Shown here piece after piece: positions 1-64,000 of a stretch of 64,000 nucleotides of DNA (position 1 is its first letter; every line of letters begins with the position of its first letter). The notes beneath the pieces are model-generated. The model had not been told where the DNA came from, made no database searches, and saw nothing but the letters and a program-made list of their open reading frames with translations. The position numbers and the translations under genes are program-made. This DNA is from Scyliorhinus canicula. Lineage: Eukaryota. The DNA is taken from assembly GCF_902713615.1 (NCBI RefSeq), contig NC_052154.1, forward strand, positions 66,240,621 to 66,304,620. Direction: 5' to 3'.

Positions 1-1479
1 GGGGAAGGGAAGAGAACTGGGGGGGAAGAGGGAGGGGGTGCAAAGGCGCGCAAAGAGAACACAAAGGGCAATGCCGGAGGAGGCTGGTCCGAGGGCAAGC
101 TGAGGCCCAAACCAACCATAAATAGACACCTGTAAATACGTGTTCTGGCCATATTGAGGATTGTACAATATGTGTGCCATTTAAAAGGGGGTCACGGCTA
201 CAGTTGTAGTGAAGACACTATTTGTAATAATAATCTTTATTGGTGTCATAAGTAGGCCTACATTAACACTTCAATGAAGTTACTGTGAAAATCCCCTGGT
301 GTTCGGGTGCACAGAGGGAGAATTCAGAATACCCAATTCACCTAACAAGCACGTTTTTCAGGAGGAAACCGCAGCACCCGGAGGAAACCCACGCAGACAC
401 GGGAAGAATGTGAAAATGTGCAGACTCCTCATAGACAGTGACCCAAGCAGGATTCAAACCCGGGCCCCTGGCACTGTGAAGCAACAATGCTGGGAAAAAT
501 ATGCGTTGGGTCTTTTATTTTTCCCTTTTTTTTGTTTGGAGCGGTTTTGTAATTTGTAATTTATGAATTGTTGAATATAAAATATGAAAATCCAATAAAA
601 ACATATTTTTTAAAAAGAGCAATTAGGGTTGGGGACTAATATTGGCTTTGCCAGCAACACCCACATCTCATGAAAGAATAAAATAAATGCGGGAGGTCCC
701 TGTGATGTGCCAGGAGCAGAAAAGCTCTGTTTAATAAAATAGCGGAAATGTAATGATTGCATAAAAGATATAAATGATCACAAAACCTCAGCGAAGAAGG
801 GAGGTCATTAAATTCCAAAGTACATTGAAAAGGCATTGATGTAGGTGAGTAAAGGTGACCTGAGAAACTTAAAATAACTTGTATGAGGCTGCCATCTGGT
901 GGCAGCTCTGATTAACTACTTTATATTTGGGCAAAGCCAACATTTGAAACTTTCATAAATTTATATGAATGATTAAAACGACTTGCATTTTGTAGAACCT
1001 TTCACTATCAGAGGACATCCCAAAGCACTTTTCAGCCAATAAAATCTTTTGGAAGTGCATTTGCTGGTGAATTGTATGAGGCGCAGCACTCAATTACACC
1101 CAGCATGGTCCCTTAAACAGCAATGTGATTGAGACCAGATCGCCTGCTTCTATGATGTTGATGGAAGGACAAATACTGACCAGGACAACAGGAATACCTC
1201 CCCTGCTCTTCTTCAAAATACTTCAATAGATCTTTTACGTCTAACTTAGAGAGTAGGCAGATCCTTGGTTTAAAATTTGAAGTTTGAAAATTTCTCTAAA
1301 AAATTTATCCAGAAGTGCAGCACTCCAGAAAACGTTAGCCTAAGCTGAAGTGGGTCTTGAACCAACAACCTTTGAGTTTAGGGAGACTTGGATGTCCCAC
1401 TCAACCACGGCTGACACATGAAGTGAAGGGGATTGAGGATTGTGACACTTCCCAATCGTTTCAGCTAATGTTGGCGTTG

Positions 1480-3700
1480 TTGCAAGTTTACCAGAGTGGT
1501 AATCCCGAGGCCCAAGCAAATGCTCCGAAGACATGGGTTAAAATCCCGTGGAGGCAGCCAGTGGATTTGGAATTCAATTTGATAATAAATCTAGAATTTT
1601 ATCTCGGTAATTCTCACCATGAAACATTCAGATTGTCATCAAAACAATAGTGGTTCACAAATTGCTCTTTGGGGGAAGGAAATCTGCTGTCCTTTCCCAG
1701 CTTGGCCTACATGTGACTCCAGACCCATAGCAACGTGGTTGACTTTTAATGAATTCAGTCTTCCCAAACCGCCACAGAAAAGCTGAAAAGGAATAAAAGC
1801 AGATGGACCACCTAGCATTGACCTCGGCACCGAAAATAACAACGGCACATCCTGCCCATCCACCCGGCAAAGTCCATTGGCAGGAAGGGCTGGAAAATCC
1901 AGGCATTTGTCTCCACAAAGGTTATGTGGTCATTCGTACCAATACTGTCATGCACAGATACACCTGTGACAGGTAGACTGGTGAGGATGAGGTCAAATAG
2001 GTTTTTACTCTTGTTAAATTCCTCACCACCTGTCTCAAGCCCAGACTGGCATATATATTGTTCTGGATTCGGCCAGCTTTATCAGTAGTAGTGCTTCCCA
2101 AGCCAACCATGGTGATGGACAGTGAAGATCCCTCATCCATTCTGTGCCCTTGCTACTTCCAAGTGGTGTTCAACATGGATGAGCACTGGGGGCTTGTACC
2201 AAAATTAGGAGAGCTGTCCCTCAGATTTGTCAAGCAACAGCCTGACATAGTCATATTCATGGAATCATACCTCACAGACAATGTCCCAGACACCACCACT
2301 ACCATCTCTGGGAATGTCCCAACCCAGGGCAGATTCACCAGAAGGGGCCTCACACTGGTGAAAAGCACAGTGGTATACCCCATAATGTCTCATGGCACCA
2401 GGTGAAATATAGACAAGGAAACCTCCACTTGCCACTTATTGATCTCCCTCAGCTTGTGAAACTGTGCTCATCCATGTTGAATACCACTTGGAAGGAGTAA
2501 GGGCACAGAATGGATCAGGGATCGGCAATGTCCATCATCACATAATCTTTGTGCTGTCTGGCACAACCAACGTGCTGAATGGAATAAATTCAGCTCCGGC
2601 AGCTCAAAACTGAGCGTCCTTGAGGATTTGTGGGCCATCAGCAGCAGGCGAATTGTAATCAACCACAATCTCTGGGCCTGATCTCTCAACCTACTGTTAC
2701 CATCTCACCAGGGACTCAACTTAGTTCAGTGAGGAGTGCAGGAGAGCATACTAGGTGCAGTACTAGGCATAACCAAAAATGAGATGCCAACCTAGTGAAG
2801 CTACAACACAGGACTACATCCACACTAAACAGTGGAAGTCGTATCTGATGGAGCTAAGTGATCCTACACTCAACAGGACAGATGTAAGCTCTGGAGTTCT
2901 GCCACATCCAGTCATGGACAACGAAACAACTAACTTGAGAAGGAGACTCCACAAATATCCCCATCCTCAATGATGGTGGAGACCAGCAACAGTGCAAAAG
3001 CCAAGGTTGAAGCGTTTGCATCATCTTTGACCAGAACCCCCAATTAAAAGTCCTTCTAGGCCTGCTCTTGAGGACCCGAAAGCAAAGGTAGTCTTCAGTA
3101 AATTTGATTCACTCCACCTCATATTAAGAAAAAGGTGAAGGCACTAGACACAGGAAAGTCCATGGACTCTGACCAGGACCTGGCAGTAGTACTGAAGACC
3201 GTGCTCCAGAACTAATTGCGCCCCTAGCCAAGCTGTCCCAGTAAAAATGTTTCCTTTATAAGTATTTATCCAGTTCCCTTAAGAACGTTACAATTCATTC
3301 TGCTTTCAATACTCTTTTAGGCAGCGTGTTCCAGATCACAACAACTGACTGAGTAAAGTGGTTTTCCCTCATCATTTGTCAGCCATCGTAATTCTGTATC
3401 CTCTGGTTATCAACCCTCTGTTGTCATGGTAACAGTTTCCCCCTAACTACGCAGCTGAAACTCTTCAAAAATGTTGAACCCGTCTACCCGTCACCTTGTC
3501 TGCTTTAAAGAGAATATTCCCCATTTCTCCACGTGCTCCATGTAAACGAAGCCCCTCACCCCACGGACAATACCAATAAATTTGCTCCCATCCCACATTC
3601 TTGCTAAAGTGTGGTGTCCAGAATTAGACTCAAAACTCCCAATGAGTCGAACCATTGACTTATAGACATTCAGCAAAACCTCTTTGTACTCAATTTCAAT
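1480..3700. mobile_element. Degraded CR1/L2-group LINE fragments
   Basis: Endonuclease-like KLGELSLRFVKQQPDIVIFMESYL on + (2058-2405) and a CR1 3' end on - (3240-3690, YKSMVR..). No intact ORF. Confidence 0.55.
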
Positions 3701-3747
3701 ATCCCTTCACCATCTTCCATTTCTTTCTCAACCAGCTCTGAGCCTTT

Positions 3748-4330
3748 GGGCTGGATTTTCCTGATGTTGTTGGTGTTGAGCCTTTTCCCGGATCCTAATC
3801 CCGTAGGAGGTCAGAGTGCACCACCTAGTGAGTTCCCCTGCAATATCCGTGCAACTGCATATGGTGGGCTCAATGAGGAGGCGGGAAATGGGGTGTCAGT
3901 CTCCATTTTAAGGGGTCCGTCAGCTTTCAAAGCGAATGCAGCCAATGAGTGGCAGCCCTGAGGGAACAAGCTTCCAGATCACGAACGTGGCAGGGGTGGA
4001 CTCAAGGCTCACCACAACCTCCCTGAACGTCAAGCTGGATGCAGCCTGAGCCTGGAGGAGCATTGTATTTACAGAGAGCAGCAGGAGGAGGCAAAGGCGA
4101 CAAACAAAGGAGGCTAGACTGGAGTCGTCAGAGAGGTCAGCTGCCACAATTCGTTCAACAGGACTTGGGTTCTGCGCAGGAAGCGCTTCAGTGACCTTCT
4201 GCGGTCAAGCTGTCAACCATGAGAGTTTTAAGAGGCTGCACACCTCTGAACAGGGAGGCCCCAAGGCAGGCAGCGTATAGTTTCCCGAAGAGATATGTGC
4301 CCAGTGCCAACCCTCACCCTAGGGATGGAA
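3748..4330 (+). mobile_element. PIF/Harbinger-like transposon remnant with Myb/SANT-like piece
   Basis: Starts GGGCTGGATTTTCC, the TIR type seen in local MITEs. 4118-4200 reads like a decayed Myb/SANT helix (..VREVS..RTWVLRRKRFSDL). Confidence 0.4.
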
Positions 4331-4487
4331 TTAAATCTATGTATGTTTGGGAGGATGGTAATGGAAGCCCTAGTCCATACCAATGACAGGCTCATCACTT
4401 CTGTTCTGTTTCTGGACCATGATCGTCAAATGGGAGAGTGAACTGTAGCTAAACTCTTCACCCTCACATTGCAGGAGAGAAGATTGC

Positions 4488-7400
4488 CCACCATCCCTGT
4501 CCTGGTATCCTGCCACCATCCCTGTACCGGTATCCTGCGGCCATCCCTGTACTGGTATCCTGCCACCATCCCTGTCCTGGTATCCTGCCACCATCCCTGT
4601 ACTGGTATCCCGCGACCATCCCTGTACTGGTATCCTGCCACCATCCCTGTACTGGTATCCTGCCACCATCCCTGTACTGGGATCCTGCGGCCATCCCTGT
4701 ACTGGTATCCTGCGGCCATCACTGTACTGGTATCCTGCCACCATCCCTGTACTGGTATCCTGCCACCATCCCTGTACTGGGATCCTGCGGCCATCCCTGT
4801 ACTGGTATCCTGCCACCATCCCTGTACTGGTATCCTGCCACCATCCCTGTACTGGGATCCTGCGGCCATCCCTGTACTGGTATCCTGCGACCATCCCTGT
4901 ACTGGTATCCTGCCACCATCCCTGTACTGGTATCCTGCCACCATCCCTGTACTGGTATCCTGCCACCATCCCTGTCCTGGTATCCTGAGACCATCCCTGT
5001 ACTGGTATCCTGCCACCATCCCTGTACTGGTATCCTGCGACCATCCCTGTACTGGTATCCTGCCACCATCCCTGTACTGGTATCCCGTGACCATCCCTGT
5101 ACTGGTATCCCGTGACCATCCCTGTACTGGTATCCTGCCACCATCCCTGTCCTGGTATCCTGAGACCATCCCTGTACTGGTATCCTGCCACCAACCCTGT
5201 ACTGGTATCCTGCCACCATCCCTGTACTGGTATCCTGCCACCATCCCTGTACTGGTATCCTGCCACCATCCCTGTACTGGTATCCTGCCCCCATCCCTAT
5301 ACTGGTATCCTGCCACCATCCATGTACTGGTATCCTGCCACCATCCCTGTACTGGTATCCTGCCCCCATCCCTATACTGGTATCCTGTCACCATCCCTGT
5401 ACTGGTATCCTGCCACCATCCCTGTACTGGTATCCTGCCACCATCCCTGTACTGGTATCCTGCGGCCATCCCTGTACTGGTATCCTGCGGCCATCCCTGT
5501 ACTGGTATCCTGCGGCCATCACTGTACTGGTATACTGCCACCATCCCTGTACTGGTATCCTGCGGCCATCCCTGTACTGGTATCCTGCCACCATCCCTGT
5601 ACTGGTATCCTGCCACCATCCCTGTACTGGTATCCTGCGGCCATCCCTGTACTGGGATCCTGCCACCATCCCTGTACTGGTATCCTGCGGCCATCCCTGT
5701 ACTGGTATCCTGCCACCATCCCTGTACTGGTATCCTGCGGCCATCCCTGTACTGGTATCCTGCGGCCATCCCTGTACTGGTATCCTGCCACCATCCCTGT
5801 ACTGGTATCCTGCGGCCATCCCTGTACTGGTATCCTGCCACCATCCCTGTACTGGTATCCTGCCACCATCCCTGTACTGGTATCCTGCGGCCATCCCTGT
5901 ACTGGTATCCTGCCACCATCCCTGTACTGGTATCCTGCGGCCATCCCTGTACTGGTATCCTGCCACCATCCCTGTACTGGTATCCTGAGAGTATCCCTGT
6001 ACTGGTATCCTGTGACCATCCCTGTACTGGTATCCTGCCACCATCCCTGTACTGGTATCCTGTGACCATCCCTGTACTGGTATCCTGCCACCATCCCTGT
6101 ACTGGTATCCTGCCACCATCCCTGTACTGGTATCCTGCGACCATCCCTGTACTGGTATCCCGCGACCATCCCTGTACTGGAATCCTGCCACCATCCCTGT
6201 ACTGGTATCCTGCCACCATCCCTGTACTGGTATCCTGCCACCATCCCTGTACTGGTATCCTGCCACCATCCCTGTACTGGTATCCTGCCACCATCCCTGT
6301 ACTGGTATCCTGCGGCCATCACTGTACTGGTATACTGCCACCATCCCTGTACTGGTATCCTGCGGCCATCCCTGTACTGGTATCCTGCCACCATCCCTGT
6401 ACTGGTATCCTGCCACCATCCCTGTACTGGTATCCTGCGGCCATCCCTGTACTGGTATCCTGCCACCATCCCTGTACTGGTATCCTGCGGCCATCCCTGT
6501 ACTGGTATCCTGCCACCATCCCTGTACTGGTATCCTGCGGCCATCCCTGTACTGGTATCCTGCCACCATCTCTGTACTGGTATCCTGCCACCATCCCTGT
6601 ACTGGTATCCTGCCACCATCCCTGTACTGGTATCCTGCCACCATCCCTGTACTGGTATCCTGCCACCATCCCTGTACTGGTATCCTGCCACCATCCCTGT
6701 ACTGGTATCCCGCGACCATCCCTGTACTGGTATCCTGAGAGTATCCCTGTACTGGTATCCTGTGACCATCCCTGTACTGGTATCCTGCCACCATCCCTGT
6801 ACTGGTATCCTGTGACCATCCCTGTACTGGTATCCTGCCACCATCCCTGTACTGGTATCCCGCGGCCATCCCTGTACTGGTATCCTGCCACCATCCCTGT
6901 ACTGGTATCCTGCCACCATCCCTGTACTGGTATCCTGCGAATATCCCTGTACTGGTATCCTGCCACCATCCCTGTACTGGTATCCTGCGACCATCCCTGT
7001 ACTGGTATCCTGCCACCATCCCTGTACTGGTATCCTGCCACCATCCCTGTACTGGTATCCCGCGACCATCCCTGTACTGGTATCCTGCGAATATCCCTGT
7101 ACTGGTATCCTGCCACCATCCCTGTACTGGTATCCTGCGGCCATCACTGTACTGGTATCCTGCCACCATCCCTGTACTGGTATCCTGCCACCATCCCTGT
7201 ACTGGTATCCTGCCACCATCCCTGTACTGGTATCCTGCCACCATCCCTGTACTGGTATCCTGCGGTCATCCCTGTACTGGTATCCTGCGCGTATCCCTGT
7301 ACTGGGATCCTGCCACCATCCCTGTACTGGTATCCTGCGGCCATCCCTGTACTGGTATCCTGCCACCATCCCTGTACTGGTATCCTGCCACCATCCCTGT

Positions 7401-7756
7401 ACTGGTATCCTGCCACCATCCCTGTACTGGTATCCTGCGACCATCCCTGTACTGGTATCCTGCCACCATCCCTGTACTGGTATCCCGCGACCATCCCTGT
7501 ACTGGTATCCTGCCACCATCCCTGTACTGGTATCCCGCGACCATCCCTGTACTGGTATCCTGCGAATATCCCTGTACTGGTATCCTGCCACCATCCCTGT
7601 ACTGGTATCCTGCGGCCATCACTGTACTGGTATCCTGCCACCATCCCTGTACTGGTATCCTGCCACCATCCCTGTACTGGTATCCTGCGACCATCCCTGT
7701 ACTGGTATCCTGCGGCCATCCCTGTACTGGTATCCTGCCACCATCACTGTCCTGGT
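4488..7756 (+). repeat. 25-bp satellite/minisatellite array, left part (~130 units)
   Basis: Tandem CCATCCCTGTACTGGTATCCTGCCA with recurrent variants. Ends mid-unit (..CTGGT) exactly at the Gypsy LTR. Confidence 0.98.
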
Positions 7757-10700
7757 TGTGGTGAATGTGATTCACACTATATATAGTTGCCAATATCACT
7801 CCATGTATATATGTTCGTTATCTACCCGTTGTAAGATCAATGCTGTATATAGTTGCCAATATAACTCCGTGTATATATGTTCACTATCCACCATTGTAAG
7901 TGCAGTTGCACTATCCGACCACCAGGGGGAGTCGCTCTGGGAGTACGCGAGAGTTTGTACTGGGCTCCTCCCTTGGCTCCGCCCAGGACTCCTCCCCCTG
8001 GGACCGATGTATAAACACCAGTGCCTTAGAGCCAGCCTGCCAGTTCATCTGAAGTTCAACGACGAATAGGCTGGCTCTGTTGTAAGTGTATTAAAGCCTC
8101 TGTTCAAATCCAACTACACATGTTCGCTGAATTGATGGTTCCATCAATTTAATACACTTAAGAAGCTGCCGAAGTAAAGCATGGAATCCGCTCTAAAACC
8201 AGAACGTCTAGAACTCGATCCGCAGGATGCAGAGGCGAAAGAAACCATCTGTCACTGGCTGAAATGTTTTAAGGCCTACCTGGCCCAGATCAGCACCGCT
8301 GAAACTACGGAGGAACAAAAGCTCAGCCTACTGCACGAAAGGGTAAGCCACAGAATTTCGACACAACTAAATCCAGCCGGTTCCTACACCACAGCGCTGG
8401 CGATTTTGGACAAAATGTATATTAGGCCCATGAACAAGGTCTTTGCCCGCCATGTGTTCACGACTCGCCAACAACGGTCTACCGAAACTTTAGCTGAATT
8501 TGCACGCGAGTTGAACAATCTCTCAAATGACTGCAATTACCAGGCTGTAACCGCGGCCGAACATAGGGAGCTTGCTGTGCGGGACGTTTTTGTAGCGGGC
8601 CTTCGATCTAACTATGTACGCCAGAGACTATTAGAAAATGGGGCCCAGGGCTTAGAGACTACCGTAGAGGCTGCTATCACAATGGAAGTTTCCTTCCGCA
8701 GCCTCAACTCGTTTCCCGCGGACCCCGCTAACCCCGCATGGGCCCCCGACCTGAGGATCCCTCAAGCCTGTGCCGCAAGGCCCCCCAGCTATCGCGCGGC
8801 CACAGCCGGTCGCCCTACTGTCCCAGTCAACTACTCAAGCTATCCAGCTGCTCCAGATAATTACTCAGCTCCCCCAGCCAGCTACTCAGCTTGCCAAACC
8901 AGTTATTCAACTGCTCCAGCCTGCCACTATTCAGCTCCCCAAACCAGTTATTCAACTGCTCCAGCCTGCCACTATTCAGCTCCCCAAACCAGTTATTCAA
9001 CTGCTCCAGCCTGCCACTTCTGTGGACAAAGCCAGCACCCGCGGCAGCACTGCTCAGCCCGATCCGCGACCTGCAGCAGCTGCGGTAAGAAAGGCCACTA
9101 TGCCAGAGTGTGCCACTTCTGTGGACAAAGCCAGCACCCGCGGCCTGCAGCAGCTGCGGGAAGAAATGCCACGATGCTAGAGTGTGCCCCGGCAGAAGGG
9201 TCCCAGGCCTCAACACCCCAACAGCCCAAAAACATCGCCCCCAGCACCAGCAGGCCCGCGGGGCCCGAAACGCTGCGGCCTATGCTCAGGCTCCGCACCC
9301 TCCTGCCACGTGCGATCCATGGGGGCCGCCATCTTGGCAAACCTCCACCATGCGGCCGGCCACGTGCGATTCATGGGGGCCGCCATCTTGGACGCCATCT
9401 TCATCACCACCCTCCACGTGCGATCCACGGGCCCAAGCTGCATCCCCAGTCTCAAACAGCTCATCGGAGGAGTACGACCTCCCCGGGCAGTCACCACATG
9501 GCCCGCAACTCAGCGCAGTGTTCCTGCATCAAGCTCGCCAGAACGCAGCGGCATCTACTCGACAGGACGCCCGATCGGAAGAATTCGACTTTTCCGGGCA
9601 CCCACCACGCGGCCCGCAACTCAACGCGGTCACCCTCGACCAATCTCGCCCCAAGCATCTGAGAAATTCGATGACGGAGGTCCAGATCAACGGGTACAAC
9701 ACGTTGTGCCTCTTCGACTCCGGGAGCACAGAGAACTTCATACACCCAGAGCTGGTAAGACGCTGTTCCCTCCCTATTTATCCCGTCAACCAAACTATCG
9801 CCCTCACTTCGGGCTCCCATTCCATCCAAATCCAAGGCCGCACTACAGCAACGCTAACGATTCGAGGCGCTAGCTATTCCAAATTTAAACTGTATGTCTT
9901 GCCCGACCTCTGCGCGCCACTCCTCTTAGGCTTGGATTTCCAATGTAATCTCAAGAGTCTCACCCTCAGCTTCGGCGGGCCCCTGCCCCCACTCACTATC
10001 TGCAGCCTCGCCACGCTGTGCATCGCCCCCCCCCCCCTCTTCGCCAACCTCACCCCGGATTGCAAACCGGTAGCCACCCACAGCAGGCGGTACAGCCTGC
10101 AGGATAGGGTATTTATCAGAACGGAGGTCCGAAGGCTGCTCAGTGAGGGGATCATAGAGGCCAGTAACAGTCCCTGGAGAGCTCAGGTGGTGGTCGTCAA
10201 GACCGGGGAAAAATTCCGCATGGTCATCGATTATAGCCAGACCATCGATCGCTTTACGCTCCTAGACGCGTATCCCCTCCCCAGAACTGCAGACATGGTA
10301 AACCAGATCGCCCAATATCGGGTATTTTCCACGGTTGATCTGAAGTCTGCATACCACCAGCTCCCAATCCGCCCGGAGGACCGCCACTACACGGCCTTCG
10401 AGGCCGATGGCCGCCTCTTCCATTTCCTCCGGGTTCCCTTCAGCGTCACTAACGGGGTTTCGGTGTTCCAACGAGCAATGGACTGAATGGTAGACCAGTA
10501 CGGGCTGCGGGCCACGTTTCCGTATCTGGATAATGTTACCATCTGCGGCCATGACCAGCAGGACCACGACGCCAACCTCCACCGTTTTCTCCAGACGGCC
10601 CAAAAATTAAACCTTACATATAACAAGGAGAAATGCGTGTTCCGCACAAACAGACTAGCCATCCTCGGCTACGTCGTGGAGAACGGAGTCCTGGGCCCAG

Positions 10701-12905
10701 ACCCGGACCGCATGCTCTTAGAACTCCCCCTCCCCCATGGCCCCAAGCCCTCAAACGGTGCTTGAGGCTCTTTGCGTACTACGCCCAGTGGGTCCCCCAA
10801 TATGCGGAAAAAGCCCGCCCACTCTTCAAGGCCACACTATTTCCCCTGTCTGCTGAGGCGCGCCAGGCCTCCAGCTGCATCAGGGATGACATCGCCAAAG
10901 CAGCCATGCGGGCGGTGGATGAAGCCACTCCCTTTCAGGTTGAGAGCGACGCCTCAGAGGTAGCGCTAGCAGCCACTTTAAACCAAGCAGGGCGGCCCGT
11001 TGCATTTTTCTCCCGTACCCTATCCGCTTCAGAACTCCGACACTCCTCAGTCGAGAAGGAAGCACAAGCCATCATGGAGGCTATCTGACACTGGAGGCAC
11101 TACCTCACAGGTAGGAGGTTCACCCTCATTACCAACCAACGGTCGGTCACCTTCATGTTTGACAACTCGCAAAGGGGCAAAATTAAAAATGACAAAAGTC
11201 TTCGGTGGAGGATTGAACTCTCCACCTACAATTACGATATCAAATATCGACCAGGGAAGCTCAACGAGCCCTCGGATACCCTATCCCGCGGGACATGCGC
11301 CAGCGCGCAAATCAGCCGTCTAAAAGCCATCCACGATGACCCCTGCCACCCAGGGGTCACCCGGCTCGTCCACTACATCAGAGCCCGAAACTTGCCTTTC
11401 TCCAACGAGGAGGTAAAAGCGGTCACCAGGGACTGCCCGATCTGTGCGGAGTGCAAACCGCACTTCTATAGACCAGACAGGGCCCACCTGGTCAAGGCTT
11501 CTAGGCCCTTTGAACGCCTTGCGATCGATTTCAAAGGGCCACTCCCCTCCACTAACAAAAACATTTACTTCCTTAACATTATTGACGAGTTCTCACGATT
11601 CCCCTTCGCCCTCCCATGCCCCGATATGACCTCCCACACAGTGATTAGGGCCCTGCATAGTGTCTTCACCCTGTTCGGTTTCCCCAGCTACGTGCACAGC
11701 GACCGGGGTGCGTCCTTTATGAGTGACGAGCTGCGTCAGTACCTGCTCGACAAGGGCATCGCCTCGAGCAGGACTACCAGCTACAACCCCAGGGGGAATG
11801 GACAGGTGGAGAGGGAGAAAGCGACGGTCTGGAAGACCGTCCTACTGACCCTCAGGTCCAGAAAGCTCCAAGTTTCCCAATGGCAGGAAGTCCTCCCTGA
11901 CGCACTCCATGCAATTAGATCCCTCCTGTGTACAGCTACCAACCAAACCCCCCACGAGCGGCTCTTCATTTTTTCCAGGGGCACTACCACAGGGGTCTCA
12001 CTTCCGGCGTGGCTGAGGACCCAGGCCTGGTTCTCCTAAGGAAGCACGTCAGGGCGCACAAAACCGACCCCCTTGTTGAAAAGGTGCGCCTGCTTCATTC
12101 CAACCCACAGTACGCATCTGTTGAGTTCCCGGACGGTCGCCAGGACACAGTATCCCTCCGGGACCTGGCACCCGCTGGATCCAGCCCCCCATCTACCCCC
12201 ACCGAGGAACTCCTTTCCCCCTTCCCTATGCGGCCGCCCCCTTGCGCCCCCGATTCTGCGAGCTCACCCCACCAGTCCCGAGCGCCAGCACCAGCCCGCC
12301 CCCCGTGCCCCCAGTCTCCATTCGACCAGGAGGTGTATGAGGCTTGGACAAGACTCGCCCCGGACCCAGCAACCGTACCCCAGACCTCGACGCCCGCCCA
12401 GCCACCGCAAGAGGCTGCAACCCCGGTGCTCCGCAGATCAAAACGGACAATTTGTCCACCGGACAGACTGACTCTTTGAGCCATCACCCCCGCCGGACTT
12501 GATTTTTTTAACAGGGGGTGAATGTGGTGAATGTGATTCACACTATATATAGTTGCCAATATCACTCCATGTGTGTTCGTTATCTACCCATTGTAAGATC
12601 AATGCTGTATATAGTTTCCAATATAACTCCGTGTATATATGTTCACTATCCACCATTGTAAGTGCAGTTGCACTATCCGACCACCAGGGGGAGTCGCTCT
12701 GGGAGTACGTGAGAGTTTGTACTGGGCTCCTCCCTTGGCTCTGCCCAGGACTCCTCCCCTGGGACCGATGTATAAAGATCAGTGCCTTTGAGCCAGCCTG
12801 CAGTTATTTGGATTTCAACGAAGAATAGGCTGGCTCTGTTGTAAGTGTATTAAAGCCTCTGTTCAGATCCAACTACACGTGTTCGCTAAATTGATGGTTC
12901 CATCA
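7757..12905 (+). mobile_element. Ty3/Gypsy LTR retrotransposon, family A copy 1 (full length, defective)
   Basis: TG..CA LTRs at 7757-8146 and 12523-12905. Gag from ATG 8181 with zinc knuckle (CSSCGKKGHYARVC), protease LFDSGS, RT (YPLP..DLKSAYHQ..YLDN), RNase H (VESDAS), integrase (HPG..CPIC, IDFKGP, SDRG). PPT ACAGGGGGTGAA. Internal stops and frameshifts. Confidence 0.97.
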
Positions 12906-13292
12906 CCTCAATTAATGCATTTTTCTCTTGCCTAGTTTGCCCATTGATGGTCTGGTGATGATCATCAATGATCGGTAGAGCACCTTTCCTCCTGTACTCT
13001 AGATTGCTATCTCCGGGTACACTGGACAGAATATCCTATTCCCAAAAAGATCCTCTGAGACCCTCAGATTATAGTGTCTGGTGCCAAGCTCACCCATTCC
13101 ACCTCTGGTTTTCCAAGATAGATTGCTGTGAAACTCAACTTGAATACCCAAGCAAAGGGACCCAGAAATACTAAGGAAGGCGGCCAGTTGCTCTAGCGTT
13201 TTAAAACAAGTCTGATACATTGTTTAGACCAGTGCGAAGCTGGGGAAAAGATCACCCAAAAAACGATGGCTAGAGGACAACTGAGTGTACTT

Positions 13293-14705
13293 AAAATTAG
13301 TTTGGATATTGGGTGGCGAACGTGGTGATGATTCGCAGGTGGGTGACGGAAGGGGAGGGTGACGCATGGAAGAGATTGGAGGTGGCGTCCTGTGTAGGTA
13401 CGAGTTTGGAGGCTTTGGTGACGGCCCCACTTCCACTCCCCCCGGCAAAGTACTCCACGAGTCCGGTGGTGGTTGCGTCCCTTAAAATCTGGGGACAGTG
13501 GAGGCGGCATAGGGGGGAAGTGAAGGCCTCAGTTTGGGCCCCAATACAGGGCAATCACCATTTTGCGCCGGGTAGAACGGGTGGGGGATTTGGGAGTTGG
13601 AACAGGGCAGGGATCAGACAGTTTGGGGACCTCTTCTTGGATAGGAACTTCGCGACTCTGGAGGAGCTGGTGGGGAAGTGACACCTCCCCCCCGGGAACG
13701 CTTTTAGGTATATGCAGGTCAGGGCATTTGTTAAGAGGCAGGTGGCGGAGTTTCCGCGGCTGCCACCAAGGGGGTTGCAGGATAGGGTGCTTTCGGGGAC
13801 GTGGGTCGGTGAAGGAAAAGTCTTGGCTATTTACCAACTGATGCAGGAGGAGGAGGCGGCCTCAGTAGAAGAGCTCAAAGCGAAGTGGGAGGAAGAGCTA
13901 GGGGAAGAGACTGAAGATGGAACGTGGTCGGACGCCCTGGAGAGGGTGAATTCCTCCTCCTCTTGCGCACGGCTCAGCCTAATTCAGCTGAAGGTGCTGC
14001 ACAGGGCTCACATGACAGGGGCAAGGATGAGCCGGTTCTTCGGAGGGGAAGACAGGTATGGGAGGTGTTTGGGAGGCCCGGCGAACCACACCCATATGTT
14101 CTGGGCTTGTCCGGCCTTGGAGAGGTTTTGGAAGGGGGTGGCGGGGACTTTGTCGGAAGTGGTCGGGTCTAGGGTCAAGCCGGGCTGGGGGCTCGCGATC
14201 TTTGGGGTAGCTTCGGAGCCGGGAGTGCAGGAGGCGAGAGAGGCCGGCATTCTGGCCTTTGCGTCTCTAGTAGCCCGGCGCAGGATTCTGTTACAGTGGA
14301 GAGATACGTGGCCCCCGAGTTCGGAGGCCTGGATCAACGACATGGCTGGGTTCATCAAGTTGGAGAGGATGAAGTTTGCCCTGAGGGGGTCGGTACAGGG
14401 GTTCTTTCGGCGGTGGCAGCCCTTTCTCGACTTCCTGGCGAAGGGGTAGAGAGTGGTCGGTCTCAGCAGCAACTTGGGGGGCGGGGGCGGGGGGGGGGGG
14501 GTTTGGGGATGGTTAGGGGGTTTGTTCTTGCGGCGGTGGGTTTGCTATGTTGTTATTTACTTCTTTCTTGTATTGCTGTTGGTTTTTTGTTGTTATTTAT
14601 TTTGGGGGGGGTGAGTTCTTTTCTTGTGTTGGTGTGGAAACACGCCTTGTTTGTTTTAAATTGTGGGGAGAAAATTTGTTATTGAAAAACTTGAATAAAA
14701 ATTAT
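13293..14705 (+). mobile_element. L1/Tx1-clade LINE, 5'-truncated ORF2 C-terminus and 3' UTR
   Basis: 245-aa ORF 13712-14449 with LIQLKVLHRAH and HMFWACP (L1 C-terminal Cys-rich region), G/T-rich UTR and terminal AATAAAA. Confidence 0.85.
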
Positions 14706-14751
14706 TTTTTTTAAATTTGATGTACAATATTTATCCATCTTCTATCTATCA

Positions 14752-15070
14752 CTGGCACAGAGGTTAGCACTGCTGCCTCACAGCTCCAGGGACCCAGTTA
14801 CAATTCTGGCCTCGGGTAACTGTGTGTGTGCAGTTTGCACGTTCTCCCTGTGTCTGTGTGGGTTTCCTCCGGGTGCTCCGGTTTCCTCCCACAGTCCAAA
14901 GATGTGCTGGTTAGGTGGATTGGCCATGATAAATTGCCCTTAGTGTCCAAAAGGTTAGGTAGGGTTACAGGGTTGGGGTGGAGGTGTGGGTGGGGTAGAG
15001 TGCTCTTTCCAAGGGCAGCTGCAGACTCGATGGACCGAATGGCCACCTTCTGCAATGCAGGCATTCTGTG
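14752..15070 (+). mobile_element. tRNA-derived V-SINE with CR1-like tail
   Basis: TGGCACAG..TTAGCACTGCTGCCTCACAG head, GGGTTTCCTCCGGGTGCTCCGG core, GACCGAATGGCC tail. Further copies on - at ~230-490, 15590-15790, 26262-26430, 55810-56115, 57842-58140, and on + at 24289-24500 and 25118-25330. Confidence 0.88.
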
Positions 15071-16160
15071 ATTTGTCCCTCTGTATTTAGGAATTCATTT
15101 TTGTTTTCAAGTCAATACAGCATTGTGATTTCATTCCCTCTCCTTCCAAATATTGTGACATTTGACTGCCATCTATAGACTAAGGGCCAAATTTTGTCCT
15201 GTTTCCACCCCCCCCCCCCCCCCCCTCCTCCTCGCCAGAATGTGTTTTCTGAGGGCGGAGGCAGCTCCCATTTGCTGCCGACGGGAACTTTAGGGGGTCC
15301 TGCTGATGCCTACAGCATTTTGCATGGGTCGCCCAACCCCCCTCGCCAGGTAACCCATCACGAGGTGAGTTGCCTTCGGGGGGACCAGTAGATCCCGCAA
15401 ACGAGATGGGTTGCCAAATCCTACCCTAAACATTACCAAATAAATGGAATAGATATAGGAAACGCTGGACTTACTCATGGCTTCTGGAGAGAGGGAAACG
15501 AAATGAACATTTCAGATCAATGGCCTCCAGTCAGAACAAAGGGTCATCAGAGCTGTTGAATACTTCCTCGGCATTTTCAGGTTTTTTTTATTTTTCCAAT
15601 TAAGGGGCAATTTAGTGTGGCCAATTCACCTACCCTGCACATCTTTGGGCTGTGGGGGGGGGGGGGGGGGGGGGGGGGACGCACGCAGACATGGGGAGAA
15701 TGTGCAGACTCCACACAGACAGTGACCCAGAGCCAGGACTGAACCCGGGCCCTCGGCGCCGTGAGACAGTAGTGCTAACCACTGTGCCGCCAAGCCATCG
15801 CGCATTTTCTGTTTTTATGTCGGGACTGGAGGTCCAGTCCCCCAGCCGTGTGTTTCTTGGCAGCAAGTCATTCGCTGGTGACATTCGCTGCTTGTCAATC
15901 GGATTTCCATTGAAGCCACCCCACACCAGCCTGTGGGCGAATGTGCACTGCCAGCGGGAAAAGAGAATCCCAACGGCTGGAGAATTCCGGCTCATGTATC
16001 CAGCTGTCACAACATTCTGCTTTTGTATCAAGTAAATTCAGCCTGGATTATTTTTTCCGTCATTAGGCTAAATGGGAATATCATAATTAATCATTCCCAT
16101 TAAATTGCATTTGAGTTTTTGCAATAGAATTAGCACAGACGACAACATTAATCCTCCAAT

Positions 16161-16294
16161 AAATTAACAGTAAAATACTGAGTTGCTATAAATCTGAAAT
16201 AAAAACAGAAAATGCTAGAAAATCTCAGCAGGTCAGGCAGCATTTGTGGAGTTAACAGAGTTAACGTTTCGAGTCCATATGACTCTTCTTCAAA
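16161..16294 (-). mobile_element. Short Penelope-derived retroelement with degenerate hammerhead motif
   Basis: Flanked by 14-bp direct repeat ATTAATCCTCCAAT (16147-16160, 16295-16308). Minus strand reads TTGAAGA-AGAGTCATATGGACTC-GAAACGTT. Related pieces at ~15480-15580, ~34018-34048 and ~35180-35310. Confidence 0.65.
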
Positions 16295-16496
16295 ATTAAT
16301 CCTCCAATCATTTACAGCCCAGGGGAGTCCACACTGAATAAAATAAAAGAAACAAAGTTTTTATTTACAGCACTATATATACACAGCACAGTAGATCCCT
16401 ATCGGGTCCTTTTTGGTTGGTGCCTCCCTGGCCGACCTTTTATACAGAGGTCAATAGAGATCTCCCGCCCCTTGCAGGGAAGCTTGTACTCCACAA

Positions 16497-17032
16497 CAGT
16501 GTTTTTCAAACTTTTTTTCCGGGGACCCATTTTTACCAACCGGCTAACCTTTGGATCCAACCCACCGACCTTCACGACCCACGCCAGCCGACCTTCACGA
16601 CCCACGCCGGCTGACCTGCGCGACCCACGCCGGCCGACCTGCTTGACCCACCATTTTCTCTTTCCTTGTTTGTTGCTGACAAAAATGGAGGAAGTGGTTT
16701 TGGGTCCCTTTGGGCCCAGTGGTCCCTTTGGCCCCCAACTTGTAAAAAAATGACTGCGACCACATAAAAAAGAAATGCGGCTGCACTGCGCATGCGTGCC
16801 CGATCATCGCATTTTGCGCATGCGCACTGATGACCGTTCACGCATGCGCAGTGCGGCTGCATTTTTTTCTATCTGTTCCTATTTTGAAGGTGACTCGCAG
16901 CCAGCGTTATTAAAAGCCGGCTCTTGCACGTGGATTTGCGCAATCGGGAGCACCGCGACGGACGGCTCCCCGAACCTCCCGACACCCGCCCGTGACCCAC
17001 CCGCGCCAAGTCCCCGAATTTGACAATGCCTG
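16497..17032. mobile_element. hAT-type non-autonomous DNA transposon (MITE)
   Basis: Imperfect TIRs CAGTGTTTTTCAAA / TTTGACAATGCCTG and a perfect 8-bp TSD CTCCACAA (16489-16496, 17033-17040). Internal GACCCACGCC repeats. Sits inside an LTR-like sequence (~16320-17095, minus). Confidence 0.85.
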
Positions 17033-18799
17033 CTCCACAAGACCCATGGGGAAGATAATCATTCCCACTCCATAGGCCCCGCGCGGGTTATTACAGAAAC
17101 CATATCCAGGCAAGCACAACCTTGGGCTGTCCCAAGGAAAGGAGGACTTTTTTCTTTAGGGTTTGAGGGAGGACTGGATGCTTAGATATTCTTTGTGTTA
17201 CCTCAGATGTTTCTCGGAAGACACAAAGAACCTCATTTATTTGAAAGTATCTTCAGTGATGTATTTTTTGCATATGAACCTACATTTGGAAGTCAGGCGT
17301 TAGAGTTCCCTTGGAGTAGAATTGGACACACTTGCGAGTCCCCTGCAAAATATTTGCAACCTTATGGTGTTAGTCAGGCTCTATATCAACATTTTATTTG
17401 CTCTTTAACTGTTTGGTGAAGTTAACCATTGTATTTTGACTTATTTATGCTATGTTGTATTTTCTTAAATATGGGGAAGAATTTTAAGTTCCCCTGCTGC
17501 TGGGTTTGTAGGCGGGGAGTGAGGGGCGAGCGCTTGCCACCCTGAAAATTCAGACCCAAGTCTTGTTTATGTTACACATAAAAATACAAAGGATGGCAAA
17601 ACAGATAGTAAAACTTACAAAGATGGAGCTTCAGAAGAAACTTGCAACAGATATCAAATCAAACAACATTTTTACCATTGTGTGTGTGGTGGGTGGGGGG
17701 GGGGGGGGTGAATGGCATTCAGGATCAATGTGGGCCACTTAAAAACTGATAATAGGGATACTGTCAATGAAAAGAAGGAAATAGTGGATAGGCTGAATAA
17801 TTACTCAACTGTACTGCCTGAAAGTGGCCGAAACTTAATAACTTCCGAATGGGAATTTGATAAATACTTGAAAAAGGAAAATTTGCAGGGTTATGGGAAA
17901 AGAGCAGGGAATGAGATTGATTAAGTGGCACCACCAAAGAGTCAGCACAGGCCTGATTGGCCGAATGGCCTCTTTCTGTCATTTTATGATTTTACATCTA
18001 ATGTATGCTTGAGTCTGATACAATGTGTTCAAAAGTATGGAATGTTTTAGGCTGAACCACTCACATTCACCATCATTCTTACAAGAAATACTTTTTCAAA
18101 TGCATAAACCGTCTATATTTGGGCGCAGATGGAATTTGCTGCCTTTGTTGAAAGATGTCTGAGACATTCAGCAATTAATTTCAGTTCTGGTCAGTATGAG
18201 CTGCAATGAAACCTAGGCCAAATCAAACTGGATGGACAGTTGGTCCAATAGGATACGGTTTACCTTATTGAATGACTTTGGTTCCATTAGCTTTCCTTTC
18301 TCAACAAAAATATTTTGACAAATCAGGAAAATGTATTCTTTTATTATCTCTCAAGCCCTAAGCAATTTATTTAATTTCCTGAGCAAATCAGCATAGAGAC
18401 AACAACCTAACATTGGTTTAATAATCTCCACATGTTTTCCCTTCACAATAATTTAGAGCCAGAAATCTCTATTCGTTCCTGAGTTTATTTTTCTGTTATA
18501 CTTTCAAATTAGGGCCTTCCATCCACAGCCAATTTAGCAAGAAGGTCAAGATAATTTGTTGTGTCAAGGACTGTACATTATACATTAGGGCTTAATTTTA
18601 CAAAATGTTCGGAAACGTACTTACCGGAACAACTGATTTGGTGTTGACATACCAACCATCTATGATTCAAAGATGCAGGAACAAAACATTCTGGGGCTGA
18701 ATTGCCAAATAAGGTTTTCCTTTCTCTCCCTGAATTCACTAAAATATAGTTAAATTATTTATCTGTAGCCAGTCTGATCCGAAAACCGTTCATTTATTC

Positions 18800-19560
18800 A
18801 TTCATCTTCCCTCTCCTCACATTTGAAGATGCTGATCCAGATTAGGTCTTCTTTTCTGAGGCAGTCCCTTGGGAATGAAGGTAACTTGCTTCCACTCCTG
18901 TTTGGTGCATTCGGAAACGGCTGATAAGTTCAGTGCGCGATCTGCAGCGTCTGCCACATACGGGACAGGTGGTGTTTGAAGGGTCAGGTAGATGAGGTTT
19001 TTTGGAAGGTTGTGCGCTCTTTCCAATGCATTGGCTTTGCCTCTTTGTGGTCCCAATAAAGTCTCGTGATGTGTTCGGTACCATCCTTAATGAACCTTCG
19101 CCACTTTGGTCAGTCACAGGTCAAAGTTCTTTCGTGGGTCAGAAGGGATGTTTGTCCTTTTCACGGATGCTTTGAGGGCATCTCTAAAGTGTTTCCACTA
19201 TCCTCCTGGGAGTCTCCTGCCACAACCAAGTTCTGAGTGCAACAGTTTCTTTGGAAATCTAGTGTCAGGCACATAAATTACATCTGCCATCCAGCAAAGC
19301 TGGTTTTGAATGGTTAGCTCCTCAATCCTGAGCATACTGGCTTGGGAGGTGATGCTGCAATTGGATCCTGTTTCTTGCTGCCAGATTTGGAGGATCTTGC
19401 GAAGACACCACTGGCAATACTTCTCCAGTGCTTTGAGGCACCTGCTGCAGGCTGTCCAAGTGACTGAAGCAGAGAGAAGCATGGGGATCACTGCTGCCCA
19501 GTAAACCACAACCTTAGTCAGATCAGGTATGGAGCCAAAAACAACACAATTCCTCCAGTA
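18800..19560 (-). mobile_element. RTE-clade LINE 3' fragment
   Basis: Degenerate LEKYCQWCLRKILQI..PDTRFPKKLLHSEL..GRRLPGG and terminal CPVCGRRC..H motif. Confidence 0.7.
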
Positions 19561-19805
19561 TAATGGTGAAATAATTATTCTTAAGCTATGAGCCTCGACA
19601 GTAAGTGTTGGTAAGCTACTCAACCATGCAGTGCATCACAGTTCAGCCTCCTCGTCAGTGATGACAATATGATGGATGTTTCCGAAGATATTTGGTCAAA
19701 TGCCCCTAGCATGAGAACTGTGAATACCTCTGTAGAGAAAAGAACCCCTCAACCACAATTTAAAATTACAACATTAATAGGGAGTGAGGGATAGTAATAG
19801 TCATT

Positions 19806-21147
19806 GGGCACGATTCTCCAGCCGCGATGCGCTCATGTGAGAGCACAACACGACTGGACAATCCCGGGAGAGGCCTGCAGCGAGCTTCCCAACAGGCTCC
19901 GTGCCTCGCGAGATTCACCGGAGTCTCGCGAGATGTCGGAGTCGGAACCCCGCCCTAAATGGTCAGGACTGAATGACGCTCGTAGAAGTAGGACGTAAAC
20001 CTATTTACTAACTAACTGCATAGGGTCCACCAGCCTCCTTCGATTCTGCAGCCGGTGCCAATCAGTGATGGTCCACACAAACATGGACCAGGTGGAACAG
20101 TATCCGGGGGATTTCCCAGGCCATTGGAGATCCCTTGGTGGTCAGGGTAAGTGCAGGGTGGCTCCCTGGCCCTAGCCTGGAACATGAGCACCTTGGCATT
20201 GCCCAGTTGGCACCTTGGCACTGCTATCCTCGCACTGCCAAGGTGCCCAGATGGCACTGCCACGCTGGCAGGGGCACTGCTTGGGTTCCAGGGTGGCAGT
20301 GCAAGGGTGCCCAAGTGCCAGGATGATACTGCCAAGGGTCAGGGGTTGAGGGGGGGCCATGGCATGAAACAAGGGTGGAGGGAAGGTTTGAAGGATGGGG
20401 AAGTGCAGAGCAGGTAGGTAGGGGCCTCCAGGAGGTTGGGGGGGGGGGGGGGGTGATGGGTGGGGGTGCTAGAAGGAAGGGAGTACTGTAAGGGGGCTTG
20501 GGGAGGCCTGAAGAGGGGGCACCCCTAGGGACCCATAGCGGGGTGTCTTCACTTGAGAATAGGTGTGGGGTAATGTCCATCTGTGTGTGTGTGGGGGGGT
20601 GGTGATATTGCCCTTAAGTGGGGGACCCACAAGCTCACTTAGAGATTGGGTCACCCTTTCAAAATGACGGCCCGATCTCTGAGTTCAGTTCCCCAGTGCT
20701 AAAAAAAATTTGAAGTGTGGGCTAAACCGGTGAGAAACTCCCAGGGCCCAAATAAATCTCTTAGTGTCATTGAATAGCGGTGGGGAAGTTGCTGGCAGAG
20801 CTGGCATGAAACTCTCTGAAAGACCTGCTGTCATGTTCTATTGACTGGCTGAAGTGAATGGTGAACTGCAGAACATGTAGTTTAAAATAATTTATTATAG
20901 AACAACTGCGTGATAAGATAACTGGGATAAATTAAATAATGAACAACTAACACTAACAACTATTGAGAAACTACATCTATCTCCCAGCATGACCTACTCC
21001 CAACTCCCAGATCACAGGGTCACATGATGGGTTCACAATGCCACCTAGTGGTCAGAGGCCATGCATAACATTATATACAAACTTGCTTATGTATATCATC
21101 ACACCCGCCACAAATTAACTTAGAAATTCTTTGGGAGAATCACGCTC
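19806..21147. mobile_element. GC-rich Harbinger-like MITE
   Basis: TIRs GGGCACGATTCTCC / GGAGAATCACGCTC with ATT on both flanks. Internal GGCA(C)TGCC repeats. Confidence 0.65.
20829..21102 (-). mobile_element. Probable solo LTR nested in a Harbinger-like MITE
   Basis: TGTCATG..CATCACA termini, flanks CCTGC/CCCGC, minus-strand AATAAA ~20890, AT-rich block interrupting a GC-rich element. Confidence 0.6.
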
Positions 21148-23889
21148 ATTATTTGAAATTCACAGAACAACGCAAAGATGGCAGTAACTTTGGTTGAAAG
21201 CAATCTATCTACAATTGTGCAGAGTGATTCAGAGCATTTAGCTCACGTGGAGCACAAATACAGCATGGACCAATTGGGCTGAATGGCCTATTGTTGCTCT
21301 AGTTTCTATGTAATGCTAAGTAATTCTATGCTGTTTTATTCAATATTATATTTGAGTGACTGATTTCTGGAGAATGAATTAAGGTACCCTTATTAATATG
21401 GGAGCCTTGTGGCATTTTCAGACTGAATTTGATGATTATGCCCATGTTTCAGTGAAAAATGTAAACCTTGAATACTGTATGTTGTTAATATTCATTTATT
21501 TTCATTTTACCCTTTGTTACAGTCCAGGATATGGAAAATGATAGGAGAGAAAATCCTCCAGGTTGCAGGGAGATAATGGTTCTGCTACCTGGGGAAGAAG
21601 CATGCTGCTGTATGGTTGTGTTGGAAGAGTGGCCTTGGTATGTAATGGCAATGGCACAGTGATGAAAGGTTGTGGGAGCAGCGGATAGAGTATTTCCTTG
21701 ATTTGCGGATAAAGGGCGTATTGGCGTGTGACAAGAATGGAGAGTTGCTCGGTCCATAATCTTTGGAGAGGTGGATCCTTCAGTGTGGAAGTAGTGGAGA
21801 GGCAGGAGAGGGGTGGTGGGGATAGGCTCTAAGATACATCATGACTGCTTCAGAGTATGGTGGTGGTGGGATGGGCTTTCAAGTTGTGGTAGTTCTTGGA
21901 CAATAGCACTGAATTGTGAAATCTAGGATTATCAGCAAGGAAACCCTGAGTGAAGAGGTTACTTGTCAGACTAATGGAGTTAAAAGATCCAGGAGAACTA
22001 GAAAGGACCCTACAAGATTTGAGAGCATTGAGACAGGGATAGCAGAGCCTGGAAGGTGTTGGGGGAGAACTTTGCCAGCACTAAAATGGATGCTGCTGTG
22101 TGTTAGTTTTGGGAGAGAAACCTTGGTGAAAGATTGTGAGAGCAGTGGATAGAGGAGTTCCTTGATTTCGAGGTAAAGGAAGGCAGCTTCTTAATAATGA
22201 GAACAATGGGAAGGAGGTGTGATGCTGCTAATGAAAAAGCATGAAGTTAAGGGTTTTTACAGGGTGGATCAGCAATGGGAAGTGAAGAAAAAAATTACTT
22301 GGGTTTTTAATGTAAGTCACACAACATAGATCTCCATTTAACCGAGGCAAACATAGATCTACTGAACTCTGAACACCAATTTGGAATGAGCATGTAACAA
22401 ATGAAGATGCTTTATTCACAAAATATTGTTTGAATTATCCATGGTTCTCAGCAACAACTCTTTCTGTTTACCAAGAGTTGACCTCGATAATAGTAAACCC
22501 CATTTTTTTGTATTTTCCCCACCTTAACTTTAAATGGAAATGCCACACTCTGAGTGTGTGCAATGTCTATAGTTTCCCACCCTGTACCATTTGACTTTTC
22601 TCACTGGCGTTTACCCAGAAGTTCTGACTTTGTTTCAGTTCACTGATGCCAAAGCAGAATTGAAGAATGAGATTTATTTATTTCCCATCAGATACTATTT
22701 ACCTGACAATGATAATCCATTGTTAAATTGAGCTCACATTTACCAGAGTCAAGGGAATAATGTTCACCCCATTTTAGCTTCTACTTTTTACTTTGTGCTG
22801 ATCCACCAAAGGAGGACGAGGGAGTTAAAACTTGGCGATACTGGCATCACTCAGGGCAGCAGCCCATACCCAATCTCCAGCTTTACCCTGCATAGCACAA
22901 CATCCAGTGGAACGTCAACCCCGTGAGGAACATCCGACCTGAGACAAGGGCTATTTCAGACCCATGAACCTTTCGTACAACCAGAACGGACAATCATCTC
23001 CTAGCTCTCAGTCAATGTCTAAAAGCACAAAAGCCCAAAAGCCCATCAGAACTGCTTGCTCTTGAGAAGCCCTGACTGTGGGTGGCGGATGAGGGGGGTG
23101 CAGTCAGTGGGTGCCAACCTGCCAACAACCTGCCTGAGAAAGAGACAGTACAGTAAAAACAAAGCAACACAAAATATTTGTTGCCCTGCATTTTAACTAC
23201 TATCACCTACATATAAATTGCTTAAATAGTTACCTTTCTCTTTATATAAATGTTTTCACACATTTAGGATAGACTGGAAGTTCTGCTTAATTTGGTGTCT
23301 AGTTTTGAATTTTGGATAGCGAAGTCCACAGCAGCAGTCAAATGTTGCATATCGAGATGAGTAAAAATTGTACTGAAAGTAAACGGTATCAGGCTGGTGA
23401 TTGCTGCTGACATCAAGAGCATGGTACATTTGCTATATTAAAGGGAAATCAATACATAAGGTAAAACAGATTTTAGCAAATGTACCAGACCCTCAACATT
23501 TTGTATAGTAGGTTTTAAAATGACTTTAAATGATAGCAGCGAAGTACATTTCAGGTCCTCTCTAATTAAGTGCCTTCTTACTTATTCGTATTGAGCGGGA
23601 AAAATAATTGCCTCAGTTATAAATGTCAGAGCAAACAAACTCCCCTTTTCAGTCCTAAATGGATTTCTGATCATTTTCAATTTAAACACTTTGGTTTAGC
23701 TGAAAGCTCCAGGAAACAGATTTACATTCACCTTTCCAACCTTTGTTCCACTGACTTCAAAAATGTGTTTGTCTTCAATTTCGATGCACTGCATTCATTC
23801 TTCCATTTGTCATCTCAGCTACAAATAACTGCTGTTACTTGGGTGGCAATAGTGAAGTACCCATATCAATTACAATAACATGAAGCGAA

Positions 23890-24104
23890 GGCAGCACACT
23901 GGCACAGTGGGTTAGCCCTGCTGCCTCATGGCGCAGTGGTCCCAGGTTCGATCCCGGCTCTGGGTCACTGTCCATGTGGAGTTTGCACATTCTCCCCGTG
24001 TCTGCGTGGGTTTCGCCCCCAAGAATGTGCAGGATAGGTGGATTGGCCACGCTAAACTGCCCTTTAATTGGAAAAAATAAATTGGGTTCACTAAATTTAA
24101 AAAA
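23890..24104 (+). mobile_element. tRNA-derived V-SINE
   Basis: Same A/B boxes and core; TSD AATAACATGAAGC (23874-23886, 24105-24117). Confidence 0.9.
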
Positions 24105-24129
24105 AATAACATGAAGCTAATGCAGTGTA

Positions 24130-26195
24130 TTCTTTTATTTCTTCAGGCTGGGAAGCTGCACATGCACAGTTTGATTTTTTATTTCTTCAGACCGGGAATG
24201 GGGCCTACGCACAGGCACAGTTTGACTTTTCATATCTTCAGGCCGGGAACTGGGCCTGCGCACATGCTCAGTTTATTTTGTTATTTCTAGGGCAGCGTGG
24301 TGGTGCAGTGGTTAGCACTGTTCCCTCACGGTTCAGCAGACACGGGTTCGATCCTGGCCCCGGGTCACTGTTCATGTGTAGTTTGCACATGCTCCCTGTG
24401 TCTGGATGGGTCTCACCCTCACAACCCAAAAAGAAGTGCAGGGTAGGTGAATTGGTCACGTTAAATTGCCCCTTATTGGAAAAAAAGAATTGGGTACGTT
24501 AATACCTCTTAAATCTTTTTATTTCTTCAGGCTGAGAACCGGGCCTGCGTACATGCATAGTTTAATTTTGTATATCTTCATACTGGGTACCAGGCCTGCG
24601 CACATGCAGAATCTGATTTTTTATTTCTTCAGGCTTAGAAACTGGCCTGCACACATGCACAGTTTGATTTTTTATATCTTCAGGCAGGGAATCGGCCTGC
24701 ACACATGCACAGTTTGATTTTTTATTGCTTCAGACTGGGTACCGGGCTTCGCACCTGCAGAGTTTGATTTTTTTTATATCTTCAGGCAGGGAATCGGCCT
24801 GCACACATGCACAGTTTGATTTTTTATTGCTTCAGACTGGGTACCGGGCTTCGCACCTGCAGAGTTTGATTTTTTTTATATCTTCAGGCAGGGAATCGGC
24901 CTGCACACATGCACAGTTTGATTTTTTAATCCTTCAGACCAAGAATGGGGCATGTGCACATGCACAGTTCGATTTTTCATTTCCTCAGAATCGAAACCGG
25001 GCCTACGTACATGCAAAGATTGGGAACTGGGCTTGCGCACCCGCACAGTTTGATTTTTCATTTCTTCAGGCCTGGAATTGGGCCTGCGCGCATGCTCAGT
25101 TTGTTTTGTTATTCCTAGGGCTGCACGGTGCTGCAGTGGTTAGCACTGTTGCTTCACGGTGCAGAGGACAGGGGTTCGGTCCTGGCCTCAGGTCACTGTC
25201 CATGTGTTGTTTGCACATGCTCCCTGTGTCTGCATGGGTCTCACCCTCACAACCCAAAAAGAAATGCAGGGTAGGTGAATTGGGCACATTAAATTGCCCC
25301 TTAATTTGAAAAAAGAATTGGGTGCACTACTACTACTTAAATCTTTTTATTTCTTCAGGCTACGAACCAGGCCTGCGCACATGCACAGTTTGATTTTATA
25401 TTGCTTCAGACTGGGAACCAGGCCTGCGCACCTGAGCAGTTTGATTTTATATTGCTTCAGACTGGGAACCAGGCCTGCGCACCTGAGCAGTTTGAATTTT
25501 TATTTCTTCAAACGGAAACCGGGCCTGCATACATGCACAATTTGATTTTTTATTTCTTCAGGCTGGGAACCGGGACTGCGCACATGCACAGCTTGAATTT
25601 TATTCATCTGACTGGGAATGGGACCTGTGCCCATGCACTGTTTGATTTTTATTTATTCAGGCCAGGAAACAGGCCTGCACACAAGCTCAATTACATTTTT
25701 TATTTCTTCAGCCCGGAAACCGGGCCTGCGCACATGCACAGTTTGATTATTTATTTCTGCAGACGGGGAACCGGGCATGTGCACTGTAGTGATCCTCGCC
25801 TGAGTATACAGAAGGGGCTGATGGGAAATGGAAGTACCACCAGGGGGCAGCACGGGGACATATAAGAGTGACGCCGAAAGCCCGCCCTCGCTCACTGTGG
25901 CTGGAGAGACGGCGGAGCACGACAGGGACGGAAGCTGAGCTCAGGGCTGTGAGTGTGGTCAGGCCTAGTTGCAGAGCATAGAAAAGCAGTACCTTTACAA
26001 GTGCTATTCTGTAAGTAAAAAGCTAACAAAGTCATTTATTGTGGAGCACAATAAACAATCCTTCAACTGCTGAACGACTTCTAGCATTCATTTAAGAAAC
26101 ATTACATACACCTGCTCAGTTTGATTTTTTAATTTCTTCAGGCCGGGAAACCGGGCCTGTGCACTTGCTCAGTTTGATTTTTTCAGTCTGGGAAC
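24130..26195 (+). repeat. ~50-bp degenerate minisatellite
   Basis: Recurrent TTTGATTTTTTATTTCTTCAGGCTGGGAACCGGGCCTGCGCACATGCACAG units, interrupted by two SINE copies and a solo LTR. Confidence 0.9.
25785..26106 (+). mobile_element. Solo LTR inserted in a minisatellite
   Basis: TGTAGTG..CATTACA termini, TATAAG at 25861, AATAAA ~26049, flanks TGCAC/TACAC (5-bp TSD, one mismatch). Confidence 0.75.
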
Positions 26196-26599
26196 CTGTA
26201 ATAAGTCCGAGGAGGCAGAAGTCCCATCACCAGAATTCCTTATTTACAAAACCAACAGCTGAACACCTAACCCGCACATCTTTGGACTGTGGGAGGAAAC
26301 CGGAGCACCCGGAGGAAACCCACGCACACAGGGGGAGGACGTGCAGACTCCACACAGACAGTGACCCAGCCGGGAATCGAACCTGGGACCCTGGAGCTGT
26401 GAAGCATTTATGCTAACCACCATGCTACCCTGAAAAGTAGAGATAAAGAGGGCTAAAGGCAGGATGCCGCCGGGGGAAGCGCTGAGGTATATGCCGCATG
26501 CTAATTGGTTACAACCGGGACTATTAATACTATGCGGCCCTTTAAAATTGTGAATTTCTGAATGTGGCCCTTGCACGGAAAAGTTTGCCCACCCCTGGT

Positions 26600-28999
26600 C
26601 TAGTCAATGGAAGGATGCAACTGTTATTAGTAGAGCACGGAAGGCCACTGGAAAGTATAAACATTGGTTGAATGTACAGCATTCAGGAGGAGTCAAGACA
26701 ATGGATTGGGAACACAAAGTTCAAAAATGGAGGGCACAGTAACGTAGTGCCAGTTCAGATAGTACATCGGATAGTGAACAACTCCGCAGGAAAAGGTCGA
26801 GAACTATTGAAAGGACATCCCACAGCAGAAGGGAAAGATCAAGCAGTAGCAGTACAGAACAAGATGCCAGGCGGGAGAGGGGACATAGTTTATCAAGATC
26901 TCGGAACATGAGTAAGAATACAAATAATAATAGGAGTAGAAGCCCAGATGCATGTGATATTTGGTGACTTTCAATAAATTAGATAAAAAGTTATCAAAGA
27001 TGCAAAACAGCAAGAACTGTTGGAATGAATTTGGGGTATATACGGAAGTACCAGATAGGGGACAAAGAGCTCTATCCCACAGATGGATTTGCACAGAAAA
27101 GGTTCTTCTAGGGCAAAGGCCAGGCTTGTGGCAAGGAGATTTGAAGAAAACTTAGACAATCAGGATTTAAGGGTAGATTCACCTACAGCAGGAAAGGTTA
27201 TTTTAAAGATTTTCTTGGCTCTATTAGCCACAAAGGCATGGGAATGCAAATCTATGCCTTTTTGCAGGGGCATCAGCTCCAGAGAGACATTTTTCTCCGT
27301 CCTCCTAAAGTGACAGCTAACACAGAAGGGGTACTCTGGAAGTTGAACAAATGTGTATATGGATTAAATGATGCGTCTAGAGTCTGGTATTTTTCGGTAA
27401 GGTCAGTTTTGTTAAAGTTAGGCTGTTGCCAGTTGAAAGCAGATCCGGCAATGTTTTACTGGCACTATAAAGGAAATCTTTCTGGCATCTTTATGATGCA
27501 TGTCGATGATTTTTTGTGGGGTGGGACTAGTGATTTTGAAGCTATTGTAATCTCTTATCTGAGGAAAGAATTCAGTGTTGGAAGTCAGGCTTCTGGTGCA
27601 TTTAAATATATTGGACTGGAAATCGGACAGACTAAGTTAGGGCAACTTTGCGTCAGCAACCTTATTTGGAAAGCATCAGCCCAATGGCAATTAGTCGTGG
27701 CCGGGTTTCACAAAAAGACGTAATGGTTTCAAAGATGGAAAAAGAGCAACTGCAAAGTTTAATTGGGCAACTACATTGGTTAGGTAGGCAGACTAGATCG
27801 GACGTGAGTTTTGATGTCTTAGAGTTGAGTACAAAAATGAATGATCCCAAAGTGGAAGACATAATAAGAGCAAATAAAGCGTCGGTCAAACTAAAAATGC
27901 AGGAGTGTGTTTTGAGGTTCCAGGTTTTAGGTGACCTAAGGCACTTGAAACTTATAGTTTATAGTGATGCATCCTATGCAAATTTATGAGATGGGGTTTC
28001 AAGCGCAGGAGGTTTTATAATTTTCCTCTTGGGAACAATGGTAAATGTTGCCCTCTTGTGTGGGAAACAAAGAAAATACGGAGAGTGGTCAAAAGCACTT
28101 TGGGTGCTGAGACGTTAAGCCTTGTAGAGGCGGGGGATATGGTCTTTTATATATCTCAGATATTGACAGGAATTTTGGGATTAAAGGATTTGGGTAATAT
28201 ACCTATTGAATGCCACATTGACAATAAATCCCTGTGGGAAAATTTGCACTCTACAAAAAGTGTCAATGAAAGGGCAGCACGGTGGCACAGTGGTTAGCAT
28301 TGCTGCCTACGGCGCTGAGGACCCGGGTTCGAATCCCGGCCCTGGGTCACTGTCGGTGTGGAGTTTGCACATTCTCCCCGTGTTTGCATGGGTTTCACCC
28401 CCACAACCCAAAGATGTGCAGGTTAGGTGGATTGGCCATGCTAAATTGCCCCTTAATTGGAAAAAATTAATTGGGCACTCTAAATTAAAAAAAAAAGTGT
28501 CAATGAAAAAAGGTTAAAGATAGACATCGCAAGTTTGAAGCAGATGTTGGACAGAGGGGAGATAGCAAAAATTAAATGGGTCGACCGTAGCTATCAATTG
28601 TCAGACTGTTTTACAAAAAGAGGGGCTAGTTCACAGAAACTTTTGGATATTGTTAATGAAGTTTCTGTGACTGTTTTATTTTTATTACAAAAAAAAAATT
28701 TTTTTAAAGGGTGAAAATTGCATGTATGTTTTTGAGTTTCTTGTAATTTTGTTTTCACCTTTTTTTTTCTCCAAGGTGAGACTGTTAAGTAATGGGTTAA
28801 GAGACATTCCAATTAGTTGTCTCATTTATGTTAAGTATCCAACAATTGACATTGATATGTAAAGAGGCTTCAGGTGGCCTTTGTGTCAGGTGATGTGAAG
28901 ATAGAGTTTTGTGCAAAGTCTGTTAAAGTGAAATAAAGGTGTTTCTGAAAAGGAGCAGAATCTTTGACTCTTTATACAACAGCAGTTAAACGTCTAACA
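26600..28999 (+). mobile_element. Ty1/copia LTR retrotransposon, 3' half (RT-RNase H remnant plus 3' LTR)
   Basis: Frameshifted motifs KARLVAR, AFLQG, LNKCVYGLNDASRVW, DPAMF, HVDDFLWGG, YSDAS, VVKSTLGAETL, IDNKSL, LSDCFTK. LTR 28783-28999 with TGTTA..TAACA ends and AATAAA. Confidence 0.9.
28272..28491 (+). mobile_element. tRNA-derived V-SINE (HE1-like) inserted in the copia RNase H
   Basis: A box TGGCACAGTGG, B box GGTTCGAATCC, core TGTGGAGTTTGCACATTCTCCCC, 17-bp TSD AAAAAGTGTCAATGAAA (28255-28271, 28492-28508). Confidence 0.92.
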
Positions 29000-29211
29000 C
29001 CCCTCCTCCCCCATTCCGGTACAAATTTACCCTTTCTCTTCAAATTGCCCCTTTAAACACTTATTTTATGGCAGTTTGTTTCTTTCTTCTCTGAGTCTCA
29101 GTGACTCCACCGATGCAGCAGGGGCATGTTTTGCTGCTCCTGTCTCACCCAGCCTAAGTAGGGAAGGTTGGGCGAGACAGAGGCTTTGGAATATCAACGT
29201 GGGTAAGTCGA

Positions 29212-29424
29212 AGGGCTGCATGTGGGGCAGTGCTTAGCACTGGGACTACGGCGCAGAGAACCAGGTTTGAATCCCTGGCCCTGGGTCACTGTCCGTGTGG
29301 AGTTTGCACATTCTCCCCGTGTCTGCATGGGTTTCAGCCACACAATCCAAAGATGTGCAGGTCAGACGCTAAATTGCCCCTTAATTGGAGAAAAGATAAT
29401 TGGGTAATCTAAATTTTTTTTAAA
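29212..29424 (+). mobile_element. tRNA-derived V-SINE
   Basis: Same core; direct repeat AACGTGGGTAAGTC on both sides. Confidence 0.88.
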
Positions 29425-29694
29425 ACGTGGGTAAGTCTGTTGAGAGTGCCAATCTGCTGGAGATTGCTACACTGAGGAAGTTACGGACCCTAATTAAAAC
29501 AGCTAATTACTCTTTAACATATTTAAACTGGAAACCCCCTGCACCTGGAAGGGTCTCTCTCAAGCAGCCACAAAAAGAACTTTGTTTATATTATAGATTG
29601 AATGGGTGTCATAAATAATTTGGGAATGGTCCCAAAATGCCAGAGGATGAAGTTGAAAATAAACCTGGAAAGTATGACAGGCTGTTATTTAAAA

Positions 29695-31120
29695 AAATAT
29701 TTTATTCAAATTTTGACATTTTAACAATTAAACACATAAAACACATAACATTTACAAAACAAAACCAACCCAAAATAAAGCCAAATCCCAGGCCCACCCT
29801 CCTCCCAAAGACCCCCAACCAACCCCCTCCCATCTTCCCTCCTCCCTAGCAGTTGGCGGCAACCAGCTTCCCGAAATGCAATACAAACACCATCTCTTGT
29901 GGAACCCCTCACTCGCCCCCATCAGAGCAAATGTCACCTCCAAATACAAGAATTTCATTAAACCCCCCCCCACCAGCCATAGCGAGGCACAGGGTGGAGA
30001 AGCTGACCTCCATCCCAACAGAACCCGCCTGCGATCAATCAACGAGGCAAAGGCTAAAACATCTGTCCCCCCTCCCGTCTGCAACTCCGGCAGGTGCAAC
30101 ATCCTGAGTATGGCCCCCAGGGGACTGGGCTCTAAGTCCACATGCAAGATCGCCCACATGATGCTGAAAAACGACACGCTGAAAAACGACACTCAAAGCT
30201 TCCCCAACTTCAGGCATGTGAATGTGATTGGCTGGGACCCTCCCACAATGTTCACCAATATCCTCCACCCCCTCAAACAACCAACTCATCCTCGACTTTG
30301 TCAGGCCCTATGTACTCCCTTTAGCTGCATCAACTCCTGCCTCGCACACGAGGTTGAGGCATTTACCCTCCGTAGCACCTCCTCCAGCACCATCCCCAGC
30401 TCCTCCTCCCACTTGGCCTTAACCCCTCCGGAGACTCTCTATCCTCCTCCAAAATGCTTCCATTAATCGCTGAGACAACCCACCCCTTCCGATCCCATCA
30501 CCGACACCGGCTCTGGCAAAGAGGAGGGAGGTGTCATTACAAAGATCGGACGGATCTTTTTCACAAAATGCTGCTCTTGCATCTATCTGAAACCTTCCCC
30601 TCGCGACACCCCAAACCTCTCCCCCAACTCCTCCAGACTCACAAACCGTCCTTCTAGAACGGATCTTTTATTTCCACCACCCCTCGCTCCTCGCATCCCC
30701 GAAACCTCACATCCATCCTCCCAGGCTCAAACCCATGGTTCCCATCGAATTGGCATCAACTTCGACCCCGCCCCCAACCGAAAGTGCTGCCAAAACGGCA
30801 TAGTTTCAGCATGGCCACGACCACCGGATTCCCTGAATACCTCCCCGGGGCAAATGGAAGGGGTGCCGTTGCCAACGCCCGCAATCCCGACCCCTTACAA
30901 AAACCTGCCTCCATTTTCACCCACAAAGCCTCCGTCTCCCTACTCCAGCCCTGCTCCTTCTCAGTGTTTTCCACCCTGTAATAGCCCATACAAACAACAA
31001 AATCAGCCTCTCCACCCCCATAAAAACATTTTCGGCAATGGAACAAGAATAAAAACCACGGCAAAATGTTCATCTTAACCGACTGCACCCGGCCTGCCAA
31101 CAATAGCAATGACAGACTTT
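29695..31120 (-). mobile_element. L1/Tx1-clade LINE fragment
   Basis: Degenerate ORF2 pieces (LAGRVQSVKMNILPWFLFLF; LAFASLIDRRRVLLGWRSASPP) homologous to the 13.3-14.7 kb element. Confidence 0.8.
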
Positions 31121-31319
31121 GATGGTGTTTGGCAAAGGTTAGCAAGACAAATAAAATGCTGAACATACAGGGAACAAGGCTGACTTTTTCTTCCTACCAA
31201 ATTCCTACCCATTTAAAATGATAACCTCATACAGTCATAGAGGTCATACATCACAGAAAATGGCCCTTCGGCCCATCACGTCTGCGCTGGTCAAAAACAA
31301 GCACCCAAAACCCCATCTG

Positions 31320-31590
31320 TTTTCAGCGATGTTGTTTGAAGGATAAATACTAGTCTGGGCACACAGGGGAGCTGTTGGCGTGCTTGCCACATGGCACCAC
31401 TGGTCCTTTTCTACTTAAGAGGGCAGACAGGACTTTGGAGGGACAGTGCCTCCCTCAGTGAGTGAGAGTGTAGCACGCCCTGGAGTGTCCACCTGGGTTG
31501 TGTGCTGAGGCCTCTGGAGTGTAGCTTATACTTGCAGCCTTCTGACCCAGAGGCAGAGAACTACCTACCACTGAGTCCAGGCTGCCACGT
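31320..31590 (+). mobile_element. Ancient SINE remnant (Deu-domain-like) upstream of agrp
   Basis: GATGTTG..GAAGGATAAATA..GAGGGCAGACAGG..CCTTCTGAC..GAGGC pattern, also seen at ~1000-1430 and reversed at ~33850-34015. Family assignment is from recall only. Confidence 0.4.
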
Positions 31591-31634
31591 TGATATCAGC
31601 TAAATGATTGCTTTTGAAAGAAAGCTTGAGTGAG

Positions 31635-31712
31635 GTAAATACAAATCCCACTCCTCCTCCTTCAGTGCTGGCGTCACCGTGACAATGAAGTTGCATCCAG
31701 CGGATATAAATC
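31635..31712 (+). promoter_or_regulatory. Candidate agrp proximal promoter (forkhead-like, CRE-like and TATA motifs)
   Basis: GTAAATA at 31635-31641, TGGCGTCA at 31669-31676 and TATAAA at 31705-31710, ~250 bp upstream of the acceptor preceding the ATG. This implies a short non-coding first exon. Confidence 0.4.
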
Positions 31713-31956
31713 CAGGGCTCAAAACAGTAGCACTTCGCACCAAGCAGTGGTTGGACAAGAAAGTTTCCTTTCGTTTCTCACCAATACTTTTTGTTTTGGT
31801 AACTAAAGGTTATTTATTCGCAGTGGGTTTTAAATCGTATCTTAGCAAATGCATTTTATACCTATGAAAGAGAAATCATACCGTGTACCAATACTTGTGG
31901 CTAATAATTTGAATGTTTGCTCCGGCTGAACTTTCTTCCTTTGCCTCCTAGGTATC

Positions 31957-32116
31957 ATGTTTAGAGTTGTGTTGTTGTGCTGGAGCCTGCAGATGGTTCA
32001 GGTCGTTCTCACCAGGACTGCAGAGAATGAGCTGGACTTGACCTTGATGCCGAATGACGCTCCATACAGCGACCTTGCTCTGTTGAGCAGGGTCCAGACC
32101 CTCCTGCCTGCCGCAG
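31957..32116 (+). CDS. agrp: Agouti-related peptide, coding exon 1 (signal peptide and pro-region)
   Basis: Pyrimidine tract and AG acceptor at 31950-31951, ATG at 31957, hydrophobic N-terminus MFRVVLLCWSLQMVQVVLT, donor CAG|GTGTGT at 32117. 160 nt, phase 1, joins in frame to the next exon. Confidence 0.85.
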
Positions 32117-32913
32117 GTGTGTGTTTGAACTGTTTGTGTCTCACTCTGCGCTTGTCTGTGTTAGTCCAGGAGTCAGGCAAGTAAATGCCCGCCGCTTCAC
32201 CCACAATTGGCAGTCAAGTGGCACTTTCAGGAGCTTAGAACAAATGGGTCACAAAATCGACTTAAAAATGATTGTCCTTATCGAGAGGGAGTGAGTAATT
32301 TCTGAGTTTGTAAAGCAAACGTCCTCACTACTTGAGTAGCTGGGCAGTTGCAAAATTCTGTTCTAAGTTGCAACATTTACCTCAGATCTCTGAGCTTGCA
32401 TTCTGATTTTCGCATTGAATCAATTATTTTGTCTCATATTTACTTCAAATGTATCAACAAACAAGTAACCTTTAATTTATTAAGAGTGGGCGGACTTCTT
32501 CTGTTGCTCACAGGAGGATATTGTTTTTATAATAGTTTTGTCCCTCTTCCCTCCATCGACTGTTCATTTCCCGCTCTGCTTTTGTCAAGTTTCTTTTTGA
32601 CTTGTCTCCGTCAGTTTTCTCCTGTTTCTCTCTCAGTTCCTGTATTGTGCTTTCCCCGCCTCTCCTCCGCCTAACCCCCACTCGATAGATATCCTGCTGG
32701 GAAGAGACGGTGCATAAAGCACGATTCTTTCAACTATCCCTCATTGTTTAAAATTGCAAAATATGCCGTCCTGGTAGAGACAAGAATGCATGTTGATTTC
32801 GAAGAATCTTCATTTTTAGTAAGAATCAAATCAAAGCTGAGTGTTTCACTATCTGACCTTGACCAAGTAGCATCTTGCAAATTAATTTAACGTTATGTGA
32901 TTCTGTAATCCAG

Positions 32914-32999
32914 GTCCACTGTCCAGCCCCGCATTGGACGGAGCAGTGGGTTCAGTTCAGGAGGATCGTGTGTCAGAGAACATCATGCTGGAACCTCAG
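32914..32999 (+). CDS. agrp: Agouti-related peptide, coding exon 2 (acidic pro-region)
   Basis: CAG acceptor 32911-32913, 86-nt open exon (G)PLSSPALDGAVGSVQEDRVSENIMLEPQ, donor CAG|GTAGTT at 33000. Phase 1 in, phase 0 out, matching both neighbours. Too short for the ORF track. Confidence 0.8.
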
Positions 33000-33228
33000 G
33001 TAGTTGCAATTTTCACACAGCAACAACGCAAAGCAGGATGACTGTTGCTGTGTGATTAACGTAGTTCAATTTTTATTACAGATAAGTATAGACTCTTAAT
33101 AATAATTTTTCAAATGTTGTGCAGATCGGCCTATTTGTATGATTGAATGAGATTTTGTGAAATTCTTCTGTTACATTGACTTGTCAGCACAGGCTCAGTT
33201 AGCAGCACTCTCACCTGTGAGGCACAAG

Positions 33229-34602
33229 TGGACTAGATTCTCCGTTTTTGAGGCTATGTTCCCACGCCGGCGTGGGAACAGTGGCATTTTACGACATAAA
33301 AAGTGTAAAACAGCGACCGATCCTCCGATTGTCTGGAGGCTAGCATCAAGGCAGCGTAGAGCACCCAGCTCTACCTGCTGATACGGCCCAGAGAATTGCC
33401 AGGTCTGTGCCTGCGCAAGCACACAGTGGTGGCCTGCAGCGACACGGCAGCGGCCGCTCGGGGACTCGGCCTGCAAAATAGTGCCCCTCTTTGGCTGGCT
33501 CGTGCGCCCTGGACCACCCCCCAACAGTGCCCCCGGCCCCTGGCAAAGTCCCCCCTGCTCGCGGATCAGCCTCCCCGGCTGCTACACCGAGTTCCCAATG
33601 GATGAGACCACACGCGACCTGCGTTGTCGGGAACTTGGCCGGTCAGGGGCGGACCATCGGGAGGTGAGCCTCAGGCAATGTCCTGAGGCCATCAATATGG
33701 CGCATGGCGTACTTTCCGAGTACGCTGCTTTGGAGGGGGCGGAGCATCGTGAACGAGGCGCTGCACCCGATCCGCTCATGAACGGGGTTTCTCCGGCTGA
33801 TCACCGAACACGATTTTGGCGTCAGTGACCGGAGAATCCCGCCTAAGGTTTTGGGTTTGCATCCCAGCTCCGTACTGAGGGAGAGATGAGGTTTTAGACT
33901 GAGGCTCCACCTGCGTGGATGTACAATAAAAATCTCATTGCACTATTTGGAAGGAGCTGGAAAGTTATCCCAGAATTAATATCCTCGGTCAACGTCAGAA
34001 AAGCAGATCATCTGGGCTCTGAAGAAGTTATATGGACTCAAAACGTTGAGTGGAATTCTCCCAAGAAATTACTTTGCGGCGTGAAAACCGGTGAAAATCT
34101 CGGCCACAATACCACCGTGATTCCCCTCGGAATTCTCCCACATGTAACTTGGGGAGGCTCCCGTTGGGAAACAGATGTGCAGGACATAAAGACACCACCA
34201 GACCACCTCCTCGGAGATAGGATGCCCCAATGCCTCAAATTCCAGACGTACCCATAGCCCCTCTCCTCCTACTTACCAGCAGAACATCCTCCCCCCACTC
34301 TCAGGCATCAGTCCCCACCCCCATCGCTAGTACCAACCACCCCCCCCCCCCAAGTGACCAACACCACGAAGGCCCCTCCTTTAAGGTCCTCCCCTCCATG
34401 TTCCACTTCATGCCCCCACCTCTCAATACCCCTCCTTTCTAGGCCGTGACCCCTCTCAGGTCCCACCCCCTTGGCAATGCCCCATGGTACCCTGGCAGTG
34501 CCTCTGAGTCCGCACTTTCGGAGGCTGCTGACACCGGAGTGGTTCGCGCCGGTTTTCCCACCGGCATGGGGACTTAGTCCCCAGAAAGGAGAATCCCGCC
34601 CA
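33229..34602. mobile_element. Two GC-rich Harbinger-like MITEs in agrp intron
   Basis: ~33229-33844 (GATTCTCC..GGAGAATCCCGCC) and ~34048-34602 (GAATTCTCC..GGAGAATCCCGCCC) share the same TIR family. Confidence 0.6.
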
Positions 34603-36007
34603 GTGTCTCTAGGCAAATATTTTAGCAAAGATCCTGGAGTGACTGGGATTCACGTGGTAACCAACATGCGAGATAAGTGTAAATTGAATGTCCTGCAGTC
34701 ACATATTCAGGAGCTGAATGTTTTTAAATAAATAGTGCAGGATTTATAAAGGAACCCAAGGAAGTAGTACAAGGAATAAGAGCGACAAGGAGCCCACACT
34801 TCAAATTTAGATTTTCCTAATCAGTGATATATTACAACGGTGGGGCAAATTAATTCCTGGAACATGGGCTTCACGGGCAAGGCTGGTGTTTTATTGCTGA
34901 CCCATCATTGGCCCTGAAAAGGTGGTGATGAGCCTTCTTCTTGAACCACACCATTCCGTGTGTGAAGGTGAACCCTCAGGCCTGTTAGGGAGGCAGCTCC
35001 AGATTTTTCACCCGGTGATGATGAAGGAATGGTGTTACACGTCCAAATTGAGATGGTGTGTGGAGGCCGCAGGCTTTTAGGTGGTGGAGGCCGCAGGCTT
35101 TTTAATACAGTACAGGATAAGAGATTAATCCATGAGTTAGGGAAGCATAAAATAAAACGGGTGTCATTTATTTAATCCAAAAACAAAATGCTGCAAATGC
35201 CAGAAATCTGATATGAGGAAGGATCGTCATCACCCCAAAACATTAATTCTGTTTCTCTCCACAGATGCTGCCTGACCTGCTGAGTATTTCCAGCATTTTC
35301 TGATATTTATTTAGTCACTGGGAAAAAAAACGCCCTGGCCCCAAAATACAATTTGAGAGAATGGATATTATTTTTTAAATCCCAGCATTCAATGTATTTT
35401 TTTCCCAACTTTGTATTAAAAATCCTTAAAGTTATAGGCAGGGAGCCAGTTGACTAGTTGGCTCAAGCGTGGTGCAAAATAGCAGCAACAGAGTGAGTTC
35501 AATTCCCCGTACTGGCTGAGGTAATTTTTTGGGCCCCTCTCCTGGCCTTGCCCCATTGTGATATCATGGTATAAATGATGATTATCAGCCCTCAAACAAT
35601 GAGGACATTAAATGAAGAGAGCCAGAGAAAAGCATTGGCAAGGTGAATTCTGGGATAAGTAGTTACAGTGCTAGCATTCAGAAGCAGGGAATTGTGTGAA
35701 CTGAACAAATATTTGAAAGAAAATCTATAGAGAGAGATAAATGTTTGGAAAAGCTGCCCTGGGAGTCTATCAAGGCTGCTTAACATCACTCATTTAAGTG
35801 GGTTCAGACAGGCATTTGATGAGAATTTAGAGATATAAGTAGGGAACTGTGTGTTTTATTACTGGCTGGCGAGATGCAACAAAATGATCTTGTCAGATCC
35901 TGTGTGTCTGTCTATTGTTCGTGTTTCACTATTAAATGCAATTGTTCATTAACTGCTGCAATATGAAGAAATGGTGTGCTTTTCTGATCTTTAAATTTGC
36001 TTTGCAG

Positions 36008-36196
36008 GTAATATCCAATGCTCTGGAGATAGAGAGATCAGAGCGTTCGCCCAGGAGATGTGTCCGACACTTGGAATCCTGTTTTGGTCATACTCTGCCT
36101 TGCTGTGACCCATGTGCCATTTGCTATTGCAGGTTTTTTAATGCCATTTGTTACTGCAGGAAGATCGGCAACAGCTGTCACCAGGGCAAGAGTTAA
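36008..36196 (+). CDS. agrp: Agouti-related peptide, last coding exon (cystine-knot agouti domain)
   Basis: TTTGCAG acceptor, then VISNALEIERSERSPRRCVRHLESCFGHTLPCCDPCAICYCRFFNAICYCRKIGNSCHQGKS-stop. Ten Cys, C-x6-C-x6-CC spacing, RFF melanocortin-receptor loop and RSPRR processing region, very close to the mammalian AgRP C-terminus. The three exons total 435 nt = 144 aa + stop. Confidence 0.96.
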   Translation, partial: VISNALEIERSERSPRRCVRHLESCFGHTLPCCDPCAICYCRFFNAICYCRKIGNSCHQGKS

Positions 36197-36297
36197 TTTT
36201 GTACTTATGTTGTGTGCTTGAATATGTTTCTGTAGGGAGCATATGCACAAATTTATGTTATTTGTTTTTTGTGTCTTGCTTGTAATGTAAGAGTTAA

Positions 36298-36303
36298 AAT
36301 AAA
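36298..36303 (+). terminator. Putative agrp polyadenylation signal
   Basis: AATAAA ~100 nt after the stop codon, with GT-rich sequence further downstream. Confidence 0.6.
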
Positions 36304-36499
36304 CTTACGACACACGTTTCAGAAAAAAATAGACGTGTTTATGGCTGTACCACGAAGATTTTCTTTATTTGAGACATGTAGACATTGTAGGACTTTGTAA
36401 CTATTTTGGGGGAAATTTTAAAACTACACTTCTTAAATGTGTCTCAGAAAAGGTCAAAAAAATATTTCTATAAGACATCAATCTCAGGCTTAATTACAA

Positions 36500-37612
36500 T
36501 GCAGGATATCAGTACAGGGATGGTGGCAGGATACCAGTACAGGGATGGCCGCAGGATACCAGTACAGGGATGGTGGCAGGATATCAGTACAGGGATATTC
36601 GCAGGATACCAGTACAGGGATGGTGGCAGGATCCCAGTACAGGGATGGTGGCAGGATCCCAGTACAGGGATGGTGGCAGGATACCAGTACAGGGATGGTC
36701 GCAGGATACCAGTACAGGGATATTCGCAGGATACCAGTACAGGGATGGCCGCAGGATACCAGTACAGGGATGGTCACAGGATCCCAGTACAGGGATGGTG
36801 GCAGGATACCAGTACAGGGATGGTGGCAGGATACCAGTACAGGGATGGCCGCGGGATACCAGTACAGGGATGGTGGCAGGATACCAGTACAGGGATGGTG
36901 GCAGGATACCAGTACAGGGATGGTGGCAGGATACCAGTACAGGGATGGTGGCAGGATCCCAGTACAGGGATGGTGGCAGGATACCAGTACAGGGATGGTG
37001 GCAGGATACCAGTACAGGGATGGCCGCAGGATACCAGTACAGGGATGGCCGCAGGATACCAGTACAGGGATGGCCGCAGGATACCAGTACAGGGATGGCC
37101 GCAGGATCCCAGTACAGGGATGGCCGCAGGATCCCAGTACAGGGATGGTGGAAGGATACCAGTACAGGGATGGTGGCAGGATACCAGTACAGGGATGGTG
37201 GCAGGATACCAGTACAGGGATGGCCGCAGGATACCAGTACAGGGATGGCCGCAGGATACCAGTACAGGGATGGTGGCAGGATCCCAGTACAGGGATGGTG
37301 GCAGGATACCAGTACAGGGATGGTGGCAGGATACCAGAACAGGGATGGTGGCAGGATACCAGTACAGGGATGGTGGCAGGATACCAGTACAGGGATGGTC
37401 ACAGGATACCAGTACAGGGATGGCCGCAGGATACCAGTACAGGGATGGCCGCAGGATACCAGTACAGGGATGGTGGCAGGATCCCAGTACAGGGATGGTG
37501 GCAGGATACCAGTACAGGGATGGTGGCAGGATACCAGAACAGGGATGGTGGCAGGATACCAGTACAGGGATGGTGGCAGGATACCAGTACAGGGATGGTC
37601 GCAGGATACCAG
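36500..37612 (-). repeat. Same 25-bp satellite in reverse orientation (~44 units)
   Basis: Tandem GGATACCAGTACAGGGATGGTGGCA, the reverse complement of the left unit. Ends mid-unit (..ACCAG) at the LTR at 37613. Confidence 0.98.
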
Positions 37613-40600
37613 TGATGGAACCATCAATTCAGCGAACAAGTGTAGTTGGATCTGAACAGAGGCTTTAATACACTTACAACAGAGCCAGCCTATTCGTCGT
37701 TGAACTTCAGATGAACTGGCAGGCTGGCTCTAAGGCACTGATCTTTATACATCGGTCCCAGGGGGAGGAGTCCTGGGCAGAGCCAAGGGAGGAGCCCAGT
37801 ACAAACTCTCGCGTACTCCCAGAGCGACTCCCCCTGGTGGTCGGATAGTGCAACTGCACTTACAATGGTGGATAGTGAACATATATGCACGGAGTTATAT
37901 TGGAAACTATATACAGCATTGATCTTACAACGGGTAGATAACGAACATATATACATGGAGTGATATTGGCAACTATATATAGTGTGAATCACATTCACCA
38001 CATTCACACCCTGTTAAAAAAATCAAGTCCGGCGAGGGTGAAGGCTCAAAGAGTCAGTCTGTCCTGTGGACGAATTGACCGTTTTGATCTGCGGAGCACC
38101 GGGGTTGCAGCCTCTTGCGGTGGCTGGGCGGGCGTCGGGGTCTGGGGTACGGTTGCCGGCTCTGGGGCGAGTCTTGTCCGAGCCTCATACACCTCCTGGT
38201 CGAATGGAGATTTGGGGCGCGGGGGGCGGGCTGGTGCTGGCGCTCGGGACTGGTGGGGTGAGCTCGCAGAATCGGGGGCGCAAGGGGGCGCCCGCATAGG
38301 GAACGGGGAAAGGAGTTCCTCGGTGGGGGTAGATGGGGGGCTGGATCCAGCGGGTGCCAGGTCCCGGAGGGATACTGTGTCCTGGCGACCGTCCGGGAAC
38401 TCAACAAATGCGTACTGTGGGTTGGAATGAAGCAGGCGCACCTTTTCAACAATGGGGTCGGTCTTGTGCACCCTGACGTGCTTCCTTAGGAGAAGCGGGC
38501 CTGGCGTCCTCAGCCACGCCGGATGTGAGACCCCTGTGGTAGTGATCCTGGAAAAAATGAAGAGCAGCTCGTGGGGGATTTGGTTGGTAGCTGTACACAG
38601 GAGGGATCTAATTGCGTGGAGTGCGTCAGGGAGGACTTCCTGCCATTAGGAAACTTGGAGCTTCCTGGACCTGAGGGTCAGTAGGACGGTCTTCCAGACC
38701 GTCGCGTTCTCCCTCTCCACCTGTCCGTTCCCCCTGGGGTTGTAACTGGTAGCCCTGCTCGAGGCGATGCCCTTGTCGAGCAGGTACTGACGCAGCTCGT
38801 CACTCATAAAGGACGCACCCCGGTCGCTGTGCACGTAGCTGGGGAAACCGAACAGGGTGAAGACACTATGCAGGGCCCTAATGGCTGTGTGGGAGGTCAT
38901 ATCGAGGCATGGGATGGCGACAGGGAATCGGGAGAACTCGTCAATAATGTTAAGGAAGTAAATGTTTTTGTTAGTGGAGGAGAGTGGCCCTTTGAAATCG
39001 ATCGCAAGGCGTTCAAAGGGCCTAGAAGCCTTGACCAGGTGGGCCCCGTCTGGTCTATAGAAGTGCGGTTTACACTCCGCACAGATCGGGCTGGCCCTGG
39101 TGACCGCTTTTATCTCCTCGTTGGAGAAAGGCAGGTTTCGGGCTCTGATGTAGTGGGCGAGCCGGGTGACCCCTGGGTGGCAGAGGTCATCGTGGATGGC
39201 TTTTAGGCGGCTGATTTGCGCGCTGGCGCATGTCCCGCGGGATAGGGTATCCGAGGGCTCGTTGAGCTTCCCCGGTCGATATTTGATATCGTAATTGTAG
39301 GTGGAGAGTTCAATCCTCCACCGAAGAATTTTGTCATTTTTAATTTTGCCCCTTTGCGAGTTGTCGAACATGAAGGCGACCGACCGTTGGTCGGTAAAGA
39401 GGGTGAACCTCCTACCTGCGAGGTAGTGCCTCCAGTGTCGGATAGCCTCCACGATGGCTTGTGCTTCCTTCTCGACTGAGGAGTGTCGGAGTTCTGAAGC
39501 GGATAGGGTACGGGAGAAAAATGCAACGGGTGCCCTGCTTGGTTTAAAGTGGCTGCTAGCGCTACCTCTGAGGCGTCGCTCTCAACCTGAAAGGGAGTGG
39601 CTTCATCTATCGCCCGCATGGCTGCTTTGGCGATGTCGTCCCTGATGCAGCTGAAGGCCTGGCGCGCCTCAGCAGACAGGGGAAATAGTGTGGCCTTGAA
39701 GAGTGGGCGGGCTTTGTCCGCATATTGGGGGACCCACTGGGCGTAGTACGAAAAGTGCCCCAAGCACCGTTTGAGGGCCTTGGGGCCATGGGGGAGGGGG
39801 AGTTCTAAGAGGGGGCGCATGCGGTCCGGGTCTGGGCCCAGGACTCCGTTCTCCACGACGTAGCCGAGGATGGCTAGTCTGTTTGTGCGGAACACGCATT
39901 TCTCCTTGTTATATGTTAGGTTTAATTTTTGGGCCGTCTGGAGAAAACGGTAGAGGTTGGCGTCGTGGTCCTGCTGGTCATGGCCGCAGATGGTAACATT
40001 ATCCAGATACGGAAACATGGCCCGCAGCCCGTACTGGTCTACCATTCGGTCCATTGCTCGTTGGAACACCGAAACCCCGTTAGTGACGCCGAAGGGAACC
40101 CGGCCATCGGCCTCGAACGCCGTGTAGTGGCGGTCCTCCGGGCGGATTGGGAGCTGGTGGTATGCAGACTTCAGATCCACCGTGGAAAATACCCTATATT
40201 GGGCAATCTGGTTTACCATGTCTGCAATTCTGGGGAGGGGATATGCGTCTAGGAGCGTAAAGCGATTGATGGTCTGGCTATAATCGACGACCATGCGGAA
40301 TTTCCCCCCGGTCTTGACGACCACCACCTGAGCTCTCCAGGGACTGTTACTGGCCTCTATGATCCCCTCACTGAGCAGCCTTCGGACCTCCGTTCTGATA
40401 AATACCCTATCCTGCTGGCTGTACCGCCTGCTGTGGGTGGCTACCGGTTTGCAATCCGGGGTGAGGTTGGCGAAGAGAGGGGGGGGGGGGGCGATGCGCA
40501 GTGTGGCGAGGCTGCAGATAGTGAGTGGGGGCAGGGGCCCGCCGAAGCTGAGGGTGAGACTCTTGAGATTACATTGGAAATCCAAGCCTAAGAGGAGTGG

Positions 40601-42658
40601 CGCGCAGAGGTCGGGCAAGACATACAGTTTAAATTTGGAATAGCTAGCGCCTCGAATCGTTAGCGTTGCTGTAGTGCGGCCTTGGATTTGGGTGGAATGG
40701 GAGCCCAAAGCGAGGGCGATAGTTTGGTTGACGGGATAAATAGGGAGGGAACAGCGTCTTAACAGCTCTGGGTGTATGAAGCTCTCTGTGCTCCCGGAGT
40801 CGAAGAGGCACAACGTGTTGTACCCATTGATCTGGACCTCCGTCATCGAATTTCTCAGATGCTTGGGGCGCGATTGGTCGAGGGTGACCGCGTTGAGTTG
40901 CGGGCCGCGTGGTGGGTGCCCGGGGGAGTCGAATTCTTCCGATCGGGCGTCCTGTCGAGTAGATGCCGCTGCATTCTGGCGAGCTTGATGCAGGAACACT
41001 GCGCTGAGTTGCGGGCCATGTGGTGACTGCCTGGGGAGGTCGTACTCCTCCGATGAGCTGTTTGAGTCTGGGGATGCAGCTAGGGCCCGTGGATTGCACG
41101 TGGAGGGTGGTGATGAAGATGGCATCCAAGATGGCGGCCCCCATGAATCGCACGTGGCCGGCTGCATGGTGGAGGTTTGCCAAGATGGCGGCCCCCATGG
41201 ATCGCACGTGGCAGGAGGGGGCGGAGCCTGAGCATAGGCCGCAGCGTTTCGGGCCCCGCGGGCCTGCTGGTGCTGGGGGCGATGTTTTTGGGCTGTTGGG
41301 GTGTTGAGGGCTGGGACCCTTCTGCCGAGGCACACTCTAGCATCGTGGCCTTTCTTCCCGCAGCTGCTGCAGGTCGCGGATCGGGCTGAGCAGCGCTGCC
41401 GCGGGTGCTGGCTTTGTACACAGAAGTGGCAGGTTGGAGCAGTTGAGTAACTGGTTTGGGGAGCTGAATAGTGGCAGGCTGGAGCAGTTGAATAACTGGT
41501 TTGGGGAGCTGAATAGTGGCAGGCTGGAGCAGTTGAATAACTGGTTTGGCGAGCTGAGTAGCTGGCTGGGGGAGCTGAGTAATTATCTGGAGCAGCTGGA
41601 TAGCTTGAGTAGTTGACTGGGACAGTAGGGCGACCGGCTGTGGCCGCACGTTAGCTGGGGGGCCTTGCGGCACAGGCTTGAGGGGTCCTCAGGTCGGGGG
41701 CCCATGCGGGGTTAGCAGGGTCAGCGGGAAACGAGTTGAGGCTGTGGAAGGAAACTTCCATTGTGATAGCAGCCTCTACGGTAGTCTCTAAGCCCTGGGC
41801 CCCATTTTCTAATAGTCTCTGGCGTACATAGTAAGATTGAAGGCCCGCTACAAAAACGTCCCGCACAGCAAGCTCCCTATGTTCGACCGTGGTTACAGCC
41901 TGGTAATTGCAGTCATTTGAGAGATTGTTCAACTCGCGTGCAAATTCAGCTGATGTTTCAGTAGACCGTTGTCGGCGGGTCACGAACACATGGCGGGCAA
42001 AGACCTCATTCATGGGCCTAATATACATTTTGTCCAAAATCGCCAGCGCTGCGGTGTAGGAACCGGCTGGATTTAGTTGTGTGCAGTAGGCTGAGCTTTT
42101 GTTCCTCCGTAGTTTCAGCGGTGCTGATCTCGGCCAGGTAGGCCTTAAAACATTTCAGCCAGTGGCAGAAGGTTTCTTTCGCCTCTGCATCCTGCGGATC
42201 GAGTTCTAGACGTCCTGGTTTTAGAGCGGATTCCATGCTTTACTTCGGCAGCTTCTTAAGTGTATTAAATTGATGGAACCATCAATTCAGCGAACACGTG
42301 TAGTTGGATCTGAACAGAGGCTTTAATACACTTACAACAGAGCCAGCCTATTCGTCGTTGAACTCCAGATAACTGCAGGCTGGCTCTAAGGCACTGATCT
42401 TTATACATCGGTCCCAGGGGGAGGAGTCCTGGGCGGAGCCAAGGGAGGAGCCCAGTACAAACTCTCGCGTACTCCCAGAGCGACTCCCCCTGGTGGTCGG
42501 ATAGTGCAACTGCACTTACGATGGTGGATAGTGAACATATATATACGGAGTTATATTGGCAACTATATACAGCATTGATCTTACAACGGGTAGATAACGA
42601 ACATATATACATGGAGTGATATTGGCAACTATATATAGTGTCAATCACATTCACCACA
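37613..42658 (-). mobile_element. Ty3/Gypsy LTR retrotransposon, family A copy 2 (full length, defective, inverted relative to copy 1)
   Basis: LTRs at 42271-42658 (5') and 37613-38002 (3'). Gag ATG at 42236, 710-aa PR-RT-RH ORF 39203-41335, integrase ORF 38646-39452, all nearly identical to copy 1. Confidence 0.97.
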
Positions 42659-45600
42659 TGAGGGTCAGGCAGAAACGCACGTGGCAACTAGTTACCTGAC
42701 AGAGCAATCAGCTAAAGTCCAAGGATGGGTTTGGGGGGAGGGGGGGCTCGAGATTTCTCTTTTGTGGGGCTGCGGGCAAGCGGGAAAGAGAAAGAAGCTC
42801 TGACGGGTCCAAACCGGGAGACTGATGGATAGTTAATGAATGGGCACACTTTCAGCCTGAAGCTGCATTAAGAACTGGACATAGAGTCCATGTTGGAGGA
42901 AGGGAAGCCATTCCAATGAAAACATTCATATTGAGATTGGATTATGGGAAAGAATCACACGAACTTTACCTTTCATCTTCAATTTGACACTGATGTGTCA
43001 CCCAGTCACTGTGTTGACAATCTGGGGGGGGGGGGGGAAATACTGTTCTAGCGCTAGTTATTTATTTTGTTTTCTCTTATTTAACCACTTTCTGTGCTCC
43101 AGCCAAGCACTTTACATTGAATAGTCACAACATGTACTGGTGTCATGATGGTGCCAGCTCTCGGCAACAGCAGCTCAGCTAGTCTCACTCCCCCACCCTT
43201 CCCTGTGGTCCTGCAATTTTTTTCCCCTTCAGAAAATTGTATAATTGCCTTTTGAAAGCCAGATGGAATCTGCGTCCGCTACTCTCTCAGCTAGAGCATT
43301 CTAAATCCTAACCACCTCGCTGCGTAAAAAAGTTCCCCCACGTTGTTGGTGGGTCGTTTGCCAATCGCCTGAAATCGGGGGCGGGATTCTCTCAGCCCGG
43401 GACCACAGAGTGGAGAATCGGTGCCACTGGCGCTGGCGTGGTTGGCACGGTGCCGGTGGGGAGCCGCCCTACGCTGATCCTGAGGCCGTGTTGATGCCGT
43501 CGCCGACAACACTTAGCCTCAGGATCACATAATCCCACCCCAGCATCCTCCAGTTCCAAACCAACCTGCCTGCCAACCAAAACAGCTTCACTCCATCTAG
43601 ATCTCTCATGGTTTTGAGTACCTTTATCAAATCTACTCTCAACTTTCCCTTCTCTGAGGAGAATAATGACGCTTCTCCAACTTACCCTTGTAACTGAAGT
43701 CTCTCATCCTTGGAACCGTTCTTGCCAATCACTTCTGCACCCTGTCTGCAGCCTGACCATCCTTCCTCAAGTGCAGTGCACAGAATTGCAGATACTACTC
43801 TAGTTGAGGCTGATTAGGTATTATTATAAAGGTTCACTGGAACTTCCTTGCTTTTCTACACTACGGGCAAGATTGTCAGGCCCCGCCCACTGCCAGGATC
43901 GTCTGGTCCCGCCAAAGGTCAACGGACTTTTGGCTGTCCCGCACAGAGAGGCTGGAAAATCCCAGCCTCTGCCCTAGTTTACAAAGGCTAGGACACACTG
44001 GGCGGGATTTACTGAGCAACCCACCAGATGTTTTGCGACAGTGGGAGGCAGCCGGCCATTGGCTGGTGGTGGGATCTTCTGGTTGCCCGTTGAATGCACA
44101 CCTCTCCACCGGGAAACCCGCGGCCGGGACAGGTTGTCGGCAGGATCAGAAATCCCCGCCGGTATAAACGGAAGTTCTGGCCAATATGTCTATTTAACCA
44201 CTTTGGCAACTTGTCCTTCCACCTTCACTCTTTGTGCGTGTATACACCTAGCTGGAGTCAAAATAATTTGTTTTCTTCAAGGGTTGTTCTATGAGAAAAA
44301 TACTGCCTAACTTGATTTTCTTGTGGGTTACCTCTGGATTTTCAGGGGCTACTTTCTGATTTTCAGGGATTCCTTATTAATTGATGCACTATCAATTACG
44401 ACGAGATGAGAGTAGAGAGTACTTGAGGCTTTATTAAGCAGAGATGTGTTGCCTCCTGCAGCTGCTACCGAAATGGCAGCAGCTCGGTGAGCACTCACAT
44501 TTATACTCCACCTACTGGACGGAGCCAGCAGGCAGGGATCTACCCCCATACCTGTAGTACAGGAGCCTTACCGTATTACCTCTATATACATATTATACAA
44601 ACAGTGGTGACTACCACATTCACCCCCAGTTAAAAAAAGAGCCCAGCACGGGTGGTGGAAAAACTATTTACATGGTATGTGAGAAATTTTTACAGTGTAC
44701 AGTTTTGGTGAAAGTTTACAAATTTAGCCGGTCGGGTGCCTTGATCCTCTGCTGCGAGCGACGCAGTTCCGGTGGTGATGCAGACGCCGGCTTGGTCGGC
44801 TGTGACTCCAGGAGCGTGTAGTCCTCATCTTCATCCCCGGGTGGGACCAAGGGGAGGACGGATCGTCCTGGAGCGGGGACTGTGGTGAGGTGCGCTGGGG
44901 GGAGGATGGGTGACGCCGGGGTAATTGGGGGGGGGGGGGAAACCAGCAGGTGCCAGGTCCCTGAGGGAGACTGTGTCCTGGCGGCCGTCGGGGTACGCCC
45001 CGTACTGTGGGTTCGCATGCAGCAGCTGTACCCTTTCGACCAACGAGTACGCCTTGTGGATCCGCATGTGCTTGTGGAGGAGGATGGGTCCTGGAACTGC
45101 CAGCCACGTTGGGAGCGAAACCCCACAGGTGGACTTCCTAGGGAAGGCAAGGAGACGTTCATGGTGGGTTCCATTAATCGCAGTGCAAAGTAGCGATCGG
45201 ATGGAGTGGAGGGCGTCGGGGAGGACCTCCTGCCAGCGGGAGGCCGGGAGATTTTTAGGCCGTAGGGCCAGCAGGACGGCCTTCCAGACCGTCCTGTTCT
45301 TCCTCACCACCTGCCCGTTTCCCCGGGGGTTGTAGCTGGTCGTCCTGCTCCAGACAATGCCCCTGCTGAGCAGGAACTGATGCAGCTCATCACTCATAAA
45401 GGAGGATCCCCAGTCCCTGTGGACGTAAGCGGGGAACCCGAACAGGGTGAAGATGCTATTGAGGGCTTTGATGACTGTTGCAGACGTCATATCGGGGTAT
45501 GAGATAGCGAAGAGGAATTTGGAGTATTCGTCAACCACATTCAGGAAGTACGTGTTTCGGTCGGAGGAGGGGAGGGGCCCTTTGAAGTCCATGCTGAGGC

Positions 45601-47519
45601 GTTCAAAGGGATGGGAGGCCATCATCAGGTGTGCTCAGTCAGGCCGGTAGAAGTGCGGTTTGCACTCTGCACAGACCTGGCAATCTTTGGTGACCGCCCT
45701 GACTTCCGCAATGGAGTAGGGTAGGTTGTGGGCCTTTATGAAGTGAAAGAACCGGGTGACCCCTGGGTGACAGACACCATCGTGTAGGGCCCGGAGTCGG
45801 TCCACTTGTGCGCTGGCACATGTACCTCAGGATAGGGCATCGGGGGGCTCATTGAGCTTACCGGGGCAATACAAAATCTCGTAATTGTAGGTAGAGAGCT
45901 CGATCCTCCACCTTAAGATTATATCATTTTTGATCTTGCCCCGCTGTGTATTATTGAACATGAAGGCAACCGACTGTTGGTCAGTGAGGAGAGTGAATCT
46001 CCTGCCGGCCTGGTAATGCCTCCAATGTCGCACAGCTTCTACGATGGCTTGGGCCTCCTTTTTGACAGAGGAGTGCTAGATTTCGGAGGCATGGAGGGTG
46101 TGAGAAAAGAATGCCACGGGTCTGCCTGCCTGGTTAAGGGTGGCGGCCAGAGCGACGTCTGATGCATCGCTGCCGACTTGAAAGGGGAGGGTCTCGTCGA
46201 CTGCGTGCATTGCGGCCTTGGCGATGTCAGCCTTGATGTGGTTGAAGGCCTGGTGGGCCTCGGCCGTACGAGGGAAAACTGTGGAGTGGGTTAGTGGGCG
46301 GATCCGGAGGCCAGGGAGATTCTTTGGGTAACGGGGTGTACCGCGAGGGAGCAGCGCTTTGCCGTAGAGGGGTGGATAAAGCTCTCCGTGCTCCCAGAGT
46401 CGAGAAGGCAAGGTGTCTTGTGGCCATCGACTTTCACCGTCGTCGTCACGGTTGCGAGGTTGTGCGGCCAGGACTGGTCGAGCGTGATGGAGGCAAGCTG
46501 CAGCTGGTAATGGTGGGTCCCGGGCTGGTCGGCGGCGATGAGCGGCCAGATGATGTGCCCGACAAGCAGGTGTCCTGAGGCGCTGTCCAAAATGGTGCCG
46601 AAGTTGGTGCCCACAGTGCGCACGTGGTGGGCGGCATTAAAGATGGCGGCGCCCACGGGCCGCATGAGGTCTGATGAGGGCAAGATGGCGGCGCCCACGG
46701 GTTGCACGTGGGGGGTGCAGGAACAATGGGCTTGGATACAGCGGCGATCGACCGGGCCTGGCACACCGCAGTGAAATGCCCCTTCTTCCCGCAGGTCTTG
46801 CAGATTGCGCTCTGCGCCGGGCAGCGCTGCCGGGGGTGCCCGCAGAAATAGCACTTGGGCCCCCCGGGGGTTGCTGCCTGCCGTGTGGCGCAGGCTTGGG
46901 GTTGGCTGGGGGCGGCTGCAGGTGGGGCCCACGATGCCCATGAGGGGGACGCCGTGGGGTCAGGGGCGTATCATTGTACATTACGGGAGGCTACCATTAG
47001 TGAGGTCGTGAGTTGCTTGGTCGCCACGAGGTCGAGCGTACCCCCTTCTAAAAGGCGCTGGCGGATGTGCGCCGACCCCATGCCTGAAACGAAAGCATCC
47101 CTGATTAAGAGTTCAGTATGTTCAACGGCCAAAACTGCCTGACAATCGCAGTTCCTCGCCAGGATGTGCAGGGCACACCATAAATCGTCCAATGACTCAC
47201 CGGTAAGTTGTTGCCGCGTGGACAGGAGGTGCCTGGCGTAGGGCGCATCCCTGATAAAGGGAAAAATATCGGAGCTTACCTGTGAGTAAAGGATTTGGAG
47301 TTTCAGTGCTTCTGAGGGTTGTTCTGTCGCTGATCCGATGTAGGCTTCAAAGCAAGCTAGCCAATCGTTGAAGGCTGATGTGGCGTTGCCTGCTTGAGGG
47401 TGCAGCTGTAGGCGATCTGGCTTGATGCGTAGTTCCATCGCTGTAATATCTCTGCTTAATAAATTGATGCGCTATCAATTACGACGAGATGAGAGTAGAG
47501 AGTAATCAAGGCTTTATTA

Positions 47520-47962
47520 TGATGTGGAGAAGCCGGCGTTGGACTGGGGTGAGCACAGTAAGAAGTCTTACAACACCAGGTTAAAGTCTAACAGGTTTGT
47601 TTCAAACACGAGCTTTCGGAGCGCAGCTCCTTCCTCAGGTGAATGGCGAGGTATGTTCCAGAAACATTTATATAGACAAAGTCAGAGATGCTGGACAATG
47701 CTTGGAATGCGAGCATTTGCAGGTAATCAAATCATTACAGGTCCAGAGATAGGGCGTGATCACAGGTTAAAGAGGTGTGAATTGTCTCAAGCCAGAACAG
47801 TTGGTAGGATTTTGCAAGTCCAGGCCTGATGGTGGGGGGTGGATGTAATGCGACATGAATCCAAGATCCCGGTTGAGGCCGCGCTCATGCGTGCGGAACT
47901 TAGCTATAAGTTTTTGCTCGGCAATTCTGCATTGTCGCATGTCCTGAAGACAGCCTTGGAGA
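47520..47962 (-). mobile_element. Penelope-like element 3' fragment inserted in the family B 5' LTR
   Basis: Translates ..RIAEQKLIAKFRTHERGLNRDLGFMSHY, typical of the GIY-YIG endonuclease C-terminus of Penelope elements, followed by a hammerhead-like motif. Confidence 0.8.
47607..47641 (-). ncRNA. Minimal hammerhead ribozyme-like motif (Penelope-associated)
   Basis: Minus strand CAC-CTGAGGA-AGGAGCTGCGCTCC-GAAA-GCTC-GTG: CUGANGA and GAAA core boxes, stem II GGAGC/GCTCC, short stem I CAC/GTG, palindromic AGCT at stem III. Confidence 0.7.
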
Positions 47963-48744
47963 ACAAATTTATACATTTATGCACACATTTATACTCTGCC
48001 TACTGGGTGGAGCCAGTACTGCCCTGGTACCCTGAGCGACACTGCCTGTGCAGGCCTCCAAGCCCCACCACAAACCCCAAGCCCTGTAGCCAGCTCCCCA
48101 CACCCTCTCACCCTACCTTTCAAGTGTCGCCACTCCTCTGTGAGCAACAGTGGCCCGTAGTGAACTGTGCGTTCACCTCCTAACTCCCTTTGGAGGTGTG
48201 CGCCGATTTCAAGTTTTTAAAAAGCAGTAGCGAATCACGCCGATGTGACATCATATGAAGTCCTGTTCATCCAGCATGCCTGTGACCGCTGACCTACATT
48301 GGCTCACAAGCTCGATTTAAAAATTCTCATCCTTGATTTCAAATCCTTCCATGACTTAGTCCCCTCCCTCCCTCCCTCTCTCTGTAATCTCCTCCATCCC
48401 ATAACCCTAGGTATCTATTCTGCATGCCTCTAATTTTGCCCTGGTGAGTACTGACAGGTTTAATTCTTGCCCACGCCTTCAGTTCCTCAGGCCAGGAATA
48501 TCCTCACAGGACCTATCCACCTCTACCTAATTTTCCTTCAAGTTATCATTAAAACCCATCTCAGTGACCTAGCTTCTGACCACATTCTGTCCACCTTATG
48601 TGGTTGGGTGCCTAATGTTGCTTTGTAATACTCCTATGAATTACCTTGAGACGCTTTAGTACGTTAAAGGGGCTGTATGAGGATATGTTGTTGCTACCGA
48701 AAATATATCCACCACCAGCACACATACACACTCAATGCCAACTA

Positions 48745-49110
48745 TTAAGCATGCTCAGTGCCTGCTAGACCGGTTCACTGATGCTGCGCATGCTCGCTGC
48801 CAGCAGGACCGGCCAGCTGAGCTGGTGTTGCGCATGCTCTGTGTCTGCTGGCCCGGCTTGCAGACTGCGCATGCTCAGTGTCTGCGGGACCGGCTCACTG
48901 AGCTGGTGTTACGCATGCTCTGTGTCTGCCGGCCCGGCTTGCAGACTGCGCATGCTCAGTTCCTGCGGGACCGGCTCGCTGAGCTGGTGCTGCGCATGCT
49001 CGATATCTGCCGGCCCGGCTTGCAGAGTGCGCATGCTCAGTGTCTGCTGGCCCGGCTTGCAGACTGTGCATGCTCGGCGAAGTGCGGTCAGGTGACGGGT
49101 CAGGTGGTCT
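48745..49110 (+). promoter_or_regulatory. atp6v0d1 CpG-island promoter with tandem NRF1-like motifs and CLEAR-like boxes
   Basis: Nine GCATGCTC cores (six as TGCGCATGCTC) spaced mostly 37 or 44 bp apart. GTCAGGTGAC at 49087-49096 and GTCAGGTGGT at 49099-49108. Confidence 0.6.
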
Positions 49111-49170
49111 GCAGCCGCCCCGGTTCCTGATCCCTGAGACGGTTTCTGGTTCCCCTTCCCCCCCTTCGAA

Positions 49171-49300
49171 ATGGGATCTTTCAACGAACTCTACTTCAAT
49201 GTGGATAACGGCTACCTGGAGGGCCTGGTCAGAGGTTTCAAGGCCGGTATCCTGTCGCAGGGCGACTACTTGAACTTGGTGCAATGCGAGACCCTGGAAG
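49171..49300 (+). CDS. atp6v0d1: V-type proton ATPase subunit d1, first coding exon (rest of gene beyond the window)
   Basis: Translates [43 protein letters not shown](D), the conserved N-terminus of V0 subunit d. Donor AAG|GTGAGT at 49301. Lies in a CpG-rich island. d1 rather than d2 is inferred from sequence and from known AGRP-ATP6V0D1 adjacency. Confidence 0.93.
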
Positions 49301-49324
49301 GTGAGTGAGTCCCGGCCTTGGGGG

Positions 49325-49682
49325 GGCCTGCTGACTGGGAGAGACCGGGGCCTGCTGACTGGGAGAGACCGGGGCCTGCTCTCCGCTCCCGGGCCCTGCT
49401 CTCCGCTCCCGGGCCCTGCTCTCCGCTCCCGGGCCCTGCTCTCCGCTCCCGGGCCCTGCTCTCCGCTCCCGGGCCCTGCTCCCCGCTCCCGGGCCCTGCT
49501 CCCCGCTGTCCGCTCCCGGGTCCCCGCTGTCCACTTCCGGCTCCCCGCTGCTCCCGGCTTTTCGCTCCCGGCACCCCGCTGCTCCCGGCTCTCCGCTCCC
49601 GGCACCCCGCCGCTCCCGGCTTTCCGCTCCCGGCACCCCGCCGCTCCCGGCTTTCCGCTCCCGGCTCTCCGCTCCCGGCACC
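49325..49682 (+). repeat. GC-rich 20-bp and related minisatellites at the start of atp6v0d1 intron 1
   Basis: (GGGCCCTGCTCTCCGCTCCC)n followed by GCTCCCGGC-based units. Confidence 0.92.
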
Positions 49683-50129
49683 AGGACTAGCGCAGCCGAG
49701 GCCCTTTCTCTGGCATATGGCAGATTGCTGATTTTCCATGTGTGGAATGGTTGGTGTTTGGACTGAGCTGGGCGCTGTTGCTATAATCGGGAGTGATGTT
49801 TGGTGGGTGTTGTAGGGATAAAGGCTTTTACACATCATTTATTTTGAATCTTGACTGTAACATTCGGGGAACTCAACATTCGGTGATCTGGGCGTCCTCA
49901 GAATCGTAGCATGCTTTCAGCACAGAATGAAGCCATTTGGTCTGTTTAGCCCAGTACTGCCCCCTACAAGAGCAATTCAGCTTGTCCAATAACTCATTCC
50001 CTGGGTGACCAACTCTCTTGGAGAATGTTAAACGGCAGCCTACCATGGGTGTTGGGTGTGGTTAGTGGTACTGACATGGTGGGGAGGGGGTATGGTGTGT
50101 TGTCAGAATTGAGAGGGGGAGATGGACAT

Positions 50130-51396
50130 GCTGTGGGAGTGGGGTGGGTGCACCATCATAGCTGTGAGTGGGATGGGCACACGCTCAGCTGTCAGAACGG
50201 GGTGGGCATGCACTTGCAGCTGTGAGAAGGGGTGGGCATTCCATCATAGCTGTGAGAGTGGGGTGGGCACACTATCATAGCTGGGAGTGGGTTGGGCACA
50301 CCATCATAGCTGTGAGAGGGTTTAGCAGGCCATTGTAGCTCTGAGACTGGGGTGGGCATGCGATCATAGCTGAGAATGGGTTGGAAGGCCATCATAGCTG
50401 TTATAGTGGGGTTGACACACCATCATAGCTTCATAGCTGCGAGAGTGGGGTGGGCATGTCATCATAGCTGCGGGAGTGAGGAGGACACACCATCATAGCT
50501 ATGACTGGGATGGGCATGCCATAGCTATGAGAACGAGGTAGGAGCACCATCATAGCTGTGAGAGTGGGGTGGGCATGCCATCATAGCTGTGGGAATGGGG
50601 TGGGCACACCATCAACAGCTGTGAATGGGGTGGGCACCATCACAGCTGTGAGTGGGGTGGGCACACCATCATAACTGAGTGGGGTGGGCACACCATCAAC
50701 AGCTGTGAATGGGGTGGGCACCATCACAGCTGTGAGTGGGGTGGGCACACCATCAACAGCTGTGAGTGGGGTGGGCACGCACACCATCACAGCTGTCAGT
50801 GGGGTGGGCACTGCATCACAGCTGTGAGTGGGGTGGGCACGGCATCACAGCTGAGTGGGGTGGGCACGGCATCACAGCTGTGAGTGGGGTGGGCACGGCA
50901 TCACAGCTGTGAGTGGGGTGGGCACGGCATCACAGCTGTGAGTGGGGTGGGCACGGCATCACAGCTGCGAGTGAGGTGGGCACGGCATCACAGCTGTGAG
51001 TGCGGTGGGCACGGCATCACAGCTGTGAGTGGGGTGGGCACGGCATCACAGCTGCGAGTGGGGTGGGCACGGCATCACAGCTGCGAGTGGGGTGGGCACG
51101 GCATCACAGCTGCGAGTGGGGTGGGCACGGCATCACAGCTGCGAGTGGGGTGGGCACGGCATCACAGCTGCGAATGGGGTGGGCACGGCATCACAGCTGC
51201 GAATGGGGTGGGCACGGCATCACAGCTGCGAGTGGGGTGGGCACGGCATCACAGCTGCGAGTGGGGTGGGCACGGCATCACAGCTGCGAGTGGGGTGGGC
51301 ACGGCATCACAGCTGCGAGTGGGGTGGGCACGGCATCACAGCTGCGAGTGGGGTGGGCAAGGCATCACAGCTGTGAGTGGGGTGGGCACGGCATCA
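50130..51396 (+). repeat. 29-bp minisatellite in atp6v0d1 intron 1
   Basis: GAGTGGGGTGGGCACGGCATCACAGCTGC/T tandem units, degenerate on the left and near-perfect from ~50820. Confidence 0.95.
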
Positions 51397-51984
51397 GGGT
51401 GGGGCTGGCTGGGGTGGGTGTGCCACCCTGTGTGGGGGCTGGCTGTGGTGACAGCATACCTAAATACAGGATAACCACAAAAGAAGGGCGGGTTGGTCAA
51501 CCTGCCGCATTAATTCGCTGAAACCTTGTAAATGCTTTCTCAACTTATTCCAGTTTGAAAGCCGCAAATTGAATCTGTCTGTACAACACACCCAAGTGGT
51601 GAATTCCAGATCTTAACCATTTACCACTTGGAAAATCTTCATTTTGCCTTTGGCTCTTTTGCCAATCGCTTGAAATCCCTGCCCTCTGATTCTCAGCCTT
51701 TGTGCTGATGTGACGTTCTGTCTAGGCCCCCCATGCTGTTGAATAGCTCTACCAAATCTCAACCTTCTCTAAAGTGTACACTCCCAGCTACTCCAATCCG
51801 TTCATATAACTGGGACCATTCTCAAATTCTTTCTGCACCCTCTCTCTCACCTTCACGTCTTTCCTAAAGTGTGGTGCCCAAAATTCACCGCTACTCCACT
51901 TGAAGCTGAACCTGTGTTTAATCTTTAACAATCTTTATTGTCACAAGTAGGCTTACATTAACACTACAATGATGTTACTGTCGT

Positions 51985-54900
51985 TAAGTCATAGTCATAG
52001 ATGTTTACAGCATGGAAACATGCCCTTCGGCCCACCTTGTCCATGCTGCCCAGTTTCTATCACTAAGCTAGTCCCACTTGCCCGCATTAAGCCCATATCC
52101 CTCTCTACCCACCCTGCCCATGTAACTGTCGAGCTGTTTGTTAAAGGAAATAACTGTACCCACCTCCGGCAGCTCGTTCCAGGTGCTCACCACACTCTGT
52201 GTGAAGAAATTCCCGTCTGATCTCTTTTGTGTATCTCCCCTCTCACCTTAAACCCATGCCCTCTAGTTCTAGACTCCTTTACCTTTGTGAAAATATGTTG
52301 ACTATCTACCTTATCTATGCTCCTCATTATTTTATAGACCTTTATAAGATCACCCCTACGCTCCAGGGAAAAAAGTCCCAGCCTATCCACCCTCTCCTTA
52401 TAACTCAGACCATCAAGTCCTGGTAGCATCCTCATAAATCTGTTCTGCATTATTTCTAGTTTAACAATATCCTTCCTATAATAGGGTGCCCAGAACTGAA
52501 CACAGTATTCCAAGTGCGGTCTTACCAACGTCTTGTACAACTTCAACAAGACGTTCCAACTCCTGTATTCAATATTCTGACCAATAAAACCTAGCATGCT
52601 GAAGGTCTTCTTCCCCACCCTGTCTACCTGCGACTCCACCTTCAAAGAGCTATGAACCTATACCCCTAGATCTCTTTGTTCTGTAACTCTCCCAAACTCC
52701 CTACCATTAACTGAGTAGGTCTTGCCTGATTTGATGTACCAAAATGCATCACCTCACATTCATTCAAATTAAACTGTATCTGCCATTCATTTGCCCACTG
52801 GCCAAGATCCTGTTGCAATCTTATATAACCTTCTTCACTATCCACTATGCCACCAATTTTGGTGTCATCTGCAAACTTAATAACCATGCCTCCTCCATTC
52901 TCATCCAAATCGTTAATATATATAACAAATAACAGTGGACCTAGCACCAATCTCTGAGGCACACCGCTGGTCACAGGCATCCAGTTTGAAAAACAACCCT
53001 CCACAACCACCCTTTGGCTTTGGTTGCCAAGCCAATTTTGTATCCAATTGGCTACCTCACCCTAGATTCCGTGAGATTTAACCTTTTACAACAAAAGCCT
53101 CGCTAAAGTCCATGTAGACAATGTCGACTGCACTGCCCTCATCTACCTTCTTGGTTACCCCTTCAAAAAACTCAATTAAATTCGTGAGACATGACTTTCC
53201 CCTTGCAAAGCCATGCTGACTTTCCCTAATTAGCCATTGCCTGTCTAAATGCCAGTAGATCCTGTCTCTCAGAATACCTTCTAACAATTTACCCACTACA
53301 GAAGTACGGCTAACCGGTCTGTAGTTTGCAGGCTTATCCCTACAGCCCTTCTTAAACAACAACACAACATTTGCTCTCCTCCAATCTTCAGGCACCTCTC
53401 CTGTGACTGTCGATGATTCAAATATCACAGCTAGGGGGCAGCAATTTCCTCCCAATGTCCTGGGATACATTTCGTCAGGTCCGGGGATTTATCTATCTTG
53501 ATGCACTTTAATACCTCCAGCACCTCCTCCTCTGGAATATGTACATTCCTCAAGACATCACTTTTTATTTCCCTAATTTTTGTAACATTCGTGCCTTTCT
53601 TAACAGTAAATACTGACGAGAAATATTCATTTAGGACCTTTCCCATCCCTTGTGGATCTGCACATAGATGATCTTGTTTATCTTTAAGAGACCCGACCCT
53701 CTCCCTAGTCACCCTTTTACCCTTTATGTATCTGTAAAAGCTCTTTGGATTTTCCTTTGCCTTATCTGTCAAGACAATCTCATGTCCCCTTCTTGCCCCC
53801 TGATTTCTCTCTTAACTTACTCTGACAAGCCCTATACTCTTCCAGGGATCCACTTGATCCCAGCTCCCTATGCATGTCATATGCCGCCTCCTTCCTTTTG
53901 TCCTTGGCCTCAATATGAAATGAAATGAAATGAAAATCGCTTATTGTCACGAGTAGGCTTCAAATGAAGTTACTGTGAAAAGCCCCTAGTCGCCACATTC
54001 CGGCGCCTGTTTGGGGAGGCTGTTACGGGACTATCGGGCTGCATCACAGCCTGGTATGGCAACTGCTCAGCCCAGGACCGCAAGGAACTTCAGAGAGTCG
54101 TGAATACCGCCCAGTCCATCACACGAACCTGCCTCCCATCCATTGATTCCATCTACACCTCCCGCTGCCGGGGAAAGTGGGCAGCATAATCAAGGATCCC
54201 TCCCACCCGGCTTACTCACTTTTCCAACTTCTCCCATCGGGCAGGAGATTCAGAAGTCTGAGAACACGCACGAACAGACTCAAAAACAGCTTCTTCCCCA
54301 CTGTCACCAGACTCCTAAATGACCCTCTTATGGACTGACCTCATTAACACTACACCCTGTATGTTTCAACTGATGCCAATGCTTATGTAGTTACATTGTA
54401 TATCTTGTGTTGCCCTATTATGTATTCTCATGTATTTTCTTGAATTCTGTTTAATTCCCTTTTCTTCCATGTACTGAATGATCTGTTGAGCTGCTTGCAG
54501 AAAAATACTTTTCACTGTACCTCGGTACACGTGACAATAAACAAATCCAATCCTGTGTCATCCAAGGTACCCTCCTTCTACCAGCCTTACCCTTCACTCT
54601 AGGAGGAACGTGCTCACCCTGAACATTAGTTAACACTTTTTTGAAAGACTCCCACTTACCAGCTGTCCCCTTGCTTGTAAACAAACTCCCCCAAATCAAC
54701 TTTTGAAAGTTCACACCTAATACCCTTGAAATAGGCCTTGCTCCAATTTAGAATTTTATCATTTGCCAGAACTATCATTCTCCATAGCTATCTTAAAACT
54801 ATGGTCACTGGTCCCAAAGTGATCCCTCACTAACACATCCGTCACCTGTCCTTATTCCGCAAGAGAGATCAAGTTTTGTCCCCTCTCTATTCGGGCCATC

Positions 54901-55350
54901 CACATATTGAATGAGGAATTCTTCCTGAATACACTCGACACATTTCTCTCCATCCAAACACCCAAGTGCTATGGCTGTCCCAGTTAATGTTGGGAAAGTT
55001 AAAGTCCCCAACTATTACCACCCTATTTTCCTGGCAGCTATCTGTAATCTCTTTACATATTTGCTCCTCAATATCCCACTGACTATTTGGGTGCCTATAG
55101 TACAGTCCTATCAAAGTGGTCTCACCCTTCTTATTTTTCACTTCTACCCATATAGACTCAGTGGGTGAACCCTTGGATATACTGTGATACTGTCCCTAAT
55201 CAAAAGCGCAACTCCCCCTTCTCTCTTGCCTCCTGTTCTATCTTTCCTATAGCATTTGTACCCTGGAACATTGAGCTGCCAGTCCTGCCCCTCCTTTAGC
55301 CATGTTTCAGTAATAGCTATAATATCCCAGTCCCATGTACCTATCCTTGC
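51985..55350 (-). mobile_element. CR1 LINE (ORF2 endonuclease-RT, frameshifted), in atp6v0d1 intron 1
   Basis: VGDFNFPNINW, VPEDWRRANV..NYRPVS, QHGF..KSCLTNLIEFF, SGVPQ..KFADDTKIGG, YKTLVRPHLEYCVQFWAP. Interrupted at ~53915-54550. Confidence 0.93.
54030..54550 (+). mobile_element. Rex1/Babar-type LINE 3' fragment nested in the CR1
   Basis: Translates GCITAWYGNCSAQDRKELQRVVNTAQSIT..LLPSGRRFRSLRTRTNRLKNSFFP, then AATAAA and a CAAATCCAATCC tail. Preceded by a minus-strand SINE/LINE tail with (AAATG)n at ~53915-54030. Confidence 0.75.
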
Positions 55351-57639
55351 TGTGTTTAGAAAGGTTCTTCATAACCACCTTGTTTTTGTTGTAAAGCTCA
55401 GGATTCCTTATGCCTGTATAACCACATTCTCACTTTTTGCTATGCCACCTTCAATGGTTTATGCACATAAACCTCAGGCTCTCTTCCTGCACCCGGTGAA
55501 TAATGTTATATTTTGTCATCTTTTGTCATCTTTCTACCAAAGTGTATCACCTCACATTTCTCTGCATTAGATTGCACCTGCCACATGCCAACTTATTCTA
55601 CCAATTGCCTGTTTTCTTAAAGTCTATCATTATCCTCACAGTTTGCAATGCTTTCAAGTTTTGAATGTCTGCAGATTTAGAAATTATGCCCTGTACACCC
55701 AGTCTAAGCTATGTTATGCAAAGCAGTGGTTCTTGTACCAATCACTTGGGCCCCCAATCTTCCTCCAGTCTGAAAGACAACCATTCATTACTGCTTAGCC
55801 AACTTATAATAATCATAATCTTTATTGTTACAAGTAGGCTTACATTAAGATTGCAATGAAGTTACTGTGAAAAGTCCCTAGTCGTCACATTCCGGCACCT
55901 GTTCAGGTACACAGGGAGAATTCAGAATATCCAATTCACCTAACAACACGTCTTTCGGGACTTTTGGGAGGAAACCCCGAGCACCCGGAGGAAGCTCACG
56001 CAGACACTGGGAGAACGTGCAGACTCCACACAGACAGTGACCCAAGCCAGGAATCAAACCTGGAAACCTGGAGCTGTGACGCAACAGTGCTACCCGCTGT
56101 GCTACCGTGCTGCCCACATATCCATGATGCTAGTGTTCTTTTTATTCCATGATCCTCACCTTTGCTGACAAGTCTGTTATGTGGCACTTTATCAGATGCC
56201 TTTTGGAAGTCCAGTTACACCATATCAACTGCATTAGACTCTAACATCTCTTGCCTCATCAAAATTTCCAGTTATTTATTAATGGTTTAACTATGTGCTG
56301 TCTTTCCTTAATCTGCACTTTTGCCTTGGAATATAATTTGTAAAAGCTTTTCTGCCATTGAGGTTAACTGGCCTGTAGCTGTTGAATTTCTCTCCTCTGG
56401 AATAACCCCATCACATGAGGATTGGAAGATTGTGACCAGTACCTACCCAATATTCACTGATAATGACTCTGTTCGAGAAATCCGAACCTCATTTTAACCA
56501 ATAGAACTACGCCACAAGATTTCATGATTTTAAACAAAAGCACAAATTTTATATCCAACAAATTAAACAAAACAAATATGATTAAACTAACACTGTAGTT
56601 TGTAACTGTTATGTTATGCACTCAACTTTACTTCCCCAAAGAATTATCTTTTATATTTTGATACCTTGGACTGATTTACTTCTATTGGGATCACCCAAAG
56701 TATGCCACAGCCCTCTGAAACTACTTTAATTCTCCCCAGCGTCCCAGCTATTCTCAGAGGTATGACTTCACTTGAAATAACAACCTGACAGCTGTCATAC
56801 ACCAGCCCTTTTTCTACTTCATCTCCTCCATCATCCAGGGAATCCTGACCTTCATAGCCCTATCTTCCCCTCGTTGGGAACGTAGCTTGACTGTTCCGAA
56901 CAATCTCCTCTTCAAAGACGGCCCATTGTTCAATCACAGCTTTGCCTGTGAATCCTTGATTCTAATTTAACTGACACAGATTTGTTCTCAACCCAGTGAA
57001 ATTTGCTGTTCTCCAATTAAGTATTTTTACTCTACATTGGACCTCATCTTTTCCATAGCTAGTCTAAATCTTGTGGTGCAATGAACACTTCCCCTACTGA
57101 CTCTTGATCCCCTTGACTCTCCTCATTCCCCAGAACTAGATCGAGAAATGATTCCCTCCTCGGACTGGAAGTATAATGTTGAAGATAATTCTCCTAAATA
57201 CAATTACATTCTTCCCCCTTCTGTATTAATATCTGTCTATATTAGAGTAATTGAAGCCCCACACTGTCACTACTCTATAGTTGCACCTATATGATTGTTC
57301 CCTGCAAATTTACTCCTCTGCAGCTCTTCCATGGTTGGTGACTAATAGAATACAGCCAGTAGTGTAATGACATTTTAATTATTTCTTAACTTTAACCAAA
57401 TAGATTCTGCCCTTGACTCCTCCAGAACATTCTCTCTCTCTGCACTGTAATACTCTCCTTAATACTGTCACCCCATCTCCTTTCTCTTCCTGATCTTTCC
57501 CACAAATCTGTATCCAGGAATATTTAGTACCCACTTCTCTTTTCCAAGCTAGCTCTCCATCACATCCTATGTCGCTCTGCAGTTTACTCTTATTTACCAC
57601 ACTTTGCTTTTGCTCCAGCCTCTGTTCTCCTCTATTTCA

Positions 57640-57835
57640 TCATCCAATCCAGGCCACCAGATATAGCTCCTCGCTATGTCCATCATTCTCATATTTCCAC
57701 AATGGGCCCTCATGTAATTGATTCAACACACGTCTTCTAAATGGTGGTGGAATGATGGCTCTCCTCCCCCAAAGGAGGCTTTCTGTCTGTACAGATAACT
57801 CAAATCTTTGAGTAGAATAAGGATTCAAATCAGGG
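57640..57835 (-). mobile_element. Small Gypsy pol fragment (unrelated to families A and B)
   Basis: ELSVQTESLLWGRRAIIPPPFRRRVLNQLHEG.., the segment preceding the integrase zinc finger in Gypsy elements. Confidence 0.6.
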
Positions 57836-58304
57836 TGTACACATAATAATCTTTATTAGTGATGCAAGTATTAATACTGCAATGAAGTTACTGTGAAAAT
57901 CCCCTCGCCGCCACACTATGGCACCTGTTCGGGTACACTGAGGGAGAGTTCAGAATGTCCAATTCACCTAATTAGCATGTCTTTCGGGACTTTGTGGGAG
58001 GAAACTGGAGTACCCGGAAGAAATCCATGCAAACATGGGAAGAGCGTGCAGACTCTGCATAGACAATAACCCAAGTCAGGAATCGAATTTGGGTCTCTGG
58101 TGCTGTAAAGCATCAGTGCTAACCACTGTGCTACCATGCCATCATATATTACAAACTTCTAAATATAAATGAGATATTTCTAAATATCAATTATATTATA
58201 TATTTCTAAATGGTCTGCTATTATATCCTTCATAATGGCCTCAAACGTTTTCACAATGACATGTTAAGCTAACTGGCCTTGTTTTTTGTCTCCCTCCCTT
58301 TTCT

Positions 58305-59612
58305 TTTTTTAAATGCATTTTATTACAAACATGTATCAAAGTAGGTTACAGCAAATAAACACCCCGGGAAACATACTTCCCAATAATCAGCTATACAGTT
58401 TGTACAGATTCTTCCCCTTTTTCACCCCCCCTCTCCCTATCACCCACCCCCATGCGACGAACAGCTCCTCAAACACGGTCACAAACACCCCCCACCTTTT
58501 CTCAAACTCCCCTGCTGAGCCCCATAACACATACTTTATCTTCACTAACCGCAGGAAGTCGTACAGGTCACCCAACCATGCTGCTACCCCCGGTGGCGAT
58601 GCCGACCGCCACTCCAACAAAATTTGTCGCCATGCAATCAGAGAGATGAAGGCCACAACATCGACCTTCTTCCTCCTCCCATGAGCTCCGGCTTCTCTGA
58701 AACCCCACATATCGCCACCAAAGGGTCCCGGTCCACCTCCTCCTCCACTATCCTGGCTAAGACCTCAAACACTCCCGCCCAGAATCTTCCCAATTTTTCA
58801 CAACCCCAAAACAGGTGCGTGTGATTCTCTGGCCCCCGCCCACACCTCTCACACTCATCTGCTACCCCCTGAAATAACCCACTCATTCTCACCCTAGTCG
58901 TATGCGCCCTGTGCACCCCCTTAAACTGTATCAGGCTCATCCTTGCACAAGAGGAGGTCCCATTTACCCTTCGCAGTGCCTCACTCCCCCAATTGATCTC
59001 CATTCCCAACTCTGCTTCCCATTTCTCCTTGATCTTCAACCCCCGCTCGCCTCCCTGCTCCCCCAGCCACTTGTATATATCCCCAATTCTTCCCTCCCCT
59101 TCCACATCTGGAAGCAGCAGTCGCTCCAGCAGGGTGTATCCTGGCAGTCTAGGGAATCCCTTACACACCTTTTGTGCAAAGTCCCTAACCTGTAGATACC
59201 TGAACTCACTACCCCTCGGCAGCTCTACCCTCGCCCTCAGCTCCTCCAGACTGGCGAACCCTTCCTCCAAATACAAATCCCTCACCTTGACCAGCCCACT
59301 TCCCTCCACCTCCTGTATACACTATCCATCTCCCCGGCTCAAACCCATGATTCTCGCACAGCGGCGTTAGCACCGACATCCCTTCCACCCTAAAATACCT
59401 CCTCAGCTGATTCCATATCTTCACCGTGGACTGCACCACGAATACCTACTGCTCCCTAAATACCTACTCTGAGCCATTGGCAATGCTGCCGTCACCATAG
59501 CCCTCAAACTAGACCCCTTAAAAGATTCCTCCTCCATCCTAACCCACTCTACCCCTTTTCCTTCCCACCACCGCTGCACCTTGTCCACATTTGCCGCCCA
59601 ATAATAATGAAG
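58305..59612 (-). mobile_element. L1/Tx1-clade LINE fragment
   Basis: ORF2 pieces YYWAAN, SLIQFKGVHRAH, CERC..HLFWGC, AWRQILLEWRS, followed by an A-rich tail. Confidence 0.85.
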
Positions 59613-61194
59613 CAAATCTTCCCCCTTTTTAAATATGTATGTTACATTGGCAGTTTTTCAATCCTCTGTGACCTTAAGATACACGTGCACTGTAAATCTG
59701 AAGTGGATCTTATTCTATTTTCATTAGTCTGACCTCGCTATTCCTTTCACTAGCGCTACCTGTCTCTGCCAATCCTATTTGCACTTTTTGCCTTTCAGTG
59801 CTACAGTTTAGTATCTACCCCTCCTGTCAATTTGGATTAAACCATCCCAGTAGCATTAGCAAACCGCCCTTGAGGATATTGGGCCCAGCTCTGTTGAGGT
59901 ACAACTGGATGTTAATTATATTGCATTAATCATTTTCAGATAGTGCTGAAACAAATATCACAAAAATTAGGATGGGGGTAGGATTCAAAAAATAAACTCT
60001 CAGGTAGTGGCAGAAATATTGAATAGTTACTTTGCCTCAGGATTTACCATGGGGAACTAAAGGTGGGTCTGACATTGCAAGAAGTGAAAAAAATAGTCAT
60101 TTAAATAAGTAAAATATTATGTTCTCTCCTTGTAAAGGGCAACTATTTCTTGCCCCAAACTTTATTTGTTTCAGAATACGGTGCAGTCTGAATAGTATTG
60201 GAAATTAAGGTTGAAGCAACATTTCTTTTGGGCTGTGTAACATGATCATCGGTTTCTTTTCACATTTCTTTCATAGAAAACAATATTGAGAAATCTGAAT
60301 ACTTGTATCAATTTTAGGAAAATGACTGCTCTGGAGTTGAGGTCGGTTTAATTGAAGGGTTTGATCTGACATTGCGAATAAGCACTCCATGTTAACTTGC
60401 CCAATAGTTAGTGGTTGTCTTTTACGAAGTGTTTTGCATTTGAAACATAATTGTATTTGAAAATTTTACTTTAATCTGCCATTCTTTACTTTCACCATTA
60501 AGCATGTTAACTTGCTCTCACTTCCTGTTTTTGGCAATCTCAGCTGATGTTGAAATTAAAGATTGTCAACTTGGTAGCAGTTGCATGTTGCGTGTCTGGC
60601 CAGGGCATAAATAGTGCATGAACAATGCTACTTAATTTGATTTATCTTGTTATAAGTCATTAATTGACAGGCAAAGTTCCTGTGAATATAATTCTATGTA
60701 AGTAAATAAATAATAATAAATAGTGAATAATAAATGGAATGCAGAACGAGCTGAAGTGAACTGGCAATTTAGTTTAAGGAATAGAGATGTACTAGTAGAC
60801 ATTTAGAGAGATATTTTAGAATACACACAGCATATACATTCCAATGAAAAAGAAAAGTCACTGGGGGACCCACCATCTGTGGTTAACTTAAAATGTTAAA
60901 GACACTATCAAACTTAAAAAGCTTATAATTGTGCAAGGGTGGGTGCAGGTCAGAAGGTTGGACAGAATATAAAAAGCAACAGAGAAATATTAATAAGGAG
61001 GGAAAAAATAGAGAATGACAGAAAGTTGGCTAGAAATATGAAAGCAGAGAGTAATAGTTTTTATAGATATTTTAAAAAGAAAAAAATAACCCGTGATTAT
61101 TGGTCACATACAAAGTGAATGTGGGGAATTAATAATGGAAAATAAGGAGATGGCCAGATGTGTTGAACTGGTATTTTGGAATGATCTTCACTTT

Positions 61195-62545
61195 TTAAAT
61201 TATATTTTTATTAGGTTTTAAAAATTCTTTTACAAATAATGCAACAAACATTTTCAATGCAAAACAGGTACAGTATAAAACAAGAATTATTGCAAATATA
61301 AGAACAAAAAGATTTTTTTTTTCCAATAATAACAAACAAAACAAAGAAAAAGCAAAGAACTTAAACTCTATACCCCAAATCCCTAACAGCTGATGGTGTT
61401 TAGGTCATTGAAAAAGGAGATAAACAGTTGCCATTTCGGGTAGAATCTCCCTGATGGTAAATTTAATTTTCTCCAAATGCAAAAAGGACATCAAGTCCCC
61501 TAACCAGCCAAAGGCACTAGGTGGGCCAGGAGGCATTCAACCAAGCAGTATCCGCCTCCGGGCTGTCAATGAGGCAAAGGCGATAACGTCCGCCTCTACC
61601 CCAGAGTGAACTGCCGGAAAGTCCAAAACCCAAAATATATGGCCATCAGCGGGGATGGCTGTACTTCTAATTGGAGAATATTAGACATAGTGTTCAAAAA
61701 GGAAACACAAAAGGTGGCGTGTCTGGGGCAGGACCAAAACATATGTGTCTGATCTGCGGAGGACAAGCGAACAGCGGTCACGTCTGTCCTCAACATTTGG
61801 GAGAAATCCGCTCAGCCTTGCCTTGGTCATGTGTGTCCTATGTAGCACTTTGAACTGAATTAGGCTCAACCAGGCACATGAGGATGTGGCGTCGGCCCTG
61901 TATAGGGGCCTCTCTCCAAGCCTCGCTTGTGAGTGTAGGGCCCAGTTCACTCTCCCATTTCGCCCCAGCTAAGCTTCTCCAGGAAGGTGGAGCTTAGAGG
62001 AAAGGAAGGGATAGCCATACGAGTAAAATCTCGAACTTGAAAGTAGCGATAAAGACAAGAGTTGGGTAGCTGAAATTTGTCTGCTAATTCTCTAAAGCTG
62101 GCAAACCATCCCTCCATGAACAGGTTAAGAAAAGGTGGTTGTTATAGATAGGGCCAGGGAATTGGGTCTGTAATATATAAAAGTAGATAATCTGCATAAA
62201 AAAATACCTGATGTTCCATCCCGTCCAATTAATGCCCCTCCATTGATTGGAAGCTCTCAAGGTTATACAGAGAGGCTTGCCAGGGTGAATAAAAGTGGAG
62301 AGAGTGGGCAGCCTTGCCTAGTGCCCCTATTCAGGGAGAAGCAGTCTGAATATAAAGTATTCATGGGGCATGCTGGCAGTAGGGCATTGTATCACAAACA
62401 GATCTATGCGAGAAATACCTGGCCGAATCCAAATCTTCCAAGAATCTCAAACAAATAGTTCCATTCTACCCTGTCAAATGCTTTCTCGGCATCTAAAGAT
62501 ACTATAAACTCTGGCTCAGGTGCAGGAGAGGGAGAATGTATAACA
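61195..62545 (-). mobile_element. L1/Tx1-clade LINE fragments
   Basis: SLIQFKVLHRTH and HMFWSCP pieces, plus RT pieces (DAEKAFDRVEW, RGTRQGCPLSPLLF) near 62290-62500. Confidence 0.75.
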
Positions 62546-63129
62546 TTCCTAAGGTGGCGTATGCTAGCTCGGTCTTCACTCTTGAGGATGCTAGTAGCAT
62601 CCTAGAAATAGCTGTAAATAAGAAATGGAAGACGGAGAGGAAATCAAGAAAATTACAATCACCAGGGAAGTGGTACTGAGCAAATTGTTGGAGCTGTGGG
62701 TTGACGGGTCCTTGAGTCCTGATGGACTTCACCCTAGAGCAGTGCTAACAACCTAGGCTAGTGAGTGGCCCTTCTTCATCTCAGTGGGCCACAAGGTTAA
62801 AATCAGTTTGTTCACTAACCATGACTCTATGAATAGGATTGAATGCATTTGATACATGAATATGTCATAAGTTATAGAAAATGCTTAATCAGTCATATAT
62901 TAATAGAACTGTCTTCAACTTCAAATGGTAAAAACAGATAGTTATGCTTTGATGCAGAGGGAGTGCACGGCTCTCACAGTCAATGCTGTGAGCAATAAGA
63001 ATGCACCTCACTTCACTTGCCCTTGCTTTACGTGCGTGTCATTTTAGTCACGTGGACAACGATCAACAAATCGTCTTGTAGGCAGCACAGAATCCAAATG
63101 GGCCACAGGTTGCCCACCACTGTCTTAGC

Positions 63130-64000
63130 GTCTTTAAAGAAGTGACTAATAAGACAGATGATGCGTTGCTTTTAATTTTCCAAAATTCTTTAGATTCGAG
63201 GAAAGTTCCATTACATTTGAAGATAGGGATGTAATTCCTTTATTAAAAAAAGGGAGGGTGTTTGAAAGTGGGGAACTACAGGGCAGTTAGCTTAACATTT
63301 TCACAGTGACAGATGTTAGAGCTATTATCAAAGATGTTGTAGCAGGGCCCTTGGATACATTCAAGGTAATCAGGCAGTCAACCTGGTTTTGTGAAAGCGA
63401 AATAGTGTTTAACCAATTTATTGAAGGTGTTTGAAGAAGTAATGAGCACTGGAGATAAAGGTAATGCACTGTACTTGGATTTTCGGAAGCCACATCAAAG
63501 GTTATTGCAGAAAATAAAAGCTCAGGATGTTGCAAATATCTTATTGGCATGGATCACGGTTGGCATTAATAGATCATTTTCTAGTTGGCAAGATGTAACA
63601 AGAGGTGTGCCCCAGGGGTCAGTGCCAAGGCCTCAACTTCATACAATTTATGTGAATGACTTGGTTTGCTGATGACACAAAGGTAGGAAAGTAAGTTGTG
63701 AAGTGGACATAAGGAGGCTGCAAAGGGATACAGATAGGGTAAGTTATTGGCGAAAAATCTGGCAAATGGAATATAGTGTAGATAAATGTGAAGTTGTCCA
63801 TTTTGACAAGAAGAATAAATAAAAAGCATATTATCGAAATGGTGACAGATTGCAGAGATCTAGGTGTTCTAGTGCATGAATCTCAAATGGTGAGTATGCA
63901 GTAACAGCAAGTAATTAGGAAAACTAATAGAATGTTATTGTTGCTGTGAGGGGAATTGAATACAAAAGCAGAGCGGTTATGCTTCAGTCATATAGCATAT
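63130..64000 (+). mobile_element. Degraded CR1 LINE fragment, running off the window
   Basis: YLDFRK, RGVPQGSV, FADDTKVG remnants. An upstream piece of the same type lies at ~60740-61170. Confidence 0.75.

Follow-up and report, generated by a model that had tools for sequence, protein, structure and literature searches.

In the reference genome of the catshark Scyliorhinus canicula, the gene agrp stands in tandem with atp6v0d1 and is enclosed by two retrotransposon copies of opposite orientation, which raises the question of whether the enclosed block has been turned around and, if so, by what means. The window analysed here, i.e. the whole stretch of DNA considered, comprises 64,000 nucleotides of assembly sScyCan1.2. 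The agrp gene extends over positions 20068-36303 of the plus strand, as located by a tblastn search with XP_038662744.1 (the RefSeq S. canicula AGRP) and by the Pfam Agouti domain. The four RefSeq coding exons lie at 20068-20148, 31951-32118, 32913-33008 and 36005-36193, followed by an AATAAA signal that is read directly from the sequence at 36298-36303, all on the plus strand. XP_038662744.1 matches the window at 100% identity in three of the four exon matches and at 94% in the third. The Pfam PF05039 (Agouti) match has an E-value of 3e-15, the best database matches are shark AGRPs, and the agouti cysteine-knot domain together with orthology to annotated AGRP identifies the gene as AGRP. Exon 1 of atp6v0d1 is found at 49171-49299, also on the plus strand, with 100% identity to residues 1-43 of the protein and a Pfam vATP-synt_AC39 match; the remainder of this 69-kb gene lies beyond the window. 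A trypsin-like neighbour gene was not found within the 64 kb.

The two elements, referred to as family A, can be aligned end to end. Putatively recombinant copy 1 occupies 7757-12905 on the plus strand (delimited by self-BLAST, LTR alignment, Pfam and ORFs), with LTRs at 7757-8146 and 12523-12905 on the same strand, as defined by an alignment of all four LTRs. It retains a 493-aa gag-like ORF and Pfam domains for PR, RT and integrase, with its pol region split over several ORFs. Its presumed recombination partner, copy 2, occupies 37613-42658 on the minus strand (self-BLAST, Pfam, ORFs) and has its 3′ LTR at 37613-38002 and its 5′ LTR at 42271-42658, both likewise on the minus strand. Its ORFs encode 710 aa (PR-RT-RNaseH) and 268 aa (RNaseH-integrase), and its Pfam domains follow the order gag-asp_proteas, RVT_1, RT_RNaseH, rve. 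The LTRs are direct repeats of 383-390 bp, starting with TG and ending with CA, in copies of approximately 5.1 kb. The LTRs, the domain order and the 5-bp TSD place both copies among the Ty3/Gypsy LTR retrotransposons. The copies differ by 162 substitutions (3.2%) and 139 gap columns, corresponding to ∼94% identity and to a difference on average every 17 aligned columns; the longest identical run measures 189 bp. No other family A copies were found in any of the loci fetched.

Neither copy is flanked by a matching TSD pair. Copy 1 is preceded on its 5′ side by CTGGT (7752-7756, plus strand) and followed on its 3′ side by CCTCA (12906-12910, plus strand), whose partner is TGAGG at 42659-42663. 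Copy 2, when read on its own strand, carries CCTCA on its 5′ side (TGAGG 42659-42663 on the plus strand) and CTGGT on its 3′ side (ACCAG 37608-37612 on the plus strand). The TSD halves are thus reciprocally exchanged, and they bound an inverted block of 24,707 bp between the elements (12906-37612) which includes the whole of agrp, with exon 1 of atp6v0d1 outside. The element ends were fixed by the four-LTR alignment, independently of the flanks, and the chance of two reciprocal 5/5 matches is about (1/1024)². An earlier note on this DNA had described the exchange and all of its coordinates; on rechecking against the sequence these proved exact to the base. That note also took swapped TSDs as the signature of ectopic recombination between inverted LTR elements. 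This reading agrees with the accepted signature of such recombination between transposable-element copies, to which opposite orientation and a split satellite in register belong as well, and the criteria are set out for Galileo (PMC2775673).

The junction near agrp is further marked by a 25-bp satellite. The left part of this satellite (4488-7756, plus strand; 130.8 copies according to TRF) ends in the CTGGT that precedes copy 1, and the right part (36501-37612, minus strand; TRF boundaries 36501-37613; 44.5 copies) is inverted; it begins 200 bp beyond the agrp poly(A) signal and has the ACCAG adjoining copy 2 at its end. In a register test, the left array, represented by its final 100 nt, was joined to the right array after reverse complementation of the latter. 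Removal of 5 nt gives 188 single-phase matches out of 195, and all other offsets from 0 to 10 give at most 130. Flipping 12906-37612 therefore rejoins the satellite in register, as had been proposed, with the precision that exactly one 5-bp copy must be removed; from this register the TSD length of the element follows as 5 bp. The unit composition of the two arrays is indistinguishable, and gradients along the satellite units carry no signal of position, as units on either side of the junction are just as distant from each other as units of one array. The latter result is consistent with a single former array and adds no further support. In three other sharks, alignment reveals the progenitor of the satellite as a single-copy sequence at the agrp 3′ flank. 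At the second breakpoint (12906|42664) the evidence is the 5-bp match alone, which counts against the explanation preferred below.

The order expected before an inversion is present in relatives. In S. torazame (HiFi reads, hifiasm) a single uninterrupted satellite array of 6.3 kb and 254 copies lies just 3′ of agrp, and no family A element occurs across 140 kb of the loci. In the same record agrp occupies 85.750-85.758 Mb (minus strand) and atp6v0d1 extends from 85.891 Mb onwards (plus strand), such that the two genes are arranged head-to-head. The left flank outside the inversion (1-4487, plus strand) has its counterpart downstream of agrp, reversed, in the great white shark (Carcharodon) and the horn shark (Heterodontus): in the fetched Carcharodon locus, 24770-27869 corresponds to window 4484->615, reversed and colinear with 71–79% identity, and in the Heterodontus locus 18957-23093 corresponds to window 4371->2631, also reversed. 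The left-flank argument uses the colinear 3.2-kb Carcharodon match and the unique stretch 4004-4484. Apparent left-flank matches in Heptranchias, and some in Heterodontus, were rejected, as parts of 970-1280, 1600-1750 and 2550-3650 represent dispersed repeat. The inverted block itself is colinear with the region upstream of agrp in S. torazame, Heptranchias, Heterodontus and Carcharodon.

The order deduced for S. canicula before the inversion is thereby confirmed as that of four other assemblies. The comparison of agrp/atp6v0d1 orientation in related sharks, suggested by the earlier note as a check, came out as predicted, with the genes on opposite strands in S. torazame, and its claim that the entire agrp gene and ∼19 kb of upstream DNA are inverted relative to atp6v0d1 is supported by the opposite order in the relatives. 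Its caveat that the pre-inversion state would be the unexpected one is resolved by the head-to-head order in S. torazame and the reversed left flank in Carcharodon and Heterodontus. The second breakpoint is reached neither by the 10-kb upstream flanks of agrp nor by the S. torazame atp6v0d1 flank. The agrp flanks extend to window position 17975 in Heptranchias; those of Heterodontus, Carcharodon and Pristis extend to ∼23.2–23.5 kb, and those of two S. torazame assemblies to ∼26.6–27.8 kb. The 10-kb upstream flank of S. torazame atp6v0d1 extends only to window position 48251, owing to an 8.6-kb insertion at that point. The genes agrp and atp6v0d1 lie 132 kb apart in S. torazame and ∼30 kb apart in the ancestor reconstructed for S. 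canicula, a discrepancy that was counted against the best explanation.

The LTRs provide information on both the history of the copies and its timing. The closest LTR pair consists of the two CTGGT-flanked LTRs, i.e. a 5′ LTR and a 3′ LTR across the copies, which differ by 7 substitutions and no indels (1.79%). Distances within the copies as assembled are 4.70% and 2.84%, and those across the copies are 2.84% (5′-5′) and 3.66% (3′-3′). No site supports the as-assembled pairing, and three clustered events support the pairing predicted by the TSDs. Conflicting signal, in few sites, comes from columns 119 and 244, in which the 5′ LTRs of both copies stand together against both 3′ LTRs and which would need parallel mutation or gene conversion under the TSD-predicted pairing. 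The evidence for chimerism of the two copies is thin. The LTR divergences of 1.8% and 3.4%, compared with 5.9–6.7% between the two Scyliorhinus species, date both insertions after the split from S. torazame, and hence the inversion after that split too.

These observations are best explained by inversion of the 24.7-kb agrp block through recombination between two opposed Gypsy copies, to which we assign a probability of about 0.78. The opposed copies at the block ends, the exchanged TSDs, the in-register satellite and the ancestral order elsewhere are directly observed; that the event is a biological one, and was not introduced during assembly, is what we infer. In the proposed sequence of events, once the S. 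canicula lineage had separated from S. torazame, two copies of the same Ty3/Gypsy family would have inserted into its genome in separate events and with opposite orientations. Copy Ea would have integrated within the 25-bp satellite immediately 3′ of agrp, creating the TSD CTGGT, and copy Eb would have landed in unique DNA on the side of atp6v0d1, ∼19 kb upstream of agrp, creating the TSD CCTCA. One non-allelic homologous crossover between Ea and Eb, inside the elements, may then have inverted the segment between the crossover points, whose 24.7 kb of unique DNA include all of agrp and the region upstream of it. Such a flip would convert the head-to-head arrangement of agrp and atp6v0d1 in sharks into the tandem order that is also seen in a bird. 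Since agrp and its 5′ region move as a unit, such an inversion is probably selectively neutral.

The main competitor is an assembly artefact, a caveat raised by the earlier note that still applies. Under this reading the ancestral order, with a perfect TSD around each element, would be the true one in the animal, and Falcon-unzip would have crossed the block in the wrong direction. sScyCan1 was built with Falcon-unzip from noisy PacBio CLR reads, and inverted repeats of 5 kb with ∼94% identity are near the discrimination limit of such an assembler, which was counted against a true inversion. The flipped order would moreover be that of every relative examined, so that no biological event would be needed, and all four short junctions read the same whichever order is taken, such that short-read polishing would be blind to the error. 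The outgroup order is the same for a true inversion and for a flipped contig and cannot discriminate between them. However, there is no N within the window, so that the inverted block and both elements lie on one gap-free PacBio contig, which excludes a Hi-C or optical-map scaffolding flip. In addition, CLR reads, here at 63x coverage, normally span repeats of 5.1 kb, and the arrangement passed checks with Bionano, Hi-C and manual curation and is still present in version 1.2. In view of the gap-free contig and of copies that differ about every 17 bp, an assembler flip is judged unlikely, although it deserves more weight than any other alternative.

A real inversion could in principle also arise by the isochromatid model, in which staggered breaks leave a single element duplicated at both ends of the block. 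This model predicts the separation of 5′ LTRs from 3′ LTRs that is seen in columns 119 and 244, but the nicks would have to hit both element termini exactly, since no flanking base is duplicated, and the distal break would need a 5-bp stagger equal to the TSD length of the family. Furthermore, the closest LTR pair is the 5′/3′ pair across the copies and not the 5′-5′ or 3′-3′ pair, and the model is therefore considered very improbable. Old elements can lose their TSDs, and the locus might accordingly be read as a coincidence of two insertions that lack recognisable TSDs and of satellite arrays that have nothing to do with each other. This is effectively refuted by the two reciprocal 5/5 TSD matches, by the fit of the register at the 5-nt offset only and by the origin of the satellite, whose progenitor is present as a single copy at the 3′ flank of agrp in other sharks and whose units make up one array in S. 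torazame.

Recombination between the Gypsy copies, the preferred reading, shares several features with the Galileo inversions (PMC2775673), including opposed homologous element copies at the breakpoints, exchanged TSDs and closest terminal repeats between copies, although the chimerism is weakly resolved here, no parental copies having been found in the loci fetched. The non-inverted order likewise exists elsewhere, for Galileo on other chromosomes or in other species and here in relatives. Unlike Galileo, a cut-and-paste transposon of the P superfamily with a 7-bp TSD, the catshark element belongs to the LTR retrotransposons and has TSDs of 5 bp, and the alternative of aberrant transposition therefore does not arise. 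The Galileo inversions span megabases, whereas the catshark inversion spans 25–30 kb. In a study on human inversions (10.1101/2021.12.20.472354), NAHR inversions at L1, HERV and segmental duplications are similarly balanced, flanked by inverted repeats and potentially recurrent ('toggle').

The tandem order of agrp(+) and atp6v0d1(+) in S. canicula is also found in Rhea pennata, and AGRP and ATP6V0D1 at human 16q22.1 have the same order. In contrast to Rhea pennata, the catshark order is secondarily derived from the head-to-head order of sharks, and the gap between the genes measures 13 kb, with satellite and two Gypsy elements, versus 2.2 kb in the bird. A more speculative and improbable reading is that the block is a segregating inversion, perhaps flipping repeatedly, with heritable differences in the expression of agrp, a gene that regulates appetite. 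Its substrates would be the pair of Gypsy copies, to which the pair of inverted satellite arrays has now been added, and agrp would either adjoin the atp6v0d1 promoter or lie 25 kb further off, facing that promoter. In its broader form, this improbable reading holds that agrp may be a recurrent inversion hotspot in vertebrates, as the gene is not oriented in the same way towards adjacent genes in a bird, a ray, a teleost and sharks. The segmental duplications tied to recurrent human inversions are much longer and less diverged than repeats of 5 kb with ∼94% identity.

Among the papers searched, none gives an account of an inversion at the catshark agrp locus and none treats AGRP, ATP6V0D1 and synteny together; a paper on the evolution of the Agouti family mentions neither ATP6V0D1 nor gene orientation. 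The mechanism is a classical, textbook one, of which catshark agrp is a well-documented case. The locus is flagged as one at which the reference may vary between individuals or be mis-oriented. If the inversion is real, it would represent a fully dissected retrotransposon-driven micro-inversion in a cartilaginous fish, with both breakpoints defined to the base, the ancestral state visible both in a congener and in sharks of two further orders, and an age that is set, in relative terms, after the S. torazame split. The tandem arrangement of agrp and atp6v0d1 in the catshark reference would then be a secondary reversion and not conserved synteny, which calls for caution when the ancestral gnathostome gene order or conserved agrp regulatory DNA is inferred from the catshark genome.

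Copy 1 (7757-12905, forward strand) and copy 2 (37613-42658, reverse strand) are the two opposed family A elements that bound the block 12906-37612. The four LTRs (7757-8146 and 12523-12905 in copy 1; 3′ LTR 37613-38002 and 5′ LTR 42271-42658 in copy 2) all start with TG and end with CA, their ends being set by a four-LTR alignment, without reference to the flanks. CTGGT adjoins the 5′ end of copy 1 and CCTCA its 3′ end; for copy 2, in its own reading direction, CCTCA lies at the 5′ end and CTGGT at the 3′ end. The 5-bp target-site duplications (TSDs) are swapped, as the earlier note had claimed, and its coordinates all proved correct when rechecked against the sequence. The chance of two reciprocal 5/5 TSD matches is about one in a million. 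With a probability of roughly 0.78, the block was inverted by one non-allelic homologous crossover between two Gypsy copies, which would have inserted independently and in opposite orientations. This inversion via opposed LTR elements, as previously proposed, is supported by the swapped TSDs, the register of the flanking satellite and the ancestral gene order in relatives.

The open reading frames of copy 2 encode, in order, Pfam aspartyl protease, reverse transcriptase, RNase H and integrase domains, and the more fragmented ones of copy 1 contain protease, reverse-transcriptase and integrase domains. This domain order, together with the LTR length of 383-390 bp and the 5-bp TSDs of both copies, identifies the element as Ty3/Gypsy. 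Both copies are degenerate, and their decay is complementary: copy 1 retains a 493-aa gag-like ORF (8181-9662) with a fragmented pol, and copy 2 a 710-aa PR-RT-RNaseH ORF (39203-41335) with a fragmented gag. A 74-column gap also distinguishes the copies about 100 bp 3′ of a 45-bp internal tandem repeat (8877-9018 / 41425-41566). The expected position of the primer-binding site is occupied by a perfect 9+2+9 palindrome, AATTGATGG TT CCATCAATT, at 8130-8149 (equivalent copy 2 site at ~42268-42287), of which 17 nt close the 5′ LTR and 3 nt open the internal region. The interval from copy 2 to atp6v0d1 holds a third, older Gypsy-like remnant (44716-47438, reverse strand) with integrase and protease domains, more distant than copies 1 and 2; its pol is ~75% identical to that of family A.

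The CTGGT sides of copies 1 and 2 adjoin, respectively, a left 25-bp satellite array (4488-7756, forward strand) and a right array in inverted orientation (36501-37613). When the final 100 nt of the left array were joined to the reverse-complemented right array at offsets of 0 to 10, 188/195 single-phase matches were obtained with exactly 5 nt removed and at most 130 at every other offset, which bears out the claim that flipping the block rejoins the satellite in register. The mix of unit variants is indistinguishable between the two arrays. The 25-nt unit is single-copy at the homologous site 3′ of agrp in Carcharodon, Heterodontus and Heptranchias (alignment A2; ~18700 in the great white locus L004, ~13940 in the horn shark locus L001 and ~16660 in the sevengill locus L002). 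The array therefore has a local origin that predates the divergence of the two Scyliorhinus species, and is thus anchored to the 3′ flank of agrp. This origin shows that the two arrays were formerly continuous, the left one lying 29 kb from the 3′ end of agrp today. The satellite comprises 254 copies in S. torazame (L010 18788-25113) versus ~175 in S. canicula, and array similarities of 92-94% within species versus 86-87% between species indicate concerted evolution. As inverted repeats of 3.3 kb and 1.1 kb with ~93% identity, 29 kb apart, the post-inversion arrays are possibly a second substrate for flipping copy 1 and the block again.

All four agrp exons, located by mapping RefSeq S. canicula AGRP (20068-20148, 31951-32118, 32913-33008 and 36005-36193, forward strand; 100% identity in three, 94% in the third exon), lie within the inverted block, and the last encodes the Agouti domain (Pfam, E = 3e-15). 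The poly(A) signal (36298-36303) lies 200 bp ahead of the satellite, and the inversion carried along with the gene no less than 7 kb of sequence 5′ of the first annotated exon. Since atp6v0d1 exon 1 (49171-49299) is also on the forward strand but outside the block, the genes stand in tandem in the assembly, 13 kb apart. The 172-aa RefSeq model includes an additional 27-aa coding exon (20068-20148), which precedes the next exon by 11.8 kb and lies only 7.2 kb from the inversion breakpoint; the S. torazame model is 28 aa shorter (144 aa), a protein length that would fit absence of this exon. Upstream of agrp, the block also contains 51-bp minisatellite arrays (24133-25784) and a Copia-type reverse-transcriptase fragment (27238-27720, forward strand; Pfam RVT_2, E = 8.5e-14). 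GC-rich short tandem repeats surround atp6v0d1 exon 1 (48784-49679), and its intron 1 holds a 29/58/87-bp minisatellite (50137-51396), a region alignable to the S. torazame locus as well.

The comparison of gene orientation in related sharks, proposed in the earlier note, reveals that agrp and atp6v0d1 are head-to-head in S. torazame, 132 kb apart, opposite to the S. canicula assembly (CM105031.1; agrp at 85.750-85.758 Mb, minus strand; atp6v0d1 from 85.891 Mb, plus strand). In the HiFi/hifiasm assembly of this species the agrp 3′ flank runs into an unbroken 25-bp array of 254 copies (6.3 kb), from which the Gypsy insertion is absent; the array start is identical in an older, independent assembly. 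In Carcharodon carcharias the alignment to the window ends at 36522, the first satellite unit, and resumes after another ~6 kb downstream with reverse-oriented window 4484 to 615, a colinear match of ~3.2 kb with 71-79% identity. Heterodontus francisci has the same order, including the unique stretch 4004-4371. These three orders indicate that the arrangement with 12906-37612 flipped is the ancestral shark arrangement, which dispels the worry that the pre-inversion state would be the unexpected one. Atp6v0d1 exon 1 was found within 10 kb downstream of agrp in none of five other elasmobranchs; in Rhea pennata AGRP is followed by ATP6V0D1 on a common strand, with 2.2 kb between. On this sequence comparison the assembled S. 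canicula order is derived and its resemblance to the tetrapod-like tandem order coincidental. How agrp is oriented with respect to its neighbours differs among vertebrates (Rhea, Betta, Mobula and S. torazame compared): in S. torazame and Betta a trypsin-like gene is tail-to-tail with agrp, whereas in Mobula that gene lies upstream in the same orientation. Repeated flips of agrp are therefore possible. About 5 kb downstream of agrp, a 1.6-kb piece is inverted between horn and sevengill sharks (L001 18477-20110 versus L002 18785-17395); because it matches dispersed repeats (window ~52-53.4 kb and 1474-1750), it is probably a transposable element inserted in opposite orientations.

The closest of the four LTRs are the two that bear CTGGT, the copy 1 5′ LTR and the copy 2 3′ LTR (7 substitutions, no indels, 1.79%), versus 4.70% and 2.84% between the two LTRs of each assembled copy. 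The pairing predicted by the TSDs is backed by three mutational events (columns 305-316), and no site in the four-LTR alignment pairs the LTRs as assembled. At columns 119 and 244 (a CpG in the second case) the 5′ LTRs agree with each other and differ from the 3′ LTRs, a pattern that would need parallel change or gene conversion. The LTR sites give real but thin support to apparently chimeric copies and do not place the crossover. Between the copies there are 162 substitutions and 139 gap columns over 5.1 kb, and no stretch longer than 189 bp is identical. The TSD-defined LTR pairs diverge by 1.8% and 3.4%, both below the 5.9-6.7% between S. canicula and S. torazame in unique DNA; given the empty site in S. 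torazame, both insertions postdate the species split, and so does the inversion.

An assembler that flipped the block, the animal's DNA not being inverted, would produce exactly the same sequence, as the earlier note had cautioned, and outgroups do not discriminate between flip and inversion. We nevertheless regard such a flip as unlikely. The window lies on a single gap-free contig (0 N bases), which rules out a scaffolding error; the 63x PacBio CLR coverage, assembled with Falcon-unzip (bioRxiv 10.1101/2024.05.23.595469), normally spans 5-kb repeats, and a difference between the copies occurs about once in 17 aligned columns. Window 39171-64000 is matched at 100% identity over 24,830 bp by the S. 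canicula atp6v0d1 locus (L008, GCA_902713615.2, LR744038.1), which assigns the window to sScyCan1.2, at roughly 66.24-66.30 Mb of that chromosome. Scaffolding of this assembly used 10X, Bionano and Hi-C data and was followed by polishing and manual curation (bioRxiv 10.1101/2024.05.23.595469), and the optical-map check and curation likewise argue against a flip. Duplication of one element at staggered breaks was rejected: it demands nicks exactly at both termini plus a 5-bp stagger at the far break, and predicts the 5′-5′ LTR pair to be closest, whereas the closest pair is 5′-3′ across copies. Chance is excluded by the reciprocal TSDs, the satellite register, the single-copy progenitor and the unbroken S. 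torazame array.

Inversion by crossover between opposed elements is a classical type of event, of which the catshark locus is probably a further case; our literature search found no paper on this agrp locus. Galileo inversions in Drosophila buzzatii are recognized by copies that are oppositely oriented, carry exchanged TSDs and are chimeric (PMC2775673). The catshark copies share the first two features and may, on weak evidence, be chimeric as well, but the element is an LTR retrotransposon and the inversion is small. The locus is chiefly useful as a clean illustration in a shark, and as a caution that the tandem agrp-atp6v0d1 order of the S. canicula reference should not be taken for conserved synteny.

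What the first reader, a model, noticed from the sequence alone, without database searches (positions are those of the whole stretch)
8028..42400. LTR subtypes are cross-paired between the two elements
Seen: the LTRs at 7757-8146 and 37613-38002 are both 390 bp and share CCTGCCAGTTCATCTGAAG. The LTRs at 12523-12905 and 42271-42658 share the shorter CCTGCAGTTAT(C/T)TGGA and TACACGTGTTC. Established: the two LTRs of one insertion are identical at integration. Inference: each present-day element is a chimera of two original insertions. This supports the exchange independently of the TSDs.
Basis: partly seen in the sequence, partly recalled or inferred. Interest (0 to 1): 0.7.

Follow-up and report, generated by a model that had tools for sequence, protein, structure and literature searches.

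The report
Retrotransposon pair flipped the AgRP gene
Two opposite-facing jumping-gene copies in a shark genome carry each other's ends and insertion tags, likely because they recombined and reversed the 25-kb stretch between them, which holds the appetite gene AgRP; this is a known kind of rearrangement.

Summary
The cross-pairing is real but rests on one 15-bp LTR patch; TACACGTGTTC is the family's usual state, and whole-LTR distances do not favour the crossed pairs.

The exchange stands on better evidence. The 5-bp target duplications are swapped, while 44 of 44 assessable other copies match within one base. A single-locus 25-bp array is split and half reversed. Contigs of a second organism show the empty site, joining the reverse of 12906+ to 42664+. 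Interior markers switch reciprocally within pol.

The reversed 24.7 kb holds the whole AgRP gene, now in tandem with ATP6V0D1.

Best reading: inversion by ectopic recombination with conversion (0.84). A misjoin in the assembly is not excluded (0.08), as no spanning reads were available. Known mechanism, a clean new case; interest 0.36.

The parts
4488..7756 (+). Left part of a 25-bp minisatellite (about 131 units), the target of insertion 1
   Evidence: TRF; 58 of the 69 genome-wide exact matches of a 30-bp unit pattern
7752..7756 (+). Target duplication 1, first copy (CTGGT)
   Evidence: in phase with all 124 CTGGT words of the array
7757..12905 (+). Element A, Ty3/Gypsy, chimeric: 5' LTR of insertion 1, 3' part of insertion 2; pol broken by stops and frameshifts
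7757..8146 (+). A 5' LTR (long-motif subtype)
8288..11278 (+). Stretch of A that shares subtype markers and rare alleles with B (inferred conversion tract; one discordant site at 9422)
9422..11369 (+). Interval in pol between the last marker in parental phase (9422) and the first in exchanged phase (11369)
   Evidence: each border rests on one site
12523..12905 (+). A 3' LTR (short-motif subtype, GTTAT form); rare T at 12617 shared with B's 3' LTR
12906..12910 (+). Target duplication 2, first copy (CCTCA)
12906..37612 (.). Reversed segment, 24,707 bp
   Evidence: swapped duplications, empty site in organism B, split array
20068..20146 (+). AgRP, first exon of the database protein P0002 (its 26 residues have no match in the seven other cartilaginous-fish proteins tried)
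   Evidence: tblastn 100%, GT donor
31952..32116 (+). AgRP exon with the conserved start (ATG at 31957)
32914..32999 (+). AgRP middle exon
36008..36196 (+). AgRP last coding exon (cystine knot, RFF motif)
   Evidence: Pfam Agouti E 3e-15
36501..37612 (-). Right part of the same minisatellite (about 44 units), reversed
   Evidence: 11 of the 69 matches
37608..37612 (-). Target duplication 1, second copy (CTGGT on minus)
37613..42658 (-). Element B, Ty3/Gypsy, chimeric: 5' part of insertion 2, 3' part of insertion 1; broken by deletions and frameshifts
37613..38002 (-). B 3' LTR (long-motif subtype); rare allele at 37904 shared with A's 3' LTR
39157..41095 (-). Interval in which B changes from insertion-2 type to insertion-1 type
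39248..42129 (-). Stretch of B shared with A (inferred conversion tract; B is the likely donor at least in gag)
42271..42658 (-). B 5' LTR (short-motif subtype, GTTAT form)
42659..42663 (-). Target duplication 2, second copy (CCTCA on minus)
   Evidence: single copy in organism B
49171..49301 (+). First coding exon of a V-ATPase subunit d gene (likely ATP6V0D1), outside the inversion; context only
   Evidence: further exons downstream on +

Best explanation
The two inverted Ty3/Gypsy elements carry swapped target duplications, swapped LTR subtype patches and shared rare alleles, likely because two separate insertions paired and recombined, reversing the 24.7 kb between them, including the whole AgRP gene. 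Shown: opposite orientation, swapped duplications, one array split in two, the empty site of insertion 2 in organism B, reciprocal markers at the LTR patch and at one pol site on each side, and rare alleles shared by A and B. Inferred: insertion 1 (long-motif subtype) entered the minisatellite just 3' of AgRP, and insertion 2 (short-motif subtype) entered 25 kb away in opposite orientation. Homologous repair between the 5-kb arms then crossed over in pol (B changes type between 41095 and 39157). It also copied about 3 kb of gag-pol one way (insertion 2 as donor at least in gag) and, as a separate patch, the first part of one 3' LTR onto the other. If the gag-pol copying was one event, it came early, after about a fifth (0.10-0.33) of the time since insertion.
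For: Duplications: A has CTGGT..CCTCA, B has CCTCA..CTGGT; of 56 other two-LTR copies, 44 could be assessed, with 38 exact, 6 with one mismatch and 0 unmatched. Array: all 69 genome-wide matches lie in the two halves, 58 on + and 11 on -, and the break is in phase with a 5-bp overlap. Empty site: in two samples of organism B (one study; 25 differences in 381 bases in one contig), the letters before 42686 match the reverse of 12906-12923 at 18 of 18, with one TGAGG, then 42664-42673 at 9 of 10. Markers, 13 short-motif against 10 long-motif copies: 5' LTR patch A=1, B=2; 9422 A=1, B=2 (11 of 12 against 0 of 10); 11369 A=2, B=1 (9 of 12 against 0 of 10); 3' LTR patch A=2, B=1. Conversion: both arms carry the short-motif alleles at 8288-8857; the A-B interior is the closest of 666 pairs (3.30% against a median of 4.46%; rank 4 without CpG sites); A and B share 9 rare alleles, a count reached by 3 of 1431 pairs (mean 1.31); L086, which has the same GTTAT form, carries 1 of the 9 uncommon shared alleles it covers; the 3' LTR T is 3 of 772 exact genome matches, two being A3 and B3. 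Criteria as in PMC2775673 (passages).
Against: No read spans either element, so the orientation in living DNA is untested. The empty site was seen for insertion 2 only, and over a few hundred bases. Each border of the crossover interval is one site; 9422 is a CpG site and could be a back mutation in A; the two further 3' markers (11862, 12062) are weak (long-motif copies carry the same allele in 4 and 5 of 10). Whole-LTR distances do not favour the crossed pairs. Unexplained: the present state puts AgRP in tandem upstream of ATP6V0D1, which I recall as the human and mouse arrangement, so the reconstructed earlier state is the one that differs from mammals. The comparison copies were the search's best candidates, some picked by motif, not a random sample.
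Confidence: 0.84

Rival explanations
1. Assembly misjoin: the two insertions and the conversion between them are real, but the assembler placed the unique 24.7 kb the wrong way round between two 5-kb inverted repeats.
For: Repeats of 6.2 kb (B plus array) and 8.4 kb (A plus array) flank the segment. The longest identical run between the arms (189 bp at 9826) lies inside the switch interval. A misjoin would give the same swapped duplications and markers. The runs listed held contigs only for DNA.
Against: The arms differ at about 3% of sites throughout, and 189 bp is near what such divergence gives by chance (my estimate about 160). Shared rare alleles interleaved with 83 private differences show real recombination between exactly these copies.
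Confidence: 0.08
2. One element was retrotransposed from the other's transcript, with template switches to a second RNA, so the shared alleles come from descent; a clean crossover followed.
For: The family is mosaic: some copies carry LTR and gag markers of different subtypes (L106), and 2 of 40 have discordant motifs.
Against: It needs a landing within 25 kb of the parent in a 4.2-Gb genome and several switches. The rare 3' LTR allele is in both 3' LTRs and in neither 5' LTR, which reverse transcription would not give.
Confidence: 0.04
3. Insertion 1 was a solo LTR, and a replication fork switched templates twice, copying the interior of insertion 2 into both arms while reversing the segment.
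For: It explains the shared gag-pol alleles and the shared start of the 3' LTRs in one event.
Against: A and B differ at family-polymorphic sites 9422, 11369, 11862 and 12062, and B has the long-motif-type allele at 11369; divergence over 11287-12522 is 4.13%, near the family median of 4.77%. Insertion 1 therefore had its own interior.
Confidence: 0.02
4. No exchange: single LTRs were overwritten by gene conversion, which mimics cross-pairing.
For: Conversion misplaces ERV LTRs while target duplications stay matched (PMC6407205, passages); L020 and L040 look like this.
Against: It cannot swap target duplications, split the array, or give the join seen in organism B.
Confidence: 0.01

Closest known systems
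Inversion 2z3 of Drosophila buzzatii, made by ectopic recombination between two Galileo copies (PMC2775673; passages read)
   Same: Two copies in opposite orientation, exchanged target duplications, both copies chimeric, a single target copy in the non-inverted state, crossover placed by variable sites.
   Different: Here the elements are LTR retrotransposons in a vertebrate and the segment is 24.7 kb. The switch is not clean (141 bp there): about 3 kb is shared one way, plus a second patch.
Post-insertion conversion or rearrangement of proviruses, read from misplaced LTRs and mismatched target duplications (PMC6407205; passages read)
   Same: LTR pairs that fail to group, explained by conversion or by exchange between elements.
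   Different: In that canid set all duplications matched, so no rearrangement was inferred; here both partners and both swapped duplications are in view.
Inversion of Agouti exons 1A/1A' within an inverted duplication in mice (PMC2713407; passages read, citing Chen, Duhl and Barsh 1996, not read)
   Same: Inverted repeats reverse part of an agouti-family locus.
   Different: That is the paralog ASIP, only non-coding exons flip, and a pigment phenotype is linked. Here the whole AgRP gene flips between retrotransposons and no phenotype is known.
Ty3/Gypsy (Metaviridae-type) LTR retrotransposons
   Same: TG..CA LTRs, 5-bp duplications, polypurine tract, protease-RT-RNase H-integrase order.
   Different: Clade not determined. 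The primer-site position is complementary to the LTR itself.

Membership tests
Inversion by ectopic recombination between TE copies | Two homologous copies in opposite orientation at the breakpoints | tested here: met
   93.7% over 5170 columns, inverted
Inversion by ectopic recombination between TE copies | Target duplications exchanged | tested here: met
   controls 44 of 44 matched within one base
Inversion by ectopic recombination between TE copies | Both copies chimeric, in reciprocal phase | tested here: met
   LTR patches and sites 9422 and 11369; blurred by shared tracts
Inversion by ectopic recombination between TE copies | Single target copy and the other join in a non-inverted chromosome, site 2 | tested here: met
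   organism B, two samples of one study
Inversion by ectopic recombination between TE copies | Single target copy and the other join in a non-inverted chromosome, site 1 | tested here: inconclusive
   No outgroup read; only the single-locus array and its phase
Inversion by ectopic recombination between TE copies | Arrangement confirmed by molecules spanning the repeats | not testable with these tools
   DNA runs are held as short contigs only
Non-allelic gene conversion between the arms | One-way sharing of alleles that other family copies lack | tested here: met
Non-allelic gene conversion between the arms | Tract borders and number of events defined | tested here: inconclusive
   One tract with a back mutation at 9422, or several patches, both fit
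Ty3/Gypsy LTR retrotransposon | Direct LTRs TG..CA with 4-6 bp target duplication | tested here: met
Ty3/Gypsy LTR retrotransposon | Domain order protease, RT, RNase H, integrase | tested here: met
   Pfam on both elements
Ty3/Gypsy LTR retrotransposon | Polypurine tract before the 3' LTR | tested here: met
   purine run before 12523 and before 38002 on minus
Ty3/Gypsy LTR retrotransposon | tRNA primer-binding site after the 5' LTR | tested here: inconclusive
   Not compared with tRNAs; 13 or more bases there are complementary to the LTR in 37 of 51 copies
Ty3/Gypsy LTR retrotransposon | Placement in a named clade by RT tree | not tested
   The homolog search on RT failed on a frame slip and was not repeated
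AgRP (agouti-related protein) | C-terminal cystine knot with RFF, three conserved coding exons | tested here: met

The most novel reading that the evidence does not exclude
The inverted pair is a long-lived recombination switch at AgRP. The patchy sharing records repeated pairing, the segment has flipped more than once or still occurs in both orientations in the species, and each flip moves AgRP between head-to-head with ATP6V0D1 and tandem, replacing everything more than 7 kb upstream of the gene.
Probability: 0.12. Interest if true: 0.65.

Novelty: new member of a known kind. Interest (0 to 1): 0.36.

Why it matters
The mechanism is textbook, but the case is unusually complete: both partners, both swapped tags, an outgroup empty site and mappable conversion. 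It shows that LTR dating and full-length calls can mislead, since own-pair divergences (3.9% and 2.1%) fall inside the family range (5-95%: 1.65-5.2%, n=48) although each pair comes from two insertions. The reversed segment holds a whole feeding-control gene, whose upstream neighbourhood changed, so orientation and AgRP expression can be tested directly across individuals and related sharks.

Tried and rejected
Whole-LTR distances and LTR trees as proof of cross-pairing: too little signal (bootstraps had not settled). TACACGTGTTC as a marker: usual state. First doubleton count: spoiled by flanking DNA in incomplete loci; redone on trimmed copies, dropping L008, L030, L054 (duplicate loci), L009, L051, L053, L038 and copies lacking an LTR or outside 3.0-5.6 kb; site 10033 (homopolymer) was left out of the sharing count, and a shared allele at A position 1417 proved to be an alignment artefact of A's 74-bp duplication. 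Joining the flanks of site 2 through a third repeat family: both flanks are single-copy next to the junction. Reads over the A-side junction were not obtained; no contig of the two organism A runs was shown bridging the B junction, which shows nothing. No RNA holder was listed. Older inverted repeats that could explain AgRP's orientation: none seen within 10 kb either side beyond dispersed repeats. Papers giving AgRP-ATP6V0D1 orientation in sharks or describing this locus: none seen in the listings; PMC1931611 (passages) names Atp6v0d1 and MKIAA1930 as mammalian neighbours without strand in the text; PMC3397983 (passages) links ATP6V0D2 to AgRP2. Search for discontinuous Ty conversion: 0 papers. 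Earlier scan findings: none. No supplements were read; figures showing synteny could bear on the orientation question.
Full report
Setting. The window is G000:C9:66240621-66304620, in a genome of 4.22 Gb. A protein encoded in it is identical to a database entry named agouti-related protein of Scyliorhinus canicula, so the host is taken to be that catshark. Self-alignment shows one large inverted repeat, 7757-12906 against 42658-37612, 93.7% over 5170 columns. Both arms have TG..CA LTRs and Pfam domains in the order protease, RT, RNase H, integrase, split over several frames: two decayed Ty3/Gypsy elements, A on + and B on -.

The observation. All four LTR coordinates, the two 390-bp lengths and the motifs are as stated. 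The motif difference marks real subtypes: the short form has 85 exact matches in the genome, and its GTTAT version only 4, of which two are A's 3' LTR and B's 5' LTR. In 38 of 40 other elements the two LTRs agree at this motif within one edit; A and B differ by 5 and 3 edits within themselves. The signal is narrow, however. It sits in LTR positions 284-298. TACACGTGTTC is the usual state (69 of 74 other long LTRs). Summed substitutions are 20 for the crossed pairs, 23 for own pairs and 19 for 5'/5' plus 3'/3'. A tree of positions 276-390 joins A3 with B5 (97/86); a tree of positions 1-275 joins A3 with B3 (95/77); neither joins an element's own LTRs. Two controls, L020 and L040, have motifs three edits apart with intact target duplications, so discordant LTRs alone do not prove an exchange.

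Proof of the exchange. (1) A is flanked by CTGGT and CCTCA, B by CCTCA and CTGGT. Of 56 other two-LTR copies, 44 could be assessed: 38 match exactly, 6 with one mismatch, none fails. (2) The 25-bp arrays at 4488-7756 (+) and 36501-37612 (-) are one locus: all 69 exact matches of a 30-base unit pattern in the genome lie in them, they share 8 unit variants, and the break is in phase with a 5-base overlap. (3) In two samples of organism B (one study; about 93% identical here), a contig covers 42686-42738 and runs on leftwards with letters that match the reverse of 12906-12923 at 18 of 18, a single TGAGG, and 42664-42673 at 9 of 10. This is the empty site of insertion 2 with the other join. By inference the 24,707 bases between the elements were once the other way round.

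Where the arms switch. I aligned A and B with 52 other copies and scored sites that separate 13 short-motif copies from 10 long-motif copies. At the 5' LTR patch A is type 1 and B type 2. At 9422 the phase is the same. At 11369 and at the 3' LTR patch it is reversed; two weaker sites (11862, 12062) agree. B therefore changes type between 41095 and 39157, within pol. Each border is one site, and the comparison copies were not a random sample.

The exchange was not clean. At 8288, 8546, 8585, 8611 and 8857 both arms carry type-2 alleles. Their interiors are the closest of 666 pairs, and they share 9 rare alleles, a count reached by 3 of 1431 pairs. L086, which has the same GTTAT motif, carries only 1 of the 9 uncommon shared alleles it covers, so most of them likely arose after insertion and were copied across. 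Segments from 8288 to 10916 are 2.1-3.3% apart (0.8-2.1% of other pairs are as close); 11287-12522 is 4.1% apart (16.5% of pairs). Separately, both 3' LTRs carry a T seen in 3 of 772 exact genome matches, and neither 5' LTR has it. I infer one-way copying of about 3 kb of gag-pol, with insertion 2 as donor at least in gag, and a second patch in the 3' LTRs. Site 9422 is either an unconverted patch or a back mutation. With 10 shared against a mean of 41.5 private alleles per arm, a single gag-pol event would fall at 0.19 (0.10-0.33) of the time since insertion. The crossed LTR pairs differ by 1.8% and 3.4%, inside the family range (median 3.1%, n=48), which fits insertions younger than the split from organism B.

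What was reversed. The segment holds all four exons of the database AgRP model on + (20068-20146, 31952-32116, 32914-32999, 36008-36196), with 7.2 kb upstream, so the coding gene is intact either way. A V-ATPase subunit d gene, likely ATP6V0D1, starts at 49171 on +. Before the exchange the two genes would have been head-to-head; now they are in tandem. I recall the tandem order from human and mouse; no paper passage I read gives the strands. If the recollection holds, an older flip in the shark line or in bony vertebrates is needed. A RIPOR-family gene lies 2.3 Mb away on +, whereas the mammalian neighbour MKIAA1930 is, as I recall, Ripor1, so the region has been rearranged before. This point is unexplained.

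Rivals. A misjoin by the assembler would give the same swapped flanks and cannot be excluded without spanning reads (0.08); the conversion signal would stand in that case. Descent of one element from the other's transcript fails on the 3'-only allele and on distance (0.04). A solo LTR with double template switching fails on the four polymorphic sites where the arms differ (0.02). LTR conversion without exchange fails on the flanks (0.01).

Comparison. The case meets the criteria set out for Galileo-made inversions in Drosophila (opposite orientation, exchanged duplications, chimeric copies, single target in the non-inverted state; PMC2775673, passages). The general mechanism is reviewed in PMC8232201 (passages), and the reading of misplaced LTRs in PMC6407205 (passages). 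An inversion between inverted repeats is known at the paralogous mouse Agouti locus (PMC2713407, passages). I saw no paper on this locus in the listings; the library lacks most subscription papers.

Verdict. This is a new, well-documented member of a known kind: an old retrotransposon-mediated inversion with gene conversion that reversed AgRP. Confidence 0.84, interest 0.36.

Noticed in passing
window 8147-8160 and 8082-8094 (same in B and in most copies): The bases right after the 5' LTR are complementary to LTR positions 326-338: 13 or more bases in 37 of 51 copies, never above 8 in 2000 random draws. This resembles self-priming of the Tf1 type (recalled); tRNAs were not checked and the clade is not determined.
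   Followed up: partly
window 49171-49301 and 48745-49080: First coding exon of a V-ATPase subunit d gene, preceded by a GC-rich tandem repeat (81-bp period) with many GCGCATGC words, which I recall as NRF1-type sites.
   Followed up: partly
window 44376-47519 (-): A third, more distant Gypsy remnant (73% to A and B in pol) with protease, RNase H and integrase pieces; a related copy lies just left of the window in the same orientation.
   Followed up: no
window 27145-27720 (+): Copia-type reverse transcriptase fragment (RVT_2, E 1e-13) inside the first AgRP intron.
   Followed up: no
L020, L040: Elements with intact target duplications whose two LTRs belong to different motif subtypes.
   Followed up: partly
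L086 (G000:C18:96684800-96694700): 5' part of this family (92% to A) continues into a 3' part and LTR only about 80% alike: a chimera of two families.
   Followed up: partly
L074/L075 (G000:C5, about 14.679-14.681 Mb): Two 5' parts of this family facing each other 1.3 kb apart.
   Followed up: no
family-wide, e.g. L004, L005, L016-L018: Two LTR lengths, about 390 and about 325 bp; the long form has a 66-bp internal duplication.
   Followed up: no
window 9100-9173, 42082, 40104: Private lesions: a 74-bp duplication in A's gag end; deletions of 26 and 18 bp in B.
   Followed up: no
window 24133-25784 and 50137-51396: Further tandem arrays of 51-bp and 29-bp units; LINE fragments on - near 52669-55195.
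   Followed up: no
G000:C9:63908465-63977617 (+): RIPOR-family gene 2.3 Mb from AgRP, suggesting an older rearrangement of the block.
   Followed up: partly
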